Origin: a virus
DNA: 64,000 nucleotides
IMG/VR virus record: IMGVR_UViG_3300047409_000171
Coordinates: 6,156 to 70,155 of that record
Reading direction: 5' to 3' (one strand)
How positions within the stretch are numbered: position 1 is the stretch's first letter; each line of letters starts with the position of its first letter. Under the pieces are notes generated by a model. That model worked only from the letters and a program-made list of their open reading frames with translations, searched no databases and was not told the origin of the DNA. Shown here piece after piece: positions 1 through 64,000 of the stretch. The translations under genes and the position numbers were made by a program.

Positions 1-168
1 ATCAAGGCAAAGTTGGAGAAGCGACGAACCGAACTTGAGGGCTTCATAGTAGCCGGTGAAGTCGCAGACTGGCCAGATTACCAACGCCGCGTTGGCGTTC
101 TTCAGGGAATCGATGAGGCGTTGCGCGTGTGCGACGATCTCGAGAAGGAGGCAGAGACGAGACGATGA
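1..168 (+). CDS. 3' part of small conserved phage protein (partial)
   Basis: Open frame from base 1 (IKAKLEKRR...GIDEALRVCDDLEKEAETRR*); stop overlaps the next ATG (ATGA). Confidence 0.7.
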   Translation: MKAKLEKRRTELEGFIVAGEVADWPDYQRRVGVLQGIDEALRVCDDLEKEAETRR

Positions 169-611
169 GAGTAAATTTACGGCAGCTCGCTGAAGCGGCT
201 GCACATAATCCTGCCGAGCCACTGCTGGCTGCCGCGGGAGATTTGAGCGACTATGAGATATTTCACAATCTCGTGCTAGTCGCGACGTATGTTGCGCCGC
301 CCCGAATGATGAAGGGGCCGAACGGCGAACCTATTCCGTTCCACACGTCGGACAACACGATGGCGGAAGACCGCTTTCAGGGCAAAGTCGGCCTTGTTCT
401 AAAGGTCGGCCCTACCGCATTCCATGACGATACCGTGGCCAAGTTTGGCGGAGTATCGGTCCAGCCCAGCGATTGGGTGGTCTACCGCCCCTCCGATGGT
501 CATGAGCTATTCATCCGCGACCGCCGAAAGCTCAACGAAGGCCTATCCTGTCGGTTGATTGAGGACGTATTCATTCGCGGGCGGGTGAAAGACCCGTCGC
601 TGGTTTATTGA
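165..611 (+). CDS. groES: GroES/Cpn10-like co-chaperonin
   Basis: GKVGLVLKVGP...VQPSDWVVY...RLIED pattern of phage GroES-like proteins; ATGA coupling at 165. Confidence 0.75.
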   Translation: MRVNLRQLAEAAAHNPAEPLLAAAGDLSDYEIFHNLVLVATYVAPPRMMKGPNGEPIPFHTSDNTMAEDRFQGKVGLVLKVGPTAFHDDTVAKFGGVSVQPSDWVVYRPSDGHELFIRDRRKLNEGLSCRLIEDVFIRGRVKDPSLVY

Positions 612-618
612 GGGCATC

Positions 619-924
619 ATGCGGATATTTCAGCATTCACAAGGCTATCTGGTAGCGTTTGGCTTTGACATGGTTAGCCGGAAGCCAATGCCGCGCCGTA
701 TTTGTTGGAGCGACCCAAGCGGCGATTGGGACATGAGAACCGACAATCATGCTGGTTGGTGTGATTTGTCGTTCACCGTCAATCCGGAATTCATCCGCGA
801 GAATGCTGGTCGGATAGTTGCCTACCAGCCCGGGAAATGCGTCGAGATGACGCTGGTTGACGGCCCATTCATCTGGAATTTCACGACGCTGCAAAGCGAC
901 ACCACTCTCGCAGCTGTCGCATAG
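619..924 (+). CDS. Small protein resembling a fragment of the nozzle/stabilisation protein (30825-32882)
   Basis: LVAFG...PRRICWSD...TDNHAG aligns with LFAWG...PMMIRWSD...TTNQAG. Confidence 0.7.
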   Translation: MRIFQHSQGYLVAFGFDMVSRKPMPRRICWSDPSGDWDMRTDNHAGWCDLSFTVNPEFIRENAGRIVAYQPGKCVEMTLVDGPFIWNFTTLQSDTTLAAVA

Positions 925-936
925 GGGGGTAACATC

Positions 937-1923
937 ATGGCTGACGAGGCAGAACTCGAAATCAAGATCATCCCGGATGAGGAAGCAAACGTCGAAGCCG
1001 CGCAGGCGGCGGACGAGAAGGTTACGAAAAAGGCCGAAATCACAACTGAGGTCAAAGACCCTGCAATGCAGGAACTCATGGCCCAGTACAAAGACCTTGA
1101 GGGCCGGGAGGCTGAGAAGGATCGCCGCCTTGCGGAAGCGGAGCGGGAGAAAGAACGCCTCCGCGTCGAGGCCGAAGGTGCGAAGAAGCAAGTTGCCAAC
1201 AGCCATCTCGACACCGTCACCACGGCGCTGAATTCGGCCAAGTCGGATGCGGAGCAGGCCAAGCGGGACATCCGGGTCGCCAAGGACGCTGGCGATATCG
1301 ATGCCGAGATCGAGGCGCAGGACCGGCTGGCACAGGCGAGGGCCGACGAGCGGCGGCTCGACGAGGCCAGAAGCGACCTTGAGGCGCGTGCCAAGGCCCC
1401 GCCGAAGCGTCAGGCGCCGCCCACCGATCCAGTGGAGGCTTACGTGCAAGGCCGCACAGCGCCGACGGCTAGCTGGCTGAGGGCCCATCCGGAGTTCATC
1501 ACGGATACGCGCAAGCAGGCCAAACTTACCGCAGCGCACTATGATGCGGAGGGGGACGGGTTGGTCGCGGACACGCCGGCGTATTTTGCCCATGTTGAGA
1601 AATTTCTGGGGATAGGTGGGGAGGCGGTTACCAAGGCCGCCCCGACTGAGGCCGCGCAAGTCGAGCCGGCCAAACAACGAAAGGGGGCACCGGTGGCACC
1701 AGGGAGCGCGGTATCGAATAACGGAGCCGGCAGCGGCGCTACGCCGGTCATGCTGACCCGAGGGGAGGCCGCCGCGGCACAGGACGGTACCCACGTATGG
1801 AACTACGATGATCCGAAAGGCAAGTTCAAGAAAAACGACCCGATCGGCATTCAGGAGTTTGCCCGCCGCAAGGTCGCGATGCAAAAGCAGGGCCTGTACG
1901 ATAAATCGTACTCGGAAGTGTGA
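937..1923 (+). CDS. Putative capsid scaffolding protein
   Basis: Acidic N-terminus, long coiled coil, basic C-terminal helix, position in head module. Confidence 0.65.
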   Translation: MADEAELEIKIIPDEEANVEAAQAADEKVTKKAEITTEVKDPAMQELMAQYKDLEGREAEKDRRLAEAEREKERLRVEAEGAKKQVANSHLDTVTTALNSAKSDAEQAKRDIRVAKDAGDIDAEIEAQDRLAQARADERRLDEARSDLEARAKAPPKRQAPPTDPVEAYVQGRTAPTASWLRAHPEFITDTRKQAKLTAAHYDAEGDGLVADTPAYFAHVEKFLGIGGEAVTKAAPTEAAQVEPAKQRKGAPVAPGSAVSNNGAGSGATPVMLTRGEAAAAQDGTHVWNYDDPKGKFKKNDPIGIQEFARRKVAMQKQGLYDKSYSEV

Positions 1924-2501
1924 TCATGGCTAAACCTCTAGTCCATCTGGACCCCTACGAAATCCCGGCGCACCTGATCCCGCCGGGGATTATCTATCAG
2001 TGGGTAGCCAAGAAGTCCGGCAGCCGGATTGATCCTCAGTATCAGGCTATGGTTGAGGCCGGATGGGGCGAAGTGCCATACCAGCGGCTTGAGGACCACT
2101 ATCGCGGGCGTTATCGCGGCGAAGGGACTGAAATTCAGATCGGCGGCGAAGTTCTTATGGAACGGGCCAAAGAGATGTCGGTGGTGGCGCGTGACAAGGA
2201 AATTGACAAGGCGCTAGTAAATGCAGGTACAGGGCGTACTGCGTCGGTCAATCTTGTGCAGCATGTGAGATTGTCGGCATCGGAGCTCAACACGGCGGCA
2301 TCCATCAAGCTAAGTAGCCCGGAATACGTCGCGCGCAGGATGAAGATGATCGCAGAAGGTGCGGATGACTCACTCATTCGCGGCTGGAAAGGCTCGTTCA
2401 TGTTTATCCGGCCGCCGACAAAGCGAGTGGTGCGGCATCGTTGGCTTGGCTGGCTGTTCAATTTGATCTCCAAGGAAACAACGGAGCATTTCGATGACTG
2501 A
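1920..2501 (+). CDS. Paralogue of 2494-3192 fused to an RHH-like C-terminal domain
   Basis: IPPG..YQW...GW..VP...GEVLMER shared with 2494-3192 and 7815-8513. Confidence 0.7.
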   Translation: MIMAKPLVHLDPYEIPAHLIPPGIIYQWVAKKSGSRIDPQYQAMVEAGWGEVPYQRLEDHYRGRYRGEGTEIQIGGEVLMERAKEMSVVARDKEIDKALVNAGTGRTASVNLVQHVRLSASELNTAASIKLSSPEYVARRMKMIAEGADDSLIRGWKGSFMFIRPPTKRVVRHRWLGWLFNLISKETTEHFDD

Positions 2502-3192
2502 AGAAATCCAGAAGGTAGACCGCCGCACGCGCGAGTACCGCCAGCAGAAGGCAGCGCAGGCGGCTCCGCCCGTCCCCCCGGCTGATGTCCGGATGGATAT
2601 TGACGGCGGCGAACCCGCCCCTGCGGCATCGCCCACCCGCACACAGACCCGCGTATCGGCCCGGACCACGCCGGATGGTCGCTTGGAGGTCACCGGCCGC
2701 AACGGCGAGGTGCTGTCGCGCACCCGGACGTATGTTGGCGACATCTTCGAGATACCGAAAGAACTGATGGAGCCAGGTTGGAGCCTTCAGTGGAACGCCG
2801 TGAGCATCGCGGGCAATTCTGACATCATCCTCGACCAGAATCACATGATGCACCAGAACGGCTGGCGGCCCGTGCCGGCCGAGCGGTTTGCCGGCAAGCT
2901 GGTGCCGAAGGGCTCGACCGGGCCGATCATCCGTGGGCAGCAGATGCTGATGGAACGTCCGCAGTCGATGACGGATGAGGCAAATCGAGAGGATCAGAAA
3001 AACGCGCGAGAGCTCATATCGGCGCGTAATGAATCCTTGAAACTTACCAAGGTAAGGGATCAGTTGCCCGACGGCATGGAAATGGCTGGCAAATACATAG
3101 GCACGGGCGGCGGGATGCGCCTCTCGATAGACAAGAGCCTTGACGTTCTTGCCGTTAATCGGGAAGCTGGAAACTACAAACTGGATGAATAA
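2494..3192 (+). CDS. Conserved head-module protein
   Basis: PGWSLQW...NGWRPVP...MLMERP; follows the scaffold gene. Confidence 0.7.
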   Translation: MTEEIQKVDRRTREYRQQKAAQAAPPVPPADVRMDIDGGEPAPAASPTRTQTRVSARTTPDGRLEVTGRNGEVLSRTRTYVGDIFEIPKELMEPGWSLQWNAVSIAGNSDIILDQNHMMHQNGWRPVPAERFAGKLVPKGSTGPIIRGQQMLMERPQSMTDEANREDQKNARELISARNESLKLTKVRDQLPDGMEMAGKYIGTGGGMRLSIDKSLDVLAVNREAGNYKLDE

Positions 3193-3252
3193 GGCGAGGC
3201 CCGTCTGCGTAAACAGGCGGACCTCTAACCACAACCGAATGAGGGTTCGGAA

Positions 3253-3939
3253 ATGGCTACCGATAAAGTTATATCCCGAAAGGATGCGATGCAAAGGGGG
3301 CTTCGCCTGTACTTCACTGGCAAGCCATGCAAGCGAGGCCATGTCGCACATAGGGACGTTCCTGGTCGCGGGTGTGTGGTTTGCTCAGCGGAGCGAGCGG
3401 CATCTGACGCCGCAAAGAAAAGAAGCAAAGAATACAACTCCCGACCAGATATTAAAGAGGCAAGAAAGCGGTACAACAAGAAGTACCATGCTGAGCGAGT
3501 TTGGACGGAAGAACATCGCGTTAAAGCATTGGCAGCGACCAATAAATGGCGAAAAAACAATTTAGAAAAGGCTCGTGAGTTAGACCGCCAGTATGCGGCG
3601 AAGCGCGCGGATCAGCGTAGGGCCTACAATCGAGAGTATGCCAAGAGGAATGCAGAAAAACTCGCCACCAAAGAAAGAAATAAGCGAGCAATAAAACTTC
3701 GCAACGGCGGGCGGCATACTAAGGAAGATATAGCAGAAATCCTTCTTATGCAGCGCGGCAAGTGTGCTTATTGTCGTGTCAAACTCGGCAAAAAATATCA
3801 CGTCGACCACATCATCCCATCTGTCAAAGGTGGCAGTAATGGTCGAGAGAACCTTCAAATTCTCTGCGCCTTGTGTAACCACAAGAAACACGCGCGAGAC
3901 CCCGTTGAGTTTGCGCAGTCATTGGGATTTCTGCTATGA
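3253..3939 (+). CDS. HNH homing endonuclease
   Basis: C-terminal CAYC...HVDHIIP...GGSN..ENLQILCALCNHKK; N-terminal YFTGKPCKRGH domain. Confidence 0.9.
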   Translation: MATDKVISRKDAMQRGLRLYFTGKPCKRGHVAHRDVPGRGCVVCSAERAASDAAKKRSKEYNSRPDIKEARKRYNKKYHAERVWTEEHRVKALAATNKWRKNNLEKARELDRQYAAKRADQRRAYNREYAKRNAEKLATKERNKRAIKLRNGGRHTKEDIAEILLMQRGKCAYCRVKLGKKYHVDHIIPSVKGGSNGRENLQILCALCNHKKHARDPVEFAQSLGFLL

Positions 3940-4865
3940 GATTAGTCGTAAGTTTAGCAACGAGAGGCAGACCGGATCGCCTCGTCGACACTATAACCAA
4001 ATCGTATGCGAACTGGACCGATCCCAACACGGTGATGCAGGTTCAATTGGATGCGGATGATCCTACGCTGGATGAAGCGAAGGCAAAATTGAATGACCTC
4101 CCTTGCGTTCTGGATAATCGAGTTCTTCTCAACGTCCAAGAGCGAGAAACAACAATTGCAGCCAAGTGGAACCGGGCTCTTGACGTACCCGGCGACGTCT
4201 ACCTTGTCGCAGCCGATGACGATCCCTATTGCAGTCCGGGATACGACACCAAGATCATAGAGGCCGCCAAGCGGTTCCCTGACGGCATCGGCATGGTTTA
4301 CGGCCACCTCGCCAACCTGTCGTTCTCCGGTGCCGTAGCCCCCACCAGCAAGTTCTGCGAGCTGATGGGCGGCAAGATATTCCCCGAGTATTTCCCATAC
4401 TGGTTTGTCGACCACTGGACCGACGACGTTGCGCGAATCATTGGCCGGCTGTCGTTTGCTGCGGTCAAGACGGACCAATCGCGCCCGGGTGTGACGCAGG
4501 AGATGCGGGAGCCTGGGTGGTGGGCTACGTGGTTTGACGCGGCTTACTTGATGCGGCGCAAGCAGGCGCATGATATCATCAACAGTCCCGATTTTGTGGA
4601 CGAGTCATGGCACAAGCAGTTACTGCTGACTCACCATCCGCTGATCGAAGTCCGTTCGCGCATGATCAACCAGAACGTCCGCCAGCAGAACGCGCAGCTA
4701 TCGCAGTGGGCGGGCAATTTGAAGCCTGACGAGCGGTACAACCGGATTAAGCAGCGGGCGATTGATATGGTGCCGTCGTTGCTGAACGACTACGGGATGC
4801 CTGCGCAAGAGCAGGATATGTTCGCCCGCGCGCTGTTGGGCAAGACGCTGGAGAGGGCGGCATGA
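3936..4865 (+). CDS. Glycosyltransferase (GT-A fold, GT2-like)
   Basis: LATRGRP, QLDADD, AAKWN, YLVAADDD (DxD), FPYWFVDHW. Confidence 0.8.
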   Translation: MRLVVSLATRGRPDRLVDTITKSYANWTDPNTVMQVQLDADDPTLDEAKAKLNDLPCVLDNRVLLNVQERETTIAAKWNRALDVPGDVYLVAADDDPYCSPGYDTKIIEAAKRFPDGIGMVYGHLANLSFSGAVAPTSKFCELMGGKIFPEYFPYWFVDHWTDDVARIIGRLSFAAVKTDQSRPGVTQEMREPGWWATWFDAAYLMRRKQAHDIINSPDFVDESWHKQLLLTHHPLIEVRSRMINQNVRQQNAQLSQWAGNLKPDERYNRIKQRAIDMVPSLLNDYGMPAQEQDMFARALLGKTLERAA

Positions 4866-5305
4866 GGAAAGAGCTTCCAACCAAGCTAGAAGACGGCCGC
4901 GTTACTTACGGCCCACTAGCCAGCCGCAAATCAGATGGCGCGTATGGTGGGTTTTTTGTTCAAGGACCATGCGGCGCAAGACTCAAAATCATTGCAAGCG
5001 GCGGCGATCCTGATGATATCGAATCTCAGGGTTGGGAGCATGTTTCAGTCTCGACCGAGAGACGGCCGCCGAACTGGCAGGAAATGTGTTTCGTTAAAGA
5101 CCTATTTTGGTCTGAGGATGAGTGCGCTATCCAATATCATCCACCCAAATCAGAATACGTGAACAATCATCCTTACTGCCTGCATTTGTGGAGCAGGAGA
5201 GACGGAACGATTCCTATGCCGCCATCGATCCTAGTTGGCGTAAAAAGCCGTGGAGTTCTTTCTGAGGCGGAAGCCAAATATTTGCGCCAGCAAATGGGAC
5301 TATGA
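4862..5305 (+). CDS. Conserved phage hypothetical protein
   Basis: GWEHVSVS...PNWQEMCFVKDLFW...YVNNHPYCLHLW motif seen in many phages. Confidence 0.75.
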   Translation: MRKELPTKLEDGRVTYGPLASRKSDGAYGGFFVQGPCGARLKIIASGGDPDDIESQGWEHVSVSTERRPPNWQEMCFVKDLFWSEDECAIQYHPPKSEYVNNHPYCLHLWSRRDGTIPMPPSILVGVKSRGVLSEAEAKYLRQQMGL

Positions 5306-6717
5306 TGGACGCGGTTACAGCAGCGGCAGTGCAGGTCCAATGGGATGGAAAGCCAAAAACCATTGTGCTGTGCCATGGGTGCTGGGACTTGTGCCACCTC
5401 GGGCACATCCGCCATTTGCAGGAAGCCAAAGCGCTTGGCGGGGCGAATGCCTACCTGATCGTATCGGTCACGGCGGACAAGTGGGTCAACAAGGGCGTAG
5501 GCCGTCCGCACTTCAGCCATGAGCAGCGGGCGGAAGCATTGCGAGCTCTGGAGTGCGTGGACGAGGTGTTTATCAATCACGACGAGGGATGCTGGGAACT
5601 AATCCGCAAGATCAAGCCCGCGTTCTACGTCAAGGGTGTGGACTACGTCGGGGTATCGACTGAGGGCTTGGAGAAAGAGCGGCAGGCCATAGTTGAGGTC
5701 GGCGGCGAACTCCGGTTCACGCATTCAAGGAAGTGGTCATCCTCGCAGTTGCTCAACACGGAGCGGTTCTCCGACGAGATTTGCGCCTACCTGGAGACGA
5801 TGAAGGCTGCGGACGCCAAGGGCCGGATATTTGAGGCCTTCGATAAGGCGGACAAGAAGCAAATCCTGTTCGTTGGCGAGCAGATCGAGGATGTGTATCG
5901 GTACGTCCAAGGGCTCGGCCGAGCGTCGAAGGAGTTGATGCTGGCGACGGTCGAGACCGGCCACGAGACGTTCTCTGGCGGAATTACAGCGTCCCAACTA
6001 CATGGCGAGTGGCGCAACACCAACGTCGTGACGGGCTCATATCCAATCACCAAGACGCGCTACGTCGATTCGGACTTCAACAAGAAGCTGTTTGATGTCT
6101 ATTCGGCGCGCGAGATCAGCATGACGGCATGGGAGAGGGCCGAGTTTAGGGACCGCTTGACGGATGCTATTGGCCTCCATGACGTTGTGATCGTGAACGA
6201 TTTCGGCCACGGTTTGATCGGGGATATTGAGCGGAACGCCTTGCAGAACACGGGGTTTTTGGCGGTGAACTGCCAGACCAACGCTGGCAATTACGGGTTC
6301 AATCTCATCACCAAGTACCCGAAAGCGCACTATGTCTGCATTGACGACCCAGAGGCGCGGCTGGCGGCCGGGATGCAGCGGGAGCCCATCTCGAGCGTGG
6401 CGTTCTCGCTATCGCAGCGGATGGCCTGCAAGCGGTTCCTGATCACCCATGGCCGGTACGGGTCGGACTGGTTCCACCAGAACTCGTCATTCCAGGTTGG
6501 CCGCGCGCCAGCGCTGGCTCAAGGCGGGGTGGATACGATGGGCGCGGGGGATGCAGTGATGGCCGTTACCGCGCCATTGGTCGCCGCGGGGCTCGACATG
6601 CAGTCCGTGGCGCTGGTTGGCAACATCGTGGGGGCGATCAAAGTGTCAATCCTTGGCCACCGTCGGCACGTTGGGCGGCAGGAGATTATTCAGACGGTGG
6701 AGGCCCTACTCGCATGA
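5302..6717 (+). CDS. Bifunctional nucleotidyltransferase / PfkB sugar kinase (HldE/RfaE-like, domains in reversed order)
   Basis: N-terminal HGCWDLCHLGH (HxGH) and YVKG.DY; C-terminal DFGHG and DTMGAGDA PfkB signature. Confidence 0.9.
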   Translation: MMDAVTAAAVQVQWDGKPKTIVLCHGCWDLCHLGHIRHLQEAKALGGANAYLIVSVTADKWVNKGVGRPHFSHEQRAEALRALECVDEVFINHDEGCWELIRKIKPAFYVKGVDYVGVSTEGLEKERQAIVEVGGELRFTHSRKWSSSQLLNTERFSDEICAYLETMKAADAKGRIFEAFDKADKKQILFVGEQIEDVYRYVQGLGRASKELMLATVETGHETFSGGITASQLHGEWRNTNVVTGSYPITKTRYVDSDFNKKLFDVYSAREISMTAWERAEFRDRLTDAIGLHDVVIVNDFGHGLIGDIERNALQNTGFLAVNCQTNAGNYGFNLITKYPKAHYVCIDDPEARLAAGMQREPISSVAFSLSQRMACKRFLITHGRYGSDWFHQNSSFQVGRAPALAQGGVDTMGAGDAVMAVTAPLVAAGLDMQSVALVGNIVGAIKVSILGHRRHVGRQEIIQTVEALLA

Positions 6718-6905
6718 CAGATTTGACGGAAGAATCTCTATCGGAACTGATGAAAGCTATTCGTGCCGAGTGGGTGATTAAGCCCATTCAATTGGTAGTC
6801 ACGCAAGAAGGTATAGCGCGGATGCGCGCACTCTGCGCTGACGACCCAGAATTTAAGAAGCGAGTAATCGCAGAATTTCCGCAGGTGGAGGCGTTGCTGG
6901 CATGA
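6714..6905 (+). CDS. 63-aa protein resembling a fragment of the major capsid protein
   Basis: DLTEESLSELMKAIRAEWV..QLVV vs capsid SLNESTLLANMTNVRTQFV..RLVV; ATGA coupling at both ends. Confidence 0.65.
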   Translation: MTDLTEESLSELMKAIRAEWVIKPIQLVVTQEGIARMRALCADDPEFKKRVIAEFPQVEALLA

Positions 6906-7252
6906 GCCTATCATCCGCCTATTCAGGCATGAGTGCGGTCGCGAGCGAGTTTCAGGTGGCCATAGATTCGATTAAGGATAGGGCTCCGGAGCGTTTCGTG
7001 GATGCCGTCATCTGGCAAGACTTCGTCCATGATAGGGTGTCCATCCGGACAGAATTCGTATTAGTAACGCGGCGCGACATGGATGATGCGCGTAATTCTC
7101 GGCATCTAAATTCGCTAGTCGCCGCCCGTGTACTCAAGGCTATCGGCATCTCCGATGACCCATCTCAACAGGCAAAGCGTCTCCGTACGGAGCGCAGGCA
7201 GTTGCTGGCGAGGGGCAAGGAAGCGGCATCACGGAAGGCGCGACTGGCATGA
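6902..7252 (+). CDS. Hypothetical protein (weak capsid-like motifs)
   Basis: ATGA-coupled ORF; WQDFVHD and VTRRDMDD. Confidence 0.6.
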   Translation: MSLSSAYSGMSAVASEFQVAIDSIKDRAPERFVDAVIWQDFVHDRVSIRTEFVLVTRRDMDDARNSRHLNSLVAARVLKAIGISDDPSQQAKRLRTERRQLLARGKEAASRKARLA

Positions 7253-7818
7253 ATGCGAGGTTCAAATTGGCGGAAATATCATGCCGCTACGAGGCTCTGA
7301 CCAATGGCTTGGCCGATATCCGCTCCGAGCCCAACGCCTACCAGACCGTAATCGACATGATCACCCACATGGGCAACGGCAAGGCGCGGCTGTTCTTCGT
7401 GGGCAACGGTGGGTCGGCGGCGGTCGCTTCGCATTGCGCAATTGACTACATGAAGGCAGGCGGGTTCGCCACGTTCGGACCTGGGGACGCTGCGCAGATG
7501 ACGTGCATCGGGAATGATCTCGGGTTCCATAACGTGTACTCGCTGCCGATTGAACGGCATGGGCAATTGGGCGACGTGCTGTTTGCTATTTCTAGTTCAG
7601 GGATGAGCGAGGACATTCTAGACGCGGTGGCGACTGCTAGGCGCAAGATGATGAACGTAGTCACCCTCAGTGGTTTCGGAGAGGGCAATTTCCTTCGCAA
7701 GAAGGGGCAGGTTAACTTCTACGTGCCGTCGAATCGGTATGGCGTCGTGGAAATAGCGCATCTGGCCATCCTGCATTCGATACTGGACGAAGTGGTTGAA
7801 TTGGAGAGGCAAAAATGA
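7249..7818 (+). CDS. gmhA: SIS-domain phosphosugar isomerase (GmhA-like)
   Basis: GNGGSAAVASH, TCIGND, GDVLFAISSSG.S, YGVVEIAH. Confidence 0.9.
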   Translation: MNARFKLAEISCRYEALTNGLADIRSEPNAYQTVIDMITHMGNGKARLFFVGNGGSAAVASHCAIDYMKAGGFATFGPGDAAQMTCIGNDLGFHNVYSLPIERHGQLGDVLFAISSSGMSEDILDAVATARRKMMNVVTLSGFGEGNFLRKKGQVNFYVPSNRYGVVEIAHLAILHSILDEVVELERQK

Positions 7819-8513
7819 AACGCACCAAGAAAGCCAAGCCGTTCGTCTTTAAGGCCAAGCCACTCACGCGGGCGCAGAAGGCAAAACGAACCAGAGACCG
7901 CAATGAGTTGACGAAGCGAATGCGGGCAATGGACCCCTTCTATGTCCATCCCGATACTGTTCCGGCCGGCAAGGCCTACCAATGGTTTTCGTTGGAAATA
8001 CTTGGTGCCTCAAACGAGGACGCTATTGACCGCGCCAAGGACGACGGATGGAAGGATGTTCCATTTTCTCGACATGACTTTGGCCGTAGATGCAACGCAA
8101 AGGGCAGGATTGTCGTTGATAATTCCGTTCTCATGGAGAACAGCGCCGAGATCGTGGCTGGTGCCCTAAAGAAGGACCAAGCCGCCGCGCGGCAGATGAT
8201 TGCCGACAACCCCATAGGGGCTTCAAAACAGGAGGGGCACCCTTTCCCGATTGTGAGCGAAAGTTTTGTCATATCTTCTTTCTATGAGACAGTACCGCGT
8301 GATGCCGCACCAGTGGTTGTCCCAGTGACAATATCGGTTCGGATGGATGCTGGATGGCAGGACGCTGCTGTTGGCCTTGGTCTATCCAATGAGGAATACG
8401 CGCGCCGCCGCCTGCTGATGACGATGCCAATTCTTGCTGGAGAACCAGCCGGCGACAATGATGCAGTATATGAACCTGTTACATTGCGCGTCGAGCTGGA
8501 GCGGAAGAAATGA
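7815..8513 (+). CDS. Second paralogue of 2494-3192 with RHH-like C-terminus
   Basis: VPAGKAYQW...GWKDVP...SVLME; VRMD...AA.GLGLSNEEYARRR. Confidence 0.7.
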   Translation: MKRTKKAKPFVFKAKPLTRAQKAKRTRDRNELTKRMRAMDPFYVHPDTVPAGKAYQWFSLEILGASNEDAIDRAKDDGWKDVPFSRHDFGRRCNAKGRIVVDNSVLMENSAEIVAGALKKDQAAARQMIADNPIGASKQEGHPFPIVSESFVISSFYETVPRDAAPVVVPVTISVRMDAGWQDAAVGLGLSNEEYARRRLLMTMPILAGEPAGDNDAVYEPVTLRVELERKK

Positions 8514-8698
8514 CGAAAGAGTTTCTCGTCAAAAAGAAGGATTCCAGAGAAGCCGCATTTGAGGCGGTTCAAGCTGAACTGGCGGTATATCTTTTGGGGA
8601 ACGACAATCCGTCGTGGAAATATCTGATCAAGCCGGAAGCATTGTACGGCAAGGGCGGCTGGCGGGCCTACGCTCGCATTGAATGGAATAAGAAATGA
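8510..8698 (+). CDS. Hypothetical protein
   Basis: ATGA-coupled 62-aa ORF. Confidence 0.55.
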   Translation: MTKEFLVKKKDSREAAFEAVQAELAVYLLGNDNPSWKYLIKPEALYGKGGWRAYARIEWNKK

Positions 8699-9276
8699 CT
8701 GCAGAGGAATTGCTGGCATTCGAGGCCGACATCGCCGCCGAATTCGAGGCCGCGAAGATCGCCGCGCCCGTGCACCTCGCTGGCGGGAATGAGCAGGCTT
8801 TGATTGAACTGTTCAAGGACATCAAAGACGAGGATTATATTTGCTGCGGCTGGCGTTCTCATTACCACGCGCTGCTCAAGGGAGTCCCTCCGGAAGTTCT
8901 CAAAGCCTCGATCATGGAAGGTCGGTCGATTGCCCTCTGCTTCCCATCGCATCGGATGATCAGTTCGGCCATCGTTGGCGGCATCTGCCCGATTGCGCTA
9001 GGCATCGCATGGACATTGAAGCGCCAAGGAAAGCCCGGCAAAGTGTGGGTGTTTTTGGGGGACATGACCTGTTCAACCGGGATTTTCACCGAGACCATGC
9101 GCTATGCGATGGGCCACGACTTGCCGATCCAGTTCATCATGGAGGACAACGGCATGTCGGTTTGCGCTCCGACGCGGGAGGTGTGGGGGCTGGCCGGTGC
9201 TCCGCCGCCGTTCTTTGGGTATGCGTATGAGCTTACGAGGCCGCACGTTGGAATTAACAAGTGGATTTCGTTCTGA
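8695..9276 (+). CDS. TPP-dependent enzyme, E1 alpha-like subunit (short)
   Basis: HLAGGNE, WRSHYHALLKG, SAIVGG, GD...EDN TPP-binding motif. Confidence 0.85.
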   Translation: MTAEELLAFEADIAAEFEAAKIAAPVHLAGGNEQALIELFKDIKDEDYICCGWRSHYHALLKGVPPEVLKASIMEGRSIALCFPSHRMISSAIVGGICPIALGIAWTLKRQGKPGKVWVFLGDMTCSTGIFTETMRYAMGHDLPIQFIMEDNGMSVCAPTREVWGLAGAPPPFFGYAYELTRPHVGINKWISF

Positions 9277-10259
9277 TGGGTAAGCCCCTCGCGATTGACC
9301 TTTTCTGCGGCCTCGGCGGCTGGACTGACGGCCTGTTAGCCGAAGGCTACGACGTGATCGGTTTCGACATTGAGCGGCATCAGTACGGCGAGCACCGCTA
9401 TCCCGGCTCGCTGGTCATTCAGGACGTTTGCACGTTGCACGGATCGCAGTTCAAAGATGCCACGCTGATCGTCGCCTCCCCGCCCTGCCAGGAATACAGC
9501 TACATGGCGATGCCATGGAAGCGTGCGAAAGCCAAAGCTGCAGCGATTCGGGCCGACGAAACCGGCAAGATGCTGGCGGACCTAAACCGCCTATTCGATG
9601 CCTGTTTTCGCATCCAGAAAGAGGCGAGCATCGCGGCTGGCCGGCATATCCCGTGCGTGGTTGAGAACGTGCGCGGGGCAATCCCGTGGGTTGGCCGGAG
9701 CCGTTGGAATTTCGGCAGTTTTCACCTCTGGGGCGACGTGCCGGCGCTGATGCCGATGACAGCCAAGGCGATCAAAGTACCAACAATGGGCGCGGGCTGG
9801 TATCCGCCAGGCCATCCGAAACACGTCCCCGGGTTAGGCTTCAACACGCATGCTGAGCGCAACATGCGTGAGGACATCAAGAACGTGGGCGGCTCATGGT
9901 TTGCTGTGGCGCACAACACGACAAGCGGGAAGGGGCAAAATCCGGATGGGCGTAAACTGCCCGGCTTCCGCTTCGACGGCTCTGGAAAGACTTTCCAGAG
10001 CGCGAGCGTTGCGGCGACCGGAACGAAGGTTCCGAGCGGCCTGGGTCGGCGCACCGACCCAGGCAAGGGCGCACGCTTTACCTCGCGCGACTGCGGGATA
10101 GAGGGCACCAAGAACGGAAACGACTGGTTTGGGTCCGGCGAAAACTGTTCGCTGCAACGTAAGCACGGTTCCAAGTCGGGCGGTCGCAAGATGGCATCCG
10201 CCCTGATCGCCAAGATTCCGCTCCCTCTCAGCCGGCATATCGCGGTGACCTTCCGATGA
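9276..10259 (+). CDS. C5 cytosine DNA methyltransferase-like protein with C-terminal repeats
   Basis: DLFCGLGG (motif I), SPPCQ (IV), VENV (VI); start placed at the TGATG overlap. Confidence 0.8.
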   Translation: MGKPLAIDLFCGLGGWTDGLLAEGYDVIGFDIERHQYGEHRYPGSLVIQDVCTLHGSQFKDATLIVASPPCQEYSYMAMPWKRAKAKAAAIRADETGKMLADLNRLFDACFRIQKEASIAAGRHIPCVVENVRGAIPWVGRSRWNFGSFHLWGDVPALMPMTAKAIKVPTMGAGWYPPGHPKHVPGLGFNTHAERNMREDIKNVGGSWFAVAHNTTSGKGQNPDGRKLPGFRFDGSGKTFQSASVAATGTKVPSGLGRRTDPGKGARFTSRDCGIEGTKNGNDWFGSGENCSLQRKHGSKSGGRKMASALIAKIPLPLSRHIAVTFR

Positions 10260-10792
10260 CATACCATGACGAACTTGCCATAGCGATGAACCTTCTCGCC
10301 GATGACGAGAGGACAATCTTCCTTGGTCAGGGAGTCGCATGTGGCGGTACCTCAATGGCGTCGACGCTTAAAGATATTCCGATGGCGAAGCGCATTGAAA
10401 TGCCGGTCGCCGAAGAAATGCAGACAGGCATGGCGGTTGGGATGTCACTGCGGGGGCTGATCCCCATATCGATCATACCACGCTGGAACTTCATGCTTCG
10501 CGCCGCCGATGCCATCGTCAATCACCTCGACCGCCTATCGCTATATTCGGACTACCGCCCCAAGGTCATCATCCGCACCGCCGTCCCCAGCAAGTCCCCG
10601 TTCAATCCGGGCCCCCAGCACGACGACGACTTCACCGGCGCATTCCGTGCTATGCTGCGCACAACCGACGTCGTCTGCCTGCAGTCCGAGGAAGATATCG
10701 TCCCGCAGTACCAGAAGGCGCTGCACTCGCCGCGGAGTACAATCATTGTGGAATTCACTGATTTTTACCGGAATGCGAGGGGCAATGGCTGA
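10256..10792 (+). CDS. TPP-dependent enzyme, E1 beta/transketolase pyrimidine-binding subunit (short)
   Basis: IFLGQGV, IEMPVAEEMQTGMAVG, PRWNF, GPQH. Confidence 0.85.
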   Translation: MTYHDELAIAMNLLADDERTIFLGQGVACGGTSMASTLKDIPMAKRIEMPVAEEMQTGMAVGMSLRGLIPISIIPRWNFMLRAADAIVNHLDRLSLYSDYRPKVIIRTAVPSKSPFNPGPQHDDDFTGAFRAMLRTTDVVCLQSEEDIVPQYQKALHSPRSTIIVEFTDFYRNARGNG

Positions 10793-10997
10793 GAGCAAGA
10801 ACAACACGGCGCTTCATGTTACGGTCCATTTTGGAAGCGGCGTGCCGTTCGATGTGCAGGGCGTCGCATTATTGGATTTCGAGAGGAAGCTACGTACATT
10901 GATGGGAGGGGCTATCGTCGAGGTTTTCAAGGAAGCCAAGGATGACGATAGCAAGCTTCGATCAATGATGACGCCGGCTCAAAGGAACAAGCTATGA
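10785..10997 (+). CDS. Small hypothetical protein in sugar cluster
   Basis: GAGGGG RBS, MAESK start, coupled to the radical SAM gene. Confidence 0.6.
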   Translation: MAESKNNTALHVTVHFGSGVPFDVQGVALLDFERKLRTLMGGAIVEVFKEAKDDDSKLRSMMTPAQRNKL

Positions 10998-12160
10998 CAA
11001 CGCCCATGCCAGAGTTCGTTGATTCTATCGTTGGAGGATCGCACGATCTACAACTCGATGGGACCAAAATTGGCTGGTACAAGGAGCGCGTGTTGGCCTA
11101 CATGCGCGGCGAAAAGATTGCACCGATTACGATGGACGTCGCCCTTACTCGCCGCTGTCAGAGTGCCTGCAGATTCTGTTATGCATCGCTTCAATCTTCG
11201 GATGGAGGTGGAGAGATTACCAAGCAGCAAGCATTCGAGTTTTTTGAGGATGCTGCCGAGATTGGAGTTCGAGGAATTTCACTGATCAGCGATGGTGAGA
11301 GCACCAACGTTCCGTATTACGTTGAGGCAATCGAATACGCGGCGTCGCTCGGCCTTCAACTCGGGATTTCATCCAACGGCATATTGCTGACGCCAAATGT
11401 TCTCGAAAAGATCATGCCGTCGCTATCGTACCTTCGTTTCAATTTCTCCGGCGGTGAGCGCAAGCGCTACGCTGAGATTATGGGAATGAAGCAAGTGTGG
11501 TTCGACAAAATACAGGACCACATCAGGGCGGCGATGGAGATCAAGCGGCGCGATAAACTAGCGACCAACGTGAATATTCAGTTCGTTGTGGCCCCTGTGG
11601 ATGCGGATCAAATCTTGCCATTTGCTAGGCTGGCGAAGAAGATTGGGAACTCTGTTCCGGACAACGGCGGTTTTTACGGAATCATGAAACATTGTGCTGA
11701 TAGCGCGGACAACGCTCTCGGCGTTGACTACAAACAATACAGCGACTTGTTTCCTCTATTCGAGGAGGCGGAAGCAATGAGCGATGAGAATTGCAAGATC
11801 GTTGTGAAGTGGAGTCGCATTCAAGACGAAGGCAAGCGTCACTACACTCGCTGCATGGGACCGCCTTTTATTTTGCAGATGAGCGGGTCCGGGCTCATCG
11901 CTCCGTGCGGACAGAAATTCAACAACAAATACGCCAAATTTCACATCGGCCATATCCAGACTCAGCGCTTCCGAGACATCTTCAAGAGCGACCGCTACTG
12001 GGATGTTCTTGGCTATCTTAGTGGCGGCATGTTCCGCCCGGACCTAGAATGTGGCGAAAATTGTTTGCAGCAAAATAGCAACCAATGGTTGTCAGACTAT
12101 GTTGATGGCAAGGTTGATTTTCCGTCGTCTCCTCCTCCTCCTCACTTAGGATTTCTATAA
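10994..12160 (+). CDS. Radical SAM enzyme with SPASM-like C-terminus
   Basis: CQSACRFC (CxxxCxxC), DGE motif; C-terminal C...G.IAPC...IG...C..NC. Confidence 0.9.
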   Translation: MTTPMPEFVDSIVGGSHDLQLDGTKIGWYKERVLAYMRGEKIAPITMDVALTRRCQSACRFCYASLQSSDGGGEITKQQAFEFFEDAAEIGVRGISLISDGESTNVPYYVEAIEYAASLGLQLGISSNGILLTPNVLEKIMPSLSYLRFNFSGGERKRYAEIMGMKQVWFDKIQDHIRAAMEIKRRDKLATNVNIQFVVAPVDADQILPFARLAKKIGNSVPDNGGFYGIMKHCADSADNALGVDYKQYSDLFPLFEEAEAMSDENCKIVVKWSRIQDEGKRHYTRCMGPPFILQMSGSGLIAPCGQKFNNKYAKFHIGHIQTQRFRDIFKSDRYWDVLGYLSGGMFRPDLECGENCLQQNSNQWLSDYVDGKVDFPSSPPPPHLGFL

Positions 12161-12161
12161 C

Positions 12162-12797
12162 ATGAGCGGACCAAAAGGCCCATGGGATAAAACTTGCTAT
12201 CAATGCAAGGAAACAAAACCAACAGACCAATTCGCAAAACGCAGCAGCAAGTCCCTGCGTCTGTACCGCAATATCTGCACCGACTGCTGGAACGCTTATT
12301 ATCGTAAATTGAGAGACACCGATGAGCGTCGTGCTAAGGACGCTGCCAAAATGAGGGAGTGGCGCGGTAACCCAGAGAATAAAGAGAAAGAAAGAAAAAG
12401 GCGCCATGCCGCCAATGCGGCTAGCCCTGCCACTGTTTTTAGAATGGCGATTCACAACGCCAGAATGAGAGCTCCCATTGAGATTACACGAGATGACTTG
12501 TGGAGGTTATGGGAAGCGCAACATGGCAAGTGTGCATTAACTGGCATTGCTATGACGTGGGCAAAAGGCAAAATTCAACCTACGTCCATTTCTCTGGATC
12601 GTATTGATTCATCGCTCAATTATACTGTCGACAATGTTCGCTTCATTTGTCATGCGGTTAATGCCTTCAAGGGCGTTGGTAGTGATGATGAAATGCTCGT
12701 CATGGCCCGCGCCATCGTCGCGAAGGCCGACGAATCCGAACCTTCATGGCGCGGCTTCGGCTACAGCGCCAACGACCATATCCTGATGGTGCATTGA
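12162..12797 (+). CDS. HNH-like homing endonuclease
   Basis: N-terminal CxxC...CxxC; GKCALTG, SLDRIDS..YTVDNVRFIC.AVN..K. Confidence 0.8.
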   Translation: MSGPKGPWDKTCYQCKETKPTDQFAKRSSKSLRLYRNICTDCWNAYYRKLRDTDERRAKDAAKMREWRGNPENKEKERKRRHAANAASPATVFRMAIHNARMRAPIEITRDDLWRLWEAQHGKCALTGIAMTWAKGKIQPTSISLDRIDSSLNYTVDNVRFICHAVNAFKGVGSDDEMLVMARAIVAKADESEPSWRGFGYSANDHILMVH

Positions 12798-13472
12798 ATG
12801 GCCCTCACCCAATCCTCCCCCAAATTCTGGGCACCAAACCAGCGCGTTCTGGACTATCTGACCAACGAAGTCATCGCCAAGGACGCCAAGGTTCTGGACG
12901 TCGGGCCCGGGCATGCGCCATTCAAGCGGGCGAACGTATCAGTTGATTTTGTCGACGTGCCTGGCGTTGCCAATCTGGTGAAGTGCGATCTGGCGAATGA
13001 ACCGCTGCCGTTTGCAGATAAGGAGTTCGATTTCGTCTACGCGCGGCATATCCTCGAGGATATGTTCAACCCGTTCCCGCTGATTAAGGAAATGCAGCGC
13101 GTTGGCAAAGCTGGGTATATTGAATGCCCGTCGCCGATTGCTGAGTTAGGTCGCGGCGTTGATGGCGGCTCTCCGCCGTTCCGCGGATTTCACCACCATC
13201 GATACATCACATGGATGTTCGGCAAGGAACTGCGGCTGATCTCGAAATACCCGTTCGTCGAGTACCTGAAGTTTGACGATGCGGCGATCGACAAGATGCT
13301 GGCGCAGGACCGCTACTGGAATACTTATTGCTGTTGGGAGGGGGAGATTACATTCGCGCACCGACAGTCTCCATTGAATTTTGACATTCCTCGCGACTAC
13401 GCGCTGATCCTGAATGAGGCGATGGAGCGGTCGAAGGAAGCGACGGACATTTTCTTCTCCAACATCAAGTGA
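12798..13472 (+). CDS. Class I SAM-dependent methyltransferase
   Basis: VLDVGPG, LPFADKEFDFVYARHILED. Confidence 0.9.
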   Translation: MALTQSSPKFWAPNQRVLDYLTNEVIAKDAKVLDVGPGHAPFKRANVSVDFVDVPGVANLVKCDLANEPLPFADKEFDFVYARHILEDMFNPFPLIKEMQRVGKAGYIECPSPIAELGRGVDGGSPPFRGFHHHRYITWMFGKELRLISKYPFVEYLKFDDAAIDKMLAQDRYWNTYCCWEGEITFAHRQSPLNFDIPRDYALILNEAMERSKEATDIFFSNIK

Positions 13473-13476
13473 CGCC

Positions 13477-13662
13477 GTGGACGAATACGTCAAAGCCAAT
13501 AATTACGGTGCATGGGCCATTGGCCAGCCGCTTAAAAATGGACGATTCCAAGTGCGTCGGGTAGTATGGGGAACCATAATGGCGCGGTCCGAAAAGCGCG
13601 AAGGCGAACAAATCCGTCGCGCCGAAATCAACGTCAGAAAGCCGATAAAGCAATCCAAATGA
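13477..13662 (+). CDS. Hypothetical protein (start uncertain)
   Basis: Fills the gap; stop overlaps the next ATG. Confidence 0.45.
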   Translation: MDEYVKANNYGAWAIGQPLKNGRFQVRRVVWGTIMARSEKREGEQIRRAEINVRKPIKQSK

Positions 13663-14174
13663 AGCCACGCGAAGCATCACTCAGCCACGAAACCCTAACG
13701 CGGGTGCTGGACTACGATCCAGCAACCGGGGTTTTCGTGTGGAAAGAGCGCACGTCAAATCGGGTCAAGGTAGGTGCGGCGGCTGGCAACGTAACTCCCT
13801 TCGGATACATGTCGATCCAATTATTGGGATGGGCCTACCTCGCGCACCGCCTGGCATGGTTTTACGTTCATGGTGTCTGGCCTAAAGAGGAAGTAGACCA
13901 TCGTGATGGTGATGGGATTAACAACAAACTCTCGAATTTGAGAGAGGCTAACAGCTCACAGAATAAAATGAACCGAAGGCCACGGCCAGAGACCAAGGTT
14001 GGTCTTAAGGGAGTTTATCTCCACAAAGAAAATCCGCCTCAGTATAGGGCTCGGATTAAGTCGGCCGATGGGAAAGTGCATCACTTGGGTTTGTTCCCAA
14101 CGGCTGAAGAAGCTCACGCTGCATACGCTGCGGCATCACATAAGTATCATGGCGAATATGGGAGAAGTACTTGA
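13659..14174 (+). CDS. HNH endonuclease with AP2-like C-terminal domain
   Basis: YDPATGVFVW, AHRLAW, VDHRDGD..NN..SNLREA..SQN, HLG.F.TAEEA. Confidence 0.9.
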   Translation: MKPREASLSHETLTRVLDYDPATGVFVWKERTSNRVKVGAAAGNVTPFGYMSIQLLGWAYLAHRLAWFYVHGVWPKEEVDHRDGDGINNKLSNLREANSSQNKMNRRPRPETKVGLKGVYLHKENPPQYRARIKSADGKVHHLGLFPTAEEAHAAYAAASHKYHGEYGRST

Positions 14175-14950
14175 TGGCAAAGGACATTTTTATTTTTTGC
14201 CCTGCCTTCGGTCAGATTATTACCGCTACCACGTTCCTTACGACACACGCGGTTCGAGCCCTACTCGGCTCCAAGGGGATTGGCGGCGGGATATCAACGC
14301 TATCCTTTCCGGATATTGCGGAACTCCGCTCCATGGCCCTCACGATTTGGGCAGACACCATGCCCAATAGCACCCATATCCTGTTCATCGATTCCGATAT
14401 GGGTTTCCCGCCTGAACTGGTCACCGATATGATCATGTTCGACGAACCTTTGGTCGGCTGCATCTATCCGCAGCGTAAGCTTCCGCTCTCGTGGGCAGGC
14501 TCTGGGACGGGAGATAGCGTCACTGAGCGGCGTGGCGACTTCATGGAATGCGAAGGAGTTGGTTTTGGGTGCACTCTGATCCGCCGCGATTGCGTGGAGA
14601 AGATGATAGAGAAATACCCCGAGCTGATCGACACGCGCCTGCATCTCCACCCGGCCGGCGATACGTTGCGCCAAACCGGCACGAATCGCCTCTTGCGTTT
14701 CTTCGAGAAATTAGACCTTCCGGAACGCGGGGTGGTGTCGGAGGATTTGTCGTTCTGCATTCGGTGGCGGAATTGCAGCCCTGACAACAAGGTCTGGGCC
14801 GCGATCGGGCACCGGATCAGCCATGTTGGGCCGTATGATTTTGCGGCGCGGTATTTGGATATTGTTGAGCAGCAGCCCCAAGTGGCGGCGATGGAGGCGG
14901 TGAAGCCGATGTCGGACGAGCAGATTGCGCTGTTGCCGGCGGCGGAGTGA
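14171..14950 (+). CDS. Glycosyltransferase (GT-A fold)
   Basis: THILFIDSDM (DxD), GFGCTLIRR, SEDLSFC.RW, SHVG. Confidence 0.85.
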   Translation: MMAKDIFIFCPAFGQIITATTFLTTHAVRALLGSKGIGGGISTLSFPDIAELRSMALTIWADTMPNSTHILFIDSDMGFPPELVTDMIMFDEPLVGCIYPQRKLPLSWAGSGTGDSVTERRGDFMECEGVGFGCTLIRRDCVEKMIEKYPELIDTRLHLHPAGDTLRQTGTNRLLRFFEKLDLPERGVVSEDLSFCIRWRNCSPDNKVWAAIGHRISHVGPYDFAARYLDIVEQQPQVAAMEAVKPMSDEQIALLPAAE

Positions 14951-14952
14951 CG

Positions 14953-14977
14953 GGAACCAAAGGTTCCCCGCTGGGTT
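14953..14977 (+). promoter_or_regulatory. Putative EcfG/RpoE2/SigT general-stress promoter
   Basis: GGAAC-N16-GGTT just upstream of the GAGGA RBS of 15004-15255. Confidence 0.55.
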
Positions 14978-15003
14978 AGCCCTCTTTCACCGAGGACTTC
15001 ACC

Positions 15004-15255
15004 ATGTCCTGCTTCAGTCTCGTTTGGCTTCAACAAATGCTGGTCTGGCTGGTCATCGTGGCCGCTATCGTCGCGATCATCCGTCTTTTGATCCCGTGGA
15101 TCACCAGCATAACCTTCCCGATTGTGGGTCAGGTGCTTGAAATCGTCCTATGGGCGGTCTTGGCCATCATCGCGATCTACATCATATTCGCCTTGATTGG
15201 CTGCCTGCTTGGCATGGGAGGCGGGCTTCGGCTTCCTCCACTCCCAGGTAGATGA
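15004..15255 (+). CDS. Small two-TM membrane protein (moron-like)
   Basis: Two hydrophobic helices, GAGGA RBS. Confidence 0.75.
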   Translation: MSCFSLVWLQQMLVWLVIVAAIVAIIRLLIPWITSITFPIVGQVLEIVLWAVLAIIAIYIIFALIGCLLGMGGGLRLPPLPGR

Positions 15256-15287
15256 TTTGCCTCCCTATCCGCCTGCGCCCCCGAGCA

Positions 15288-15329
15288 TTTGTCGTGGGTG
15301 TTGACACGACAAAAGACTAGGCTTAGAAA
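15288..15329 (+). promoter_or_regulatory. Sigma70-like promoter overlapped by a palindromic operator
   Basis: TTGACA at 15301, TAGAAA 17 nt later; TTTGTCGTG-N8-CACGACAAA spans the -35. Confidence 0.55.
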
Positions 15330-15352
15330 GCGCCACTTCCTTGGAGACTGAC

Positions 15353-15490
15353 GTGCGCAACTTACGCATACACCTCACGACCGCCACCACACGGCGACTG
15401 CCAATGCAGTCGTATCCGTGGGCGTTGTCGTGCGTGGTGAAAGGTATCCAAGATAATCGGCCCGAATCCGGGCGCTGTTTTAGAACGTAA
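15353..15490 (+). CDS. Putative 45-aa leader peptide
   Basis: GGAGA RBS plus GTG; MRNLRIHLTT...GRCFRT*; followed by alternative hairpins. Confidence 0.45.
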   Translation: MRNLRIHLTTATTRRLPMQSYPWALSCVVKGIQDNRPESGRCFRT

Positions 15491-15493
15491 GAC

Positions 15494-15525
15494 GGTAGAG
15501 GTCTAACCTCTGCCGGAAGGCAGAG
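15494..15525 (+). promoter_or_regulatory. Two mutually exclusive hairpins (attenuator-like)
   Basis: GGTAGAGG/CCTCTGCC versus CTCTGCC/GGCAGAG share the 15508-15514 strand. Confidence 0.5.
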
Positions 15526-15687
15526 AGCCAAGACCCCGTTAAAAACCCTCCTGCCTGATTTTGCTGGCATGCCTCATGGATAAGTACGGTATTATGGCGC
15601 AAACGCCACAAGCGTTTCGCCGTGATGCCGACCACCTGAAAGGAGTGGTCTATGCGCGGGCTAATAGCGGCGGCGGTCGCAATTCTG

Positions 15688-16482
15688 CTAGGTGGCGTCG
15701 TTTCCGAACCGGTGATAACGCCCGGCGCTACTGCGAATCTCTTGTCCTATGTCCGTGAAGGTCATGAGTCCGCTAGCTTCGACCGTTTCGTGGGTGACCT
15801 TGATCAAATTCACCGAGTTGTACCGGTGGCAAAATTTCGTGATCCGCTCGGTTCCGAAGCCATCATCGTAATAGACGGCACCCCAAACGTACAGGTAAAG
15901 GCCTGCCTCGTTCCGGAGGTCGCCGTGATCATTGCCGAGATAAATGATTGGACCGCCTTGCCGCATAACGCCTCCCGGCGTGAGCGTGTTCTGCCCTTCA
16001 AGTTTGTCGGGGTCTATGCGGAAGGTCTGCCGCCTAGGGTTCAGGCTGGTAGACCATTCCATCAGCCAGCGGATTTCGCGGGCTGGCAAGTTTCCCACGT
16101 TTCGAATGTCGATATTGGGATGGCATTTATCCATGGAACTGGACGCACTGATGCCGCCCGGTTCGACGCTGATATAAGCGCGCTGGAGGATGCGGGTATC
16201 GCGCTCCTGAGCGGTGGCAGTGTCCTTGGTGGCCTCCCAGAGCTTGTTGGTAGAGAGCCACAGGGCGACCGTCGAGAAAGCGAGAACGACCGTAAAGCCA
16301 GCTACGAGTTCATGCTCGTAGGTGTGCAGGAAGTGTCTAATCGGCAGGATGCCAAGAGAGAAGAAAAGGCCGCCGAAGGCGGTACAGTGTCCTTGATCGT
16401 GGCTGTTGGCGGCTGCGCTTTGGTATATTGGCTGTTGGCACGTCGAAAGCAGCGAGTAGGCCACGTCGAACGCCAAGAGCAT
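15688..16482 (-). CDS. Membrane-anchored hypothetical protein, 5' end possibly clipped by the IS
   Basis: TM segment then RAYISV...RNVGNLPA...YVWGAVYYDDGFG; the frame runs up to the IS end. Confidence 0.65.
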   Translation of the reverse strand: MLLAFDVAYSLLSTCQQPIYQSAAANSHDQGHCTAFGGLFFSLGILPIRHFLHTYEHELVAGFTVVLAFSTVALWLSTNKLWEATKDTATAQERDTRILQRAYISVEPGGISASSSMDKCHPNIDIRNVGNLPAREIRWLMEWSTSLNPRRQTFRIDPDKLEGQNTLTPGGVMRQGGPIIYLGNDHGDLRNEAGLYLYVWGAVYYDDGFGTERITKFCHRYNSVNLIKVTHETVEASGLMTFTDIGQEIRSSAGRYHRFGNDAT

Positions 16483-16591
16483 CGCGACGAAGAACGCTAG
16501 CGGCTGACATGCCTATCCGGTTGACACCCACACATACCCATGCTAGTGTTCCTTCGTTGTCGGGCGATCTCGCCCTTTGATGGAGAGACAG

Positions 16592-16834
16592 ATGACTAAC
16601 GAAATGCGCGACCTTCTTCACAACGCTCAATGGGCCGTCGAATTGCTTTCGAAGCAGGCTCGCCCCTACAATCACGAATACACCTGCGTTGTGCGCCTTA
16701 CGCAGGCTATCGGGGCCGTTGAGCGCGGCTTTGCGGCGCAAGATGGCGGCAGCGTCGAGTGCCCGCATTGCCATTGGGGCTTCGCCCCGTCGGTCATTCA
16801 GCAACACATCGCCGAAAAGCATGTGGAGGGCTGA
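16592..16834 (+). CDS. IS passenger protein with C2H2-like Zn finger
   Basis: GGAGAG RBS; CPHC...HIAEKH. Confidence 0.65.
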   Translation: MTNEMRDLLHNAQWAVELLSKQARPYNHEYTCVVRLTQAIGAVERGFAAQDGGSVECPHCHWGFAPSVIQQHIAEKHVEG

Positions 16835-16837
16835 GCC

Positions 16838-17236
16838 ATGGTTAAGCAACCAAAACCGCAACATGCTGGGGAATGCCCCGGCTGCTTTCGCAAATCGGTT
16901 GGCTGTTCCAGCCCCGATTGCCCGATGACCATGCTGGCCAAGCTTCGCGCCGACCGCGATTTTGCGGCGACCCATGGCGACCACGCGGAAGCGTTGATCC
17001 TTAACGACCGGATTAACGACCTCAAGTCTGGCTCGATCAGTGGAACTGTCGAGCGTGTCACACAGCAATTTGAGAGCAACTTGACCCGAAGGCGGTACTA
17101 CGCACATCAGATCATCTGCCAGTGTCCATCCTGTCAGGGTCGCGGATACACCAATCCGGCTTTTAATTGCCGATGGTGCGCAGGAACCGGCGTCGTCTCG
17201 GAAGAGGACGCTGCGGCTTTCGGCCCGGAGAACTGA
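16838..17236 (+). CDS. IS passenger protein, Cys-rich (DnaJ-type CxxCxGxG repeats)
   Basis: CPSCQGRG...CRWCAGTG; GGAGGG RBS. Confidence 0.65.
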   Translation: MVKQPKPQHAGECPGCFRKSVGCSSPDCPMTMLAKLRADRDFAATHGDHAEALILNDRINDLKSGSISGTVERVTQQFESNLTRRRYYAHQIICQCPSCQGRGYTNPAFNCRWCAGTGVVSEEDAAAFGPEN

Positions 17237-17239
17237 GCC

Positions 17240-18283
17240 ATGCCTCCCTATGCCGACGTGCTGAAATGGGAACATCTGCCGTTCCCCAAGTCCCTGCCCA
17301 GCTTCCAAAAGCTGTTCCCGGATGATGCCGCTTGCGCCTCGTACCTGGAGCGCGTGCGGTGGGAAAAAGGCTTCGTCTGCCCGCTGTGCGAGGCCAAGGG
17401 TGAGCCCTACCGCTTCACCGCTCGCCCCGGCGTGCTGCGCTGTAAGGCATGCAGACAGGACACGGCTTTGACGGCCGGAACGGTCATGGAGCGGACCCGA
17501 ACGCCGCTTACCGTGTGGTTTTGGGGCGCTTATCTCGTTGCGAGCATGACGCCCGGCCTTTCGGCTATGCAATTTCAGAGGCAGCTTGGCCTCACCCGAT
17601 ACGAAACCGCCTTCCAAGTCCTGCACAAGCTGCGGGCTGGAATGGTGCGCCCCGACCGTGACCGGATCGGCGGTGCCATCGGCATCAAGGACCACGTTGA
17701 GGTGGACGAAACCTACATCGGTGGCTCGATCCGGGGCGAAGGTAAAGGCGTCCATGCTGACGACAAGTCCATCGTGATCGCTGCTGTTGAGGTTCGGACC
17801 CGGCCGCCCAAGAAAGGCGACAAGCCGACCCGTCGCGGCGGTCGATATGCCGGACGGCTGCGGATGGAAGTCATCAGCGACCGCACCGCGCAATCCATGG
17901 TCAACTTCGTTGAAGCGGCTGTGGCACCAGGCGCGATGGTCGTGACGGACGGCGCGCCCGGCTACGCCAGCCTGACCAAAAAGGGCTTCGAACATCTGCC
18001 GGTTGTCGAAGCTGGCAACCCCGAGGTGGCGGAAGAATACCTGCCCATCGTTCACCTTGTCTTTTCGAACCTGAAAAGCTGGCTGACCGGATGCCACCAC
18101 GGGGTCAGCCCTCAACATCTGCAGGCTTACCTCAATGAGTTCACGTTCCGCTTTAACCGGCGGTTCTACCCGTTCAACGCCTTCCGCTCGCTGCTCGGCA
18201 TCGGCGCAGGCAATGAAAGCCCGACCTATGACGAGCTTTACAGCGGAGAGTGGGAACACCCTAGGATTAGTGATCATGGGTGA
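17240..18283 (+). CDS. IS1595-family (ISXO2-like) DDE transposase
   Basis: N-terminal Zn ribbon CPLC..CKAC, VEVDETYIGG, VVTDG, HHGVS..HLQAYLNEF.FRFNRR. Confidence 0.95.
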   Translation: MPPYADVLKWEHLPFPKSLPSFQKLFPDDAACASYLERVRWEKGFVCPLCEAKGEPYRFTARPGVLRCKACRQDTALTAGTVMERTRTPLTVWFWGAYLVASMTPGLSAMQFQRQLGLTRYETAFQVLHKLRAGMVRPDRDRIGGAIGIKDHVEVDETYIGGSIRGEGKGVHADDKSIVIAAVEVRTRPPKKGDKPTRRGGRYAGRLRMEVISDRTAQSMVNFVEAAVAPGAMVVTDGAPGYASLTKKGFEHLPVVEAGNPEVAEEYLPIVHLVFSNLKSWLTGCHHGVSPQHLQAYLNEFTFRFNRRFYPFNAFRSLLGIGAGNESPTYDELYSGEWEHPRISDHG

Positions 18284-18317
18284 TAACCGGATAGGCATGA
18301 TTCAAAAGGAGATCGCA

Positions 18318-18440
18318 ATGTGCGTTCACTGCCAGTTCGGTCTCCAGCCAGTGCGGCTGAGACGTCGTTGGGTCCATCACTTCCGCGACACAGGAACTAT
18401 CGTTCTGTGCGAGGAGATGAACCTGAAACCTGGGTCATGA
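18318..18440 (+). CDS. 40-aa hypothetical protein preceding the tRNA array
   Basis: AAGGAG RBS; MCVHC...WVHH...VLC. Confidence 0.45.
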   Translation: MCVHCQFGLQPVRLRRRWVHHFRDTGTIVLCEEMNLKPGS

Positions 18441-18442
18441 TT

Positions 18443-18517
18443 GGACCCGGAGTAGGAAAGTAGCACGCTGGCCTTTTAACCCATGAGAACTCGGGGCAGT
18501 ACCGAGCGGGTCCACCA
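18443..18517 (+). tRNA. tRNA-Lys(TTT), atypical
   Basis: GGACCCG/CGGGTCC-A-CCA; loop CTTTTAA; weak anticodon stem; T-loop GGCAGTA. Confidence 0.75.
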
Positions 18518-18525
18518 GCTTTAAC

Positions 18526-18599
18526 GGACCACAAGCATTAAGGTGATGCACCGGCCTCTTAACCCGGGGAACACGGATCGTTACCGTGGTGGTCCACCA
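18526..18599 (+). tRNA. tRNA-Lys(CTT)
   Basis: GGACCAC/GTGGTCC-A-CCA; loop CTCTTAA. Confidence 0.85.
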
Positions 18600-18606
18600 T
18601 TTCTAT

Positions 18607-18680
18607 GCGGCTATAGTTCAAAGGCAGATCGCCCGGTTGTCAACCGGAGGACGGGGGATCGATACCCCCTAGCCGCGCCA
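18607..18680 (+). tRNA. tRNA-Asp(GTC)
   Basis: GCGGCTA/TAGCCGC-G-CCA; loop TTGTCAA. Confidence 0.9.
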
Positions 18681-18681
18681 T

Positions 18682-18757
18682 CTCTGCGAAGCTCGTGCAG
18701 GAAGAGCACCCGCCTTGGAAGCGGGAGGTCGGTGGTCGGAGCACCGCGTGGAGACCA
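18682..18757 (+). tRNA. tRNA-Pro(TGG)
   Basis: CTCTGCG/CGTGGAG-A-CCA; CCCGC-CTTGGAA-GCGGG. Confidence 0.85.
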
Positions 18758-18761
18758 ATTC

Positions 18762-18837
18762 GGGCGTTGAGCCAGATGGGACGGCCGGCTGCTCATAACA
18801 GTCAGAGGACGGGGTTCGATTCCCCGACGGTCCACCA
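18762..18837 (+). tRNA. tRNA with CAT anticodon (Ile2 or Met), imperfect acceptor stem
   Basis: GGCTG-CTCATAA-CAGTC; canonical T arm; CCA. Confidence 0.75.
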
Positions 18838-18842
18838 TTTAT

Positions 18843-18918
18843 TCCCGTAGAGCCATCTAGGTGAGGGCGGCCGGCTGTTAACCGGCGAAGGCGCGTTCGA
18901 ATCGTGCTGCGGGAGCCA
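18843..18918 (+). tRNA. tRNA-Asn(GTT)
   Basis: TCCCGTA/TGCGGGA-G-CCA; GCCGG-CTGTTAA-CCGGC. Confidence 0.9.
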
Positions 18919-18922
18919 ACAC

Positions 18923-18996
18923 GCTGCTATCGTCTAATGGAAGGATGCTGGTCCCTCAAACCGGCGGTGCGGGGTCAGAACCCGCTAGCAGCTCCA
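18923..18996 (+). tRNA. tRNA-Glu(CTC), atypical (C33, U73)
   Basis: GCTGCTA/TAGCAGC-T-CCA; CTGGT-CCCTCAA-ACCGG. Confidence 0.7.
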
Positions 18997-18997
18997 T

Positions 18998-19076
18998 ACT
19001 CGCGTAACCGGCCGTGATTACGAATCACAGGAACCGTAACTGGAGCATGGGAGTTCGACTCTCCCCGCGAGTGCCA
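18998..19076 (+). tRNA. tRNA-Arg(ACG)-like, no D-arm, enlarged variable region
   Basis: ACTCGCG/CGCGAGT-G-CCA; GTGA-TTACGAA-TCAC; canonical T arm. Confidence 0.7.
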
Positions 19077-19083
19077 TTTTCAT

Positions 19084-19160
19084 CTGCGTGTAGCTCAGTC
19101 AGGTAGAGTACACCCCTCGGAAGGGTGGGGCCGCAGGATCGAAGCCTGCCACGCAGACCA
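19084..19160 (+). tRNA. tRNA-Pro(CGG)
   Basis: CTGCGTG/CACGCAG-A-CCA; CACCC-CTCGGAA-GGGTG. Confidence 0.9.
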
Positions 19161-19163
19161 TTT

Positions 19164-19233
19164 TGCGGAGACCAAGGCGGTAAGTCCGGCTCTGAACCGG
19201 ATGAAGTGGGATCGTGCCCTACCTCCGCAGCCA
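19164..19233 (+). tRNA. tRNA-Gln(CTG), short D-arm
   Basis: TGCGGAG/CTCCGCA-G-CCA; TCCGG-CTCTGAA-CCGGA. Confidence 0.8.
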
Positions 19234-19237
19234 ACAC

Positions 19238-19312
19238 GGCGCATTGTCAGAGCGGTCATGTGCTCGCCTGCAAAGCGATGCTAGGGGTGTTCGACTCACC
19301 CATGCGCCTCCA
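19238..19312 (+). tRNA. tRNA-Cys(GCA)
   Basis: GGCGCAT/ATGCGCC-T-CCA; loop CTGCAAA. Confidence 0.9.
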
Positions 19313-19313
19313 C

Positions 19314-19395
19314 ACCCCGGTAGCCGGAGCGATCTTCTAAATCGTCACCCGTAGCGGAGCTGAAATCGCGTGTTCGAATCACGCTCGGGGTGCCA
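19314..19395 (+). tRNA. tRNA-Arg(TCT)-like, no D-arm, enlarged variable region
   Basis: ACCCCGG/TCGGGGT-G-CCA; GCGAT-CTTCTAA-ATCGT; canonical T arm. Confidence 0.7.
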
Positions 19396-19396
19396 T

Positions 19397-19473
19397 CTTG
19401 CCGTCGCCCAACTGGAGAGGGCCTCCGTCTCCTAAACGGATGTGTCGGTGTTCGAGTCACCGCGGCAAGGCCA
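19397..19473 (+). tRNA. tRNA-Arg(CCT)
   Basis: CTTGCCG/CGGCAAG-G-CCA; TCCGT-CTCCTAA-ACGGA. Confidence 0.9.
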
Positions 19474-19478
19474 ATTCT

Positions 19479-19567
19479 GGTGAACTAAGCGGGTGGGACC
19501 CGTCCTCGTTTGCTAAACGAAGGGCACCTCAAAAAGGTGTGAGAATCGTGCTCTCAGTTCACCGCCA
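19479..19567 (+). tRNA. tRNA-Ser(GCT)
   Basis: GGTGAAC/GTTCACC-G-CCA; loop TTGCTAA; long variable arm CACCT/AGGTG. Confidence 0.85.
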
Positions 19568-19571
19568 ATCT

Positions 19572-19646
19572 GCAGGTATGGGTCATTGGTTGATCGTCAG
19601 CCTTCCAAGCTGTTCCAAGGGAGTTCGATTCTCCCTGCCTGCTCCA
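19572..19646 (+). tRNA. tRNA-Gly(TCC)
   Basis: GCAGGTA/TGCCTGC-T-CCA; loop CTTCCAA. Confidence 0.9.
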
Positions 19647-19647
19647 C

Positions 19648-19722
19648 GGAGCCTTCGTCTACTGGCTAGGATCACGGTTTTTCACACCGTAGGAACGGGA
19701 TCGATACCCGTAGGCTCTACCA
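19648..19722 (+). tRNA. tRNA-Glu(TTC)
   Basis: GGAGCCT/AGGCTCT-A-CCA; ACGGT-TTTTCAC-ACCGT. Confidence 0.9.
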
Positions 19723-19727
19723 ATTAT

Positions 19728-19801
19728 GGCCGGTTCGTTTAGTGACAGGACGCGAGGCTTTGAATCTCGCTGCGGTGGTTTGATTCCATCACCGGCTGCC
19801 A
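19728..19801 (+). tRNA. tRNA-Gln(TTG)
   Basis: GGCCGGT/ACCGGCT-G-CCA; loop CTTTGAA. Confidence 0.85.
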
Positions 19802-19802
19802 A

Positions 19803-19873
19803 CCCGATGCCTCCGGCGAGGACGCAGCCCTCATAAGGCTGCCAGCCCTGATCGACACAGGGCTTCGGGACCA
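19803..19873 (+). tRNA. tRNA-Met(CAT)-like, short D-arm
   Basis: CCCGATG/CTTCGGG-A-CCA; CAGCC-CTCATAA-GGCTG. Confidence 0.75.
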
Positions 19874-19884
19874 ATTATTTTTAT

Positions 19885-19962
19885 GCTGGTCATGCTCGAC
19901 GGCAATGAGCACGCCGACTGTGAATCGGTGGGACAGGGATTCGACTTCCCGGGCCAGTACCA
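19885..19962 (+). tRNA. tRNA-His(GTG), no G-1, A73
   Basis: GCTGGTC/GGCCAGT-A-CCA; GCCGA-CTGTGAA-TCGGT; preceding base is T. Confidence 0.85.
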
Positions 19963-19967
19963 AATTT

Positions 19968-20042
19968 GGGAGTGTGGTGAAGCGGTATCATGCCGGTCTC
20001 CAAAACCGTGCGTCTCGGGTTCAAATCCTGACACTCTCGCCA
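19968..20042 (+). tRNA. tRNA-Trp(CCA)
   Basis: GGGAGTG/CACTCTC-G-CCA; loop CTCCAAA. Confidence 0.9.
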
Positions 20043-20045
20043 TTC

Positions 20046-20069
20046 AGCCGCCCTTCGGGGCGGCTTTTT
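20046..20069 (+). terminator. Rho-independent terminator of the tRNA array
   Basis: AGCCGCCC-TTCG-GGGCGGCT followed by a T run. Confidence 0.9.
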
Positions 20070-20102
20070 GTTGTCTAAGAATTCCACATTGTGGCGGATG
20101 GC

Positions 20103-20131
20103 TTGACAATTCCCAAATATCTATTCAGATT
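20103..20131 (+). promoter_or_regulatory. Putative promoter of the capsid operon
   Basis: TTGACA-N17-CAGATT just after the terminator. Confidence 0.45.
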
Positions 20132-20287
20132 GCGCCAAATTGTTCCCCCTGCCTGCGCATGGGTTGAGCAGCCAGAGGCGGATGATAGATCATCGCCCGG
20201 CATTTGGTCACAGGCCCGCAGCCGTGACTTTCTAGGCATCTAATCCTGCAAGCATGCGGATGATCCTAAAAGGTCAACGAGCTTGTC

Positions 20288-20890
20288 ATGGCAAATACCC
20301 AAGCCCAATTCGGATTTCAGCAGTTCGGCTATCTCCCCGGCGGCGCGCCGGACTATCAGTTGAGCAAATACGCCATCCAGTCGACCTACGCGACCGCGAT
20401 CTTCTTCGGCGACGTTGTCCAGAAATCAGCGTCTCTTGGTCCGTACATCCAGCCATGCAAATCAGGGTCGAGCGTGGCTACCGGTGTGCTCGGCATCTTT
20501 CAGGGGTGCATGTATACCCCGAGCGGGTCGGCTCCGGTTTGGTATCCTTGGTACCCGGCCGCCGCCGGCGGTGCCGATGCTGTCGCCTACGTGATCGACG
20601 CGCCGAATGCTCTATTCAGGGCCGCAGCACTTCTGACCGCCATCCCCGCAACCGCTATCGGCAATAACATCGGTTTCTCGACCGGTGCCGGCGGCACGAC
20701 TACCGGCGGAGGATTCTCAACCTACACGGTGGATTTTGCATCGATCGCCTCCACCGTCGGCCTGCCGTTTAAGGTTGTCGCTATGTACCCAGGTGCTGGC
20801 AACGGCAGCGATCCGACGACCAACTTCAACTGGATCATTGTCGGGTTCAACAACACGCTCAATCGTCAAGGCAATACAGGCATTCTGTAA
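20288..20890 (+). CDS. Putative capsid decoration/minor head protein
   Basis: MAN...FGF start, IFFGDVV, GIFQGC; Gly/Thr/Ala-rich; upstream of the capsid gene. Confidence 0.7.
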   Translation: MANTQAQFGFQQFGYLPGGAPDYQLSKYAIQSTYATAIFFGDVVQKSASLGPYIQPCKSGSSVATGVLGIFQGCMYTPSGSAPVWYPWYPAAAGGADAVAYVIDAPNALFRAAALLTAIPATAIGNNIGFSTGAGGTTTGGGFSTYTVDFASIASTVGLPFKVVAMYPGAGNGSDPTTNFNWIIVGFNNTLNRQGNTGIL

Positions 20891-20897
20891 GATGGCA

Positions 20898-21425
20898 TCA
20901 ATTAGCCAAATGGCGGCGGCCAAGCAGGATCAGCGACACGTTGGTCTGCGTGCAGCCGTATCGCTTGGCTATCTCGGCTTGGGTCATGGTGCCTTTAAGA
21001 GCCCTGATCTCGGCGGTTTCTTCCGAGGTCAGGAGCTTCTTGAAGCGCGTGATGCGACCGATGTTGATCGCGTGTTGCTTGTTGGCACGGTCATCCACCC
21101 ATTCGAGGTTGGTGACGATGTTATTCCCTTTGTCCCCATCAAGATGATTGACCATCGGGAGATTGGTCAGATTGGGAATGAATGCGATGGCAACCAGTCG
21201 ATGCACATGAATGGATTTAGAGCGGCCATCTCGAAAGAGATTGACGTTCCTATACCCGAATTTGTTGGTGCTTGGTCTCAGAACCTTACCATCGACTCTT
21301 CTGGCCTTCAGCCCGTAACAGATGCGATCTACGCTTCTGACGCGGCCAAGATTACTGACTTCGTAGAAGTCTCCAAGGTCAGCGACCTGAACAGGTCGCC
21401 ATTCTTCCGTAAGAGTGATATCCAT
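20898..21425 (-). CDS. NUMOD4-HNH homing endonuclease (antisense insertion)
   Basis: EEWRPV...YEVSNLGRVRS, VHRLVA.AF, VNHLDGDK.NN...NLEW, C-terminal HTH. Confidence 0.9.
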   Translation of the reverse strand: MDITLTEEWRPVQVADLGDFYEVSNLGRVRSVDRICYGLKARRVDGKVLRPSTNKFGYRNVNLFRDGRSKSIHVHRLVAIAFIPNLTNLPMVNHLDGDKGNNIVTNLEWVDDRANKQHAINIGRITRFKKLLTSEETAEIRALKGTMTQAEIAKRYGCTQTNVSLILLGRRHLAN

Positions 21426-21544
21426 GTGACGGGTTGTCCTTCCGGTAACGGCGGATCGACGATCAAGGGCCCGTCGCACGCATCAACGTTCGGCGGGTCC
21501 GCTATTATGGCGGCGGCCTCCGATCTTTACAAGGGGAGGCATCT

Positions 21545-22459
21545 TTGCCCGTAAGTCTCGCAAACATTCGCTCAGAGTTGCTTCCTGGGTTGTTCGACGT
21601 TCGCGGTAGCTATGATATGATACCGCGCCAATTTGACAAAGTTTTCAAAACCCACAAGTCATCCATGGCTGTCGAGCGATCGACCCAGATGGCGTTCGTG
21701 GCGCTGCCGTACCTCAAGGATGAGGGCGCCGCGACTCAGTTCGACAACAACGCTGGCGAGCGGTTCACCTGGGCCTTCGTGCATATCGAAGTGGCTCTTG
21801 GCTACGCGATCACCCGCAAGGCCATCGATGACAACCTCTACAAGGCGCAGTTCAACCCGACCAACCTGAAACTCCAGGAGGCGTTCGCGCAGTTCAAGGA
21901 AATTCAGGCGGCGAACATCTTCAACACTGGTACCACATACAACGCGCAGCAGGTTGGCGACGGCGTTGCGTTTTTCTCGACGTCCCATCCGTATGACGGC
22001 GGCACGTGGGCGAATACCTCATCGACGCCGAAGTCGCTGAACGAATCGACGCTGCTGGCGAACATGACCAACGTCCGCACCCAGTTCGTCAACGAGCGCG
22101 GTATGCGTATCCTGTCTCGCGCGCGTCGGCTGGTCGTTCCGCCGAACCTCGAGGCCATCGCCATCCGCCTGACCAAGACAGAGCTCCGACCAGGCACGGC
22201 GGACAACGACGTCAACGCGATCCTGTCGCTATCTGGCGGATTGCCGGAAGGCTTCATCGTTCTGGACTTCCTGACCTCGAACTTCGCGTGGTTCCTGACC
22301 ACGAATATCGAGGGGCTCATCCACATGCTGAGAATACCATATGAGTCTGATATGTGGGTGGACAACGTCACAGATAATTTACTTGTGAAATCCTATGAAA
22401 GATATTCATTCGGTATCAACGACCCCCGTTGTGCTTGGGGCGAATATCCGACGGCCTGA
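21545..22459 (+). CDS. Major capsid protein (Mu gpT-like HK97 fold)
   Basis: LLPGL, ALGYAITRKAIDDNLY, GDGVAFFS.SHP, ERYSFG.NDPR; GGAGG plus TTG start. Confidence 0.9.
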   Translation: MPVSLANIRSELLPGLFDVRGSYDMIPRQFDKVFKTHKSSMAVERSTQMAFVALPYLKDEGAATQFDNNAGERFTWAFVHIEVALGYAITRKAIDDNLYKAQFNPTNLKLQEAFAQFKEIQAANIFNTGTTYNAQQVGDGVAFFSTSHPYDGGTWANTSSTPKSLNESTLLANMTNVRTQFVNERGMRILSRARRLVVPPNLEAIAIRLTKTELRPGTADNDVNAILSLSGGLPEGFIVLDFLTSNFAWFLTTNIEGLIHMLRIPYESDMWVDNVTDNLLVKSYERYSFGINDPRCAWGEYPTA

Positions 22460-22465
22460 TGAGAT

Positions 22466-22502
22466 AAGCCTGTGATGGAAACATCATGGGCTTCTTTGCT
22501 TT
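22466..22502 (+). terminator. Hairpin/terminator after the capsid gene
   Basis: AAGCCTGTGATG-GAAA-CATCATGGGCTT then a T-rich tail. Confidence 0.6.
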
Positions 22503-22524
22503 GTAGAGAACCACCGAGGGGCCT

Positions 22525-23802
22525 ATGCCTGAATCAGTCTTTCAAGGACCCGTAGTATCGGCAGGCTCGCTGCTCAATGCGAGCGGTTCCGGCACGACGG
22601 CATCGATCAACCCGATGGACGGGCCTGCGCTTCTGTATCAGGGCGAGATGTTTATCGATCCGCGGTTTGCGCCGATCAACAAGGACGGCATGTCGGCGGG
22701 GCGGATCAAGGGTTTTTTCAATTCTCCATCGTTTATCTCGGTCGACGCCATTCCATCTGCGAACGGCACGGCTAACATAGCGGCGGCTCAGGCGCCTTCC
22801 ACTACGGCCGGCGTAGCACTGACGTTGATTACGGCGCAGGTTGGCACGGCGGCTGGTGTCGCTGTTCCGGCTCCTGGTATTCCTATTATTCCGGTCGGTA
22901 CGACGGTTGCAACGACTGTTCTTGCGATCGACTTCGGCTTTGCCACGGGAACCACGGTGGCTAACTCGTCGACCGTGATCGTGAACGACATCGCCGGTTT
23001 CCAGCTAGGCCAGTGGGTTGTCATTCCCGGCGTGGGTGCGGCTGGCAACACCAATACGCCGCTGTTTACGCAGGTTCAGTCGCTGTCTACCAACGTGAAC
23101 AGCGCGATCATCACGATCAGCCCAGTTGCTGCGACGGCTGGCAGCCATCTTCCGATCGGCCAAGGCAACCTGTATTCCAATTTCACACCTCCCGCGTCTC
23201 AGTTTGGTCCTGCGGCGGCTTCGGCCAATGCAGCAGAGCCTTATCGGTATGGTGGTTTGGGTATCACGTTTGACCCACTGCAGGGCGTGGCTCGGGCGCT
23301 GTGTATTTCGGCTGCTTCGATCGGTTCTGGCACGACTAACGTGACGGTGACTGGTTACGACATCTTCAATAATCGGATGACGGAATACCTTTCGGCCAAC
23401 GGGACCACGGTGGTCAATGGCAAGAAGGCATTCAAGTACATCTTATCGGTTGTTACCGCCAGCACTGCCGCAACGACGGTTACGCCGGCCAACATTCAGA
23501 TTGGCTTGTCAGACGTGTTCGGTGTGAATCTGAGGATGGACAAGGCCGAGTATCTTCAGGTGGCATGGAACGGATGTACGCCGACCACTCAGGCTGGCTT
23601 TACGACGGCTCTATCGACGACATCGGGCGCGACGACTGCGGACGTTCGTGGTACGATCAACGCATCTACCCTTGCGGTGGCGACGGTGGCCTCGACGAAC
23701 GGCGCGAGGCGCCTTACGGTCATCATGAACGTGCCGATCAACAACATGCTCAACGCAACCCCGAATGCGACGGCGTCGCTGTTCGGAACGCCGCAGGCCT
23801 AA
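22525..23802 (+). CDS. Virion structural protein (Thr/Ala/Gly-rich)
   Basis: VTGYD...E...GKKAFKYI, TTADVRGT; position after the capsid gene. Confidence 0.7.
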   Translation: MPESVFQGPVVSAGSLLNASGSGTTASINPMDGPALLYQGEMFIDPRFAPINKDGMSAGRIKGFFNSPSFISVDAIPSANGTANIAAAQAPSTTAGVALTLITAQVGTAAGVAVPAPGIPIIPVGTTVATTVLAIDFGFATGTTVANSSTVIVNDIAGFQLGQWVVIPGVGAAGNTNTPLFTQVQSLSTNVNSAIITISPVAATAGSHLPIGQGNLYSNFTPPASQFGPAAASANAAEPYRYGGLGITFDPLQGVARALCISAASIGSGTTNVTVTGYDIFNNRMTEYLSANGTTVVNGKKAFKYILSVVTASTAATTVTPANIQIGLSDVFGVNLRMDKAEYLQVAWNGCTPTTQAGFTTALSTTSGATTADVRGTINASTLAVATVASTNGARRLTVIMNVPINNMLNATPNATASLFGTPQA

Positions 23803-23815
23803 CAGGAGAGCCAAG

Positions 23816-24136
23816 ATGGCAGGTAAGAAGTGCAAGGCTAAGGGCGGACGGGCTCAGGTCGTCTCCGGCAACAAGAACGTCATCAGCGAGGCCGAGGAAG
23901 GCACGACCGGTGATGTCGACAAGGTCAAGCGTGGCAAGAAGCGTAAGACGGGCGGCAAGGTGATCGGCCTGATGACCGGTGGCGGGGTTCGCCCGCGCCT
24001 GGATCGGCCCGGCCGCAAGTCCGGCGGTGGCGTTGGCGCCAATCGTTCGCCGCTTTCGACGGCGCACAACACGACCTCGCAGACCGCAGGATCGTCCAAT
24101 CCAGGCGATTCTTATGGGGGCCTCCCCAAGCCGTGA
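23816..24136 (+). CDS. Small basic protein with repeated xxGG motifs
   Basis: AGGAG RBS; KAKGGR, RKTGGKV, RKSGGGV. Confidence 0.65.
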   Translation: MAGKKCKAKGGRAQVVSGNKNVISEAEEGTTGDVDKVKRGKKRKTGGKVIGLMTGGGVRPRLDRPGRKSGGGVGANRSPLSTAHNTTSQTAGSSNPGDSYGGLPKP

Positions 24137-24209
24137 TATTAATTCGGGCCTGAATCGCGTTATAGCGCGACACAGACCCTAACCAACCCGGATGAGATGA
24201 GCACCCGAA

Positions 24210-24773
24210 ATGGCTGAAATACTCGTATGCTATGAGGGACCTATTGTCACGCGTGCAGAGGCCAAGAAAGAAGGCAAGAAAAGATACTTTCGCGGGGTCG
24301 CTTGTAAGTATGGCCACATATCTCAAACTTTTCTTAGTGGGGGATGTTGTTATTGCCAGACTCTAATGAGACGAAAGAACGATGGGGCAATAACTAAAAG
24401 AAGAGATAAATTACTCGCTGAAATAGCCGGAAGACCAAAACCAAAAATTTGCGAGGTGTGCCACAAGGCCGGAAGGCGAATCATATTTGACCATTGCCAA
24501 GCTTCTATGAAATTCAGAGGATGGTTGTGTGATGGATGCAATATGGCGATTGGTTTGCTCCATGAATCTCCTCAAAGACTAAGAGCCTTGGCTCTGTACT
24601 TAGAAAAGAACGCACCAAGTTTGGACTACGAAGAGCCTAAATTCAGGGTAACCAATAGAGGACTGATAACTCCAAAAGGAATGTGGAGTGCCGAAACTGA
24701 ACGCAAAGCAGAGGAAGGCGCTTCCCGCAACGGTTTTCGCCGAGCCGAAGGCCAGAAAATATCCTCTGCCTGA
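24210..24773 (+). CDS. Endonuclease VII-like homing endonuclease
   Basis: CEVC...FDHC...FRGWLCDGCN.AIG; N-terminal domain shared with 3253-3939. Confidence 0.85.
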   Translation: MAEILVCYEGPIVTRAEAKKEGKKRYFRGVACKYGHISQTFLSGGCCYCQTLMRRKNDGAITKRRDKLLAEIAGRPKPKICEVCHKAGRRIIFDHCQASMKFRGWLCDGCNMAIGLLHESPQRLRALALYLEKNAPSLDYEEPKFRVTNRGLITPKGMWSAETERKAEEGASRNGFRRAEGQKISSA

Positions 24774-24930
24774 TGAAAGCCACGGTAGGAATGCGCTAGC
24801 AAGAGTTTCTCAGTTTGGGTCTGCAGAAGAGAAGAAAAAAGTCAGGTCAGCCGTGCGTCGTAGGTTTCCCGGCATTGCGGTAGAAGGCGGCAAGGCAAGC
24901 CAGAGGGCAGACAGGCCGCGAAGGAAGTAG
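24688..24930 (+). CDS. Small basic conserved phage protein
   Basis: KL..KQRKALP...FA.P..RKYP.PD.SH.RNALARV.Q. Confidence 0.7.
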   Translation: MPKLNAKQRKALPATVFAEPKARKYPLPDESHGRNALARVSQFGSAEEKKKVRSAVRRRFPGIAVEGGKASQRADRPRRK

Positions 24931-24939
24931 GAGCGGCTC

Positions 24940-25314
24940 ATGGGAATGCCCACCGTATTAACGCAGAACGGCACTGGGACGAGTGCCATCTGGTTTCCGG
25001 ACTGGATGCAGAATCCTTTTGCTGTCGGCATTCAGTGCATCGCGACGTCCACCGTCCAGTTCAGTGTTCAGCACACCCTCGACAACATCGATGTTACCAA
25101 CGGCGGCGGCGGTCAGGGCGGCGTCAGCCCGACTGTGAACGCCACAACGGCTGCCAACGCGACGTGGATCGACAATCCCGGCATTACCCTCGCTACCGCC
25201 ACAATCAACGGAAACTATGCCTTTCCTGTTAGGGCCATCCGGGTTCAAATCCAGTCATCGACGGCGACAGGTGTAGTCGCAGCTACCTTCATTCAGGCGA
25301 CCTACGGGCGGTGA
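24940..25314 (+). CDS. Putative virion protein
   Basis: AGGAG RBS; VQHTLD, GNYAFPVRAIR. Confidence 0.65.
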   Translation: MGMPTVLTQNGTGTSAIWFPDWMQNPFAVGIQCIATSTVQFSVQHTLDNIDVTNGGGGQGGVSPTVNATTAANATWIDNPGITLATATINGNYAFPVRAIRVQIQSSTATGVVAATFIQATYGR

Positions 25315-25317
25315 TTT

Positions 25318-26805
25318 ATGACTGGGGTCGTCATCGGCGGAGCTAAGCTGTCTCTGGTGACAACGAGCGAAATCCCGGTTGATAGTGTCACGTTTGTTGG
25401 TAGTTCTCTTAGCTATCTAACGGGTGTTTCGGTAGGCCCCGCCATCCTGCCGGTTTCCTTCCTTCCGATCAATGCCACTACTGCACCGAATATAAGCGTA
25501 GGATCGCGTAGCGCCCTGCAATGGGAGCGCACGCAGGCATGGACATGCATTGCATTTATTACTGTCGCGGCAGCTCCTGCTGCTAGTGGCGCAGCTATTA
25601 TATTCACAACTTGCAACCAAGTTGTCAGTTCAACAGAGGTCGATCCCGGCTTCCGTGGATATGAGTTTTGGATTAACGATCAGGGTAAGTTACAGGTGCG
25701 CATCATCAGTGACTACGTTGGTTCTAATTATATTGGAGTGATAGGATCGACGGTAGTCACTAACGGCGTGCGGTGCCAGGTCGCAGCGAGTTACGACGGG
25801 TCAAGCACGGCTGCTGGAGTTAAGCTGTATGTTAACGGTGTACTAGAAACCAACACCGTTGAAAGCGACACGCTGTCCAGCACCATCGTCAACAGCCAGC
25901 CATTCTATATCGGCAATCAGCGTGGTTGGCCTTATTCTCTTGGAGGTAGTCTGGATCAATTTTCCTTGTCTAAGGTGGTCAGGAACCAGGCCGCTATCCG
26001 AACTTATACTAGTGCTGGTTCGGCGCTCGATGCCAACACGGTACTCGCCTATAATTTTTCGGAACAGTCTGGCAAGGTTACATCAGACCTCTCATCGAAC
26101 GGCTTCGTGGGGGCCATGAACGGTGCCAGATGGGTACGGTCTGGAGCGGTGGGCAATGCGCCTTACTGGCTGCAGGGAAAGCTAGGTGCTGACGCTGGCC
26201 TTGTGCCCGCACCATCTACGGCCGTAACGCTGTCGGCTGCCGTAGCTAGTGGAAATTCTGTGATTGTTTCCTGCACCGTAGCAGCTGGGGCTGGGACAAT
26301 CAATTTTAGCGACGACAAATCCAATGTATACACTCCTATTGTAGCCAATGTGACCAATGCTCTGGCCGGTACAATTACCGCCATGGCAATCGCCACCAAT
26401 GTCACCAATGGTCCATCAACGTTTACCGCCACTATTAGCGCAGGAAATGGTACCTATTGGCGCGTGCTGGCGGAGGAGCTTGTAAATATCAAGGCGGCCT
26501 CTCCGGTCGATGCCAGCGCCAGCCTTTACAATCCGGCCGCGACCGGCGTCGATGGTGCTACATCTGGACCCTTCGTTCCGACTGCAAATTTTGATTTTAT
26601 CTATGGCATATCGGGAGATTTTACTGTCAGCACAGTGACAAACGGTACCGGTTTCTCGTCACTGACCATGGGAAAATCCACTGACAATGAGCCGCTCTAT
26701 AGCGAGTATTTCTTTCAGAAAACAGCCGGTGCGACGGCGGCCACATTCAGTCCAAGTATTGTGTCGTTACAGCCTGTAATAGGGGTGGCGCTGAAATCGC
26801 AGTGA
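25318..26805 (+). CDS. LamG/concanavalin-like domain virion protein (possible receptor binding)
   Basis: VAASYDG....VKLYVNG, FYIG...GSLDQ, YNFSE.SG....DLS.NG. Confidence 0.75.
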   Translation: MTGVVIGGAKLSLVTTSEIPVDSVTFVGSSLSYLTGVSVGPAILPVSFLPINATTAPNISVGSRSALQWERTQAWTCIAFITVAAAPAASGAAIIFTTCNQVVSSTEVDPGFRGYEFWINDQGKLQVRIISDYVGSNYIGVIGSTVVTNGVRCQVAASYDGSSTAAGVKLYVNGVLETNTVESDTLSSTIVNSQPFYIGNQRGWPYSLGGSLDQFSLSKVVRNQAAIRTYTSAGSALDANTVLAYNFSEQSGKVTSDLSSNGFVGAMNGARWVRSGAVGNAPYWLQGKLGADAGLVPAPSTAVTLSAAVASGNSVIVSCTVAAGAGTINFSDDKSNVYTPIVANVTNALAGTITAMAIATNVTNGPSTFTATISAGNGTYWRVLAEELVNIKAASPVDASASLYNPAATGVDGATSGPFVPTANFDFIYGISGDFTVSTVTNGTGFSSLTMGKSTDNEPLYSEYFFQKTAGATAATFSPSIVSLQPVIGVALKSQ

Positions 26806-26826
26806 TGGAATAACGAGAGGCATAAA

Positions 26827-26898
26827 ATGATACCTGCACTTGAAATAAATTTCGCATTATGGGGCATGATATTGTGCCTCATTCATTGGTTGGGATAG
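26827..26898 (+). CDS. 23-aa hydrophobic peptide
   Basis: GAGAGG RBS; MIPALEINFALWGMILCLIHWLG; abuts the next ATG. Confidence 0.35.
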   Translation: MIPALEINFALWGMILCLIHWLG

Positions 26899-27594
26899 AT
26901 GACGTCAACTGGCACATACGGTTTTTCGATCACGTCCGGTGAGGTCGTCCTCGACGCCTATGAACGATGCGGGATCATCGCTTCGCAGCTCGAGCAGAAG
27001 CATTTTTTCACGGCGCGGCGGCAGATGAACCTTTTGCTCTCGTCGGAGTGGAGCAACCGCGGTATTAACTTGTGGCGCGTGGAATTGCTCTCCCAGTTGC
27101 TGACGCAGGGAACGGCATCGTACACGCTGCCGGCGCGGGTCATCATGATCTTGGACACTTACCGCAGCACGAACCAAGGGCAGTCGACCCAAACCGACAT
27201 TTTCATCACGCCGATCTCTCGTGACGACTATGCGGCCTATCCTCAGAAGCAGACGCAGGGGCCACCTAATCAATATTACTTTGACAGGCAGATTGTGCCG
27301 CCGTTGACCCTATATCCGGTGCCTGACGGCAACGGTCCGTATTACCTAAATTACTATGCGTTCACCCAAATTCAAGATTCCAGTTTGCCATCTGGATCAA
27401 CGCCAGACCTGCCGGTGAGGTGGTACGATGCCGCCTGTGCCGGACTGGCGCTGCGCGTGTCTCGAGTCTTTGCACCGGCCAAGACAAAAGATTTGAAATC
27501 GGACTATGATGAAGCGTGGACCCTCGCCGCGACCGAGGACACGCAGAATGTGAATATCCGTGTGTCGCCGGGAATTTCTCGTTACTACCGATAG
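26899..27594 (+). CDS. Head-tail adaptor / tail tubular-like protein
   Basis: MTSTGTY.F, AYERCG, EWSNRGINLW, ISRDDYA.YP.K..QG.P.QYYFDRQ. Confidence 0.7.
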   Translation: MTSTGTYGFSITSGEVVLDAYERCGIIASQLEQKHFFTARRQMNLLLSSEWSNRGINLWRVELLSQLLTQGTASYTLPARVIMILDTYRSTNQGQSTQTDIFITPISRDDYAAYPQKQTQGPPNQYYFDRQIVPPLTLYPVPDGNGPYYLNYYAFTQIQDSSLPSGSTPDLPVRWYDAACAGLALRVSRVFAPAKTKDLKSDYDEAWTLAATEDTQNVNIRVSPGISRYYR

Positions 27595-27603
27595 GATCGT
27601 TCT

Positions 27604-28014
27604 GTGCGCAAACATCCGAGACGAGCTGAAGTTGATCCAACGAATCCCGCTTCGTGGTCCCGTAGCGACAGAAACGGATTCATCGGAAACTTAAAGAATA
27701 TGCGGTGGAACTACGAATGGCGCGGGCCGCGGATCATCAACACCCGCATCCTTGTCCATGAGGACGAACTGGACATACCGCAGCGGCAACTTGGCTCGCC
27801 AGCGCTTCTCGGCCCTGACCCTGTACCAGTGGCCAATGCGCGCCCTGAATCATACTCGATTGATGAGTATCCGGTCTCCACTAGAATTCCGATGGGTACT
27901 ACGCTGCCCAACGGGGCCGTCCGTGCCATCATGCAGTCTCACGGGGCTTCTCCGATTAACCTGATAGCCACGGTTCAAGGTGGCGTCACCGATGGCAACT
28001 GGACAGGGCCATGA
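27604..28014 (+). CDS. Conserved tail-region protein
   Basis: DRNGF...EW.G...LV...LD.PQ.QL...DP.PV.NARP. Confidence 0.6.
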   Translation: MRKHPRRAEVDPTNPASWSRSDRNGFIGNLKNMRWNYEWRGPRIINTRILVHEDELDIPQRQLGSPALLGPDPVPVANARPESYSIDEYPVSTRIPMGTTLPNGAVRAIMQSHGASPINLIATVQGGVTDGNWTGP

Positions 28015-29129
28015 CGACACTTCCGGCCGTAGTCAGGATTATTGACCTCCCAACCGGGACCACAATCACGGGTCTTGAGGTGTTTGAGGCTGTCCAGACT
28101 GTAGCCGGCGTTCAGATTTCGGTTCAGGTGCCGATTAACCAAGTTATGACAACGGCGCTCGGAGGATTACCAACCGGCGGCGGGACTGGACAGATTCTCA
28201 GCAAGGCGAACGGCACCAATTTTGCTGCCACTTGGAGTAGTGTATCTTCATTCATCTCGGTTATTCCGACATCCGGCCTTGCGACTTCAGGGTCTGGCAC
28301 CGCTCTTGTGATCGGAATTGCGACCGGTGGCATCTCCTCTGCGCAGATCGCCAATAATGCGGTCGGCACTAACCAACTGGCCAGCAGCCTTGGCATTGCG
28401 AGCTCGTTGAGCATCGGAACTTTTCTGACGGTTGGCTCACCGGCAACATCTCGCGTAAGTCTGGGCGCATTCGGTATTGTTAGGGTGCAGACATTCACGG
28501 CCAGCGGCACCTACACGCCAAATGCGAACATGGTCTATTGCCAGATTGAGGCTGTAGGTGGTGGAGGTGGCGGGGGTGGTGTTGGGGTGGCAACGACCGG
28601 GATATGGGGCGGGGGCGGCGGGGGCGGGGGTGCATATGCAAGAACGCTAACCTCAACAGGAGCCGTTGGTGCTTCTCAGGTGGTGACCATTGGAGTGAAC
28701 GGGACGGGAAGCGTTGGGACAACATCCGCTGCTACCGCAGGCGGGACGACAAGCGTAGGATCATTATGCGCTGCCAATGGTGGATTCCCAGGTACGGCTG
28801 GTCACGTATCGCAAACTGGTGGTGGCGGAAACGGAGGGGCTGCTGGAGTTGGTGATTTTGTCGTTATCGGCGGCGCCGGCCTGTCAGGTATATATGATGG
28901 TGCTGGAAACGTATTCTCACCGCAAGGCGGAAACGGCGGGGCATCTTTATTGGGAGGCGGGGCTGCTGCGACCACTGCTGTTACCGGGACTACTGGGGTA
29001 GGCCAGACCGCAGTGGGGTACGGAGGGGGCGGGTCCGGTGCAATAAATGTAAAGGTATCCACAGCGACTACAAACGGAGGAAATGGGGCCAAGGGCATCG
29101 TCATCATTACTGAGTTCTGCACACAATGA
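28011..29129 (+). CDS. Gly-rich tail fibre-like protein
   Basis: PTGG.TGQILSK, FTASGTYTP, VGGGGGGG, YGGGGSG, GIVIITE. Confidence 0.75.
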   Translation: MTTLPAVVRIIDLPTGTTITGLEVFEAVQTVAGVQISVQVPINQVMTTALGGLPTGGGTGQILSKANGTNFAATWSSVSSFISVIPTSGLATSGSGTALVIGIATGGISSAQIANNAVGTNQLASSLGIASSLSIGTFLTVGSPATSRVSLGAFGIVRVQTFTASGTYTPNANMVYCQIEAVGGGGGGGGVGVATTGIWGGGGGGGGAYARTLTSTGAVGASQVVTIGVNGTGSVGTTSAATAGGTTSVGSLCAANGGFPGTAGHVSQTGGGGNGGAAGVGDFVVIGGAGLSGIYDGAGNVFSPQGGNGGASLLGGGAAATTAVTGTTGVGQTAVGYGGGGSGAINVKVSTATTNGGNGAKGIVIITEFCTQ

Positions 29130-29821
29130 CCGCCCTTACCTACACAACGTATGTGACTGCGCTGGCCCTAGAGGCGGTTGTGCAGCCGACTGATACTAAT
29201 TTTCAGGCTATCCTGCCGACGATCATCACGAATTCGGAATTGAGACTTCAGCGAGACCTTGACCTCGTTGATTCGACGGTACGGGATTCCAGCGCCACGT
29301 TCGCACTATCTACACGTAATTTTACGCTGCCATCGACCAACGGGACGTTCATCGTTATCGAACAATTGAATGTCATCACGCCTGCGGGCACGACAAACCC
29401 GGAATTGGGAACGCGAAACTCACTCATTCCGGTGTCAATCGACATGCTGGATGCGTTGTGGCCATCATCATCCGGGTCGACGCTTCCCGTGTATATGTCG
29501 ATGATGGATCAGGACTTGGCCATTGTTGGGCCGTTCCCGGACGCAACCTATACGGTTGAGGTAGTAGGAACGCAGCGGTTCAATTCGCTATCTACTGCGG
29601 TCATGACAACTCCATTGTCCGTGTTTTTCCCAGACCTGTTCTTGGCTGCTTCAATGGTAGAATTGGCGGCATACCAGCGCAACTTCGGTGCCATGGCGGA
29701 CGACCCCAAATCTGCCATGTCATGGGAGGCGCATTATCAGACAATTCTCAAGTCGGCCCAGACGGAAGAGAACAAGAAGAAATTCCTGTCGGGCCACAAT
29801 GAGAAGGGCGGAGGGGGATAA
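29126..29821 (+). CDS. Second adaptor-like virion protein
   Basis: ELRLQRDLD, GPFPD.TYTVEV.G, PDLFLAASM, SWE.HYQ. Confidence 0.65.
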   Translation: MTALTYTTYVTALALEAVVQPTDTNFQAILPTIITNSELRLQRDLDLVDSTVRDSSATFALSTRNFTLPSTNGTFIVIEQLNVITPAGTTNPELGTRNSLIPVSIDMLDALWPSSSGSTLPVYMSMMDQDLAIVGPFPDATYTVEVVGTQRFNSLSTAVMTTPLSVFFPDLFLAASMVELAAYQRNFGAMADDPKSAMSWEAHYQTILKSAQTEENKKKFLSGHNEKGGGG

Positions 29822-29827
29822 AAATCC

Positions 29828-30817
29828 ATGACGGAACCTGTAACTAATAATCTTTATCTGATCGTACCGAACACATCAGATTTGCCGGGAGCTTGGGCCA
29901 CATCTGCTCTTAATCCGAACTTTCAATCAATTGATGCCAAACTAAGCGGCACGACCACGATATCGCTTTCGTCCACGACGACGATCCTGTTGACGGTGCC
30001 GGCGACGACTGGTGTATGGCCGGGCGGCAATCCGTCTCAGTCGATGCAGGCGCTGATCAAGTTCACGGGGGCGCAGACGGGTTCGGCTACGATCCAATTC
30101 ACGCTGCCGGGATTCTATATTATAGACAACCGGTGCACGGGGACGACGTTCGTCAAACTTTCTCCGGCGAGCGGTGGTGGCAATTCAATCGGTGCGCCTC
30201 CAGGTGAAAAATGTCATGTGTTCTTTGATGGCACGGACATGGACTATGTCAATTTGGGTCGCGTTGGCTCTCCGCTTGATCTGCACATTAACACCACAAC
30301 GCTGCCGCCTTGGATGACCGCGTGCTCTGTGTCGCCATATCTTGTGAAAGATGGATCGGTCTACACGTCGTCGGTTTATCCAGCATTGTCAGCATTGCTT
30401 GGCTCTACGTTTGGTGGGAACGGCGTCACTACGTTCGGCGTTCCGGATGAACGGTCCCGCACGAGACTTGGTGTCGATACGATCCAAGCTGCATCTGGTG
30501 CCACTGCTGCGCGCATCACCTTTGCGCAGGCTGGGTTTACTGGGTCACTCTTGGGGGCGGCCGGAGGAACATCTATCAGCGCTCTGGTAACAGCCAACAC
30601 CCCGCCCTATACGCCAGTCGGCGGCGTTTCGTCCGTGTTTCAGAATATTGCAGTCCCAGCGGCCGGACCTGTTCACATGGTCATTGCTACGACGTCTGGC
30701 GACGGTGCCACGGGGGCGGGCAACACCTTTGCGGGGACGCTAGGTGGAGGTACCAGCGCGCCATTCTCAAATGTGGGGCCGGGAATTGTTTCGTGTCTGC
30801 CATTGATCAAGACGTGA
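29828..30817 (+). CDS. Tail fibre protein with phage tail-collar domain
   Basis: DGSVY....YPAL..LLG.TFGGNG.TTF.VPD.R.R..LG; C-terminal LIKT. Confidence 0.8.
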   Translation: MTEPVTNNLYLIVPNTSDLPGAWATSALNPNFQSIDAKLSGTTTISLSSTTTILLTVPATTGVWPGGNPSQSMQALIKFTGAQTGSATIQFTLPGFYIIDNRCTGTTFVKLSPASGGGNSIGAPPGEKCHVFFDGTDMDYVNLGRVGSPLDLHINTTTLPPWMTACSVSPYLVKDGSVYTSSVYPALSALLGSTFGGNGVTTFGVPDERSRTRLGVDTIQAASGATAARITFAQAGFTGSLLGAAGGTSISALVTANTPPYTPVGGVSSVFQNIAVPAAGPVHMVIATTSGDGATGAGNTFAGTLGGGTSAPFSNVGPGIVSCLPLIKT

Positions 30818-30824
30818 GGTAGGC

Positions 30825-32882
30825 ATGCCGTATGGCAGCGTCCAACTCATCCCCGGGATAAACACCGAGCGCACGCCAACGGCGAACGAAGCTGGCATTT
30901 CGCAGAGCCAGATGATCCGTTTCCGTGACAGCCTTGCGCAGAAGTATGGAGGCTGGCAGAGGTTCTACGCATTCAACATAGCAGGGGTTCCGCGTGATCT
31001 ACATGCATGGCAGGATTTGAATGCTGGGCAGCATCTACTTGCGGGCACCACTTCAACGCTGAACATGATCACGGGCGGTTCGCTGCAGAACATCACCCCA
31101 CAGCAATTGTCGTCCAACTTCACGCCGAACTTCTCTGTCGTCGCTGGAGGCACGACTGTCACGGTTGCTGACCCCAATATCAACAACGTGACGGTTTTCG
31201 ATTCGGTGATGTTCAACACGCCGATCGTCATCGGGTCGGCTGTCATCTCGGGCCTGTTTCCGATTGTCACGACGCTAGGTGGCACCGGATATACGATCCA
31301 GTTGGCCAATGCAGCCGGCACCACCGCCAGCAACACCGGCACACTGCCATTGTTCACGATGGCGACATCGTCCAATCTGGTCAGCGTCCTGATGACGGCG
31401 CACGGCATCAGTACAGGCGGTACGATTGCGTTTCAGAAGACGACGGTGGTTTCTGGCGTCTCGATCTACGGCATCTTCCCTATCACCTATACTGACGCTA
31501 ACAACTTCAAGATCACGGCGGCTGCGCTGGCGACGAGCGCCGCCACCTCATTCATGAACAACGGTAGCGCATCGCTGCAGTATTTCATCAATATTGGCCC
31601 GGCGGCGTCCGGAGCTGGCTACGGCTCTGGAGGATATGGTTCTGGTGGTTACGGCACTGGCACCGCTGGCTCGGACCAGATCGGTTCACCGATCACGGCA
31701 ACGGACTGGACGAGCGACAACTGGGGACAGATTGCGCTCGCCAATGCAATGGGCGGCCCGATCTATCAATACGACCCGACGGGAGGATTCCAGACTGCGT
31801 CCATCGTTCCCACAGCACCTCCATTCAACAATGGAATTTTCGTCTCTAACACACTGCAAATCCTGTTTGCGTGGGGCTCGACCACAAATGCCTCGATCGG
31901 GCAAATCCTCGACCCGATGATGATACGTTGGTCGGACCTGAGCGACTACACGAAGTTCACGACCAAGACCACGAACCAGGCTGGCTCGTTCCGGCTCCCT
32001 ATCGGGTCTGTTATTCGAGGCGGGATGGCAATGGCGAACCAGAATTTGTTCTGGACCGACTTGGATTTGTGGGTAGCAAATTATGCTGGCTATCCGTTGG
32101 TGTTCGGCTTCAATAAGATCGGCGCTGGGGCTGGGCTGATTTCCTCGCACGCCGCGCAACCGTTCCGCGGCTCTGTCTACTGGATGGGGCCGTCGAACTT
32201 CTATGTTTACAGCGGCGGGTCGGTGTCAGTTCTTCCATGCTCGGTGTGGGATTTTGTGTTTCAGAACCTCAAATCAGGGTCTGATGCGAACGGGCGCCCT
32301 TACACTGCCAATATCCGGGCGATGCCCAACACGCCGTTCAATGAAGTTGGATGGGAATTCCCATCGGCTTCAAGTTCGAACGGTGAGAACGATTCCTACG
32401 TCAAGATGAACGTCTCTGAGCCGGGTCGGCCATGGGACTATGGCACGTTGGCGCGGTCGGCTTGGATCGATCAGACAGTGCTAGGAAATCCGATTGCATG
32501 CACGCCTACGGGCATCATCTACCAGCAAGAGACGACCAACGATGCGGATGGATCGCCGATCACAGCGTCGTTCACGACGGGATATTTCTACATTGCCGAG
32601 GGCGAGGAGTTTGCTTTCGTCGATGATATTTTGCCGGATATGCGTTGGGGTACTTACGCTGGCGCGCAGAGCGCACAAGTGCAAATCTCGTTCAATGTGG
32701 CAAACTATCCAACCGATACACCCGTGGTCTATGGTCCGTATGTGATGAGCACTTCGGTTGAACATATCCCGGTTCGGTTTCGTGGCAGGCTGATGTCGAT
32801 CACGGTGTCGTCAAGCGACGTTGGGTCGTTTTGGAGACTTGGGAAAATCAAGTATCGGTGGGCTCCCGCAGGACGTAATTGA
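30825..32882 (+). CDS. Tail nozzle / DNA stabilisation protein
   Basis: PGIN.E.T, IRFR...QKYGGW, IRWSD, YWMG..NFY.Y.GG, FRGR, FWRLG. Confidence 0.75.
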   Translation: MPYGSVQLIPGINTERTPTANEAGISQSQMIRFRDSLAQKYGGWQRFYAFNIAGVPRDLHAWQDLNAGQHLLAGTTSTLNMITGGSLQNITPQQLSSNFTPNFSVVAGGTTVTVADPNINNVTVFDSVMFNTPIVIGSAVISGLFPIVTTLGGTGYTIQLANAAGTTASNTGTLPLFTMATSSNLVSVLMTAHGISTGGTIAFQKTTVVSGVSIYGIFPITYTDANNFKITAAALATSAATSFMNNGSASLQYFINIGPAASGAGYGSGGYGSGGYGTGTAGSDQIGSPITATDWTSDNWGQIALANAMGGPIYQYDPTGGFQTASIVPTAPPFNNGIFVSNTLQILFAWGSTTNASIGQILDPMMIRWSDLSDYTKFTTKTTNQAGSFRLPIGSVIRGGMAMANQNLFWTDLDLWVANYAGYPLVFGFNKIGAGAGLISSHAAQPFRGSVYWMGPSNFYVYSGGSVSVLPCSVWDFVFQNLKSGSDANGRPYTANIRAMPNTPFNEVGWEFPSASSSNGENDSYVKMNVSEPGRPWDYGTLARSAWIDQTVLGNPIACTPTGIIYQQETTNDADGSPITASFTTGYFYIAEGEEFAFVDDILPDMRWGTYAGAQSAQVQISFNVANYPTDTPVVYGPYVMSTSVEHIPVRFRGRLMSITVSSSDVGSFWRLGKIKYRWAPAGRN

Positions 32883-33298
32883 TGGGCGATGGATCACCAC
32901 AGGGTGGATACTCCGAGGCTATAAGCCAGCTTCAGAACATCGCACGCCAATTGTCGGCTTGGTCGCAGTCGCAACTCAATGCCTACCCGGTTCCGACATC
33001 GACTACATCTCCGACATTTACCGGGGTGACGCTGAACACCACGACGGCTGCCTTGATTGTAGCAGCTAGCACGCTGCGGCACGGGATGATCCTAAGCAAC
33101 CCGGGGACGACTGCGGCTTACATTTGGCCAACTGAGACGACGACGTCGCTTGCGTCCACATCGCTTGGCGGCTCGATGCTGGTCGCTGCGGGGAGTTCTG
33201 TTATATTGTCATCGTCCCAGTTCCCGAATAATACCGCTGGCTGGTCTGGGATTTCGACAACGGCGGCGGGGCAATTTTCTGTCTGGCAATTTTTCTGA
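32879..33298 (+). CDS. Putative virion protein (Ser/Thr-rich)
   Basis: Coupled ORF within the tail operon. Confidence 0.6.
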   Translation: MMGDGSPQGGYSEAISQLQNIARQLSAWSQSQLNAYPVPTSTTSPTFTGVTLNTTTAALIVAASTLRHGMILSNPGTTAAYIWPTETTTSLASTSLGGSMLVAAGSSVILSSSQFPNNTAGWSGISTTAAGQFSVWQFF

Positions 33299-33305
33299 GG
33301 GTAAC

Positions 33306-33902
33306 ATGCCGCTGGTTCAGTCTGGCTCAAAGCAGGCGTTAAAGGAGAACATCAAGCGGCTGTCCAGCGAGGTGGGAAAAAGCGCGCACGTGAAATCGCG
33401 TGAGCAAGCGTTAGCCGTGGCGTACAGCATCAAACGCCGCAACCGCGCAGATGGCGGTCAGGTATTTGAGGGGCCGATTGTCTCGGAAGTGCCGGGGCGC
33501 ACAGACCGCCACGACATGGCCGTGGGGGCCGGATCATATATCGCCCCTGCAGAATTTGTGTCGCATCTCGGGGAGAACAACACACTTGCCGGCCTCGCTG
33601 TTTTGAAGAAGATGGGTCCACAAGGAATCCGCAAGATGGCCCATAGTGCACCGGGGGCATCTGCCGTAATATCCAAGCATAGGCAGCGTGCTAGGGGCGG
33701 TCGGACCCAAGATGCACCTACGGGTCACCCGATCGACATCGTGGCCGCCGGCGGCGAATATGCATGGTCTCCGGAAGAGGTCAAAGTCATCGGGGACGGG
33801 GACGTGATTTTAGGGCATGCTCTGCTGGACAATCTCGTCATGCAGAACCGTAAAAAGCACATCAAGACACTCAAAGGCCTTCCCGGCCCCGCCAAGGATT
33901 GA
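33306..33902 (+). CDS. Conserved virion-associated protein
   Basis: GAGG RBS; MPL...S....ENI, QALAVAYS, GPI.S.VPGRTD, IKTLKGLPGP. Confidence 0.65.
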   Translation: MPLVQSGSKQALKENIKRLSSEVGKSAHVKSREQALAVAYSIKRRNRADGGQVFEGPIVSEVPGRTDRHDMAVGAGSYIAPAEFVSHLGENNTLAGLAVLKKMGPQGIRKMAHSAPGASAVISKHRQRARGGRTQDAPTGHPIDIVAAGGEYAWSPEEVKVIGDGDVILGHALLDNLVMQNRKKHIKTLKGLPGPAKD

Positions 33903-34474
33903 AAATGACAGAATCTGTCCGCATTGCTACGCAGGCCGACGAAGATGAAATCATGAAACTCCTTGCGATTATGCATGCAGAGGGCGGCATTCTCCCGTTG
34001 GACGAGATGGAGGCGCGCAACACGTTTCGTCTCGCATTCAATCGTCAGGGTGGCATTTTGGGGGTCGTGGGTGAGTCTGGCGACATCAAGGCGATGATCT
34101 TCTTGCTGATCAGCAAGTTTTGGTACACCAAAAACCATCACCTTGAGGAGTTGTTCAATTTCGTTCGGCCGGACGTGCGGAAGTCGAAGGAAAATTATGC
34201 GCCACGGCTGATTGAGTTCGCCAAGGAATGCGCGGATGAGATCAAAATCCCGCTGACTATCGGCATCCTGACCAACCAGCGCATGGAGGGGAAGGTTAGG
34301 CTTTATCGTCGATCTCTCGGCGTGCCGGCCGGGGCTTGGTTTGTGCATTTCCCAGAGGGGATGGGCTGGCAGAACGAGGTTAACGAGGAATTTTGGAAGG
34401 AACCATTCCCAAGGCGTGGTAGGGTCTCTAACGGTCGTGATATGCGATTGAGAGCGGCTGGCGGGAGAGGATAA
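33899..34474 (+). CDS. GNAT-like acetyltransferase preceding the ejection proteins
   Basis: VRIAT..D, LEELFNFV.PD.RKS, LY.R. Confidence 0.6.
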   Translation: MKMTESVRIATQADEDEIMKLLAIMHAEGGILPLDEMEARNTFRLAFNRQGGILGVVGESGDIKAMIFLLISKFWYTKNHHLEELFNFVRPDVRKSKENYAPRLIEFAKECADEIKIPLTIGILTNQRMEGKVRLYRRSLGVPAGAWFVHFPEGMGWQNEVNEEFWKEPFPRRGRVSNGRDMRLRAAGGRG

Positions 34475-37461
34475 TGGGCAAGGGGTCAAATACGACTCAG
34501 ACCAATTCGTCCAGCGCTTCCTCGACGCGCCCGGACGATAACGCCTACCAAGCCTATTTGGCGCTGATGAACCGCGCCAGCGGCGTCGCCAGTACCCCGT
34601 ATCAGGCCTATGGCGGTGAGGAGACAGCACCGATCAATGCTCAGCAGCAGGCTGGATTTGGGGCGATCAACACTGCGCAAGGCAACATCACCGCGACTGG
34701 TACGCCGATCAGCGCGGCGGACATCCAGCGATATCAAGACCCGTACACCAGCAGCGTTATTGATGCGACGCAAAAGGACTTCGATGTCCAGAACGCGCGC
34801 CAGCAGTCTCAGACCACGGGCAATGCGGCGGCTCAGGGGGCTTTGGGCGGGGATCGATCGGCGGTCGCAGCGGCATTGACGGCGGAGGGCCAGTCGAGGT
34901 CTCAGGCACCGATTATCGCAGGATTGCGGTCTCAGGGCTATCAGTCGGCGGTCAAGACGGCTGAGGATCAGCAACAGCAGGCGTTGCGGGCTGGCGTGGC
35001 TGGACTTCAGGGCGGTCAGGCCATGGTTGGGGCCGGCACGCTCGAGCAGCAGACCCAGCAGGCCAAGGATACTCAAGGGCGGATGGATTACTACCAGGCG
35101 CAGGGTTATCCCTTCCAAGTTGCACAGTGGCTTGCCCAGATTGATACCGGCGTCGGGTCTCAGCTTGGCGGCACGGGGACGAACACGGGGACATCGGTCA
35201 AACAGGGACCACAGCCGAATCAGTTTGCGCAATTGGCAGGCCTTGGTTTGGCTGGGGCGAGCATGTTTGCCAATCGTGGCGGGCGCGTGTCTGGCGTGCA
35301 TCGGTTTGCCGACGGTGGCGCAATTAGGCTTTCTGACGATGAAATTCACGCTTTCCGCGAATGGAAGGCCAAGCATTATCCGGACGATAAGGTCGCTGGC
35401 GTTCACGGCTATGCCGGAGGCGGTTCCCCATGGGGCATTCAGCAGACATGGATACCGCAAGTTGGGGGTATTGCGGCTGGCCGTGGTGCTCCGCAGGCAC
35501 CGTCATTGCCGTCTGACCCTGGCTCGCCGGAGCAGCAAAAGGGACTGTCTGCGGACCAGATGAAGGGCATCGGAGGGATTGGGAAGAAGATTTTCGGCGG
35601 AGATGATTCCAACATTGGAGATTTCACCGGCACTGTAAATCCAGACGGCTCTACCACTGGCCAGAGTTATGGCGGCTATGAAGGGGACAGCGGTGGGTGG
35701 GGTTCTATGGGCGGCGTGGAATATCCGGCCTTTAACCATGGTGGTCGGGTGCGCCGATACGCCACCGGCGGTTCCCCATTGCTTGAGGATGACGATGGAA
35801 CCTACCGGCCCATGGCGGCTGGCGTAGGGGCATCGCGGCCGGCCTTTGATGTGGTCAACCCGGATCAGCCGTTCCGGATGCTGGACCGGCCCTCGGAGGA
35901 CAGCGAGCCGCCGGCGCTCGATAATTGGCGCAAGGGCGTCGATAGGGACGTTGGCCTTGGCCAGAGTTCCCAGAATGAGGCGGCACCGTTGCCACCGGAG
36001 GTCATATCCGGCCGGTCCAAGCCGCCTGTGATGGCCCGTGGTGCGCCTGAGGAAGGCGACGAGGGGTCGTCCCAGACTCTGGGCTATTCCGCCCCGAGGC
36101 TTATCAGCGGCGTGGGTGCCCCTCCGCCGCAGTCTGAAGGCACTCCGGACGAAGGTTTCCTATCCCGACTTGGTGTCAGAATGACGCCGGAGCTCAAACA
36201 GGGGCTATTGCAAGCCGGATTGTCCATGATGGCAACCCGCCACGGCGGGCCAGGTTCGTTCCTGCAGGCGGCCGGCGAAGCTGGCATGACGGGGGTCGGT
36301 GCCTATTCGCAGACGCAGCAATTGGCACAGGAACAGGCCGAGAAGGCGCGCAAGGAGGCATTCGAGCGCGAGAAGTTTGAGGCTCCGTTCACCCGTTCGA
36401 CATTGGCACAGCAGGAGACCGCGCGGCACAACAAGGCTCAAGAGGCCAAGGACTACAAGCCTACCTATGGGGTGATTCGGAAGGATATTGATCCGAACAC
36501 AGGATTCCAGAAGGAGGTCTATGGCTGGATCGACCCCAACACGAAGAAGGTGGTCGAGGCACCGGATCAGAAGGCCGCTTCCGAGTCGGTCGGCTCGCCG
36601 GTCCCGCCGTCTACGGCCGCAGCTTCAACGGGCTATGACTATAGCAAGGATGCGCCTCGCGTCGACAAGGGCGCAGATGTTCCTGAGCCGAAGGGCCTTT
36701 CCGGTAAATCCGCCGCATCCGTTAAGGCTGACGCTGAATACTACGCCCAGACTGGCAAACTGCCTCCGGTTCGCGCTGGGCAAAGTCCAGTTGCCGTCGT
36801 CCAGCAGAACTATCGCAACGCGGTGCAAAACTACGGCAACGCTCTAGCCGAATCGCGCGGCATCAACCCGTCGCAGTTGGCGGAGATGTGGCGGACGGCT
36901 CCGGGGCAACTGCGGTTTGTTCTTGGAGCGGACGGTCGCGCCACGGTATCGCTCGGCACTGCGGTCCGGCATCTGGATACTATCCAGCAATTGGCTGATG
37001 CATGGGGGTCTGGGAATGTGCAGGCTCTCAACAAGATAAAGGCGGCTGTTGCCAAGCAGTTCGGCGATGCGTCCGTCACCAATCTTGAATCGGCTGGCAG
37101 CATTGTCGGGCCTGAAATCATCAAGGCGCTCGGCGTTGCTGGTGCTGGTACCGAACATGATCGTAATACGGCAGCGGCACAGTTTGCCGCCGCGCGGACG
37201 CCGGAACAGATAAAGGGAGCGGTCAAGACCGTGCAGGCCTTGTTGGGTGGCCAGCTTGAGGGCAAGAAGCGTCAGGCTGCAGCGGCCGGCGTATCGGAAG
37301 AAAAATTCAAGAGCCTCATCGGGGATCGACCATATGAGATTCTGAGCGGGTCCGAGAAGGGGCATGGCACCACGGGCGAGCCAGCCAAATCCGAAAAGCC
37401 AAAGACCGTTATCCAGAATGGCCACACTTATACGCTGCAACCTGATGGCAGTTACAAATGA
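34474..37461 (+). CDS. Large internal virion / DNA ejection protein
   Basis: MGKG..TT start, PYQAY.G, YQDPYT..V, GA.GG.R; Gln/Ala/Gly-rich. Confidence 0.7.
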   Translation: MGKGSNTTQTNSSSASSTRPDDNAYQAYLALMNRASGVASTPYQAYGGEETAPINAQQQAGFGAINTAQGNITATGTPISAADIQRYQDPYTSSVIDATQKDFDVQNARQQSQTTGNAAAQGALGGDRSAVAAALTAEGQSRSQAPIIAGLRSQGYQSAVKTAEDQQQQALRAGVAGLQGGQAMVGAGTLEQQTQQAKDTQGRMDYYQAQGYPFQVAQWLAQIDTGVGSQLGGTGTNTGTSVKQGPQPNQFAQLAGLGLAGASMFANRGGRVSGVHRFADGGAIRLSDDEIHAFREWKAKHYPDDKVAGVHGYAGGGSPWGIQQTWIPQVGGIAAGRGAPQAPSLPSDPGSPEQQKGLSADQMKGIGGIGKKIFGGDDSNIGDFTGTVNPDGSTTGQSYGGYEGDSGGWGSMGGVEYPAFNHGGRVRRYATGGSPLLEDDDGTYRPMAAGVGASRPAFDVVNPDQPFRMLDRPSEDSEPPALDNWRKGVDRDVGLGQSSQNEAAPLPPEVISGRSKPPVMARGAPEEGDEGSSQTLGYSAPRLISGVGAPPPQSEGTPDEGFLSRLGVRMTPELKQGLLQAGLSMMATRHGGPGSFLQAAGEAGMTGVGAYSQTQQLAQEQAEKARKEAFEREKFEAPFTRSTLAQQETARHNKAQEAKDYKPTYGVIRKDIDPNTGFQKEVYGWIDPNTKKVVEAPDQKAASESVGSPVPPSTAAASTGYDYSKDAPRVDKGADVPEPKGLSGKSAASVKADAEYYAQTGKLPPVRAGQSPVAVVQQNYRNAVQNYGNALAESRGINPSQLAEMWRTAPGQLRFVLGADGRATVSLGTAVRHLDTIQQLADAWGSGNVQALNKIKAAVAKQFGDASVTNLESAGSIVGPEIIKALGVAGAGTEHDRNTAAAQFAAARTPEQIKGAVKTVQALLGGQLEGKKRQAAAAGVSEEKFKSLIGDRPYEILSGSEKGHGTTGEPAKSEKPKTVIQNGHTYTLQPDGSYK

Positions 37462-39125
37462 GCGATGAGAAGCCGCCGTTTGATCCGAACAAGCCGTTTG
37501 AGGCTGAAAAGCCTGCGTTCAATCCGGATCAGCCATTTGAGACGCCAAAGGACTTTTCTTGGTCCAAGGCTGTCACCGATATTCCTTCCGAAATCGGAAA
37601 TGAGGCTGGCAAGGCGTGGTCGGATATCTCTGCATTAAGCAATCGTGGCCAGCAGGGTCCGATTGAAGGATTGTTGACGACTGGCAAGGCGGCGTTGGCA
37701 GTGCCTCGGCTGGCGATGTCCCCAGTTACGGGGGCTGCAAGGTCTCTTGTCGGTCACACGATGGCAAATCTCGAGCACAAGGCCGGTGAGTACATCAATC
37801 CCGAGGTCGCGGCTAAGGATGATCCGGAGAAGATGTACGAAACAGCGAAGGGCGATGTTGACACGGCGATGTCTGCAATGCGTCCTGCAGGCAATCCTGT
37901 GAAGATCGCGGGTGCCTACGAGTGGAAAACCCCTAAGCCGTCCCAATCGCCTGCCGTTGGCGTTACGAAGCAGCCGGAAACTGAGGCGTTCTTTGATGCT
38001 GCGGACGCCAATTATTCCAACATGCGCGGGCTTGGCGTTGAGATTCACCCGCAGGCAATGAACCGCGTGGCGGATAACATCCTCACCGAATTGCACACGG
38101 AGGGTTATCGTCCGCGAAATGCGCCCGGCGTATTTGATGCGGTTGAGGAACTGCGCGCGCCAGCGGGCGCAAACCATGAAATCTCAGATATTGATTCGGT
38201 AAGGAAGGTGCTGAATAGGGCTCGGATGGACCCCGCACAAAGGGATGCGGCTCGCCGAGCCATCAACCATATCGACGACTATCTCGCGGACCTGCACAAA
38301 AATCCCAATGACATTGTGGTAAACCCGCACTTTGCGCAGAAGCTTTCGGATGAGGCTGTTGCGGCGAGGGCTAACTATGCCGCTGCCAAGCGAGCAGAGG
38401 ACGTTGATGAAGCGCTGGACAAGGCTGAGCGTGCTGCGGCGCGGGCTGGCTCTGGCGGGAATATCAACAACGCCATTCGTCAGGCCCTAAGTTCGTTGCG
38501 TAACAACAAAAAGAAGATGGCTGGGTGGACCGATGCCGAGAAGGCAGAACTGGATGCTGTAATCAACGGAAGCCGGACCGGGAATGCTGCTCGTCAGGCT
38601 GGCAAGTTTGCGCCGCACGGCATTGTCTCTACGGTCATGTCGGCTGGCGCTGGGCATGCTTTAATGCCCGGCATTGGCGAGATTGCCGTACCTGGGCTCG
38701 GGTTCATCGCCAAAAAGATCGGAGATCGGATTACTCAGTCCGGCGCTGATCGCCTGAGCAACGTCATCAAGTCTCGGTCTCCCCTTGGGAAGCAGACCAG
38801 CATTAACACTGCGGCGCAGTCGGCATTTGCTCCGCAATCAAGCCGTCCGGCGATCACGTCAACTGTGGCCAATGCGGGCTTGCCGAGCCCCACCCAAAAC
38901 CTGCCCCTTCGGCAGATTCAGAACCTCATGGGGGCAGCAGCAGACGATGAAAAGAAGCGCCCACGGAAACGGGACAACGAGCCAGATCAGGGTGCAGGCG
39001 GCAAGTCTCATGGTGGCGGCATTCGACGGGAAACTGGCGGCGCGGTCAAGCGCGCATTGCAGTCCTTGCAGGAGTATGCGGACGGCGGCGCTACCGAGAT
39101 CAGCGGAGTTGGCTTGCGTCCGTAG
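37458..39125 (+). CDS. Internal virion / DNA ejection protein
   Basis: FDP.KPF N-terminal repeats, helical Ala-rich body. Confidence 0.65.
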   Translation: MSDEKPPFDPNKPFEAEKPAFNPDQPFETPKDFSWSKAVTDIPSEIGNEAGKAWSDISALSNRGQQGPIEGLLTTGKAALAVPRLAMSPVTGAARSLVGHTMANLEHKAGEYINPEVAAKDDPEKMYETAKGDVDTAMSAMRPAGNPVKIAGAYEWKTPKPSQSPAVGVTKQPETEAFFDAADANYSNMRGLGVEIHPQAMNRVADNILTELHTEGYRPRNAPGVFDAVEELRAPAGANHEISDIDSVRKVLNRARMDPAQRDAARRAINHIDDYLADLHKNPNDIVVNPHFAQKLSDEAVAARANYAAAKRAEDVDEALDKAERAAARAGSGGNINNAIRQALSSLRNNKKKMAGWTDAEKAELDAVINGSRTGNAARQAGKFAPHGIVSTVMSAGAGHALMPGIGEIAVPGLGFIAKKIGDRITQSGADRLSNVIKSRSPLGKQTSINTAAQSAFAPQSSRPAITSTVANAGLPSPTQNLPLRQIQNLMGAAADDEKKRPRKRDNEPDQGAGGKSHGGGIRRETGGAVKRALQSLQEYADGGATEISGVGLRP

Positions 39126-39141
39126 TGTTTCACGTGAAACA
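39126..39141. promoter_or_regulatory. parS: parS site (bacterial chromosomal consensus)
   Basis: Perfect palindrome TGTTTCACGTGAAACA, intergenic. Confidence 0.85.
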
Positions 39142-39278
39142 GTGCCCCTATTTCAAGTTGCACCGATAAGTGGTAAGTTCCATCCACCCGAGCCAGTGCT
39201 GCCACTGGCGTTGACGCGGTTAGCGTCTGACGGGCTGCCCCGCTGGCATCCATTTTCAATCACGAATCGCGGGGTTAC

Positions 39279-40199
39279 ATGGTCGACGTTGTCGCTCTTA
39301 GAGCCGCGAATGCCCAGCGGTGGGCAAATGCCAAGGTAACGCGGAATTTCACCGCGATAGCCCACGATCTTGTCATGGCCAAGGCCCGGTATCAGGCCGT
39401 AGAGGCCAAGACCGGCGTTCCGTGGTTTGTGATTGCCGTCATCCATGAGCGCGAGTCGTCCCAGAACTGGGGTAGGTCGCTGGCTCAGGGCGACCCGTGG
39501 AGCCACGTTTCGACGCATGTTCCGGCTGGTCGAGGACCGTTTCCATCGTGGGAAGCTGCAGCCATTGACGCCTTGGTGAACTGCGGCCCCTACCTCGCTC
39601 GGAAGAAATGGCGGGACGCTGGAGAAATTCTCACTAATCTCGAGCTATACAACGGCAGTGGGTACGCCTCTAAGGGGCGCCCATCGCCCTATGACTGGGC
39701 CGGCACCAACCAGTATGTCTCCGGCAAATACATCGCCGACGGGGTCTATGACCCGTCCCACGTCGACACCCAACCAGGCTGTGCCGGAATGATCCTCGCC
39801 ATGATGGCGTTGGACGCAACGATCAAGATGGATGGCGTGGTGGTCGTGCCGCCCATCTTCCCGCCGATCCCCGTCGCAATCCGGGACGGCGCATGGCTGC
39901 AGACCTCGCTCAATCGGCTCGGGGCCAACCCGCAATTGGCTGTGGACGGGACCGTTGGGCCCGCCACCAGAAACGCCGTGCGGGCGTTCCAGATGAGCAT
40001 GGGGCTCGTCGTGGATGGTCTTGTCGGCCCGGCCACGTTTGCCGCGCTGGACAAGGCCCTAGCTGCAGGCAAGCCAATTCCGCAACTTCCCGTGCCGCCT
40101 GAAATCGTATTGCCGCCGCCCGGGACGCAGGCCCGCGCCGATCTAGCACCGACGTTCTGGGGCCGCGTACTGGATTTATTCAGACCAAAGGTGAAATAG
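39279..40199 (+). CDS. Endolysin (lysozyme-like plus peptidoglycan-binding domain)
   Basis: VPW..IAVIH.RESS, P.GRGPF..WE, E.YNG.GY, GKYIADG; LQ..LN.LG....VDG..GP.T..AVRAFQ. Confidence 0.9.
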   Translation: MVDVVALRAANAQRWANAKVTRNFTAIAHDLVMAKARYQAVEAKTGVPWFVIAVIHERESSQNWGRSLAQGDPWSHVSTHVPAGRGPFPSWEAAAIDALVNCGPYLARKKWRDAGEILTNLELYNGSGYASKGRPSPYDWAGTNQYVSGKYIADGVYDPSHVDTQPGCAGMILAMMALDATIKMDGVVVVPPIFPPIPVAIRDGAWLQTSLNRLGANPQLAVDGTVGPATRNAVRAFQMSMGLVVDGLVGPATFAALDKALAAGKPIPQLPVPPEIVLPPPGTQARADLAPTFWGRVLDLFRPKVK

Positions 40200-40201
40200 C
40201 G

Positions 40202-40519
40202 ATGTTTGACCTAAACAATTGGGGAAGGGTGCTTGTTTCGACCATCGTTGTGGGAGGATTTTTTTATATCCTGTTCTTGATTATTACACTGAAAGCACAG
40301 GGCAGCAGTCCTTCGGAGGTGCAGCTTGTGATGCTTGGCGCACTTGGTCAGGCGTTCGGTCAGGTCATCTCATATTGGGTTGGATCATCGGCAAGCAGTG
40401 CCAAGAAAGATGAGGCCAGCGCCAAAAAGGACGAGGTAATCCAGACTATGGCAGCTACCGCAACCGGTACTGGTTCAGGAACGAATAATCATGCCGCTGG
40501 CTCGGGGTCGAGGCCATGA
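40202..40519 (+). CDS. Holin-like membrane protein
   Basis: Two TM segments, LGAL...F.QVISYW.GSS.SS..KD. Confidence 0.7.
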   Translation: MFDLNNWGRVLVSTIVVGGFFYILFLIITLKAQGSSPSEVQLVMLGALGQAFGQVISYWVGSSASSAKKDEASAKKDEVIQTMAATATGTGSGTNNHAAGSGSRP

Positions 40520-41007
40520 TTTCGGGCATCGTCGCAATCCTCGGGGCGATTACCGGGCTAGTCCCGGCAATCATGCAGTGGCTAACATTGAAGGCTAACA
40601 ATGCACACCAGCAGGCAATGGCGGAGCTCCAGCTCGAAGCTGCTAAGCAAGGAACGGCGCTACAGATTGATTTGGCTAATGCTCAGGCCGATATCAAAGA
40701 GGCAGAATATATTCACTCTTTTGCTGCTGGCACTTCTGGGAACAGGTTTGTCGACGCTTTGTCGGTATTCGTGCGGCCCTACATTACATTGGTTTTCTTC
40801 CATTTCTGGCTTTTGATCGAGGCCGCCTTGTTCGTCTATGGCGTGAACAACGGCTACGACTTAGGGCAACTCTCCAAACTGCTGTGGGACGAAAACACAT
40901 CCGGTATTTTTGGTGCCATCATAGGATTTTGGTTCGGCACTAGGATGATGACGCGGGGCTCTCAGATGGCAGCAACTCTTGCAGTGACGCAGAAAGGGAA
41001 GTCTTGA
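40516..41007 (+). CDS. Holin-like 3-TM protein
   Basis: VRPYIT, IIGFWFG.R. Confidence 0.7.
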
Positions 41008-41644
41008 ACTTTTCTCGTGCAGATACGGCGTCCTCTATTCGATCAAAGCCGCCTAGGTAGGTTCTCACACCCTTTGTCATAAGGTTAGCATGCCATCTAC
41101 CGTCCGCCATTTGGAATACCCCCGTGAATCCCGATCGGTTCTTTGTAGAACGCTTTCGGTCAAGCGTCATTGGTCGCTTGTTTTGAGCCTGTTCTTTACG
41201 AGTGGCCCAACGGCAGTTGCCGGGCTCGTAGTCGCCGTCGTTATCGATGCGATCAATGGACCGTCCCTCTGGGCGTGGTCCCATGTCAGCATAGAAGTTT
41301 TCAAAAATTTCCCATCTTTTGCAGACCTTAATGCCGCGTCCGCCATAGTTCTTATAGGCTGGATGGTTTGGGTTTTGGCATCTGCTGAGCATGCCACCCC
41401 ATGTGGAATACTCGCGCGTTCCATACATTCCATGCGTCGCGGTACAGCCCATTTTCGCGCAGCCGCACGATATCGTCATCCCCTGACGAGCGAGAGAGGC
41501 TCTTGTGATGCATTCGTTGCCGCAGTCACAACGGAATATCCAAAGGATAACCCCGTGCCGGTTATAGCCAGCGAATTCCAAGGCCGTAAGGCTGCCGTAC
41601 CGTTGACCGGCTGCCATTTTCGGGAGTTTAGTGTTGTTAGCCAT
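40940..41644 (-). CDS. HNH-related homing endonuclease with AP2-like C-terminus (antisense insertion)
   Basis: [40 protein letters not shown]. Confidence 0.9.
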
Positions 41645-41742
41645 TTTGTCCTCTCAAGCAGGATGATGTGGTCAGGCCCGGCCGGTGTTATCAGCACCGC
41701 GCTCCGGGCCGTTCTGTTTACCACAGCCAGAGGGAACGTAAA

Positions 41743-41907
41743 ATGACCGCTTGGATTATCTCCGGTATCCTTGGCTTTGTCGCTGGCGGCTCGTTCATCT
41801 GGTTCGGCCGCACTACCATTGAGAAACTGGTAATCGGCGCGAATGCATTGTCGGCAAAATTACATGCAAAGGCAGACGCTATAGCCCAATCGGTGCGTAA
41901 GGTGTGA
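41743..41907 (+). CDS. Small membrane protein
   Basis: N-terminal TM segment, GAGGG RBS. Confidence 0.55.
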   Translation: MTAWIISGILGFVAGGSFIWFGRTTIEKLVIGANALSAKLHAKADAIAQSVRKV

Positions 41908-41935
41908 ATCACCCAATGGAAATCGCGATGGGGCA

Positions 41936-42274
41936 ATGATGGCAAGGCGCAAGACTGTGACTAGCATCGGCGACGAAGACTCAATGCCCAACAAGTGGCA
42001 CGTTAACCGCGGCATCCCTGTCGTTTGGTTGATCGGCAGTCTATTCATTGGGCTTGCCCAATTTGGCGGGTTAATTTGGTATGCGTCGCAGTTTAACACA
42101 CGAGTGGAAGTGGTTGAAAAGGTGCAGACGACGGCAACGGCGGCATTCGAGAAGATGCAGAACAACTCTATCTTGCAGGGCGAGCGCTTAACGCGGCTTG
42201 AGGAAAAAGTCGTAGCGGTGCAGGCGACTGCAAACAGGATCGAGGCTCTATTGACGCCAGTAAAAACTAGGTGA
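41936..42274 (+). CDS. Membrane protein with coiled coil (lysis module)
   Basis: TM segment then RVEVVE...RLTRLEE. Confidence 0.6.
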   Translation: MMARRKTVTSIGDEDSMPNKWHVNRGIPVVWLIGSLFIGLAQFGGLIWYASQFNTRVEVVEKVQTTATAAFEKMQNNSILQGERLTRLEEKVVAVQATANRIEALLTPVKTR

Positions 42275-42298
42275 TTTTTCGGGGTATGGGGTAGATGA

Positions 42299-42757
42299 AT
42301 GGCAGTGAGTAGCACTGGCTGGACGTTAGATACACTTCAGGAACATTTTCGGGCACTGGACGCGGCCAACGAAAAGTTCATGCAGGAGCGTGACCGGCGT
42401 TATTCCGAGGTAAACATCGAACGCGAGAAGGCGCTCAAGATCAAGGAAGAAGCCGACAAGGCAGCGCTTGGCCTCGCCCGCGAAATCCAGAGCTACAAGG
42501 ACGAGAAGGCCAACCAGCTTCGCGAGCAGATCACCGGAGAGCGCGGCAGTTTCGCCAGCAAGGATGATCTGGCGGCGGCCATCCGCGAAGTCAGTGCATC
42601 TATCGCTCCACTGACAGCCTACGTTCAAGGTGTAGGTGGAGCGAATCGGCAAACGGCATCTTCAATCACTATGATTGTCGCAGGCGCGACGGTGGTCAAT
42701 GTCATCATTGTTGGGCTTGGGTTGCTGATAGCTTTTATGTCCATGCGTGGGCGATGA
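42299..42757 (+). CDS. Coiled-coil protein with C-terminal TM segment
   Basis: ERDRRY...KANQLR; hydrophobic C-terminus. Confidence 0.65.
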   Translation: MAVSSTGWTLDTLQEHFRALDAANEKFMQERDRRYSEVNIEREKALKIKEEADKAALGLAREIQSYKDEKANQLREQITGERGSFASKDDLAAAIREVSASIAPLTAYVQGVGGANRQTASSITMIVAGATVVNVIIVGLGLLIAFMSMRGR

Positions 42758-42944
42758 CGTGTCGCGCAAGCTCTACCGCTGCCATCGCGTTCGCCAGAAC
42801 AACGGTATTGTTGAAGTGTTTTTGAAACGAGATGCCGACGGGCAAGAGGAAGTCGTCATTTACAACATCATTGCAGAGCCTTCTGCGTACGAAGAAGGCA
42901 AGATGTACTGGTGCGACGACCCTGAACCGGCATTCCCCCACTGA
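42747..42944 (+). CDS. Hypothetical protein
   Basis: ORF fills the gap; start uncertain. Confidence 0.45.
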   Translation: MGDDVSRKLYRCHRVRQNNGIVEVFLKRDADGQEEVVIYNIIAEPSAYEEGKMYWCDDPEPAFPH

Positions 42945-42953
42945 GCAACGAGG

Positions 42954-43535
42954 TTGCTGAACATGCGCGGTACAGATCACTATGGCGGCGGCGGGATGGG
43001 CGTGATCGCCATTGCTGCGGCGATTGTGCTGATCCTGCTGTTGGCATCCTGCACCAACGCGCGGGCGTACCATCCGAACGCAAAACCTACGTTCGGAACA
43101 TACTCGCAGAAGTACCTCGATAAGCAGGAGCGGAAGCGGGTCAACTGCGCCAAGGTCAAGAGGTGCAGAGGCGGACGGGACTTATGTCGTGGAGGCTCTT
43201 GGCAGGCAGAGTCATGTAGCGCTCCTGTTCACCGGATGCTGCGAGTGCGCCCATGGTTCGCGGCGAAGATCCGCCAATATACCACAGCGCTTTTCGATCC
43301 GCTCCAATCCCTGGAACAGCGGCATGTAGGCGAGCCGGAGACGAAACCTGATGATGTCTGCTATGCCCTCGCGGAAGATCATGACCGACTCGTCTCCCCA
43401 TCTCGGGGCAATGCAGCCAAGGCGCCAATCTCTATGCGTTTCAGCGGCTGCGGCGCGGAACCGTTCGGCTCGCGTGCTGTAGCACTCTCGTTGCAGGTTC
43501 AACTCGCTTTCGAGGAAGGCTTGCAGCGCGGTTAG
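42954..43535 (+). CDS. Possible lipoprotein (spanin-like?); 3' half overlaps a convergent gene
   Basis: Hydrophobic stretch ending in LASC lipobox; at the end of the lysis module. Confidence 0.4.
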   Translation: MLNMRGTDHYGGGGMGVIAIAAAIVLILLLASCTNARAYHPNAKPTFGTYSQKYLDKQERKRVNCAKVKRCRGGRDLCRGGSWQAESCSAPVHRMLRVRPWFAAKIRQYTTALFDPLQSLEQRHVGEPETKPDDVCYALAEDHDRLVSPSRGNAAKAPISMRFSGCGAEPFGSRAVALSLQVQLAFEEGLQRG

Positions 43536-43565
43536 GACCGCATCTTCGGTGCCGGTGTTGTTCAT
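43212..43565 (-). CDS. Hypothetical protein
   Basis: ATGA-coupled last gene of the leftward operon. Confidence 0.5.
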   Translation of the reverse strand: MNNTGTEDAVLTALQAFLESELNLQRECYSTRAERFRAAAAETHRDWRLGCIAPRWGDESVMIFREGIADIIRFRLRLAYMPLFQGLERIEKRCGILADLRREPWAHSQHPVNRSAT

Positions 43566-43765
43566 CTGACGTCCCCTCGGAGATAAGGCAAAGATTCCTG
43601 ATGCGCCAATAAGTGCAGGTAAACCAAATCACTAATCTGACCCAGTTGCATTCCGCAAGCAGCCAGCGAGGCTGTGAAAACGACCGTACCGAATTCGCCA
43701 TCGCGATACCGCTGGACGATGCCTGCGATTTTCTCGGACTGCGCCTCTGGATCGTGGAAGGTCAT
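43562..43765 (-). CDS. Hypothetical protein
   Basis: ATGA-coupled at both ends. Confidence 0.55.
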   Translation of the reverse strand: MTFHDPEAQSEKIAGIVQRYRDGEFGTVVFTASLAACGMQLGQISDLVYLHLLAHQESLPYLRGDVR

Positions 43766-44067
43766 CGCGATTTCCACTCCGCTAGGTCGCGCTGATATTG
43801 CCGTACCAGTTCCAGAGTTTTCCGGTCTGGCTTGAACTCCGGGATATCGGCACGCTGGAATATCGGCATTTCCAGCGGACCCCACTTCCTGACCTTCTTT
43901 GCCGTCACCAGTTCGTGCAGCGCCTGCTTGATGTGGTTATAGCTTCCGACGTCCATAGCGCGGTAAACCTGTTTTGCCGTCATCCACGCCGGCGGCCGCG
44001 ACATGGCCGCGAGGACCAGTTCCTGAAACTCTGGCTTTGCGCGCCCATCTCCTCGAGGGCGGGTCAT
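43762..44067 (-). CDS. Winged-helix-like protein
   Basis: MTAKQVY......IKQALHELV..KKV. Confidence 0.55.
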   Translation of the reverse strand: MTRPRGDGRAKPEFQELVLAAMSRPPAWMTAKQVYRAMDVGSYNHIKQALHELVTAKKVRKWGPLEMPIFQRADIPEFKPDRKTLELVRQYQRDLAEWKSR

Positions 44068-44687
44068 GCCGGACGACTCCCCGGCGGCGGAGAATCGTCC
44101 GGTGGGAGGCGTGTTTCCACGCTGCCTATGTCGGGTCTCCCTCCTACCACCTCCTCCCGTTGGGGCTGGCCCTCCGCCAGCGATTGCTTAGGCGCTGGCG
44201 CTTTGGTGCGCGGGCGCTTGTTCTTCGGCGCAGGGTCCGGAGTATCCGTTACCCCCACCATGGCCTCGATTTCGGCCTTGAGTACATTGCGGTCCATGCT
44301 AGGCAGAAACTTCATCACCACGACATCGGTCACGCGCCGCAGCAGGCGAATCCATGTGTCCGCGCTCAGGCCGGATATGGACTTGACGCGCAGTTCCGAC
44401 TTGTTGCGCAGGTGATCGTGAATCAGTTTGAAGTGCTTGACCTCGAGCAAGATGCGATCGGCGCAATCCTTCTTGTCCAGGAACCCGTCGGGCGAGTTTT
44501 CGCTGACCTTCCCAATTAATGCCCAGAAAAATTTGAGGTATTTCAGATTGGCCGGCACGGTGCATTCGGCCTTGACCTCGGCATCCATGGGTAGGCTGCT
44601 GAATTCCTCGCGAAAAACTTCCGTGTCTAGGAATAGGCCAACCTCGTTCGGCTGCGCGCGGCGCTTGCGGAAGATGATTTCCGTCAT
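44064..44687 (-). CDS. NinB/DUF1367-like recombination protein
   Basis: N.KYLKFFWAL, KSIS; downstream of recT. Confidence 0.5.
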   Translation of the reverse strand: MTEIIFRKRRAQPNEVGLFLDTEVFREEFSSLPMDAEVKAECTVPANLKYLKFFWALIGKVSENSPDGFLDKKDCADRILLEVKHFKLIHDHLRNKSELRVKSISGLSADTWIRLLRRVTDVVVMKFLPSMDRNVLKAEIEAMVGVTDTPDPAPKNKRPRTKAPAPKQSLAEGQPQREEVVGGRPDIGSVETRLPPDDSPPPGSRPA

Positions 44688-44827
44688 TGGGCCAGACTTT
44701 CGCATGCGCGGCACATGATGCGATCCCGCGACTGTTCTATCGGACAATGGAATGGCCACTTGCAGGTCAGACATCGGATCGTGATGTAGCCGCTGCTGTT
44801 CGGCCAACTAAGGATGTTGCGAGACAT
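44684..44827 (-). CDS. 47-aa Zn-finger protein
   Basis: MSRNIL...CLTC...CRAC; ATGA-coupled. Confidence 0.5.
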   Translation of the reverse strand: MSRNILSWPNSSGYITIRCLTCKWPFHCPIEQSRDRIMCRACESLAQ

Positions 44828-44829
44828 GG

Positions 44830-45741
44830 CTATTCGTCCGAATTTAGAGCGGCTTGGCGCTTGTCATACGCCGCCAAAAGATCGTCGTAATCACTCGGGA
44901 AAACCGCCTGCGTCCCGCGATGCTTCTCGACCTCGGCATTCCAGAAGCCCTCAAGCTCCCCGGGGTCAGAAATATCTCCGATCTTGACGCCGACAGCGTT
45001 GAACCACGCATCGTAGTCCGCGGAGATATTCGGCAGGAGGTAGCGGTTTGGCTGAGGTCCCGAGGTGATCGGGTCATCTTTCGGTGGGGCTCGCGCATCA
45101 TCCATCCGACGTTCAATGGCTTCATCAATCGTAGCCGGTGTCTCCGTCTCGCTCGGGCTCGGCACGCGCAGCGGCGCCTTTGGCGTGACGTCGACCGCCT
45201 CCGCGATCGTGCGGCCCTCGTCCTCGTCGTAGATGCCGGCAAAACCGAAGGCGTAGCGCGCGGCCTGGATCATGGATTTGTGCCGGAGCATGCGGTGGCG
45301 CATTTTCCACGGCTCGGTCGGCCGGATGCACTCCGATAGATATTCGGTGACCGCGGTCGGGTGCTTCCGGTCCTTCCGGTGCATTGTGCAGGTGTAGGAG
45401 AACAGTTCGCCCTTCTCGTCGTACCCCGGCTCAAAGTCGAAGCCATCGCACTGCGGATGCGAGTTGACGAGGTTCAGCCATCCGTCGACCGACACAATCG
45501 GAACGATGCCGCCGCCCTTGCTGGAAAAGGCGTAGATTTGCTTTGTGATCGGGTTGAGATCGTATTCCTTGGCGACCAGCAGGAACGCCGCAAATTCCTC
45601 TCGGCTCGGGACGCGCCCGTTCTTGTCTGGCGGCATGCAGGTGGCGCGCACCGTCGCCTCGAACGCCGCCGGCTCCATGCCGTAGCGGTCGCTCATGTCG
45701 ATCAGGACGGACTTGGGTTTGATAATTGCGGGTACGTTCAA
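44830..45741 (-). CDS. bet: RecT/Bet single-strand annealing protein
   Basis: FLLVAKEYDLNP.TKQIYAF, PIVSVDGW, EYLSEC, RMLRHK..IQ.ARYAFGF.GIYDEDE. Confidence 0.9.
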   Translation of the reverse strand: MNVPAIIKPKSVLIDMSDRYGMEPAAFEATVRATCMPPDKNGRVPSREEFAAFLLVAKEYDLNPITKQIYAFSSKGGGIVPIVSVDGWLNLVNSHPQCDGFDFEPGYDEKGELFSYTCTMHRKDRKHPTAVTEYLSECIRPTEPWKMRHRMLRHKSMIQAARYAFGFAGIYDEDEGRTIAEAVDVTPKAPLRVPSPSETETPATIDEAIERRMDDARAPPKDDPITSGPQPNRYLLPNISADYDAWFNAVGVKIGDISDPGELEGFWNAEVEKHRGTQAVFPSDYDDLLAAYDKRQAALNSDE

Positions 45742-45823
45742 TTCGTCCTCCTTTGGAGTTGGCCACCAACGGCCACGACGCGAGCACCATGGGGCCGCGC
45801 CGCGCCGTTGTCAATTGCGAGAT

Positions 45824-46882
45824 TTACCGAACGTCGGATTTTTCTTCGACCGTGGCGCCGGGCACCGCGATCCCGGCCCGGACTGCTTTTTGGGCCAGAT
45901 CGGACAGAACCTTGATAACCTCCGGCGCCTCCCGGAACTGCTGGAACACCCTGTCGACGTCGATCTCCGTGACGAATTTGACGAGGTTGACGTGCGCCGC
46001 GCGGCCGGCACCGCCCCTGATCTGGGCTGCGGGCGGCGGTACATTCGATTTGACCGGTTCCGGGGGCGGCGGGGCTGGCTGGTTCGCTGCAGCAGCCTTG
46101 GCCGTAGCTTCGGCATGCTCCCGGGCGGCCTTCTCAGCGGCCTCCGCAGCGAGCCTGGCGGCCTTGCGTTTCTCGTCCTCCCATGCGCCCATCGCTTTCT
46201 TGATCGTGCTGGACGCCTCGTCGGCGGCATCCCGGAGCGGGAACCACAATTCGCGCAGTTTCTTCTGCTGTTCGAGCAATGGCCGATTGGCCGCCTCGTA
46301 ATGCTTGCCAGCCTCGCCGCGCAGGTCCAGGAACCGGTTTTGCAGGGACCGCGCCTTGGCGGCCATTTCGTCGGAATCGATGGTGGCGTATTTGGCGAGG
46401 AGTTTTTCGCTATCGGCCAATTCTCGGATAATTTTCCCGTGCGGGTCCATCACATCTGCAGCAATGACATCCAATGCCTGCTTGCGGTTTTGGATTATCA
46501 TTTCCGTGCGGTCGAGTGATCCGCTTGAATTCGCCACCGGTATTGATGCTACGGTCTCGTGGCTGTCTGGCCACCGCTCGCCCCGCTCAGAAACGGAGCG
46601 AAACCATTCCTCTGATATCGGATTTGCAGCGCAGTAGCTCCACAATTCATTGATGCGGTCGCGGTCGGTGATGATGGTCTCGTTGCCGTGCTGACCGACT
46701 TGCGCCGTGAGTTCGCCGCTAGCATGGAAGATTGCCACTGGCGACCATCCGACGCGCTTGCGGGCTTTGTTTTCCTGTTTCTCGTAGACGCCCTGCCGAT
46801 AGAATCCTGGTTGCGGATCGTCGACGAACATCTTCGGCTTCTCGCCAGCGATCGCGGCTTTCCAATATGCGTATGTGGTCAC
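45824..46882 (-). CDS. Conserved phage coiled-coil protein
   Basis: PQPGFYR, W.PVAI, long coiled coil, C-terminal VPG.TV.E. Confidence 0.7.
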   Translation of the reverse strand: MTTYAYWKAAIAGEKPKMFVDDPQPGFYRQGVYEKQENKARKRVGWSPVAIFHASGELTAQVGQHGNETIITDRDRINELWSYCAANPISEEWFRSVSERGERWPDSHETVASIPVANSSGSLDRTEMIIQNRKQALDVIAADVMDPHGKIIRELADSEKLLAKYATIDSDEMAAKARSLQNRFLDLRGEAGKHYEAANRPLLEQQKKLRELWFPLRDAADEASSTIKKAMGAWEDEKRKAARLAAEAAEKAAREHAEATAKAAAANQPAPPPPEPVKSNVPPPAAQIRGGAGRAAHVNLVKFVTEIDVDRVFQQFREAPEVIKVLSDLAQKAVRAGIAVPGATVEEKSDVR

Positions 46883-47088
46883 TTCGGCTCATCCTTCTTG
46901 GCGTGCGGAAACTTGCCCTTGATATTCTGATGGAAGAACGTGCCGGGACTTTCCGCCGTCAGTATCTTGTGGAGCATGTCAGCGGGGACACCGTCGTATT
47001 CATACGTCCCGCCGTTGGTGAATTTTACGGTCAACGTCTTGCCCTCGTGTCCGATTTCTTCAATGTTCGACGACTTGACCTTATGCAT
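46879..47088 (-). CDS. KTSC domain protein
   Basis: VKSSNI..IG.....L.V.F.NGG.Y.Y.GVP...S.G.FF..NIK. Confidence 0.9.
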   Translation of the reverse strand: MHKVKSSNIEEIGHEGKTLTVKFTNGGTYEYDGVPADMLHKILTAESPGTFFHQNIKGKFPHAKKDEPK

Positions 47089-47260
47089 TGTCCTTCTCCC
47101 GTTTTTCGATCCGCGCCAACTCGGCCTCGATCAGCGTTTCCAGCGCAGCCATGATCCATGATTCCGTCGCGACACGACCTTCTAGCCCGCGGTGTTTGCG
47201 GATTTCGAGTAAGCCAACGATTTTCGATTTCGTATTTTGCGGCTGCCCTTGCGTGGCCAT
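47081..47260 (-). CDS. Hypothetical protein
   Basis: Short ORF in the operon, overlaps the upstream gene. Confidence 0.4.
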   Translation of the reverse strand: MATQGQPQNTKSKIVGLLEIRKHRGLEGRVATESWIMAALETLIEAELARIEKREKDNA

Positions 47261-47616
47261 TGGCTTTTTGTCCTCAGTTTGCTGCCGAATCCCCTCGGCT
47301 TTATAGTTTGACGCGGCTTGCGCTTCTTTTTCGGTGCGCCGCCGGTCCCGCCGTACTCGGCATAGAGGCGTGCGGCGATATCGAATGGATTTTTGGCATG
47401 CACCCCCCAGAACATGGATTCGTTCATGGTGTGCTGCTCGCGGTGGCATGCCGGGCACAATGGGGTTGCAAACCTATCGTCTGGCTTCTTCCCGAGTGCA
47501 CCGAACCCGATGCGAATGTGACATGCCTCCGAAGGTGGACCGCGACCGCACGCGGAACAGGAGCGGCCGCGTAGAAACGCCAGAAATTTATCGTCATGGA
47601 GCCTCGGCCTGCTCAT
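47182..47616 (-). CDS. DUF968-like HNH-fold protein
   Basis: FLAFLR...C..CG...EACH.R...KPDD...PLC..CHREQH. Confidence 0.8.
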   Translation of the reverse strand: MSRPRLHDDKFLAFLRGRSCSACGRGPPSEACHIRIGFGALGKKPDDRFATPLCPACHREQHTMNESMFWGVHAKNPFDIAARLYAEYGGTGGAPKKKRKPRQTIKPRGFGSKLRTKSQWPRKGSRKIRNRKSLAYSKSANTAG

Positions 47617-47713
47617 GCGGGCAACGCTGTCCAGATGTAGACCCACACGATGACGACGGCGGCAATCCCCGCCGTCTCGAATGCGCAGAGCGCGAGTTGC
47701 TTGGCGAGGCGCA

Positions 47714-47965
47714 TCAGAACAAAATCTCGTCGTCAGCGATTACCGATTGCGGCGCAACTGCGGGCTCCTCGAATTGCTTGATTACGGCCGTGATGGCTTC
47801 AGCCAAAGCAATCGAGAGTTTTGAGTTCTCGGTGTGGACGGTAAATTCACCAAACCCGTTTGGGCCGCCGTCGAACTTGAGGATAAGCGGGGCAGACGCC
47901 AACTCGGCATACGTTATGGCGCTGACGAGCTTGACGTTTTGAAGGGACATGCTGCTGAAAAACAT
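47714..47965 (-). CDS. Hypothetical protein, first gene of the leftward operon
   Basis: AGGAG RBS. Confidence 0.6.
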   Translation of the reverse strand: MFFSSMSLQNVKLVSAITYAELASAPLILKFDGGPNGFGEFTVHTENSKLSIALAEAITAVIKQFEEPAVAPQSVIADDEILF

Positions 47966-48015
47966 TTGGTCTCTCCTATTTTGAGGCGAGCCACTGAGCG
48001 GCTCCGACCCGTCCG

Positions 48016-48081
48016 AATGTAGTGGATATATCGGGCCTGTCAATACTATAATTGACGCCACGATGATTTTTGGTGTATGAA
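48016..48081. promoter_or_regulatory. Back-to-back divergent promoters
   Basis: GTCAAT-N6-ATTGAC; TTGACA..TACATT leftward, TTGACG..TATGAA rightward. Confidence 0.65.
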
Positions 48082-48087
48082 CCGTGC

Positions 48088-48417
48088 ATGGCTAAAAAAC
48101 AGACCAGTTTTGAGCGGGTTATCTACGCGGTGGTGGCCAAGTTCGAGGCCGAGCACGGAACCGTAAACGGTGCCATGACGTGGCTGGCCAACGGCGTTGG
48201 CGTCAGCAAGCAGGCGATAAACCAGGCCAAGACAAAAGGCCGGTTCCCGGACGGATATCTGGCAAAAATCAGCAAATTCACGGGGATACCGGTGCCGACG
48301 CTGCAGGGCGACCCGACGGATGAAGTCGTGGAATTGTCGCGGCGCTGGCGCATATCGGTACGGGATACCGAGGTGGCGCTGATCCGCATCGGATTGGACC
48401 ACGCAAATCGAAAGTGA
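48088..48417 (+). CDS. Cro-like HTH regulator
   Basis: WLANGVGVSKQAINQ...G.FP; probably a leaderless mRNA. Confidence 0.65.
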   Translation: MAKKQTSFERVIYAVVAKFEAEHGTVNGAMTWLANGVGVSKQAINQAKTKGRFPDGYLAKISKFTGIPVPTLQGDPTDEVVELSRRWRISVRDTEVALIRIGLDHANRK

Positions 48418-48438
48418 CCGCCAGCAAAAGGAGCACCC

Positions 48439-49074
48439 ATGGCAAGACCGAAGAAAGCTGATACCGAGAAAAAACCCCGTAAACCACGAGAGACAAAGGC
48501 GAAAGCTGCGCCGGACGCCAAGGCGGCTGACCGGACCAATGAGCCGAAGGCCGATCCTGAGCTCCGTGCGCTGGCAATCTCGCACCGCGACAAATACTCC
48601 AAACTGAAGGAACGGCTGGGGAAAGCGCAGAGTGACATGCGTGCTTTCGGCAAGGAAGTGAAGCAGGACGGCTTCACTCTCAGGCAGATAAAACTGATGG
48701 TCGAACTGTCCACGCCCGAGGGCGAACAGGCTTGGCGGATGACGATCGCCAATGACCTTATTGCGGCGCAATATCAGGGGGCGGCAATCGGGCAACAGTT
48801 GGCCCTATTTTTAGAGCCGGACCGTACTCCAGCTGTGGATATTGCCTATGACCAAGGCGTTTTCGACTGTGTCGAGGGCAAAACTGCCAAGTCACCCTAC
48901 GCACCGTCGGTGCCACAGACGCAATCCTACCTCAAGGGCTATGCAGACGAGCAGGAACGGCGCCTGAAGGGCGGGATCAAGAAATTGGACCCGGAGCAGC
49001 AGGCCGACCGCGCGGCTACCCTTGCGGCTGCTAGGGGCTCTACGGTGCCTCCTGCGCCGGACACTACGCACTGA
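48439..49074 (+). CDS. GapR/DUF2312-like DNA-binding protein
   Basis: Coiled coil then E.K.DGF....IK. Confidence 0.5.
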   Translation: MARPKKADTEKKPRKPRETKAKAAPDAKAADRTNEPKADPELRALAISHRDKYSKLKERLGKAQSDMRAFGKEVKQDGFTLRQIKLMVELSTPEGEQAWRMTIANDLIAAQYQGAAIGQQLALFLEPDRTPAVDIAYDQGVFDCVEGKTAKSPYAPSVPQTQSYLKGYADEQERRLKGGIKKLDPEQQADRAATLAAARGSTVPPAPDTTH

Positions 49075-49556
49075 TGCGGATCGTCGGGGTAGACCCCGGC
49101 CGAAAGGGAGCCCTCGCGTTTGTTCGCGGGGGTGTTATTTGTGACGTAATCGACGTTCCCCTGATGCCGGACAATTCTCAGGTCCAGGTTGACGGAAAAC
49201 GGCTATGCAAATGGATCGAATCGGTCCTGCCGATCGACGTCGTGGTTATTGAGAACGTCCAGCCGATGCGCGGGACCGGCGACGATAGCGAGGGGATGCC
49301 CTCGGGCAATTCGTTCCGGTTCGGCCTGATCGCCGGCGAGCTCCGGATGGCGTTCAAATGCTACGGTGTGCCGATCCGGCTGGTGACGCCGGGCCAATGG
49401 AAGCGGCATTTTGGGCTTTTGAAACAGAAGAAAGCCGCATCGAAGGCGAAGCTGCTGGCGATCCGGCCCGGTGCCGGAGCATTTGTGCGGCGGATCGATT
49501 CGGCTGAGGCTGCGCTGCTGGCGCTGTTTGAGGTGGAAAGGCGGGGGATGTTATGA
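49074..49556 (+). CDS. RuvC-like Holliday junction resolvase
   Basis: IVGVDPG..GALA, VVIE.V, SFRFG, VTP..WK, AEAALLA. Confidence 0.85.
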   Translation: MRIVGVDPGRKGALAFVRGGVICDVIDVPLMPDNSQVQVDGKRLCKWIESVLPIDVVVIENVQPMRGTGDDSEGMPSGNSFRFGLIAGELRMAFKCYGVPIRLVTPGQWKRHFGLLKQKKAASKAKLLAIRPGAGAFVRRIDSAEAALLALFEVERRGML

Positions 49557-50254
49557 ACCTTACAGAAGCAAGATCAATCGTGGGAACGCTTAGTTTCCCG
49601 TCTAAAATGCCAGGAACTGCATTCGCCATTTCAGCGGCACTATGCATTGCTGGATCAAAATTGGCTAAAGTCGTCGGCAGCACCTGCCATGGATGCTACG
49701 CGCTCCGAACCCACTACATTCGGGCTAATCCGCAGAAAGCCATGCGAAAGCGAATGGCTGGCCTTTCGGATACCCGATGGGTAGAGGCTGTGGTGACGCT
49801 GCTTCGTCACAAGCATAGTTTCCCGGAGTTTCGTATTGATCTTGGCATTCGTGATGCGAAGGCGAGGGGTCTCCAGCGCTGGCGCATGAACGCTTCAGGC
49901 TGGCACAGATGGCACGACAGCGGCGATCTGCAAGGCGTTTGGCATCTTGCCAAAATCTGCGAGGTTGCAGCGCAAACACCTAAAATCCGGCATTGGCTGG
50001 CGACGCGCGAAACGCAGATGGTTCTGGACTATGTGAGCGGCGGCGGGATCATCCCGAACAATATGGTGATCCGCGTATCTGCCGCGATGGTCGATAGGCC
50101 GCCGCCGAAAGCGTGGCCATTGACTTCGACCGTACATGATCTGGTTATGCCATCCGGACACATTTGCCCTGCACCGGAGCAGAACCATGAATGCGGATCG
50201 TGCCGCGCGTGCTGGTCTAAAGACGTGGCTAACGTGAGCTACCAAAAGCACTAA
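49553..50254 (+). CDS. GP88-like Cys-rich protein
   Basis: SKMPG, C..GSKL...GSTC.GCYA, RWHDSGDL, HWL.TRE, C.SCRACW. Confidence 0.75.
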   Translation: MNLTEARSIVGTLSFPSKMPGTAFAISAALCIAGSKLAKVVGSTCHGCYALRTHYIRANPQKAMRKRMAGLSDTRWVEAVVTLLRHKHSFPEFRIDLGIRDAKARGLQRWRMNASGWHRWHDSGDLQGVWHLAKICEVAAQTPKIRHWLATRETQMVLDYVSGGGIIPNNMVIRVSAAMVDRPPPKAWPLTSTVHDLVMPSGHICPAPEQNHECGSCRACWSKDVANVSYQKH

Positions 50255-50329
50255 AATCAATAGGTAGTATGCCGCCGTAAATTTTTTCTATTTGTTGGGC
50301 TTGCCCAACTAGCCGAATCGGCTTCAAAT

Positions 50330-50790
50330 GCCACAAAGCCGCCACGGGTGCGTCCGCAGCGGCTTCGGGTAACACCGCGCAGACTTTTGAGACGGGATGC
50401 GCAGCCAGAGCAAGATATAGGCGAATTAGCCGAATTGCTCAACCCCCAAATCCCGTCAGCCCGGACTAGTTCCGACTGAGCCAAGTCAATCCACAAAAAT
50501 CGCACTGGTCCGGCAGGCTATCCGGGGAAGAAGCGGGCGGGCACTTACCATGCTTTGCATGGGTTCCGACCGTGACAGTTGTGGACTAGCAGGCTGTCAG
50601 AAACCACGGCCACTTATGGCGTTTTCGTTCCCAATCCGGAGGGAATAGTCCGGGGCCAGACGAGGTGGCGCTCGCTAAAACGCACCGTGGTTATACCCGC
50701 TATCTAGTCGTCTCAACCGCATGGCCTACTAACCCTAGTGTCGAAAGGCAGCAAAGAGAGGGGTTAGGTAGATAGGCCAGACGTTGCGGA
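50330..50790 (+). ncRNA. Candidate large structured non-coding RNA / origin region upstream of dnaB
   Basis: No credible ORF; many nested helices, a GAAA tetraloop and G-U pairs on the + strand. Confidence 0.45.
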
Positions 50791-50816
50791 AACGGACCTA
50801 TGGGAGAAAGGACTTT

Positions 50817-52262
50817 ATGAAGCGCGAAACCCCAGCCCAGTACGGCCCGCACGACATCCAAGCCGAACAGGAATTGCTTGGGTGCTTGCTGCTATACAAC
50901 AAGACGCATCAATTTATTTCCAGCATCGTTCACCCAGAGCATTTCTTTGAGCCCATTCACCAAGAAATATACGACATCTGCGGCAAACTCATCACAATGG
51001 GCAAGCCAGCGACGCCGACGACGGTCAAGACGTTCCTGCCGGCCGATCTCATGATTGCGGAAGGAATGTCGGTTGGGAAGTACCTCGCGAAGCTGGCGGC
51101 GAGCGCCACCACCATGATATCGGCGCCAGACTTCGCGGGCATCGTGCGGGATTTGGCCGACTATCGGGCGATCATGTCCGTGGTCGAGATGGCTGCGGCC
51201 GTGAAGGGAATCGACAGTGACCCCGGGAAAGCAGCAACAGCGGCAATCGACATGCTGGACGCCATCGTGGCCGAGCGGACAATAGGGAATGTGCCTTCCC
51301 TGACGCTAGGAGCGTCCGTAGTGCGGGCTGTGGACGCCGCGGCCAAGGCTTACCAGAACGACGGCGCGCTCACCGGCATGCCCTACGGGCTCAGGGATTT
51401 GGACCGTAAAACCTCCGGACTAGCGAAGGGCGAATTGACGATCTTGGCGGGACGCCCGGGGATGATGAAAACCGGACTGGCGCTGAATTTCTGCCGCTCA
51501 CTCGGGAAGGCTGGGCACAAGGGGATATTTTTCAGCCTTGAGATGGGCGACGAATCGCTGAGCCGGCGGATGATATCGGACATGCTTTTCGACCGGTACG
51601 AGCTCCCGCATTTCCGGATGAAGGCTGGGAGCATCAACGAGCAGGATTTTGGTCGCATGACGGAGGCGGCCAAGGAATTGAACGATCTGCCGCTGCGGAT
51701 TGAGCAGCAAACTGGGCTTTCGATATCGCAGATTGCGTCCCGGGCCCGGCAGATGAAGCGACGCGAGGGACTGGACTTCATCGTGGTCGACCACATCGGC
51801 CACGTCGCGGTCGAGGATCGCTACCGCGGCAACCGCAACAACGAAATCGGCGAGATCACCAAGGGGCTGTTGCGGCTGGCCCGCGAACTGGACGTCGGCA
51901 TGGTCGCGTTGTGCCAGCTATCTCGAGGTGTGGAGAGTCGGGAAAACAAGAAGCCATCGCTTGGCGATTTGAGGGATTCGGGCGAACTTGAGCAGGACGC
52001 TGCGACGGTGATGTTTGTCTACCGGGAAGCCTACTACTTGGCGAACAAGGAGCCGCGCGCGGGTACCGCCGAATACGAGGTTTGGCAGGCTGAGATGACG
52101 CGCTGCATCAACGATCTTGAAATTATCATATCGAAACAAAGGGATGGTGCCGTGGGCACGGTGCGATGCTACGTCGACGTGACGACCAATGCTGTGCGTG
52201 AGCAGGGTTGGACGCGCGATGCGTGGAGCAATTTGCCAGACGGCGACAGGTTTGAATTCTGA
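50817..52262 (+). CDS. dnaB: Replicative DNA helicase
   Basis: AEQELLG, LAGRPGMMKT, FFSLEM, VVDH, LCQLSR.VE.R..K.P.L.DLRDSGELEQDA, KQRDG. Confidence 0.95.
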   Translation: MKRETPAQYGPHDIQAEQELLGCLLLYNKTHQFISSIVHPEHFFEPIHQEIYDICGKLITMGKPATPTTVKTFLPADLMIAEGMSVGKYLAKLAASATTMISAPDFAGIVRDLADYRAIMSVVEMAAAVKGIDSDPGKAATAAIDMLDAIVAERTIGNVPSLTLGASVVRAVDAAAKAYQNDGALTGMPYGLRDLDRKTSGLAKGELTILAGRPGMMKTGLALNFCRSLGKAGHKGIFFSLEMGDESLSRRMISDMLFDRYELPHFRMKAGSINEQDFGRMTEAAKELNDLPLRIEQQTGLSISQIASRARQMKRREGLDFIVVDHIGHVAVEDRYRGNRNNEIGEITKGLLRLARELDVGMVALCQLSRGVESRENKKPSLGDLRDSGELEQDAATVMFVYREAYYLANKEPRAGTAEYEVWQAEMTRCINDLEIIISKQRDGAVGTVRCYVDVTTNAVREQGWTRDAWSNLPDGDRFEF

Positions 52263-52278
52263 AAATGGAGAAATACCC

Positions 52279-53028
52279 ATGGCTGAAGTTTCTGCAATCT
52301 CTTGGACTGACGCAACGTTCAATCCATGGATCGGATGCACGAAGGTGAGTAATGGCCCGCTCGGGGCCTGCGTCAATTGCTATGCCGAGACCGACAATGG
52401 CCGGCGGAAGTGGGTCGAGGGATGGGGACCAGGAGTCCCGCGGCGAAGGACCGCGCCGTCGAACTGGAAACAGCCGCTCAAATGGGACAGGCAGGCCGCT
52501 GAGGCGGGGAAAATCTTGCGGGTGTTCTGCGCCAGCTTGGCCGACGTGTTCGACAACGAGGTTCCGCAGGAGTGGCGCGACGACCTCTGGGCGCTGATCC
52601 GCGCAACGCCGAATCTGCGCTGGCTGCTGCTGACCAAGCGCATCGGCAACGCGCCGAAGATGCTACCGCCCGACTGGCCCTATGCGAACGCGGGCCTCGG
52701 GGCGACCATCGTCACCCAGGAGGAATGGGGCCGCGACTACCCCAAGCTGGCCGCGATCCCGGCCGCGTTCCATTTCGTGTCCGACGAGCCAACGCTGTCG
52801 CCGATCGACATCGGTGACGCGCGCCCGGATTGGATCATCACCGGCGGCGAGAGCGGCCCCGGCCGACGCCCGTTGAACATGGATCACGTCCGAAGCATGC
52901 GCGACCAGTGCGCCCGCAACGGCGTCACGTTCCACCACAAGCAGAATGGAGGACTGAGAGGGAAGGATACTGGCTGCCTTGTCGACGGCGCCGAGCACAA
53001 GTTTTTTCCGCCGCAGCTTGCCGCATAG
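52279..53028 (+). CDS. DUF5131 (Gp37/Gp68) family protein
   Basis: ISWTDATFNPWIGC.KVS..C.NCYA, VFCASLADVF, LLTKR, WII.GGESG. Confidence 0.9.
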   Translation: MAEVSAISWTDATFNPWIGCTKVSNGPLGACVNCYAETDNGRRKWVEGWGPGVPRRRTAPSNWKQPLKWDRQAAEAGKILRVFCASLADVFDNEVPQEWRDDLWALIRATPNLRWLLLTKRIGNAPKMLPPDWPYANAGLGATIVTQEEWGRDYPKLAAIPAAFHFVSDEPTLSPIDIGDARPDWIITGGESGPGRRPLNMDHVRSMRDQCARNGVTFHHKQNGGLRGKDTGCLVDGAEHKFFPPQLAA

Positions 53029-53037
53029 GAGCATCAC

Positions 53038-53463
53038 ATGACCGCAACGCTATTCGACTTTCCGTCGCCGGCGATCAAGGCAAAGAAGAAGCCAACCAAA
53101 CAGGCCTATACGGAGGAGTTTTTAGCGTTCTGGCAATTGTATCCGCCCAGGTTCAATAGTTCCAAGTTTTTGGCGTTCAAGGCATGGCAGCGGCTGGACG
53201 AGGACGAGCAAAAGCAGGCCACGACGGCGGCGCCGATCTACGCGGCGAGCCAGCGAGGGAAAGACCCCCAATATACCCAGCACGCGGCCACATGGCTCAA
53301 CGGGAAGTATTTCGAGACGATCGCAGTGCCGAGAGCGACCGTTCCGGCGGCGCCCGTGCAGATAGATTGGCCAGCGGCATTGAAAATATACCGGGCTACC
53401 GGCCGATGGAACGTTGATTTCGGGCCTGAACCTGGCCAGCCTCATTATCGTGGGCCAAAATAA
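53038..53463 (+). CDS. Replication-initiator C-terminal-like protein
   Basis: F..FW.LYP...K..A.KAW, HAATWLN. Confidence 0.65.
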   Translation: MTATLFDFPSPAIKAKKKPTKQAYTEEFLAFWQLYPPRFNSSKFLAFKAWQRLDEDEQKQATTAAPIYAASQRGKDPQYTQHAATWLNGKYFETIAVPRATVPAAPVQIDWPAALKIYRATGRWNVDFGPEPGQPHYRGPK

Positions 53464-53488
53464 TCCCTGTTCCTTGTAAATAATCCAG

Positions 53489-53519
53489 TTGACGCCGGTC
53501 TGCAAATCGGTCTATGGTG
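53489..53519 (+). promoter_or_regulatory. Putative promoter of the accessory operon
   Basis: TTGACG...TATGGT in an intergenic gap. Confidence 0.4.
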
Positions 53520-53560
53520 ATTGTGTCGGAGCCGGTAGCGGCTCACTCACGGAGGACAAA

Positions 53561-53779
53561 ATGGCCAAGCACACCAAATACACGGTTCACCATATCGAAG
53601 GTGAAACTGCACGGTTCTCGAACTTGCGCCACGCCCTGCTATTTGCGGTCATGATTTCGGACCGAATGCCCGCTCACTTGATCGAAGTGTCCGCTAAAGA
53701 TGGGCTTGTGGGCCAATACCAGAATGGCAGGCCAACCCCAGAATTTAAGCAGCACCACATCGATGGGGTATTTCACTAA
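53561..53779 (+). CDS. Hypothetical protein
   Basis: GGAGG RBS. Confidence 0.65.
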   Translation: MAKHTKYTVHHIEGETARFSNLRHALLFAVMISDRMPAHLIEVSAKDGLVGQYQNGRPTPEFKQHHIDGVFH

Positions 53780-54045
53780 TGGCCACCCACATCATGAACG
53801 ACGGTTCCAAGGTCGTTACCTCCAACATCTTCCCGCCGATCCCCCTGCGTCAGTTCGACTGGTGCGCCTATTTCGGCGGCGAGGAGGAAGGCCTGACCGG
53901 CTACGGCGCGACTGAGGCCGACGCGATTGACGACCTGACCCAGCTTTGGGAGGAAGCGCAGCCCGAACCAGAGGACGAGCGCGAGCCGTTCGATCATCAG
54001 ACGGCCGCTTGGGATAGGGCGCGCGATCTGAGGAAGCACTCATGA
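53779..54045 (+). CDS. Conserved phage hypothetical protein
   Basis: PPIP.R.FDW.A...GYGATE..AI.DL. Confidence 0.7.
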   Translation: MATHIMNDGSKVVTSNIFPPIPLRQFDWCAYFGGEEEGLTGYGATEADAIDDLTQLWEEAQPEPEDEREPFDHQTAAWDRARDLRKHS

Positions 54046-54314
54046 GCGCGCTACCAAAGGTGGATGTTGTCCGGATTGAAGGCAAGGATAACTACGGCAA
54101 GCCGCGCCAGAACTACGCTGACCGGATTGCTGCGATGGATGACACGGCTTTCATGAAAGAGGCCGAGCAGGCCATCTGGCTCTCGGCCTACGCGGCGAAC
54201 AACCTGCGTTCTGATTATCACTGGCACGCAGACGCTTGCTACGACGAAGCAAAGCGCCGCGACAACCCAGACCTGTACACCCGAGCGCATCGCCGTGCCT
54301 CTGGCACGATGTAG
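54042..54314 (+). CDS. Hypothetical protein
   Basis: Coupled ORF. Confidence 0.6.
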   Translation: MSALPKVDVVRIEGKDNYGKPRQNYADRIAAMDDTAFMKEAEQAIWLSAYAANNLRSDYHWHADACYDEAKRRDNPDLYTRAHRRASGTM

Positions 54315-54324
54315 GAGTGCACCA

Positions 54325-54525
54325 ATGAGCCAAACCAGCATAGCGGCAGAGATCGCCACCCGCACCGCAGCGGCAGAGCGCAAACTGGCGGTGGCTCTCG
54401 GCCACGACGCGATCGACGTTTTCGATCTGTGGAGCCGGGCCTATTTCGAGACGTTCAATCGGGCATGGGACGCACCGCGCCCGGCTGTGAACCTGCCCCT
54501 CCGGATGATCGGAAACATGACGTGA
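54325..54525 (+). CDS. Hypothetical protein
   Basis: AGGAG RBS. Confidence 0.55.
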   Translation: MSQTSIAAEIATRTAAAERKLAVALGHDAIDVFDLWSRAYFETFNRAWDAPRPAVNLPLRMIGNMT

Positions 54526-56249
54526 CGCAGCCAATTCCAGACGCAGCGCTTGATGATCGGTTGGGCTTTGTCGGCACGGCCGGATCAGGCAAGAGCTACA
54601 ACGCCATGGGCCGCGTCGAGCGGCTGCTGTCGCGCAAGGCGCGCGTGTGCTGCGTCGATCCGCTCGGGGTATTCTGGGGATTGCGCCTGGATGCAGACGG
54701 CAAATCACCGTCCGGTTTCAACATTCCTATTTTCGGCGGACCGCACGGTGACTTGCCGCTGACGGAACATTCCGGCGCCTTGATCGGCGAGACCGTGGCC
54801 GGCATGGCGGAATCCTGCATCATTGACCTGAGCGAAATCGGCACCAAGGCTGGCGAACGTCGGTTCATGCTTCATTTCCTCACGGCACTGTACCGCAAGG
54901 CCAACGGCGAGCCGCTGCACCTCGTCATTGACGAAGCGGATATGTTCGCGCCGCAGAAGATCAACGACAAGGAAGGCGAGGCCGCGAAGCTGCTCGGCAT
55001 GATGGAGACCGTGGTCAGGCGTGGGCGTATCAAGGGCTTTATCCCATGGCTGATTACCCAGCGGCCGGCAGTGATCGCCAAGGACGTTCTCAGCCAAGTT
55101 GACGGGTTGGTGGCGTTCAAGCTCACGAGTTCGCAGGATCGCGACGCGATCAGCGCATGGGTCGAAGGCTCGGCCGACAAGGACGATTGGAAGGCCATGC
55201 GCGGCGCGCTGCCGGCGATGGAACGCGGCCAAGGCGTGGTGTGGATCCCTGGGCGCGGGATCATGGAGACGGTCCGATTCCCGGAAAAATTCACGTTCGA
55301 TTCGTCCCGCACGCCGAAGCGCGGCGAGAAGAAATCGGCGGCGGCGCTGAAACCACTGGACCTCGGCTCGCTCAAGGAGCGGCTGGCGACCGTCGACGCG
55401 GAGACCAAGGCGAACGACCCCAAGGCGTTGCGCGCGCGGATTGTCGAGCTTGAGCGGCAGAAGGCGACCACGCCACCGTCGGCAATCTTTGCGGCATCAA
55501 ATGCAACTGCTCGAGCAGAAGGAGACCGCGCCGGATTTGAGCGTGCGGACCGCCAATGGCATGGCGTGATGACGGCGCCATGGGCCGCGTTCACCAATGC
55601 GTGGCAGTCCTACGAACAGTCGCGCGACCGTTTGAACGATGCAATCCGCGAAATCTCGCATGTTGTCGATGTGGCGTTGCAATACCGCGCGCCGCCGAAA
55701 TCGGGCTCGCCAGCCATCCCGGCACCAGCCCCGAAGCGCGCGCCGCTCGCCCCAGCGGTAGTGCGCAAACCGTCTCCTGCGGCGAATGGGGACGGTAGCC
55801 TTCCCAAGGGTGAGCGCCTGTGCCTGACCGCAATCGCGCAGAACAGCAACGGCATCACCCGCCAGCATTTGACCGTTGTCACCGGTTACAAGCGGTCGAC
55901 TAGGGATGCCTATATCCAGCGATTGCGGGAGAAGGGCTGCGTTGATGAGCGCGGTAGCCGTCTCTACCTGACCGACGCTGGCGGCGAAATGCTTGGCCCG
56001 TTTGACCCGCTGCCGACCGGTGCCGCGCTGCAGGATCACGTCCTTGGCACGTTGCCAGAAGGCGAGCGCGCCGTGCTGGCACTCATCATCCCCGCCTATC
56101 CCAACGGCGTCGATCGCGATACGATCAGCATCGAAACCGGCTATAAACGGTCCACGCGGGACGCCTATATTCAGCGGCTCAGCACTCGGGAATTGGTCGA
56201 TGCCAGCCGCGGTGGCGTCGTGGTCGCATCGCAGGATTTGTTCGCATGA
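54522..56249 (+). CDS. HerA/FtsK-like (DUF87) ATPase with two C-terminal winged-helix repeats
   Basis: GTAGSGKS, VDPLG, VIDEAD, RGR..G, ITQRP; repeated TGYKRSTRDAYIQRL. Confidence 0.85.
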   Translation: MTQPIPDAALDDRLGFVGTAGSGKSYNAMGRVERLLSRKARVCCVDPLGVFWGLRLDADGKSPSGFNIPIFGGPHGDLPLTEHSGALIGETVAGMAESCIIDLSEIGTKAGERRFMLHFLTALYRKANGEPLHLVIDEADMFAPQKINDKEGEAAKLLGMMETVVRRGRIKGFIPWLITQRPAVIAKDVLSQVDGLVAFKLTSSQDRDAISAWVEGSADKDDWKAMRGALPAMERGQGVVWIPGRGIMETVRFPEKFTFDSSRTPKRGEKKSAAALKPLDLGSLKERLATVDAETKANDPKALRARIVELERQKATTPPSAIFAASNATARAEGDRAGFERADRQWHGVMTAPWAAFTNAWQSYEQSRDRLNDAIREISHVVDVALQYRAPPKSGSPAIPAPAPKRAPLAPAVVRKPSPAANGDGSLPKGERLCLTAIAQNSNGITRQHLTVVTGYKRSTRDAYIQRLREKGCVDERGSRLYLTDAGGEMLGPFDPLPTGAALQDHVLGTLPEGERAVLALIIPAYPNGVDRDTISIETGYKRSTRDAYIQRLSTRELVDASRGGVVVASQDLFA

Positions 56250-56512
56250 GCCAGAACGGCCGCCCCACCATGTCAGGCAGAGAGTTGCGCAAAATCCGCG
56301 AACGCCTCGGCCTGACCTTGGATGATTTTGCAATCGAGCTCGGCTACGAAGGATCGCAGAACGGCAACCGGACTACCATCAAGAGATTCGAAAACGGCGA
56401 GCGGCCGATATCGTTGCCCGTGGCCAAACTCGCTTTTATGCTAGCTCAATTTGGAATCCCAAAATGGCCGCAACATTTAGAAGCTGAGCCGGCAAAGGAC
56501 AGCGCAGCATGA
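56246..56512 (+). CDS. XRE-family HTH protein
   Basis: ELRKIRERLGLT...A..LG...TIKRFENG.RPI. Confidence 0.8.
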   Translation: MSQNGRPTMSGRELRKIRERLGLTLDDFAIELGYEGSQNGNRTTIKRFENGERPISLPVAKLAFMLAQFGIPKWPQHLEAEPAKDSAA

Positions 56513-56681
56513 CCCTCATTCTCCCCCTCTGGCTACTTCTCTATCCGATTTTCTACCTCGTCGGATTCTGGAAGCCTGAACTGCTTCATCATGTTCAGGC
56601 GGACATCAGGATTTTGGGGAGGGGTGTTTTGATTTCTCAAACGCAGCTTTCACGCGCGGCAGAATAACACAGGAGAGATAG

Positions 56682-56954
56682 ATGGCGAAACACGAATTGA
56701 AAAGCTGGCCTGAGTTTTTCGTTCCGGTGTTTGAGGGCAAGAAAAACTTCGAACTCCGAAAGAACGACCGCCACTATCGCGCTGGCGACACGCTGCGGCT
56801 TCGCGAGTGGGAGCCGAACACAGCCAAATACAGCGGCCGGGAGGTGATTAAGGTTGTCACCTACGTCCTTGAAGGCATCGGCCCCGGCGGCATCACGCCG
56901 CTTCATGGCCTGTCGCGCGAATTTGCAATCCTCTCACTGGCCGACGCCGCATGA
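56682..56954 (+). CDS. ASCH/DUF3850 domain protein
   Basis: HELK.WPEFF..V..G.K.FELR.NDR.Y..GD.L.LREW. Confidence 0.9.
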   Translation: MAKHELKSWPEFFVPVFEGKKNFELRKNDRHYRAGDTLRLREWEPNTAKYSGREVIKVVTYVLEGIGPGGITPLHGLSREFAILSLADAA

Positions 56955-57169
56955 CCGACGCACCCAACCAATCTCAGCCTGACTGCGAACACGTCCCCGA
57001 GGTTTGGGTGGACTGCGAGGTCTGTTCTGGCGAGGGCGAAATCCTCAAAACCGTCCATGTCTATGAGGCAGGCTGCGGCTTCAGCCACCCGGACGTTTAT
57101 TCGAAGCCCTGCCAAGCATGCAACGGCACTGGCGGCATGATCTGCGACGCGGAGGGCGACCGCCCATGA
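56951..57169 (+). CDS. DnaJ-type Zn-finger protein
   Basis: CEVCSGEG...CQACNGTG. Confidence 0.65.
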   Translation: MTDAPNQSQPDCEHVPEVWVDCEVCSGEGEILKTVHVYEAGCGFSHPDVYSKPCQACNGTGGMICDAEGDRP

Positions 57170-57339
57170 CCGCAGCCCTGCAATTCTTCTTTGCCTTTAT
57201 CCAGGTCATCGGCATGGCCTGTCTGTTATGCGGCGGCTTTACCGCGCTATGCGGGAGCAAAGAGGGAGCCGCAGGCGCGCTGATCGGCATTGTGCTGATA
57301 TTGATGAGCGCTGGCGGATTGGGACTGGTGACGCTATGA
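57166..57339 (+). CDS. Small membrane protein
   Basis: Two hydrophobic helices, GGAGG RBS. Confidence 0.55.
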   Translation: MTAALQFFFAFIQVIGMACLLCGGFTALCGSKEGAAGALIGIVLILMSAGGLGLVTL

Positions 57340-57418
57340 GCGTTGGTAAAGCTGCTGCAGTGATTGGCGTCGTTCTTATTATCGCTGCGTGCGCCTTCTC
57401 TTTTCCGAGGATGTGAGC

Positions 57419-57637
57419 ATGAAGCTTTGGATGGTGATATTTATCGGCGGGCGTATTTTTGCGGTGTGGCACGATCCAATGCCACGCGACATGACGTTAG
57501 CCGAGTGTCAGATCAAAGCGGATCGTTGGACAGAATCTCAGGCGAGAAAACTGGACCCGGAAGATCAGCCGGTGTTTGCCTGCGTTCAGCGCTGGTTCCG
57601 ACCTAAACGCGGTGAACTTGCCGCAAGGAGGATGTGA
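57419..57637 (+). CDS. Hypothetical protein
   Basis: GAGG RBS; resembles 62481-62630. Confidence 0.5.
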   Translation: MKLWMVIFIGGRIFAVWHDPMPRDMTLAECQIKADRWTESQARKLDPEDQPVFACVQRWFRPKRGELAARRM

Positions 57638-58212
57638 GCATGGACAGGGAAGAAATGCCGGCAAAGATTGATGATCTCATTGTGCTGGCTGAAAACATCA
57701 TCGCCTTCGGCAGGAACATTACCTATCCATCGCGGGCTTCTTCTCGGTACGTTCGTAGCGTTATGACTGATTTAGTTGCCACTATCCGTGTTCTCCGCAC
57801 CCCCGCGCAACAGGAGGCATCTGGCGGCCCTTGGCGCTTGAATATCGGCCAACAAGGCTCCGGTCCTTGGGACAGAACAACCATTGAGACCAGCAACGGC
57901 GATATTGTTGTCGTTGTTGCTGTAGTCGATGCAGAAAACTCTGTTGCAGCGGCAAGCGCGCGGTTGCTTGTTGAAAGAGCCAATGCGGCCTCCTCTCCCG
58001 TAGTGGGAGAGCGGGAAGGGATCATTGAGGCGGTAACGGCGCTAGCACAACGCAACCACCCAATGACGCTGAGCCAAGTCATCGCCACTATTCGCTCCCT
58101 CCCCCTCCCCCCAGAGAAGGCACCAGCACCGGGCAGCGTGAGCGTGATGCCGACTTTGTGGCTGCCGCACTGTCCTCCACTGATAGCAAGGGCGCGGCGT
58201 GAATGTCCTTGA
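57634..58212 (+). CDS. Hypothetical protein
   Basis: AGGAGG RBS. Confidence 0.55.
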   Translation: MSMDREEMPAKIDDLIVLAENIIAFGRNITYPSRASSRYVRSVMTDLVATIRVLRTPAQQEASGGPWRLNIGQQGSGPWDRTTIETSNGDIVVVVAVVDAENSVAAASARLLVERANAASSPVVGEREGIIEAVTALAQRNHPMTLSQVIATIRSLPLPPEKAPAPGSVSVMPTLWLPHCPPLIARARRECP

Positions 58213-58984
58213 CCTCTTCTCAGGAATTGGCGGCTTCAGCCTCGGGCTCGAACGGGCCGGAATGCGAACCGTTGCCTTCTGCGAGATCGAGCCATATCAG
58301 CGATCTGTTCTCGCCCGACATTGGCCCGGCATCCCAATCTACGACGACGTGCGGACACTCACAGCCGATCGACTTGCCGCGGACGGAGTTTCCGTGGATG
58401 CCATCTGCGGGGGCTTCCCCTGCCAAGACCTTTCAGCAGTCGGAGCCCGTGCCGGGATTGAAGGATTCAAGAGCGGCCTTTGGCGTGAATACCACCGACT
58501 TATTCGCGAACTACGACCCCGCGTCGTCGTCGTGGAAAACGTCACAGGCTTGCTTGATCGAGGGATGGGCAGAGTTCTCGGAGACCTGGCCATCATCGGG
58601 TACGATGCGGAATGGTCGGTGCTTTCATGCTGCCGACTGGGTGCCTCACACGCACGAGAGCGCGTGCTCATTGTGGCATACCCCAACGAACAACGAGAAG
58701 AAGCCAGCTGGCCAGAAGGAGATGGAAATGGTCCGTCTCCACGATCTCGGCCATTCCGTCCCGAATACGTACATCAGGCTACGGTCACAGTTGGCCGCGC
58801 GTACCGGGAAGCGCTTGCCAGCCAATCCGGACTGGCTGGAGTCGCAGATGGGGTACCCGATCGGATTCAGCGCAACGGGTCGCTCGGAAACTCCGTCTCG
58901 CCACCCGTCATCGAAACCGTTGGACGCGCGATCATGAGGGCTCTTTCCATCTCTTCGCAGCACCAAACCAATGAGGCGGGCTGA
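58199..58984 (+). CDS. dcm: C5 cytosine DNA methyltransferase (alpha-like chain)
   Basis: LDLFSGIGG, GGFPCQD, VENV, H.RER, LGNSV. Confidence 0.9.
   Translation: MNVLDLFSGIGGFSLGLERAGMRTVAFCEIEPYQRSVLARHWPGIPIYDDVRTLTADRLAADGVSVDAICGGFPCQDLSAVGARAGIEGFKSGLWREYHRLIRELRPRVVVVENVTGLLDRGMGRVLGDLAIIGYDAEWSVLSCCRLGASHARERVLIVAYPNEQREEASWPEGDGNGPSPRSRPFRPEYVHQATVTVGRAYREALASQSGLAGVADGVPDRIQRNGSLGNSVSPPVIETVGRAIMRALSISSQHQTNEAG
58203..58937 (+). CDS. Overlapping alternative-frame ORF, probable methyltransferase beta-like chain
   Basis: 244 open codons; WHTPT and ANPDWLESQMGYPIGFS (motif IX-like). Confidence 0.55.
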   Translation: MSLTSSQELAASASGSNGPECEPLPSARSSHISDLFSPDIGPASQSTTTCGHSQPIDLPRTEFPWMPSAGASPAKTFQQSEPVPGLKDSRAAFGVNTTDLFANYDPASSSWKTSQACLIEGWAEFSETWPSSGTMRNGRCFHAADWVPHTHESACSLWHTPTNNEKKPAGQKEMEMVRLHDLGHSVPNTYIRLRSQLAARTGKRLPANPDWLESQMGYPIGFSATGRSETPSRHPSSKPLDARS

Positions 58985-59040
58985 CGCATGGCAGAACACG
59001 CAGTAATTCCGAGAGAAGACTCCGCGCTGCGCGCCGTCGC

Positions 59041-59298
59041 ATGTGCCGACAGATTGCCTCCGTCATTGTCATGGCGATGGCACAGTCTGACGTGAGCTTC
59101 ACCGTCATGGCTGCCCGCATCGGGAGGCGCGAAAAGACGGTTCGCCGCTGGGTTAACCTGCTGATGGACGGCCGCTGCAAGCGGGTTGGACTCAGTGAAG
59201 TCTCCGACATGATGTTCGCCTGCGGCGGCGCCATTCTCAAAATCGAGCTGGTCACGCGAGGAGGCTGTTTCGGTCTCGCGCCCCCACTCAAACCCTGA
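59041..59298 (+). CDS. HTH-like protein
   Basis: SFTVMAARIGRREKTVRRW. Confidence 0.5.
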   Translation: MCRQIASVIVMAMAQSDVSFTVMAARIGRREKTVRRWVNLLMDGRCKRVGLSEVSDMMFACGGAILKIELVTRGGCFGLAPPLKP

Positions 59299-59309
59299 GG
59301 CGAAGTGAC

Positions 59310-59735
59310 ATGAGCCGATCTGGATATTCTGACGACTGGCCCGAAGACAATTCTGGGTGGCTCTATCGAGGCGCCGTCTTATCGGCACTCAAGGGGAAAC
59401 GCGGTCAAGCCTTCCTGAAGGAGATGCTGGCCGCACTCGACGCCATGCCCGTCAAGGAATTGATCGCTGGCGATCTTCAAGACGGCGATAAGGTTTGCGC
59501 CATCGGCGCTGTCGGCCGCGCCCGCGGCATCGACATGACAAACCTTGACCCCGAGGACTCCAGCACCGTAGCCGCCAAGTTCGGCATCGCATCCGCGATG
59601 GCGCGCGAACTGGTTTTCGAAAACGACGACGACCTGGGGTTCAGGACCGAGACGCCGGCACAGCGTTTCGAGCGGATGCGTAGGTGGGTCGCGGACGAGA
59701 TCACTCCCGATGTTGTGGGAACAGGGAAGGACTGA
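59310..59735 (+). CDS. Conserved phage hypothetical protein
   Basis: MSRSGYSDD, G.RGQAFL.E...ALDAMP.KELI, VCAIG. Confidence 0.75.
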   Translation: MSRSGYSDDWPEDNSGWLYRGAVLSALKGKRGQAFLKEMLAALDAMPVKELIAGDLQDGDKVCAIGAVGRARGIDMTNLDPEDSSTVAAKFGIASAMARELVFENDDDLGFRTETPAQRFERMRRWVADEITPDVVGTGKD

Positions 59736-59863
59736 GGCAATGAAGCGCAACCCATATAGTCCGCGGGAGAACGTCTTTTGGTTCGTTCTCGGAGCCTGCA
59801 CGATGGCAGCGGTTGGCGCTGCGAGCCTGTTCGTGCTGCGCATATATCAACAATGAGGCAAAA

Positions 59864-60142
59864 ATGACACGCATTATTTCTGACAAGTCGCTGCATCGGC
59901 CTGGCTACATCAGCGAGCCGGTGCCCGGCGGCGGTTTCATCGAATACCCCGCCGGCATCAAGCCGCACATCAACTGGAAGCACATCGACGGCCCACTGCT
60001 CTACACGTCCGATTGCGGGCTGGAATGGCTTTCGCTGTGGGACCGATTCCGGTTCGCCCTTGGCTTCACCGACATCCACGGCCTTGACCGCAAGTACCGT
60101 CGCGATGTTGTCGGAACACCGACCATCACCAAACCCACTTGA
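59864..60142 (+). CDS. Hypothetical protein
   Basis: GAGG RBS. Confidence 0.55.
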   Translation: MTRIISDKSLHRPGYISEPVPGGGFIEYPAGIKPHINWKHIDGPLLYTSDCGLEWLSLWDRFRFALGFTDIHGLDRKYRRDVVGTPTITKPT

Positions 60143-60192
60143 CCATAACCACATCTCAGGACGATATTTCAACAAGCTAAAGGACAGTGATC

Positions 60193-60435
60193 ATGCAGGA
60201 TATTTTGACAGAAAAAGAAGCTAACTTGCGGCGTTGCCCGTATAGTTTTGGGCCGCCGTTCACGTCAAGCGGTGCAAAAATATCTGGTTCTTCAGGGATA
60301 ACCGAGGCTGTCCAGACATCTCCAACCAATTGCATCGCATCGGAATGTATGGCTTGGCGCTTAGCCCATAAAGATAGCGCCCAAGGCGAGGAACGGGGAT
60401 ACTGTGGCGCATTCGGTCTACCGAGGTTCACATGA
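60193..60435 (+). CDS. Conserved Cys-containing phage protein
   Basis: TE.EA...CP, CIAS.CMAWR, GYCG. Confidence 0.7.
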   Translation: MQDILTEKEANLRRCPYSFGPPFTSSGAKISGSSGITEAVQTSPTNCIASECMAWRLAHKDSAQGEERGYCGAFGLPRFT

Positions 60436-60623
60436 TAGATAAAAAATACACGGTAATCGGATATGATGCCTACGGTCAGACCGTATCGGAGGAAATATCT
60501 GTCCCGAGCAAGTCATGGAAGCAGACCGTCCGTGTCGCATTGGTTGCTATCCTCGGCCATGGCCTGTCCTATCGAATAGGCCTCACCAAATTCCGCAAGA
60601 TCAGCGGCATAAAAATCGGCTAA
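60432..60623 (+). CDS. 63-aa protein resembling a fragment of virion protein 22525-23802
   Basis: YTVIGYDAYGQTVSEEIS vs VTVTGYDIFNNRMTEYLS. Confidence 0.6.
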   Translation: MIDKKYTVIGYDAYGQTVSEEISVPSKSWKQTVRVALVAILGHGLSYRIGLTKFRKISGIKIG

Positions 60624-60629
60624 CCGATT

Positions 60630-61136
60630 GTGCCAGCACTTAAAAACGAACGGTGGGAGCTTTTCGCGCAGGGCTTGGCGACAGGCATGCCGCAATGTGA
60701 GGCCTATGCTGAAGCAGGCTACAATCGCCCAAGTGACGGGTCGGCAAGTCGATTAGCAAAAAAAGCGCAGGTTTCCAGCAGGGTAGCCGAACTCAATAGC
60801 CGCAAGGCATCTCGCATAGTCCTTACTCGGAATTACATTCTCGAGGCCGCGATAGAGAACGCCGAGAAGGCTTTGGGGCGCCGTCCAGTGAAGATTTCTC
60901 GGAAAGTCGGCGATAAGTATGAGCAAACAGAGGTTTATCTCTACGAGGGCCAAGTAGCGAACGCGGCTCTGAAGATGCTGGGCAGCGAGCTCAATATGTT
61001 CGTGGATCGGAAAGACGTCAGGATTGTCAACGAGTTCGACAAGCTGACGGACCAGGAACTGGCGGATGAGTTGAGCCGTGCGGCGCGGTTGCTGCTGGAG
61101 TCGGACGGGAAGGTGATTGAGCACGAGGACGAATAG
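60630..61136 (+). CDS. terS: Terminase small subunit
   Basis: L.N.R.E.FAQ.LA.G....AY..AGY, ASRL, AL..LG..L.MF. Confidence 0.85.
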   Translation: MPALKNERWELFAQGLATGMPQCEAYAEAGYNRPSDGSASRLAKKAQVSSRVAELNSRKASRIVLTRNYILEAAIENAEKALGRRPVKISRKVGDKYEQTEVYLYEGQVANAALKMLGSELNMFVDRKDVRIVNEFDKLTDQELADELSRAARLLLESDGKVIEHEDE

Positions 61137-61140
61137 GGCT

Positions 61141-61171
61141 TGTTAGACTAACGCCAGCCTGTTAGACTAAC
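61141..61171. repeat. Tandem palindromic 12-bp direct repeat TGTTAGACTAAC (x2)
   Basis: Identical copies at 61141-61152 and 61160-61171. Confidence 0.8.
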
Positions 61172-61174
61172 TCA

Positions 61175-61450
61175 ATGGAGCCACCTTTTTGCAAGACGTG
61201 CGGCAAGCACCATTGGGAGCGGATATGCCCGAAAACAGCGGTACCCTCATCTGTAAAAATTGCGGCGAAGAAACCCCCGCAGACCTCAGCCCAGGTTCCT
61301 TCACGGAAGTCTCCGTCAACTGCCCAACCTGCGGTGAAAAAGGAATCGGGCGCTTCGTCTCCCCCGAAGCCCAGAGCCCCAAGGGGGTCATTCAATCGGA
61401 ATGAGTACATGAAGGAATACATGCGCAGGCGACGGGCGGCCCAAAAATGA
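61175..61450 (+). CDS. Small basic protein with N-terminal CxxC-H-C
   Basis: CKTCGKHHW...CP; FNRNEYMKEYMRRRR; ATGA-coupled to the next gene. Confidence 0.65.
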   Translation: MEPPFCKTCGKHHWERICPKTAVPSSVKIAAKKPPQTSAQVPSRKSPSTAQPAVKKESGASSPPKPRAPRGSFNRNEYMKEYMRRRRAAQK

Positions 61451-61854
61451 CATGCTATCTATATCGCCACTTCGGGCACGGGAACGAATTGCTTTATGTG
61501 GGTATTTCGTTATCGGCGATTGCGCGTCTCAGCCAGCACCGGTCTTCGCCTTGGTTCAAGGAAATCGTTCGGGTTGAGATAGAGTGCCACCCGACACGGG
61601 AGTATGCTCAATTCCAAGAGCATTGGGCCGTCAAACACGAAAAGCCAAAATACAATAAGATCGCCCCCTCCTACGATTCCTCATCTCCAACGCTGATTAA
61701 ACTTTGCATACGCTACGCGCGAGATGAAATCTGGATGGACTCTTGGGACCCGGGGAAGGACCATTCTTCCCATGAGGAAGTTTTGCTTCTCTGTCATGAA
61801 CTAGAAAACTGGGATGTTTCGTCCAGCCGCAAGGCCGAAGGGACGCTGCCATGA
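61447..61854 (+). CDS. GIY-YIG nuclease-like protein
   Basis: YLYRHF....LLYVGIS....RL.QH...E...EKPKYN. Confidence 0.8.
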   Translation: MTCYLYRHFGHGNELLYVGISLSAIARLSQHRSSPWFKEIVRVEIECHPTREYAQFQEHWAVKHEKPKYNKIAPSYDSSSPTLIKLCIRYARDEIWMDSWDPGKDHSSHEEVLLLCHELENWDVSSSRKAEGTLP

Positions 61855-62144
61855 CATTCCGGGTCGGTCAGAAGGTGGTTTGCGTTGATGACGCTGGCAC
61901 AGATGAGACCGGTAGAATCGAACTGGTTCGTGGAACAATTTATACTGTGCGATGGCAAGGCTTTCATTGGAGTGATTATTATCCAGAACCTCTTTACTGC
62001 GTGCGCCTTGAAGAAGTTTGGCGCAAGGATGAATGGGTGGGCGATGATAATGAAGATTGTCCGTTCCGCGCGTCCCGCTTCCGGCCACTGATCGAAACCG
62101 ACATTTCGATTTTCACCGCAATGCTGCCGAAGGTGGATGCATGA
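61851..62144 (+). CDS. Conserved phage hypothetical protein
   Basis: F.VGQKVVCVD, G.IYTVR, RFRPL. Confidence 0.75.
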   Translation: MTFRVGQKVVCVDDAGTDETGRIELVRGTIYTVRWQGFHWSDYYPEPLYCVRLEEVWRKDEWVGDDNEDCPFRASRFRPLIETDISIFTAMLPKVDA

Positions 62145-62308
62145 CCCGCGCATCACAGATTGGCTACCAGCTATTGATGTCGCTTACGGTGGTGTCGGTC
62201 GGCGCGCTGCCGGGCGGGGTCATTGCTGCGATATGGACCGGCGAGTGGCGCTGGCTGATTGCTTCGGGGCTGGCTGCGCTGTTCTTGGGGAGGCTGGTGG
62301 CGCGATGA
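62141..62308 (+). CDS. Small membrane protein
   Basis: Coupled, two TM segments. Confidence 0.55.
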   Translation: MTRASQIGYQLLMSLTVVSVGALPGGVIAAIWTGEWRWLIASGLAALFLGRLVAR

Positions 62309-62478
62309 AAGTCTGGGTCCAAGCCAAGGTAGTCCCGCGCAAGTGGTGGTTTGGCCGCAAGGTGACGTACTACGTCCACACTGACTTCATGGAGCAAGGG
62401 CCGTACCGGACCGTTGATGAGGCGCTGGATCAGGCTGTTGTGCTTCGGCTGGCGGACATGTCAGAGGATCGGTGGTAG
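62305..62478 (+). CDS. Hypothetical protein
   Basis: GGAGG RBS, coupled. Confidence 0.55.
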   Translation: MKVWVQAKVVPRKWWFGRKVTYYVHTDFMEQGPYRTVDEALDQAVVLRLADMSEDRW

Positions 62479-62480
62479 CG

Positions 62481-62630
62481 ATGTTTTGGCTCGTGCTGAT
62501 CGTATCGGGAACCATCGTGCAGACGTGGGGTCCGACGCCAAGGGCTGAGTGTGAGGCGCGCAAGGTCGTGATGGCGGTCGATAAGCCGCCGCGCCATGCT
62601 TATGAGTGCGTTAGGAACAAGCGCCGGTGA
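62481..62630 (+). CDS. Small hypothetical protein
   Basis: MFWLVLIV...AECEA...YECV; stop overlaps the terL GTG. Confidence 0.5.
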   Translation: MFWLVLIVSGTIVQTWGPTPRAECEARKVVMAVDKPPRHAYECVRNKRR

Positions 62631-64000
62631 ACGCCCGCGACCCCGACCTACAGGACAGGGTGAACAAGCTCCGCCAAGCGACGGAGTGGCGCAAGCTACG
62701 CCGATCGTTCGTGGGGGAAGGCGGATTGCTGAGGTTCGTGAAGCACTTCTGGCATGTGCTTGAGCCGATGACCAAGTTTGTCGATGGGTGGCCTCTGCAA
62801 GCGATATGCGACCATCTGCAGGCCGTGACCGAAGGCAGGATCACGCGGCTTCTGATCAATGTGCCACCGGGGTTCATGAAATCGCTACTGACAGATGTGT
62901 TCTGGCCGGCGTGGGAGTGGGGCCCAATGGATATGGGACATCTCCGCTATGTGGCATTCTCCTATTCGGCTACCTTGACGGAGAGAGACAACCGGCGATT
63001 TGCTTCTTTGGTAACTTGTCCGGAATACCAAAACTTGTACGGCGATAAGATTGTGGTCGTGCGGACTGGGGACAGGAATGTCTCCAACAGGGCCACGGGC
63101 TGGAAGCTAGCGTCATCCGTGGGTGGCGTCTCGACCGGTGAGCGTGGCGACCGAATCATCTTGGACGATCCGCACAACGTGAAAGAAGCTGAATCTGAAA
63201 TCGTCCGAAATGAGACCGTGCGGTGGTTCCGAGAATCGATGTCAAACCGTCTCAACAATATGGAGACGGGAGCCATCGTCATCATCATGCAACGTGTGCA
63301 TGGAACAGACGTTTCTGGGGTCATCCTTGATAGCGGAATGAACTATGTCAACCTCATGATCCCCATGGAGTATGAGTTTGACAGGCAGACGGATGATGAT
63401 GGTTACCCGATTAAAACAGCGATAGGCTGGTACGATCCTCGCTATGAGAAAGGCGAGCCTGACGACATAGAAGGAATGCTGGCTTGGCCAGAACGGTTTT
63501 CCCCAGAAGTTTGGGAGAACATGAAGCTGGATGTCACGCCGCATGCTATTGCGGGTCAGTACCAGCAGCGTCCCGTTCCTCGAGGCGGCGGCATCTTCAA
63601 ACGGGAGTGGTGGCAATATTGGGGGGATAAGTGGCCCGAGTTTGAATACATCATTGCCTCCTTGGATACGGCCTTTACCGAGCAGGAGCGCAATGATCCC
63701 AGTGCCATGACAGTGTGGGGAATTTTTCAGAACCAGGAAGGCTATAATCGAGTGATGTTGGTGAATGCTTGGCGCAAGCATTTGGCCTTTTCTGCATCGC
63801 GAAATATATTGGAAAGCCTGCCTCGGGAAAGCCACGGGCAATGGGTTGTCCGCACCCAAAAGCATTGGGGGCTATTGGAATGGGTGCATCACACCTGCAA
63901 ATTGTATAAGGTGGATCATCTGTTGATTGAGGCTAAGGCAAACGGGATATCTGCGGCTCAGGAGTTGCAGAATCGGTTTGGGAGGGAGAATTATTCTGTT
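62627..64000 (+). CDS. terL: Terminase large subunit (runs off the window)
   Basis: RLLINVPPGFMKS (Walker A), TGERGD.IILDDP (Walker B), IMQR.H..D, GQYQQRP, SLDTA, LIE.KA.G. Confidence 0.95.
   Translation, partial: MNARDPDLQDRVNKLRQATEWRKLRRSFVGEGGLLRFVKHFWHVLEPMTKFVDGWPLQAICDHLQAVTEGRITRLLINVPPGFMKSLLTDVFWPAWEWGPMDMGHLRYVAFSYSATLTERDNRRFASLVTCPEYQNLYGDKIVVVRTGDRNVSNRATGWKLASSVGGVSTGERGDRIILDDPHNVKEAESEIVRNETVRWFRESMSNRLNNMETGAIVIIMQRVHGTDVSGVILDSGMNYVNLMIPMEYEFDRQTDDDGYPIKTAIGWYDPRYEKGEPDDIEGMLAWPERFSPEVWENMKLDVTPHAIAGQYQQRPVPRGGGIFKREWWQYWGDKWPEFEYIIASLDTAFTEQERNDPSAMTVWGIFQNQEGYNRVMLVNAWRKHLAFSASRNILESLPRESHGQWVVRTQKHWGLLEWVHHTCKLYKVDHLLIEAKANGISAAQELQNRFGRENYSV

Follow-up and report, generated by a model that had tools for sequence, protein, structure and literature searches.

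Phages commonly duplicate genes and capture domains. The satellite proteins P4 Sid, SaPI CpmB and PLE TcaP redirect helper capsid assembly, with shown phenotypes, and phages themselves encode counter-defense sponges or mimics such as Ocr and Tad1/Tad2; counter-defense genes are often sporadic among relatives. To our knowledge, the known counter-defense sponges and mimics imitate DNA or bind nucleotides. The literature that we searched describes neither a virion-protein fragment used as a counter-defense mimic nor a phage-encoded structural-protein decoy. Ribbon-helix-helix DNA-binding domains, relevant to one of the gene families below, are of the CopG/Arc/MetJ type. The accessible part of a recent preprint reports that Avs13, of the STAND family, senses tail nozzles by direct binding and that Avs sensors wrap the entire core fold by means of extended interfaces, which extends to the tail nozzle the premise of the first-pass annotation that host sensors read virion proteins (bioRxiv 10.64898/2026.01.04.697583). 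The nozzle of Pa223 is formed by gp59, a six-bladed interrupted propeller according to the accessible part of a second preprint (bioRxiv 10.1101/2025.06.11.659172).

What might explain why a phage carries small genes that resemble pieces of virion proteins? The window analyzed here is a 64,000-nucleotide stretch, bases 6156-70155 of a 70,155-bp record, from an HTVC023P-like podophage (Table 1). Five non-core genes in it had been proposed to be mini-paralogues of the phage's own virion proteins, forming a decoy or interference panel. Four of the five similarities hold (A, C, 619-924 and 60432-60623) and that of 6714-6905 fails. We favor, at a probability of about 0.6, the reading of three mutually unrelated accessory genes or gene pairs that differ in age and form no coordinated system, each derived from a virion or head-assembly protein module.

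Table 1. Coordinates of the genes discussed, numbered within the window.
Feature	Coordinates	Strand	Remarks
101-aa protein, predicted two-blade beta-propeller	619..924	+	Probably related to nozzle blades, approximately residues 342-434 of 30825-32882
Scaffold-like coiled-coil protein, 328 aa	937..1923	+	Core gene; precedes A and B; E/K/A/R-rich, read by eye
Paralogue A, 193 aa (191 aa from ATG at 1926)	1920..2501	+	Tailed subfamily of head-module family
B, 232 aa	2494..3192	+	Core member of head-module family
63-aa small gene, no supported capsid link	6714..6905	+	One homologue, in related genome G004, at 55% identity
Paralogue C, 232 aa	7815..8513	+	Tailed subfamily; inside sugar-gene block
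Major capsid protein	21545..22459	+	phrog_371 at 6.6e-8; Pfam Mu-like_gpT at 4.5e-6
425-aa protein just after capsid gene	22525..23802	+	Parent family of 60432-60623
Tail nozzle/hub, 685 aa	30825..32882	+	Parent family of 619-924; phrog_3287 at 1.7e-47
63-aa ORFan	60432..60623	+	Directly upstream of small terminase gene (TerS call)

All five ORFs are intact, as had been claimed, and the tight packing in gene runs is borne out by 4- or 8-base overlaps at 1920, 2494, 6714/6902, 7815/8510 and 60432; 619-924 is separated from its neighbors by gaps of 7-12 bases. A Shine-Dalgarno-like GGAG or GAGG lies 5-12 bases upstream of each. On the basis of the portal, TerS and TerL calls, 619-924, A, C and 60432-60623 all belong to the late run of packaging and structural genes, whose strand they share, and are closely packed with it. 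The scaffold-like gene is kept in 9/9 related genomes and found no family match in searches that included Pfam and PHROG.

Pairwise tests put three of the pairs (619-924, 60432-60623 and 6714-6905) at chance, and deeper profiles reversed two of them: when small ORFs were compared with deep virion profiles (466 comparisons), the 619-924 and 60432-60623 pairs reached scores of 35.4 and 33.7, against 24.8 for the next best. The idea that 6714-6905 is a piece of the capsid protein did not survive. Its pairwise comparison with the capsid protein gives z -0.1, and its profile P values (0.014 and 0.0074 over 19 columns) fall within the range that other small ORFs show, ranking ninth of 44 small ORFs with the shallow profile and fifth of 144 comparisons with the deep one, with no gap to the rest. 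A relative of the capsid protein is encoded by 596 of 600 pattern-matching stretches, among the matches listed.

The likeness of 619-924 to the nozzle is weak in pairwise comparison (z 3.2 only, at another site than the profile alignment), but profile and fold evidence concur, and the two proteins are probably related. In profile comparison with hhalign, a nozzle alignment of 10 sequences gave P 0.0023, one of 89 sequences 3.1e-4 and one of 19 sequences (A5) 0.023, the last value marking how far the signal depends on the alignment; the register was identical in all three, and the score was reached by 0/493 column shuffles. The eight strands of the AF2 model (mean pLDDT 80) form two four-stranded groups, and among solved structures the model best matches (VIA) the Pa223 tail hub, 9nwi_Y (Z 10.2, 99 aligned residues, 21% identity, rmsd 5.1). 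Generic WD40 propellers also match the model, at Z 8-9, and its top BFVD matches are phage proteins of 500-900 aa with TMq 0.67-0.76. Searched against the PDB, nozzle profile A5 finds 9nwi_Y at E 2.3e-10 and the 'nozzle gp16' chains 8zkk_O/8zkm_E at about 6e-10. The register is supported because three placements agree: 619-924 on nozzle residues 342-434, nozzle positions 347-534 on chain residues 152-341 of 9nwi_Y, and the 619-924 model on residues 145-282 of the same chain. Run against 10 genomes (7,588 ORFs), a 619-924 HMM has as its best non-self matches the nozzle orthologues of three relatives (G008, G009 and G012), at weak E values of 0.3-2.5. With two blades in 101 aa and no closed six-blade ring, 619-924 is not itself a nozzle and is better described as a derivative. 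Five homologues in databases, at 50-75% identity, and one at locus L086 bring the known members to seven; the L086 copy sits after the portal gene instead. The protein would consist of two nozzle-type propeller blades kept free-standing under purifying selection, its gene apparently shifting position within the head module between relatives.

The ORFan 60432-60623 resembles a different parent. The pairwise comparison with 22525-23802 reaches only z 2.7 over 17 aa, and it is the family profile that establishes the likeness as real: hhalign gives P 2.3e-5 and 6.3e-6 over 46-47 columns, a score reached by 0/507 shuffles, with ORFan residues 6-52 matching the conserved TVxGYDxYGxPMxE...KAFKYI motif region (residues 273-329) of the parent family. 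That parent has no Pfam, PHROG or PDB match and has orthologues in 31/80 capsid-centered loci; its gene position suggests that it is a virion protein. Over 23 aa the ORFan is 65% identical to the orthologues at two distant loci, L061 and L045, versus about 35% to the phage's own protein, and since it is most like distant relatives' versions its probable source is recombination and not a local copying event. Against L061 the 65% amino-acid identity accompanies a nucleotide identity of 59%, over 23 codons only, which hints at conservation of the motif. Searches of 5.8 billion clusters, pattern scans of IMG/VR and a search of 16 related records found no homologue other than the ORFan itself, and no further piece of parental likeness occurs in other frames. 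Its start overlaps the upstream gene as ATGA, with GAGG 6 bases upstream. On the profile alignment, the ORFan would carry approximately 46 residues of the post-capsid protein's conserved domain.

A, B and C are true relatives, as had been claimed, but A and C are full-length paralogues and not mini versions of B. Among 102 ORF products the three find each other by blastp at E 2.4e-6 to 1.9e-5, their Smith-Waterman z values are 9.9-13.2 (score reached by 0/300 shuffles), and a family HMM recovers each at E 8.6e-51 or better. The head-module family, recognizable by the core motif D..P.G..QW...GW..VP..R...LME, comprises 1,566 clusters at 50% identity and is without a name, a solved structure or a Pfam or PHROGs entry. 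Of 41 family hits, 22 are B-type, 10 A-type and 9 C-type, and the tree splits the tailed clade (A, C) from the core clade with support 97/95. This rules out A and C as recent copies of the phage's own B; they form an old tailed sister subfamily. B and its single-copy syntenic orthologues (in G002, G003, G008-G012, MW202675 and as HTVC023P gp38) follow the scaffold-like gene and precede the decoration-like and capsid genes, and the family has three copies in each of G000, G001 and G004 and one in seven other genomes. The tail sequence of A and C reads as strand, helix, G-x-S/LS turn and helix with E-Y-x-R-R. In the AF2 model of C (mean pLDDT 78) the tail elements are E167-170, H179-187 and H192-202, at moderate confidence (means of 53-90 for 10-residue blocks between residues 151 and 200). 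Up to E 10, the Pfam ribbon-helix-helix models gave no match to the tails. Sequence pattern and model together suggest a ribbon-helix-helix-like tail, so that A and C may keep the alpha/beta core of B and might also bind DNA. Fold searches with the C model are dominated by residues 33-122, and a likeness to TcaP (8g1r_E, Z 3.4 only) is not meaningful.

Do these genes belong together? They do not co-occur in relatives and differ in distribution and age, so the panel or system envisaged by the first-pass annotation is not supported. Its description of them as non-core suits 619-924 (in 0/16 related records), 6714-6905 (1/16) and 60432-60623, but B itself is core. The view that they are maintained and not fresh debris stands for A, C and 619-924: each has its own orthologues at 45-79% identity, and for maintained copies pN is far below a saturated pS in a dN/dS-type check (0.28 vs 0.75-0.83 for 619-924 and A, the upper pS value being that of 619-924), as in the scaffold-like gene (0.26/0.72). 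On our preferred reading, 619-924, A/C and 60432-60623 would each keep part of their parent's interaction surface and may act in particle assembly through contacts with the partners of that parent.

Could part of the set simply be inert, with 60432-60623 an open neutral relic of illegitimate recombination and 6714-6905 unrelated to the capsid protein? The ORFan's lack of homologues, the restriction of its likeness to 46 residues and the chance-level capsid match of 6714-6905 are what such an account expects, but the overlapping start and the GAGG of the ORFan, its motif held at the amino-acid level despite low nucleotide identity, and the clear constraint on 619-924, A and C make it unlikely. 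It is also distinctly improbable that 619-924, perhaps with 60432-60623, A and C, displays a nozzle or head-protein surface as an immune decoy that soaks up or blocks host sensors. In its favor, the gene is sporadic among relatives and is encoded in the same late run as its parent nozzle; against it, the subfamily of A and C is old and widespread, unlike fast-turnover genes. The accessible part of the Avs13 preprint bears on this reading in both directions: a nozzle-sensing Avs13 exists and 619-924 is nozzle-like, but two blades are a small part of the fold that Avs sensors wrap (bioRxiv 10.64898/2026.01.04.697583).

Interference between phages is, in our judgment, highly improbable. The fragments would then be dominant-negative subunits that poison head or tail assembly of co-infecting relatives, the phage's own diverged proteins tolerating them. 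Satellites do use capsid- or scaffold-like proteins to redirect the assembly of their helpers, and the ORFan motif is nearer to that of distant relatives than to the phage's own; against this, 619-924 aligns best to its own clade's nozzle consensus, and late expression would equally poison the phage's own assembly unless specificity exists.

The reading as three unrelated accessory genes or gene pairs leaves something unusual to account for, in that short pieces of particle proteins, a two-blade nozzle fragment and a 46-residue post-capsid motif, persist as separate genes inside a late operon, the first clearly constrained and the second perhaps so. A bolder proposal, which we regard as a long shot, is that 619-924 has been maintained as a free-standing mimic of the nozzle-propeller surface that blunts Avs13-type STAND immunity or poisons competitors' tails, with 60432-60623, A and C as further virion-module mimics; if true, these would be a class of counter-defense or competition gene absent from the literature searched. 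Because bacteria sense the tail nozzle directly, going by the accessible part of the preprint, 619-924 offers a concrete and inexpensive way to ask whether phages use mimics to counter protein-sensing immunity (bioRxiv 10.64898/2026.01.04.697583). The analysis also flags a very large uncharacterized head-module family with two ancient subfamilies.

How does the locus compare with what has been described? By profile, the window's 685-aa nozzle matches Pa223 gp59 (9nwi_Y) and 'nozzle gp16' (8zkk/8zkm), and the four-stranded blades of the 619-924 model superpose best on gp59. Unlike gp59, 619-924 has two blades and no head-to-tail adaptor insertion domain, and unlike a podophage nozzle it is encoded in the head module, approximately 30 kb away from the gene for the nozzle, and 0/16 related records searched carry it. 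The predicted A/C tail shares the strand-helix-turn-helix pattern of ribbon-helix-helix domains, as do the elements of the C model, but is fused to a head-module domain and lacks a Pfam match. With P4 Sid, SaPI CpmB and PLE TcaP the locus shares the idea that a protein related to, or fitting, virion parts alters another virus's assembly; those proteins are satellite-encoded, whereas the genes described here lie in a complete phage and are known from sequence alone. With Ocr and Tad1/Tad2 they share the character of small accessory proteins that are sporadic among relatives and that, in the case of Ocr and Tad1/Tad2, bind host immune components or signals.

What might explain why an HTVC023P-like podophage carries, among its accessory genes, several that resemble its own virion proteins? 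The first-pass annotation had read five look-alikes as one panel: 619-924 of the tail nozzle, 6714-6905 of the capsid protein, 60432-60623 of the post-capsid protein 22525-23802, and two genes, here A and C, of the core head-module protein B. No system is seen, because the ages and distributions of these genes differ and relatives do not carry them together. The reading best supported is that interaction modules of virion and head-assembly proteins were repeatedly exapted as accessory late genes, which, we infer, would act through the modules so taken. The pattern is real and somewhat unusual, the hypothesis is testable, and one of the five members is false.

The 70,155-bp virus record, of which the window spans bases 6156-70155, is rated complete. 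The TerL reading frame is broken at the record end and resumes at base 1, which makes the record a circularly permuted sequence with no terminal repeat. The major capsid protein is 32-39% identical to those of cultured relatives, including Pelagibacter phage HTVC023P, Roseobacter phages CRP-901/902 and Caulobacter phage RW, and 61% identical to that of one uncultured relative; a relative of it is encoded in at least 596 IMG/VR stretches (596 of the 600 capsid-pattern matches listed). By sequence, no PDB match was found for the scaffold-like protein, the decoration-like protein or the 22525-23802 family, and the literature searched held nothing relevant on virion proteomics of HTVC023P-type phages. 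The 555-aa gene 37458-39125, after the ejection-protein genes, matches phrog_21712, 'major head protein' (1.5e-19); the capsid gene lies elsewhere, and the label is probably misleading. Two HNH/endonuclease VII genes, one directly after B and the other (24210-24773) directly downstream of 22525-23802, have a common N-terminal domain (phrog_1081; blastp E 1.8e-4), and the DNA-methyltransferase-like genes 9261-10259 and 58199-58984 have about 77 N-terminal residues in common (E 2e-4; phrog_363).

Late genes and accessory genes of the phage, with positions in the window unless stated
Feature	Position	Assignment and placement
Portal	within the 6 kb preceding the window, following TerL in late-run order	
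GroES-like core gene, 160 aa		between portal and 619-924 in late-run order; counterparts annotated GroES in the relatives MW202675 and HTVC023P
Nozzle look-alike	619-924	
Scaffold-like coiled-coil gene	937-1923	between 619-924 and A; sequence read by eye
A, 193 aa	1920-2501	
B, 232 aa	2494-3192	core head-module gene
HNH endonuclease	3253-3939	downstream of A and B
Sugar-nucleotide/glycosyltransferase block	3936-14950	after the HNH endonuclease; holds 6714-6905 and C
C, 232 aa	7815-8513	
Decoration-like gene	20288-20890	precedes capsid gene
Major capsid protein	21545-22459	phrog_371, Pfam Mu-like_gpT
Post-capsid gene, 425 aa	22525-23802	after the capsid gene; then adaptor (26899-27594), nozzle, ejection proteins
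Nozzle	30825-32882	
TerS	60630-61136	phrog_51
Endonuclease-like gene	61447-61854	between small and large terminase genes; phrog_16880, 8.7e-12
Large terminase TerL	62627-64000 plus record bases 1-153	phrog_38; 508 aa with the ends joined

As had been claimed, all five ORFs are intact and tightly packed with their neighbours, and each is preceded by a Shine-Dalgarno-like motif. When the 102 ORF products were compared all against all by blastp, the A-B-C trio alone, of the claimed pairs, reached significance (E 2.4e-6 to 1.9e-5). In Smith-Waterman tests with 300 shuffles, z was 9.9-13.2 for the trio, 3.2 for 619-924 and the nozzle (at residues 530-556), 2.7 for 60432-60623 and 22525-23802 (17 residues), and -0.1 for 6714-6905 and the capsid protein. 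A shallow-profile screen covered 44 of the 48 small ORFs and 14 virion proteins; the smallest P values in its 616 comparisons were 0.00093 and 0.0023, about the chance expectation. These pairwise and shallow-profile results had suggested chance for all three non-trio pairs, a reading that deeper family alignments overturned for two of them. When small ORFs were set against deep virion profiles (466 comparisons), the 60432-60623 pair scored 35.4 and the 619-924 pair 33.7, the next best being 24.8. No additional small fragments turned up when the nozzle, 22525-family and capsid profiles were searched, at HMMER sensitivity, against all ORFs of at least 50 aa in nine related genomes.

Deep profiles confirm that 60432-60623 resembles 22525-23802. 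Its residues 6-52 align to 273-329 of a 36-sequence family over 47 columns (P 2.3e-5), with a score above the maximum of 24.3 in 507 shuffles, and the register is unchanged when hhalign is run on a second family alignment, built separately from 27 sequences (probability 85%, P 6.3e-6). The best single match is to the orthologues of 22525-23802 in two relatives' capsid-centred loci, L061 and L045 (65% identity over 23 residues; nucleotide identity 41/69 in the 23 matched codons), loci in which the capsid protein shares only about 61% identity with that of the window; identity to the same phage's own 22525-23802 is about 35%. No extra pieces of similarity were found in other frames. Neither 5.8 billion clusters, an IMG/VR pattern scan nor 16 related records yielded a homologue, the sole trace being a weak 23-residue match within the corresponding large gene of one related record, G016.

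The nozzle likeness of 619-924 is supported by a deep profile and an agreeing fold, but its significance varies with the alignment used. Five homologues of 99-103 aa are 50-75% identical, and one more, in a 68,998-bp IMG/VR contig (L086), lies directly after the portal gene. Against an 89-sequence nozzle profile, residues 6-93 align to 342-434 over 78 columns (P 3.1e-4), and the maximum of 493 column shuffles, 27.9, is below the observed score; P is 0.0023 with 10 nozzle sequences and 0.023 with a 19-sequence alignment, the register remaining constant. Modelled by AF2 from an alignment of seven sequences (mean pLDDT 80), the protein shows two sheets of four strands each, eight strands in all. 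Among 48,161 PDB representatives, the model matches Pa223 tail chain Y best (Z 10.2; 99 residues aligned to chain residues 145-282, at 21% identity and rmsd 5.1), a chain that the Pa223 preprint describes as gp59, a six-bladed interrupted propeller making the nozzle (bioRxiv 10.1101/2025.06.11.659172). Tail hubs of SU10, GP4, phicrAss001, LME-1 and A4 give Z 7.3-8.0, generic WD40 propellers likewise give Z 7-9, and the top BFVD matches are phage proteins of 500-900 aa (TMq 0.67-0.76). The window's nozzle profile itself matches chain Y by sequence (E 2.3e-10), its positions 347-534 aligning with chain residues 152-341, and also matches 'nozzle gp16' (6e-10). Thus the profile alignment, the model superposition and the nozzle-to-chain Y match agree on register, and the predicted fold, independent of the profiles, agrees with a nozzle relation. 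Searched against 7,588 ORFs of ten genomes, the 619-924 HMM has as its best non-self matches the nozzle orthologues of the related genomes G008, G009 and G012, although weakly (E 0.3-2.5).

A and C are true homologues of B but are not the mini-copies that the first-pass annotation described. A trio profile search gathered 41 proteins (10 A-type, 22 B-type and 9 C-type), and when all 1.84 billion representatives were scanned, 1,566 family members emerged at E up to 0.001, 758 of them at up to 1e-10. The B family is without a solved relative: by sequence it has no PDB match, Foldseek found nothing in the PDB at E up to 0.001, the best Z in a VIA wide fold search was 4.0, and BFVD returned uncharacterised proteins only. 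None of 46 members matched PHROGs, the family is absent from Pfam (where two unrelated families each matched one of the 46 members), and B had no tblastn match among 50,697 phage records. In seven related genomes a single copy is flanked by the scaffold-like gene on one side and by the decoration-like and capsid genes on the other. At this place MW202675 also encodes a member (E 1.9e-35), and gp38 of HTVC023P matches the family weakly (E 1e-6); G000, G001 and G004 have three copies each. The single copy of G012 (G012:C1:36523-37509, minus strand) lies in a 329-aa stop-to-stop frame overlapping the end of the scaffold-like match, possibly a scaffold-family fusion or merely an open upstream frame. 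A maximum-likelihood tree splits the family, with 97/95 support, into a core clade, which holds B and all single copies, and a tailed clade, in which the A-type and C-type proteins are joined by four from unknown phages. The latter has an additional strand-helix-helix tail, which resembles a ribbon-helix-helix but was matched by no Pfam model. Their place in the tailed clade marks A and C as full-length proteins of an old sister subfamily.

The false member is 6714-6905, whose alignment to a profile of 79 capsid sequences (19 columns, P 0.0074) falls within the spread of other small ORFs. It lies 900 bases upstream of C, and its sole homologue, G004:C1:11376-11555 (55% identity), is directly upstream of an extra B-family copy. 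The surrounding block is an insertion that separates B from the decoration and capsid genes. Among its genes are a cytidylyltransferase-PfkB fusion (5302-6717), one that is glycosyltransferase-like and one that is radical-SAM-like (10994-12160). G001-G003 carry the block and G008-G012 lack it.

The extra genes shift position between relatives, C-type copies flanking the GroES-like gene, before or after, in G004 and G001. With one DNA relative at 57-69% protein identity, pN/pS was 0.28/0.83 for 619-924, 0.28/0.75 for A, 0.24/0.65 for B and 0.26/0.72 for the scaffold-like gene; synonymous sites are saturated, and therefore only the inequality pN < pS is informative. As an alternative to exaptation of interaction modules, the look-alikes could be hypothesized to act as decoys for immune sensing of virion proteins, although no description of phage-encoded structural-protein decoys was found in the literature searched. 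The premise is real, since Avs13 binds tail nozzles, but the same preprint stresses recognition of the whole fold (bioRxiv 10.64898/2026.01.04.697583).

Follow-up and report, generated by a model that had tools for sequence, protein, structure and literature searches.

What does a short gene that resembles part of the tail nozzle do among the head genes of a virus, 30 kb away from the nozzle gene itself? The question arises in a 64,000-nucleotide stretch of DNA (the window), which covers bases 6156–70155 of a 70,155-bp virus record (IMGVR_UViG_3300047409_000171) rated complete by CheckV. An initial annotation had described the open reading frame (ORF) at window positions 619–924 (+) as a stand-alone copy, ~100 residues long, of nozzle β-propeller blades. 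Both profile comparisons (hhalign, HMMER and a PDB search) and structural comparisons (AF2, Foldseek, VIA and a strand map) bear this description out. The 101-aa product is very probably a stand-alone protein homologous to two consecutive four-stranded β-propeller blades of the nozzle, corresponding to nozzle residues ~337–433.

Genomic context of the small gene

The local gene order is portal, a 246-aa ORF, a 93-aa ORF, a 148/160-aa protein, the small gene and a 328-aa protein. The portal protein (765 aa) matches phrog_1216 (E = 1.9e-5), and the small gene lies 1.8 kb downstream of the portal gene, which fits its initial placement in the head module. The nozzle gene follows 30 kb further downstream, in agreement with the distance originally given. 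The upstream neighbour, at 129–611 (+), encodes a conserved head-module protein of 160 aa counted from the first GTG, or 148 aa from the ATG at 165. Its stop codon is overlapped by a Shine–Dalgarno-like GAGGG (609–613, +), read from the sequence, which stands 5 nt ahead of the small-gene ATG. The downstream neighbour is a Glu/Ala/Lys-rich ORF of 328 aa in scaffold position (937–1923, +), starting 13 nt past the small-gene stop.

The small gene had further been placed between groES and the scaffold gene. The GroES part of this description stands only by way of a homologue: the 148/160-aa neighbour is present in eight related viral loci, and one of the eight family members matches Cpn10 in Pfam (E = 2.2e-6), but the window's own copy gave no Pfam, NCBIfam or PDB match in sequence and profile searches. 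The neighbour may thus be called Cpn10/GroES-like only indirectly. The 328-aa protein belongs to no Pfam or NCBIfam family and has only a weak PHROG match, to a PHROG of unknown function. Its orthologues occupy the same position in related loci, and 'scaffold' is a putative label.

On the antisense strand, a 415-aa ORF (637–1884, −) faces both the small gene and the gene in scaffold position; it is a putative gene only. Four HNH/endonuclease VII-like ORFs lie within the structural-gene region (3253–3939, 12162–12797, 13566–14174 and 24210–24773); scattered between structural genes, they account in part for the large distance between portal and nozzle. A cluster of 14 tRNA genes (18526–20042, +) separates the accessory-gene region from the capsid genes. 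The ORFs at 8695–9276 and 10256–10792 match the N and C halves of phrog_34187 (positions 7–197 and 237–403 of 405) and flank a 332-aa ORF (9261–10259) with a DNA-methyltransferase-like N-terminus; judging from these matches, a phrog_34187 gene may have been split around an inserted ORF (8695–10792). Two different ORFs match 'major head protein' PHROGs, one at 21545–22459 (phrog_371, E = 6.6e-8) and the other, located among tail and internal-protein genes, at 37458–39125 (phrog_21712, E = 1.5e-19).

Family, selection and distribution

A word-indexed search returned five close homologues of the small protein (99–103 aa, 50–75% identity). Scanning 1.84 billion representatives with HMMER extended the family to 74 clusters (50% identity) at E ≤ 1e-3, 53 of them at E ≤ 1e-10; nearly all members measure 88–140 aa, within a full range of 88–201 aa. 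The family alignment, A3, comprises 69 of 80 sequences. The other 11 (P0163, P0166, P0179, P0186–P0190, P0195, P0197 and P0199) were excluded as fragments, frame-shifted tails, carriers of long N- or C-terminal extensions and, in one case, an unrelated repeat protein. Among eight small-gene orthologues, synonymous sites are saturated (pS 0.64–0.88) while pN is 0.16–0.36, and dN/dS, where computable, is 0.10–0.30. Given the 74 clusters, the low pN against saturated pS and the Shine–Dalgarno-like site, ORF 619–924 (+) is a real gene under purifying selection.

The family is unnamed, and neither Pfam, NCBIfam nor the PHROGs contain a model dedicated to it. The window's small protein matched nothing in Pfam, the PHROGs or NCBIfam, and Pfam gave single weak matches only across the 69 family members, five of which individually match phrog_3287, the PHROG of the nozzle. 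No real match was obtained by tblastn with three family members against 50,697 deposited phage records, and blastn of window positions 1–8000 against phages gave nothing. A genome-contig scan for a prophage copy yielded only a 13-residue pattern match, and hence none at that sensitivity. Searches of an open-access literature library brought up no stand-alone nozzle-blade paralogue.

Tryptophan is conserved in the family at positions 30, 37 and 86. The window's protein terminates in a short Ala-rich helix (residues 94–100, window 904–921). Within A3, the last two residues are Ala-Ala in 13 of the 69 members, and the last residue is Ala in 22, against an overall Ala frequency of 7%; such Ala-rich C-termini resemble ssrA-like C-terminal degrons. 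Reading the N-termini by eye, we found twin-arginine-like extensions in two members: P0182, which is part of the 69-sequence alignment, and an ORF of genome G028 (L124 6371–6838, −), which is outside it. In the other members, the window's included, no signal peptide was seen.

To describe the distribution, we took the 80 best nozzle loci found in viral contigs, 78 of them distinct, and kept the 30 that lie on contigs of at least 50 kb. The stand-alone small gene occurs in three of these 30 related genomes (G002, G028 and G029) and is missing from G003, a genome rated complete, and from G005, whose rating is 91% complete. It lies within 10 kb in two of the eight loci around the 148-aa, Cpn10-like neighbour gene. 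Conversely, the nozzle family was present in all four tested records reached via small-gene or neighbour loci. Loci carrying the small gene were searched for with a 15-sequence alignment, and most of those seen place it beside or near portal or terminase genes: directly after the portal gene (L001/L012, L002/L005, L016 and L017), directly before it (G028) or upstream of the terminase gene (L013/L021 and L023). In G029 it lies among tail-fibre-like genes, and in this window it is flanked by the 148-aa gene and the gene in scaffold position. Its position thus varies, and it never adjoins the nozzle gene. The small gene is a conserved accessory phage gene, and its sporadic occurrence (3 of 30 genomes, 2 of 8 loci) implies that it is not needed for assembly.

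The nozzle and its matching segment

The protein encoded at 30825–32882 (+), 685 aa long, matches phrog_3287 (E = 1.7e-47). Its AF2 model (pLDDT 86.6, pTM 0.82) retrieves podophage hubs and nozzles at Foldseek ranks 1–31 without exception (Pa223, SU10, VP1, P22 gp10, T7 gp12 and Sf6 gp8), with the Pa223 tail hub gp59 (9nwi_Y) at E = 3.5e-23 and TMt 0.79, and 8zkk_O at 9.6e-18. Profile and predicted fold together identify it as a genuine nozzle or tail hub protein. A Gly/Tyr-rich linker between the N-terminal β domain and the propeller (residues 262–280, window 31608–31664) is the sole stretch of the model with pLDDT below 50. In some nozzle homologues, PF12195 (Pfam) covers the N-terminal part. 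Nozzles have the same length, and are matched over their whole extent, whether or not a genome carries the small gene; a full-profile match is present with it in G000, G001 and G002 and without it in G003 and G005.

Residues 337–433 of the nozzle (31833–32123, +) form the segment homologous to the small protein according to hhalign, HMMER and DSSP. In the model, this segment contains eight strands (337–341, 346–355, 360–369, 387–390, 397–403, 406–411, 415–422 and 426–433), read as two consecutive four-stranded blades.

Sequence comparison of the small protein with the nozzle

Pairwise, the resemblance is not significant. BLASTP did not recover the collinear alignment and matched the nozzle only locally, over short stretches in other places; the Smith–Waterman score against the claimed nozzle segment (35) was reached by 60 of 1,000 shuffles. 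An hhalign comparison built from only six sequences, the small protein and its five close homologues, found the same region with 0.25% probability. Using the 69 small-family sequences against 24 nozzle sequences raised the probability to 78–90% (E = 1.7e-5 to 1.6e-6), and a second, more diverse nozzle set (38 sequences) gave 89.5% (E = 2e-6). With the 24 sequences, small-protein residues 22–94 pair with nozzle residues 361–435; over both sets the aligned range is 22–96 with 361–438, and global mode aligned 96 columns. The observed hhalign score of 46.3 compares with 15.5 for the reversed query and 16.6 for the reversed target, a mean of 14.3 and maximum of 21 over 150 column shuffles, and a mean of 18.3 and maximum of 35.1 over 150 six-column block shuffles. 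An alignment no better than shuffled controls had been named as grounds for giving up the initial annotation; the pairwise alignment falls short in this way, whereas the profile alignment stands far above its shuffles. On the sequence level, similarity to the nozzle is therefore well above chance once family profiles are used.

The small-family HMM gave a concordant result. It matched 21 of the 24 nozzle sequences at E < 1e-3, at the equivalent segment every time, and in a six-frame search of the 30 related viral records it matched the nozzle ORF in 12, hitting nothing but nozzle ORFs and true stand-alone small genes. Across 177,635 distinct PDB sequences, the best match of the A3 profile was 9nwi_Y at residues 161–241 (E = 7.5e-4). 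The nozzle profile matches the same chain at 165–337, along with VP1 'nozzle gp16' chains (E ~5e-6).

Conserved positions common to the two families (small protein/nozzle) are W30/W369, A45-G46/A386-G387, G81/G422 and P83/P424, and aromatic residues occur in both at 37/378 and 86/427. Four short anchors had been proposed by eye. Three of them recur in the hhalign and HMMER alignment to the window's nozzle; the remaining one, IF..LVAFG, the first of the series, does not, and draws its support from the strand map and from the HMM alignment to another genome's nozzle. Other positions are conserved in the small family alone (P56, F58, E61, Q70-P71-G72 and E76), the nozzle carrying other invariant residues there. 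That the conserved polar residues of the second blade (P56, E61, Q70-P71-G72 and E76) lack a nozzle counterpart suggests that the small protein has a function of its own. We also looked for an internal two-fold repeat by comparing the N and C halves of the small protein, and rejected it (score 9.7, null mean 7.6, null maximum 13).

Predicted structure of the small protein

AF2, supplied with the 69-sequence alignment, models the small protein with high confidence (mean pLDDT 95.4, pTM 0.85) as a compact, self-contained two-blade domain. The predicted strands span residues 2–5, 11–17, 22–30, 46–49, 58–62, 65–70, 73–81 and 85–91, followed by a helix at 94–100. These eight strands correspond one-to-one, and in order, to the eight nozzle strands between residues 337 and 433, which indicates that the small protein amounts to two entire blades, with its ends at blade boundaries. 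The number of blades is inferred from the strand lists of the two models. Structure prediction of both proteins, which had been proposed as a check together with hhalign, thus returned propeller blades in each case.

In a Foldseek search of the PDB, the sole match at E ≤ 1e-3 was 9nwi_Y (E = 3.1e-4, TMq 0.65, r.m.s.d. 3.4 Å, 21% identity). The rows that follow are the SU10 tail and generic WD40/PROPPIN propellers, and weak rows include propeller lectins (PLL; E 0.17–0.6). VIA-align against 48,161 chains again ranked 9nwi_Y at the top (Z 11.1, 97 residues, r.m.s.d. 4.5, chain residues 145–281). The runner-up scored Z 8.2, generic propellers 8.2 or less, and other phage tails 8.0 (SU10), 7.7 (GP4), 7.6 (LME-1) and 7.1 (A4). 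All seven BFVD matches at E ≤ 1e-3 are phage proteins of 300–905 aa (TMq 0.74–0.76, 2.0–2.3 Å over 91–95 columns), with lower rows labelled 'Stabilization protein' or 'P22 Gp10'. Protein Atlas gave no usable match; its model of the small protein is poor (pLDDT 0.42). The 513-aa chain of 9nwi is the Pa223 tail hub gp59, in which the propeller is described as lying between insertion-domain segments 2–46 and 403–512 (bioRxiv 10.1101/2025.06.11.659172); by that description, the residues matched here belong to its propeller blades.

AF2 (eight strands), VIA and Foldseek agree on a four-stranded antiparallel blade fold. A closed multi-blade propeller with an adaptor-binding platform or insertion domain (~450–900 aa) is not what the 101 residues form: they hold two blades only, which makes the small protein a fragment homologue and not a nozzle protein. 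It has profile and fold homology to two consecutive blades of the podophage hubs and nozzles (Pa223 gp59, VP1 gp16, SU10, P22 gp10 and T7 gp12) and has the W, N-x-A-G and G-x-P anchor positions in common with them. Unlike these proteins, it lacks a platform, insertion domain and fibre dock, could not alone close a propeller or form a hexameric channel, carries its own second-blade motif, and is encoded, in this window, far from the tail genes.

Another podophage accessory protein of about this size is T7 gp7.3, whose gene adjoins the portal gene. It offers a functional analogue, compared here by description only: gp7.3 (99 aa) is reported to assist in seating the nozzle on the adaptor and to be basic and largely unstructured, binding DNA and, through a C-terminal loop, the nozzle (PMC11784390). 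The small protein does not have this basic, mostly disordered character, being ordered and β-rich in its model (pLDDT 95), compact and slightly acidic (net charge about −2).

Predicted homodimer

Complex prediction with three copies of the small protein and the A3 alignment gave a median ipSAE of 0.44 (0.44, 0.37 and 0.47 in the individual runs), the best of three controls scoring 0.00. Partner pLDDT was at least 78, and at least 88% of contacts were common to the runs. In calibration, which used two copies and other alignments, 20 of 30 solved pairs attained the ipSAE mark, as did 1 of 23 single chains. The confident interface involves the same residues on both copies (1–5, 11, 16, 18, 21–23, 31, 35 and 37), and for this reason suggests a two-fold dimer formed through the N-terminal strand rather than a ring. 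Interface positions are modestly more conserved than the remainder (2.34 versus 1.90 bits), a difference reached by 450 of 10,000 random sets with the start Met included. The model supports, but does not show, a symmetric homodimer through the N-terminal strand.

Two-blade subunits of ~90 aa are known from the propeller lectins RSL and BambL, which form cyclic trimers that close a six-bladed ring. The small protein resembles them in size and in blade number, and may like them need to oligomerize. It differs in that its predicted interface is isologous, with two-fold symmetry via the N-terminal strand, and in that no internal repeat is detectable.

Discussion

The small gene most likely originated as an old partial copy of a nozzle gene, cut exactly at blade boundaries. 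The best overall explanation combines this origin and the blade homology with a dimeric product that serves as a tail-assembly or virion accessory; as a whole it is tentative, and we would put it at somewhat less than an even chance. The small gene would be translated with the portal and head genes late in infection. The soluble blade dimer would then engage a partner that normally touches this part of the nozzle wedge; candidates are the adaptor, a fibre and an adjacent nozzle subunit. Its part in tail assembly or in the virion would be dispensable. The nozzle is intact, and the small protein does not complete it.

The functional part of this explanation, a dispensable accessory using nozzle-like surfaces, is our best guess, held with low confidence. 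In its favour, most loci have the gene near that for the portal or terminase, and one has it among tail genes, which suits a late or structural role. Precedents are phage A1002, in which nozzle blades come in part from a second polypeptide (PMC13730344), and T7 gp7.3. Sporadic occurrence, variable position, the family-specific polar motif in the second blade and the twin-arginine-like extensions of two members count against this role. Surface mimicry of the nozzle, one of two functions put forward in the initial annotation, is a possible candidate role.

A rather unlikely alternative is that the blades were exapted as a binding module unrelated to tail assembly, acting in host envelope or surface binding (receptor masking or superinfection exclusion) or in a lectin-like role. 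The conserved polar motif in blade 2, without nozzle counterpart, and the conserved Trp at 30, 37 and 86 would suit such a module, as would a patchy, moron-like distribution in variable slots and the propeller lectins among the weak Foldseek rows. The twin-arginine-like extensions read by eye on two members would be more in keeping with the envelope than with the virion as place of action. The Pa223 authors, moreover, propose that the hub is possibly involved in host recognition (bioRxiv 10.1101/2025.06.11.659172). Against this alternative, no ligand site is identifiable, and signal peptides were seen by eye on no members beyond P0182 and the G028 ORF, so that most members would be cytoplasmic until lysis.

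It is improbable that the small protein is an immune decoy, that is, a soluble mimic of the nozzle surface that titrates or blocks a host sensor of the nozzle fold, for instance a STAND NTPase of the Avs13 type. Podophage tail nozzle protein reportedly binds to and activates Avs13 (PMC12803255), and the small protein reproduces two nozzle blades. Its sporadic accessory distribution is typical of counter-defence genes, and the product, encoded in the same block of late genes, would be made no later than the nozzle. Yet Avs13 is described as surrounding the nozzle protein completely (PMC12803255); two blades may not bind it, or could trigger it. In addition, no known anti-Avs protein is a trigger mimic as far as 10.1101/2025.06.06.658234 shows: ORF55, a DNA ligase, and ORF83, a predicted AMP-binding protein, are not. 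We regard as a long shot the related proposal of a soluble two-blade nozzle replica that blunts Avs13-type sensors as a trigger mimic or poisons the tail assembly of co-infecting rivals.

The second function put forward initially was that the small protein occupies a blade position in the nozzle. This is unlikely, since the modelled nozzle sheets are complete over residues 337–433 and nozzle length is the same with and without the small gene. The more specific proposal of a split nozzle, in which the small protein supplies strands or blades missing from the nozzle, is very improbable. Its precedent is phage A1002, where the nozzle-rope gp39 is described as filling strands lacking in the truncated nozzle-base gp42 (PMC13730344). 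The likeness is that nozzle-type blade elements are found on another polypeptide than the main nozzle protein, and the homology of the small protein is indeed to nozzle blades. Whereas the A1002 base lacks strands, however, the nozzle modelled here has eight complete strands over 337–433 (pTM 0.82), and the small protein, as an optional additional copy, duplicates rather than replaces a segment present in the nozzle. With nozzles complete by full-profile match in the presence (G000, G001, G002) and absence (G003, G005) of the small gene, the arrangement does not amount to a split nozzle.

Finally, we consider the chance of a coincidental resemblance, a generic propeller-blade likeness or a non-coding ORF to be negligible: pairwise alignment no better than shuffles and the low six-sequence hhalign probability would favour it, but the profile score exceeds all shuffle controls, the top hit in the PDB is a phage hub and not a WD40 or Kelch protein, the hub stands 3 Z units above generic propellers in VIA, and the gene is under purifying selection.

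The blade family described here represents a clean natural case in which two blades of a closed β-propeller, cut at blade boundaries, persist as an independent, selected family. Alongside the recently described split nozzle, it adds a second route by which nozzle blades come to be carried on a separate polypeptide. It also provides a defined candidate for unassigned tail or portal-vertex density in phage structures. Should the small protein prove to be a trigger mimic or a poison for rivals, a piece of a structural protein would have become a weapon of counter-defence or competition; should it be a surface mimic of the nozzle, phage accessory factors would gain a new class, one with its origin in a virion protein.

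What the first reader, a model, noticed from the sequence alone, without database searches (positions are those of the whole stretch)
50255..50816. Large structured non-coding region in the initiator slot upstream of dnaB
About 560 nt without a credible ORF in a gene-dense genome. A promoter-like TTGCCC-N17-TCAAAT is covered by two palindromes (50294-50309, 50311-50323). Nested helices follow: GACGGGAT/ATCCCGTC (50391/50450) enclosing GAGCAA/TTGCTC; GACTAG/CTAGTC (50584/50704) enclosing AACCACGG/CCGTGGTT and GCGTTTT/AAAACGC; TGGCCTA-CTAACCCT/GGGGTTAG-TAGGCCA (50722/50760) enclosing TGTC-GAAA-GGCA. The GNRA loop and G-U pairs favour a + strand RNA. No iterons or full initiator gene precede dnaB. 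Inference: an undescribed ncRNA, possibly a replication primer/R-loop RNA or a regulatory leader.
Basis: partly seen in the sequence, partly recalled or inferred. Interest (0 to 1): 0.74.

Follow-up and report, generated by a model that had tools for sequence, protein, structure and literature searches.

The report
New large pseudoknotted RNA of soil phages
The gap before dnaB holds a gene-sized, intricately folded RNA element that recurs in five otherwise very different soil phages at different places in their genomes, so it looks like a new family of large phage RNA and not a part of the replication machinery.

Summary
The 562-nt gap (50255-50816) is real and non-coding. Folded alone it is not clearly special: z = -1.69 on the + strand, -2.97 on the - strand. 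Comparison settles it. Homologous ~450-500-nt elements occur in four other IMG/VR phage records, 55-75% identical in DNA. No protein family is shared by all five genomes, and some pairs share none.

A structure-blind MAFFT alignment folds far better than column shuffles (z = -6.8). On it, 17 of 54 tested pairs change on both sides (0 of 500 shuffles reach this). A hand-curated model has 14 helices and two pseudoknots, with 42 of 75 pairs compensatory.

Rfam, ARAGORN, GenBank phages, plasmids and 185,579 prokaryote genomes gave no match.

The element does not track dnaB. Only 1 of 163 dnaB loci fetched has it. One complete carrier has no DnaB-family match. In another carrier it lies between the portal and capsid genes.

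Best reading: an undescribed, mobile, large structured phage RNA. The strand is probably +, and the function is unknown. The replication-primer and dnaB-leader ideas are not supported.

The parts
50294..50323 (.). Two adjacent palindromes (GTTGGGC-TT-GCCCAAC; AGCCG-AAT-CGGCT) overlapping the promoter-like spacer. They are specific to this phage and may be operators.
   Evidence: Read. The four homologues have unrelated sequence in this spacer.
50301..50329 (+). Promoter-like TTGCCC-N17-TCAAAT. A CTTG(A/C)C box sits 33-34 nt before helix P1 in all five homologues, followed by an A-rich -10-like hexamer.
   Evidence: Sequences, positions counted by me. The sigma-70 scan did not report it in any of the 5. 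Read on the - strand, the A-rich stretch is the T-run of a terminator-like site.
50335..50366 (+). P1, the 5' hairpin (AAGCCG.../...CGGCTT). It has one compensatory pair, and each homologue has an internal C-A that would be G-U on the other strand.
   Evidence: Predicted in single-sequence folds with probability 0.88 or more in 3 of 5. Scored as a terminator on the opposite strand in 3 of 5 homologues.
50377..50457 (+). Pseudoknot domain. P2 (50377-81/50398-402) crosses P3 (50391-97/50451-57). P4 hairpin (50409-13/50435-39) has a conserved TATA-GGC apical region. Then comes the conserved CAACC.
   Evidence: Pairs with compensatory change: P2 4 of 5, P3 5 of 7, P4 4 of 5. P2 and P3 alternate in single-sequence folds, as expected of a pseudoknot.
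50459..50481 (+). Nearly invariant block GCCCGGA-N(2-3)-GTTCCGA(C/T)TGAGC, the most conserved stretch, including P5 CGGA/TCCG. A second GTTCCGAC lies at 50563.
   Evidence: Invariant in 5 of 5. Used as the search pattern. The repeat is family D4.
50509..50526 (+). Pb1 hairpin (TCCGG/CCGGG). Absent in L183.
   Evidence: 3 of 5 pairs compensatory among 4 sequences.
50532..50701 (+). P6 long-range helix (50532-36/50697-701) closing the 3' domain. It is preceded by the conserved GA(A/C)GAAGCG.
   Evidence: 1 of 5 pairs compensatory (three pair types) and 2 wobble changes. This is the least secure helix.
50548..50562 (+). Pb2 hairpin (CCATGC/GCATGG).
   Evidence: 2 of 4 pairs compensatory. Predicted independently in 4 of 5 single-sequence folds.
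50573..50599 (+). Pb3 hairpin (TGACAG/CTGTCA). Its loop TTGTGGACTAGCAGG carries the 5' strand of P7.
   Evidence: 5 of 6 pairs compensatory, 30 of 30 cells paired. Predicted in 4 of 5 single folds.
50584..50709 (+). P7 pseudoknot: GACTAG (50584-89, in the Pb3 loop) with CTAGTC (50704-09, just after P6).
   Evidence: GACTAG/CTAGT(C/T), GGTTAG/CTAACT and TGGTGA/TCACCG. 5 of 6 pairs compensatory in the curated set, 2 of 6 in the MAFFT register.
50604..50690 (+). Pc1 (CCACGG/CCGTGG) enclosing a variable multi-hairpin interior, with Pc2 TGGC/GCCA at 50617-20/50655-58.
   Evidence: 5 of 6 pairs compensatory. The interior differs between subfamilies.
50717..50789 (+). P8a (CCGCA/TGCGG) and P8b (TGGCCT/AGGCCA). 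The long distal arm 50729-50773 with the GAAA loop is window-specific.
   Evidence: P8a 4 of 5 and P8b 2 of 6 pairs compensatory. P8b is predicted in 4 of 5 single folds.
50786..50816 (+). Conserved 3' tail GCGGAA-N-CGG-N-CTATGG(G)AGAAA. Here it supplies the Shine-Dalgarno sequence of dnaB (ATG at 50817).
   Evidence: The tail is conserved in 5 of 5. A start codon follows within about 8-11 nt in 3 of 5: window, L002, L165.
50817..52262 (+). dnaB (replicative helicase). It is the neighbour here, not part of the element.
   Evidence: PF03796 4.7e-72 and PF00772 1.7e-19.

Best explanation
The gap encodes a member of an undescribed family of large, complex-folded phage RNAs. Each is about 450-490 nt, with at least 14 helices and two pseudoknots.

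SHOWN:
- The sequence and its base pairs are conserved in five soil-phage genomes that otherwise share almost nothing.
- Each genome has one copy.
- The neighbours differ from genome to genome, so the element is a self-contained module that moves between phage genomes.

INFERRED:
- It is transcribed on the + strand, in the same direction as its neighbours, from a conserved CTTGAC box 33-34 nt before the 5' hairpin.
- It has no terminator of its own, so the transcript runs on. In three phages its conserved 3' tail also serves as the ribosome-binding site of the next gene.
- The folded RNA itself is the functional product. It acts through its tertiary structure on a host component, or as a catalytic or self-assembling RNA in the manner of ROOL and GOLLD. 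It does not act as a replication primer or a dnaB-specific regulator.
For: Homologues.
- L002: nhmmer E = 8e-32. L165: 4e-30. L183 and L185: about 1e-36 with a 3-sequence profile.
- One copy per record.
- Element identity is 55-75%. No protein family is shared by all five genomes and only two are shared by three. G000-G003, G001-G003, G003-G004 and G002-G004 have no BLASTP hit at 1e-5.

Structure.
- RNAalifold on the structure-blind MAFFT alignment: -67.8 kcal/mol against -34.8 +/- 4.9 for 100 column shuffles, z = -6.8.
- The count of structure pairs on the same alignment, 54 pairs: 90.7% of cells paired against 30-49% when slid. 17 pairs change on both sides against 8.9 +/- 1.9. Covariation score 0.324 against 0.186. 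0 of 500 shuffles reach each of these.
- Curated model: 358 of 364 cells canonical, 42 of 75 pairs compensatory, 0 of 2000 shuffles reach this, and the result holds with L165 dropped.
- Local hairpins P4, Pb2, Pb3 and P8b appear in 4-5 of 5 independent single-sequence folds.

Non-coding: translated similarity hops between frames and strands.

Not a known RNA: no Rfam hit on the window or the four loci beyond chance. No tRNA or tmRNA.

Not tied to dnaB or replication.

No phage protein partner is common to all carriers.

Orientation: the element is co-oriented with the flanking genes in 5 of 5. The CTTG box is at a fixed distance in 5 of 5. An SD plus start codon follows the tail in 3 of 5.
Against: - Only five members, about four independent lineages. 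The helices of the full model were picked by eye on the + strand, which biases the counts. The unbiased counts are lower but still clear.
- No expression data. The only run that holds the DNA is the source DNA metagenome.
- The strand is not settled. alifold z is -7.35 on the - strand against -6.8 on +. Wobble counts in strand-specific alifold structures are 49 and 48. P1 followed by a T-run scores as an intrinsic terminator on the - strand in 3 of 5.
- The proposed promoter fails the sigma-70 scan in 5 of 5.
- No + strand terminator marks a 3' end, which fits a leader as well as a free RNA.
- Four of five copies lie among DNA-metabolism genes, so some link to early or replication-gene expression is not excluded.
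- Action in trans is an inference from size, complexity and modularity alone.
Confidence: 0.45

Rival explanations
1. Cis-acting leader that does not depend on which gene follows. The same + strand RNA works only on its own transcript. It might modify RNA polymerase for processive antitermination (as HK022 put RNA does), or stabilise the downstream message, or gate its ribosome-binding site.
For: - It is promoter-proximal and co-oriented with long gene arrays in 5 of 5.
- No + strand terminator-like site lies at its 3' end in any of the five.
- The conserved tail is the SD of the next gene in 3 of 5.
- In four carriers it lies in early DNA-metabolism gene arrays: immediately before the first replication gene in two (window, L002), and two genes before a primosomal/replication-initiation-like gene in a third, G002. 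This is where lambdoid phages place nut/put (recalled; put RNA from the abstract of PMC9378689).
- Needing only host RNAP would explain the lack of a shared phage protein.
Against: - It is about seven times the size of put RNA and far more complex than any known leader.
- The downstream genes are unrelated.
- In L183 and L185 the next ORF starts about 250 and 60 nt later. A further promoter-like site lies between in L185 (1 found, 0.6 expected by chance). One with a 19-nt spacer lies between in L183, by eye only.
- The tail is conserved there without any start codon after it.
Confidence: 0.25
2. The functional RNA is on the - strand. It would be an antisense-oriented ncRNA gene whose 3' end is the P1 hairpin plus U-run, a canonical intrinsic terminator, with its start near the complement of the CTATGGAG tail.
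For: - The terminator scan scores P1 plus T-run on the strand opposite to the genes in L183, L185 and L165: 12-13 pairs, 8-9 of them G-C.
- The single-sequence fold is better on the - strand, z = -2.97 against -1.69. alifold z is -7.35 against -6.78.
- Each of the five P1 stems has an internal C-A that becomes G-U on the - strand. The pair below P4 is G-C or A-C on +, so it is always canonical on -.
Against: - No promoter-like site on that strand lies beyond the tail in any of the five. In three genomes such a promoter would have to lie inside the first codons of three unrelated genes.
- The window and L002 have poor T-runs and were not scored.
- In the fixed helix set there are 13-15 G-U against 4-5 A-C on the + strand.
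- The CTTGAC box at a fixed distance has no role in this reading.
- Two GNRA loops (GAAA in the window, GCGA in L002) read on + only.
Confidence: 0.2
3. One reading: a replication primer or R-loop RNA (ColE1 RNA II-like, or a T4/T7 origin transcript) marking the phage origin beside dnaB.
For: - The length (~480 nt) and promoter-proximal folded RNA resemble RNA II (recalled).
- Four of five copies lie among recombination and replication genes.
- No full-length initiator gene was recognised next to dnaB among the genes scanned. Only a 141-aa C-terminal-like fragment was found.
Against: - In G003 the element lies between portal/scaffold-region genes and the capsid gene.
- Only 1 of 163 dnaB loci carries it.
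- The complete carrier G002 has no DnaB-family match.
- It is conserved across phages with unrelated replication proteins, whereas origins normally co-vary with their initiators (established knowledge).
- No iterons and no AT-rich unwinding stretch follow it.
- The conserved 3' end is an SD-like tail, not an RNase H or polymerase hand-over site.
Confidence: 0.05
4. A DNA-level element (packaging site, recombination site, single-strand initiation signal) or a decayed gene or mobile-element remnant, with no RNA function.
For: Covariation constrains either nucleic acid. Both strands fold equally well. There is no expression evidence.
Against: - Fourteen helices with two pseudoknots and long invariant unpaired blocks are typical of tertiary-folded RNA, not of DNA sites.
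- There is no conserved frame or protein remnant.
- There are no flanking repeats or target duplications.
- No transposase or endonuclease is consistently adjacent.
Confidence: 0.05

Closest known systems
ROOL and GOLLD RNAs (large 'ornate' bacterial and phage-associated ncRNAs)
   Same: Large size, many helices and several pseudoknots, occurrence in phage DNA, no associated protein, unknown function. Such complexity is taken to suggest sophisticated RNA-only functions (PMC5737381, passages read). Cryo-EM shows RNA-only multimers (abstract of 10.1101/2024.12.08.627333, seen).
   Different: - No match to any Rfam model, which should include these.
- Shorter: about 470 nt against 581 nt for ROOL and about 800 nt for GOLLD (recalled).
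- Not next to tRNA genes. The window's tRNA array is about 30 kb away.
- Found only in uncultivated soil phage contigs. The one motif scanned for had no true match in any prokaryote genome.
- Many more strictly conserved nucleotides over five members.
HK022 put RNA and other processive-antitermination RNAs (EAR, boxA-nut)
   Same: A cis-encoded RNA just downstream of a phage promoter and upstream of early or replication genes. It needs no phage protein (abstract of PMC9378689).
   Different: put is about 70 nt with two stem-loops (recalled). This element is about seven times longer with two pseudoknots. There is no sequence or Rfam relation. Two carriers have a further promoter-like site after it.
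ColE1 RNA II pre-primer
   Same: A promoter-proximal folded RNA of about 500 nt next to replication functions (recalled).
   Different: The element is not linked to an origin or initiator. It occurs in a head-gene module in one phage. No antisense RNA I-type unit is recognisable. No R-loop or hand-over features are seen.
Candidate structured RNAs of IMG/VR phages (Fremin et al. 2023, PMC10690425)
   Same: The same data source (IMG/VR intergenic regions) and the same kind of inference.
   Different: The main text names no motif linked to helicase or DnaB (term search). The list of more than 10,000 motifs is in supplements that were closed. I therefore cannot exclude that this element is one of their unnamed clusters.

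Membership tests
Any Rfam 15 family (4227 models, including RNase P, tmRNA, group I/II introns, riboswitches, and by expectation ROOL, GOLLD, HEARO, OLE and raiA) | Covariance-model match at or near the family's gathering score | tested here: not met
   Window at gathering threshold: only 7 tRNAs, elsewhere. The 851-nt region at E <= 10: two chance hits at 15-17 bits against gathering scores of 48-60. Four homologue loci at E <= 1: nothing on the element.
tRNA / tmRNA | ARAGORN-detectable cloverleaf or tRNA-like domain with tag ORF | tested here: not met
   0 genes in 50000-51000.
GOLLD / ROOL | Frequent location next to tRNA genes, in prophages and bacterial genomes | tested here: not met
   The tRNA array is at 18.6-20.0 kb, the element at 50.3 kb. 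0 of 26 genome contigs pattern hits were homologous.
GOLLD / ROOL | Large multi-junction, multi-pseudoknot fold supported by covariation | tested here: met
   14 helices and 2 pseudoknots. This is a resemblance in kind, not homology.
Gene-specific cis-regulatory leader or riboswitch (including a dnaB leader) | Consistently upstream of the same gene family | tested here: not met
   Next genes: dnaB; an 84-aa ORF then dnaB; an XRE HTH; a 96-aa ORF; the capsid gene after about 250 nt. Only 1 of 163 dnaB loci has it.
Replication-origin primer RNA (ColE1 RNA II type) | Fixed association with the replicon's origin and replication genes | tested here: not met
   G003 copy lies between portal/scaffold-region and capsid genes. 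The complete carrier G002 has no DnaB-family match.
Replication-origin primer RNA (ColE1 RNA II type) | RNA-DNA hybrid formation and processing at the origin | not testable with these tools
   Needs origin mapping and RNase H assays.
Processive antitermination RNA (put-like) | Lies between a promoter and the terminators it overrides, and acts in cis on RNAP | tested here: inconclusive
   A promoter-like box lies upstream in 5 of 5 by eye, but in 0 of 5 by the scan. Downstream terminators were not mapped. The size and fold are unlike put.
Group I / group II intron or intron remnant | Interrupts a gene; conserved catalytic core | tested here: not met
   The flanking genes are complete and unrelated to each other. 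No Rfam intron match.
Protein-coding gene or pseudogene | A conserved open frame or frame-consistent similarity | tested here: not met
   66 stop-to-stop segments were compared. Similarity is fragmentary and switches frame and strand.

The most novel reading that the evidence does not exclude
This is a new class of large RNA with a double-pseudoknot architecture. It spreads horizontally among unrelated soil phages as an autonomous gene. It works without any phage protein, as a ribozyme or as a self-assembling RNA-only particle comparable to ROOL/GOLLD cages. It would then be one of very few bacterial-world RNAs of this size and complexity found since those families.
Probability: 0.4. Interest if true: 0.85.

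Novelty: new variant of a known kind. Interest (0 to 1): 0.68.

Why it matters
Large, intricately folded non-coding RNAs are rare in bacteria and phages. Nearly every well-studied example turned out to do something sophisticated: catalysis, ribonucleoprotein machines, RNA-only cages.

This element is conserved at 55-75% across phage genomes that share few or no proteins. That implies strong selection on the RNA itself and repeated horizontal transfer.

It is compact at about 470 nt and has many invariant unpaired nucleotides and two pseudoknots. It is therefore a tractable target for structure probing, cryo-EM and ribozyme assays.

It also warns against reading function from a single genomic position. 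Seen only in this window it looks like part of the replication module, but its relatives show that it is not.

Tried and rejected
- Single-sequence folding did not distinguish the region from shuffles on the + strand.
- GenBank phages (INPHARED) and PLSDB plasmids gave nothing at blastn sensitivity for three different members. One search gave one unrelated 98-nt hit in the upstream genes. Searches gave no match.
- The search for related loci with DnaB alone found three loci, of which only L002 has the element. With a 26-sequence DnaB alignment it returned 80 viral and 80 metagenome loci. None carries the element by nhmmer or by the covariance model R1 (best non-member E = 0.011). Many of these loci have little upstream DNA, so '1 of 163' overstates the number really tested.
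- Pattern scans:
  - 2 stretches (1 new member, 1 known).
  - 13 stretches, 11 unrelated.
  - 2 stretches, both known.
  - 7 stretches, 5 unrelated.
  - 6 stretches. 2 were new members. 2 were chance matches inside a coding region, L184 and L186.
  - 2 stretches, both known.
  - Genome contigs: 0.
  - Genome contigs: 26 stretches. None is homologous beyond the motif. Twenty-six is about the number I expected by chance.
- The look-up of sequencing runs listed no RNA holder, only the probable source DNA run. Read laying on it showed one identical contig and no variants. This says nothing about expression.
- The search of earlier findings by sequence found nothing.
- Realigning with model R1 left the MAFFT register unchanged. 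It therefore gave no better alignment for counting P2-P4. Those helices rest on my hand alignment.
- An alternative pairing of the P7 3' strand with the 3' tail was rejected because it does not covary in L183 and L185.
- A T-arm-like or UNCG hairpin reading of the GTTCCGA block was considered. It was left open because there is no covariation either way.
- A resemblance of two blocks to RNase P conserved regions was recalled from memory. It was dropped because Rfam gives no RNase P match.
- A shared phage protein partner was sought. None is common to the five genomes. G003 and G004 are only 32% and 82% complete, so absence is not proven.
- Strand tests by wobble pairs were inconclusive.
- The supplements of PMC10690425, which list its motifs, were closed.
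Full report
WHAT IS THERE.
The window is bases 6156-70155 of a 70,155-bp IMG/VR virus record that CheckV rates complete. It came from a soil metagenome. Bases 50255-50816 lie between a GP88-family gene (PF17338) and dnaB, whose ATG is at 50817. Upstream on the same strand are a RuvC-like resolvase and, further back, a leftward RecT/exonuclease/HNH block. Downstream are DUF5131 and a 141-aa protein that matches only the C-terminal part of replication-initiation/primosomal PHROGs. The gap has only short ORFs. Folded alone, though, the + strand is not clearly better than shuffles: z = -1.69, with 4 of 100 shuffles as good. The - strand gives z = -2.97. Rfam gives nothing on the element at gathering thresholds or at E <= 10. 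ARAGORN finds nothing. The sigma-70/terminator scan finds nothing either.

HOMOLOGUES.
I searched the 562 nt with nhmmer against 163 loci fetched around DnaB relatives. One matched: L002, E = 8e-32, about 70% identity, in a phage whose DnaB is only 54% identical. Conserved blocks were then used as exact patterns on IMG/VR. This gave L165, and L183 and L185 (E about 1e-36 to a three-sequence profile). All other pattern hits were chance or unrelated: 11 of 13, 5 of 7, 2 of 6. In 185,579 prokaryote genomes one pattern hit nothing, and the other hit 26 places that share only the motif. GenBank phages and plasmids have no match. Each of the five records has one copy. Pairwise identity of the element is 55-75%. 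By contrast, G000 and G001 share 36 ORFs. G000 and G002 share 9. G000 and G004 share 2. G000-G003, G001-G003, G002-G004 and G003-G004 share none at BLASTP 1e-5. No protein family is common to all five. G003 and G004 are partial genomes. No reading frame is conserved through the element.

STRUCTURE.
On the structure-blind MAFFT alignment of the five (A3), the RNAalifold consensus energy is -67.8 kcal/mol. One hundred conservation-matched column shuffles give -34.8 +/- 4.9, so z = -6.8. I wrote ten helices that MAFFT happens to keep in register as a structure and counted them with the count of structure pairs. Results: 90.7% of 258 cells pair, against 30-49% when the partner is slid. 17 of 54 pairs change on both sides, against a shuffle mean of 8.9. 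The covariation score is 0.324 against 0.186. None of 500 shuffles reaches any of these three. The measure 'further pair types' was not above its shuffles: 26 against 25.9, reached by 288 of 500.

Aligning by hand on conserved anchors gives 14 helices and 75 pairs. 358 of 364 cells are canonical and 42 pairs have compensatory changes. None of 2000 partner shuffles reaches this, with or without the near-duplicate lineage L165. These hand-picked numbers are biased upwards, and I treat as the floor.

Two pseudoknots are supported. P2 takes three different sequences (GCGCA/TGCGC, CAGAT/ATCTG, GGGAT/ATCCC) and crosses P3. The loop of hairpin Pb3 pairs with the segment just after P6 to form P7 (GACTAG/CTAGTC, GGTTAG/CTAACT, TGGTGA/TCACCG). 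Local hairpins P4, Pb2, Pb3 and P8b also appear in 4-5 of 5 independent single-sequence folds. Long unpaired blocks are invariant, above all GCCCGGA-N(2-3)-GTTCCGA(C/T)TGAGC. P6 and Pc2 are the weakest helices. The interior of Pc1 differs between two subfamilies.

STRAND.
This is not settled by the fold. The alifold z-score is -7.35 on the - strand. Strand-specific consensus structures contain 49 and 48 wobble cells. In the fixed helix set G-U outnumbers A-C by 13 to 5 (MAFFT) or 15 to 4 (curated). However, every P1 stem has an internal C-A, and the pair below P4 is G-C or A-C; both would be canonical on the - strand. P1 followed by a T-run is scored as an intrinsic terminator on the strand opposite to the genes in 3 of 5 homologues, but not in the window or L002.

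Four things favour the + strand. The element is co-oriented with its neighbours in 5 of 5. A CTTG(A/C)C box lies 33-34 nt before P1 in 5 of 5, across an otherwise unalignable spacer. The conserved tail CTATGGAG is followed by a start codon at SD distance in 3 of 5. No promoter-like site is found on the - strand beyond the tail. The proposed + promoter itself fails the sigma-70 scan in all five. I put the + strand at roughly two to one.

CONTEXT AND FUNCTION.
The genes after the element are:
- dnaB in the window;
- an 84-aa ORF and then dnaB in L002;
- an XRE-type HTH, a 121-aa ORF and a primosomal/initiation-like protein in G002;
- a 96-aa and a 296-aa ORF and an HTH in G004, where a resolvase-like endonuclease and a DNA methylase precede it;
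- the major capsid gene in G003, about 250 nt on, with terminase, portal and a 406-aa protein before it.

G002 is complete, with terminal repeats, and has no DnaB-family match. Covariance model R1, built from the 5' domain, found no further copy in 172 loci that include 162 dnaB neighbourhoods.

The element is therefore neither a dnaB leader nor an origin feature. It behaves as an autonomous module placed at different points of co-directional gene arrays. It is far better conserved than the proteins around it, and no phage-encoded partner is common to all carriers.

I commit to this reading: the folded RNA itself is the product and acts on a host component, or as a catalytic or self-assembling RNA, while its read-through transcript incidentally provides the RBS for the next gene (0.45). 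The nearest rival is a gene-independent cis leader such as a put-like antiterminator or stabiliser (0.25). It is favoured by the missing terminator and the SD tail. It is disfavoured by the element's size, by the conserved tail without a start codon in two phages, and by further promoter-like sites after it. Those sites are weak evidence: one search found 1 where 0.6 is expected by chance. The - strand RNA (0.2), the primer RNA (0.05) and a DNA-level site (0.05) follow.

COMPARISON WITH WHAT IS KNOWN.
In kind it is closest to ROOL and GOLLD: large, multi-pseudoknotted, phage-associated RNAs of unknown function (PMC5737381, passages read; 10.1101/2024.12.08.627333, abstract). It matches no Rfam model, is not near tRNA genes, is shorter, and turned up in no prokaryote genome with the motif I scanned for. 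HK022 put RNA (PMC9378689, abstract) is the closest cis-acting analogue. ColE1 RNA II (recalled) is the closest replication analogue. It fails the defining features of both.

Fremin et al. 2023 (PMC10690425) catalogued more than 10,000 unnamed structured-RNA candidates from IMG/VR. Their text mentions no helicase-linked motif. The lists are in supplements I could not open, so prior listing as an anonymous cluster cannot be excluded. My searches of papers found no description of this RNA.

VERDICT.
The inference 'undescribed ncRNA' is right. The replication and dnaB framing is wrong. This is a credible new family of large structured phage RNA. It rests on five sequences and no expression data, and its strand and function are unresolved.

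Noticed in passing
window 50335-50366 and upstream 50324-50334; L183:10950-10980; L185:5735-5767; L165:3287-3319: The element's 5' hairpin, read on the opposite strand, is a 12-13-bp G+C-rich stem followed by a T-run. The scan calls it terminator-like in 3 of 5 homologues. It could stop antisense transcription or mark the 3' end of a - strand RNA.
   Followed up: partly
window 53038-53463: A 141-aa protein matches only the C-terminal third of replication-initiation/primosomal PHROGs (phrog_270, phrog_9327). G002 has a similar 184-aa protein two genes after its copy of the element. This may be a stand-alone helicase-loading or DnaD-like domain.
   Followed up: no
window 54429-56249: A 606-aa protein in the replication module has a terminase-large-subunit-like region (phrog_2666, residues 42-289). 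It also has a weak wHTH-PRTase-associated match below the Pfam cut-off.
   Followed up: no
L183:10523-10599: A sub-threshold Rfam match to suhB/mmgR sRNA (RF00519; 32.9 bits, gathering 41, E = 0.0036) lies about 350 nt upstream of the element in phage G003.
   Followed up: no
proteins P0039 and P0045: Two DnaB relatives of 814 aa carry a LAGLIDADG domain (PF14528). These are probably intein-containing helicases in related phages.
   Followed up: no
G002 (57,864 bp, terminal repeats, rated complete): A complete carrier phage shows no DnaB-family helicase match (PF03796). It does have a primosomal/initiation-like protein, so it probably recruits the host helicase.
   Followed up: partly
window 43200-48800 and L220:2778-4108: The window phage and G004 share the same layout: a leftward ssDNA-annealing protein plus exonuclease block facing a rightward resolvase block that contains the element. 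The proteins themselves are non-homologous (RecT against Erf).
   Followed up: no
This fits the non-canonical tRNAs noted earlier in this scan.
   Followed up: no
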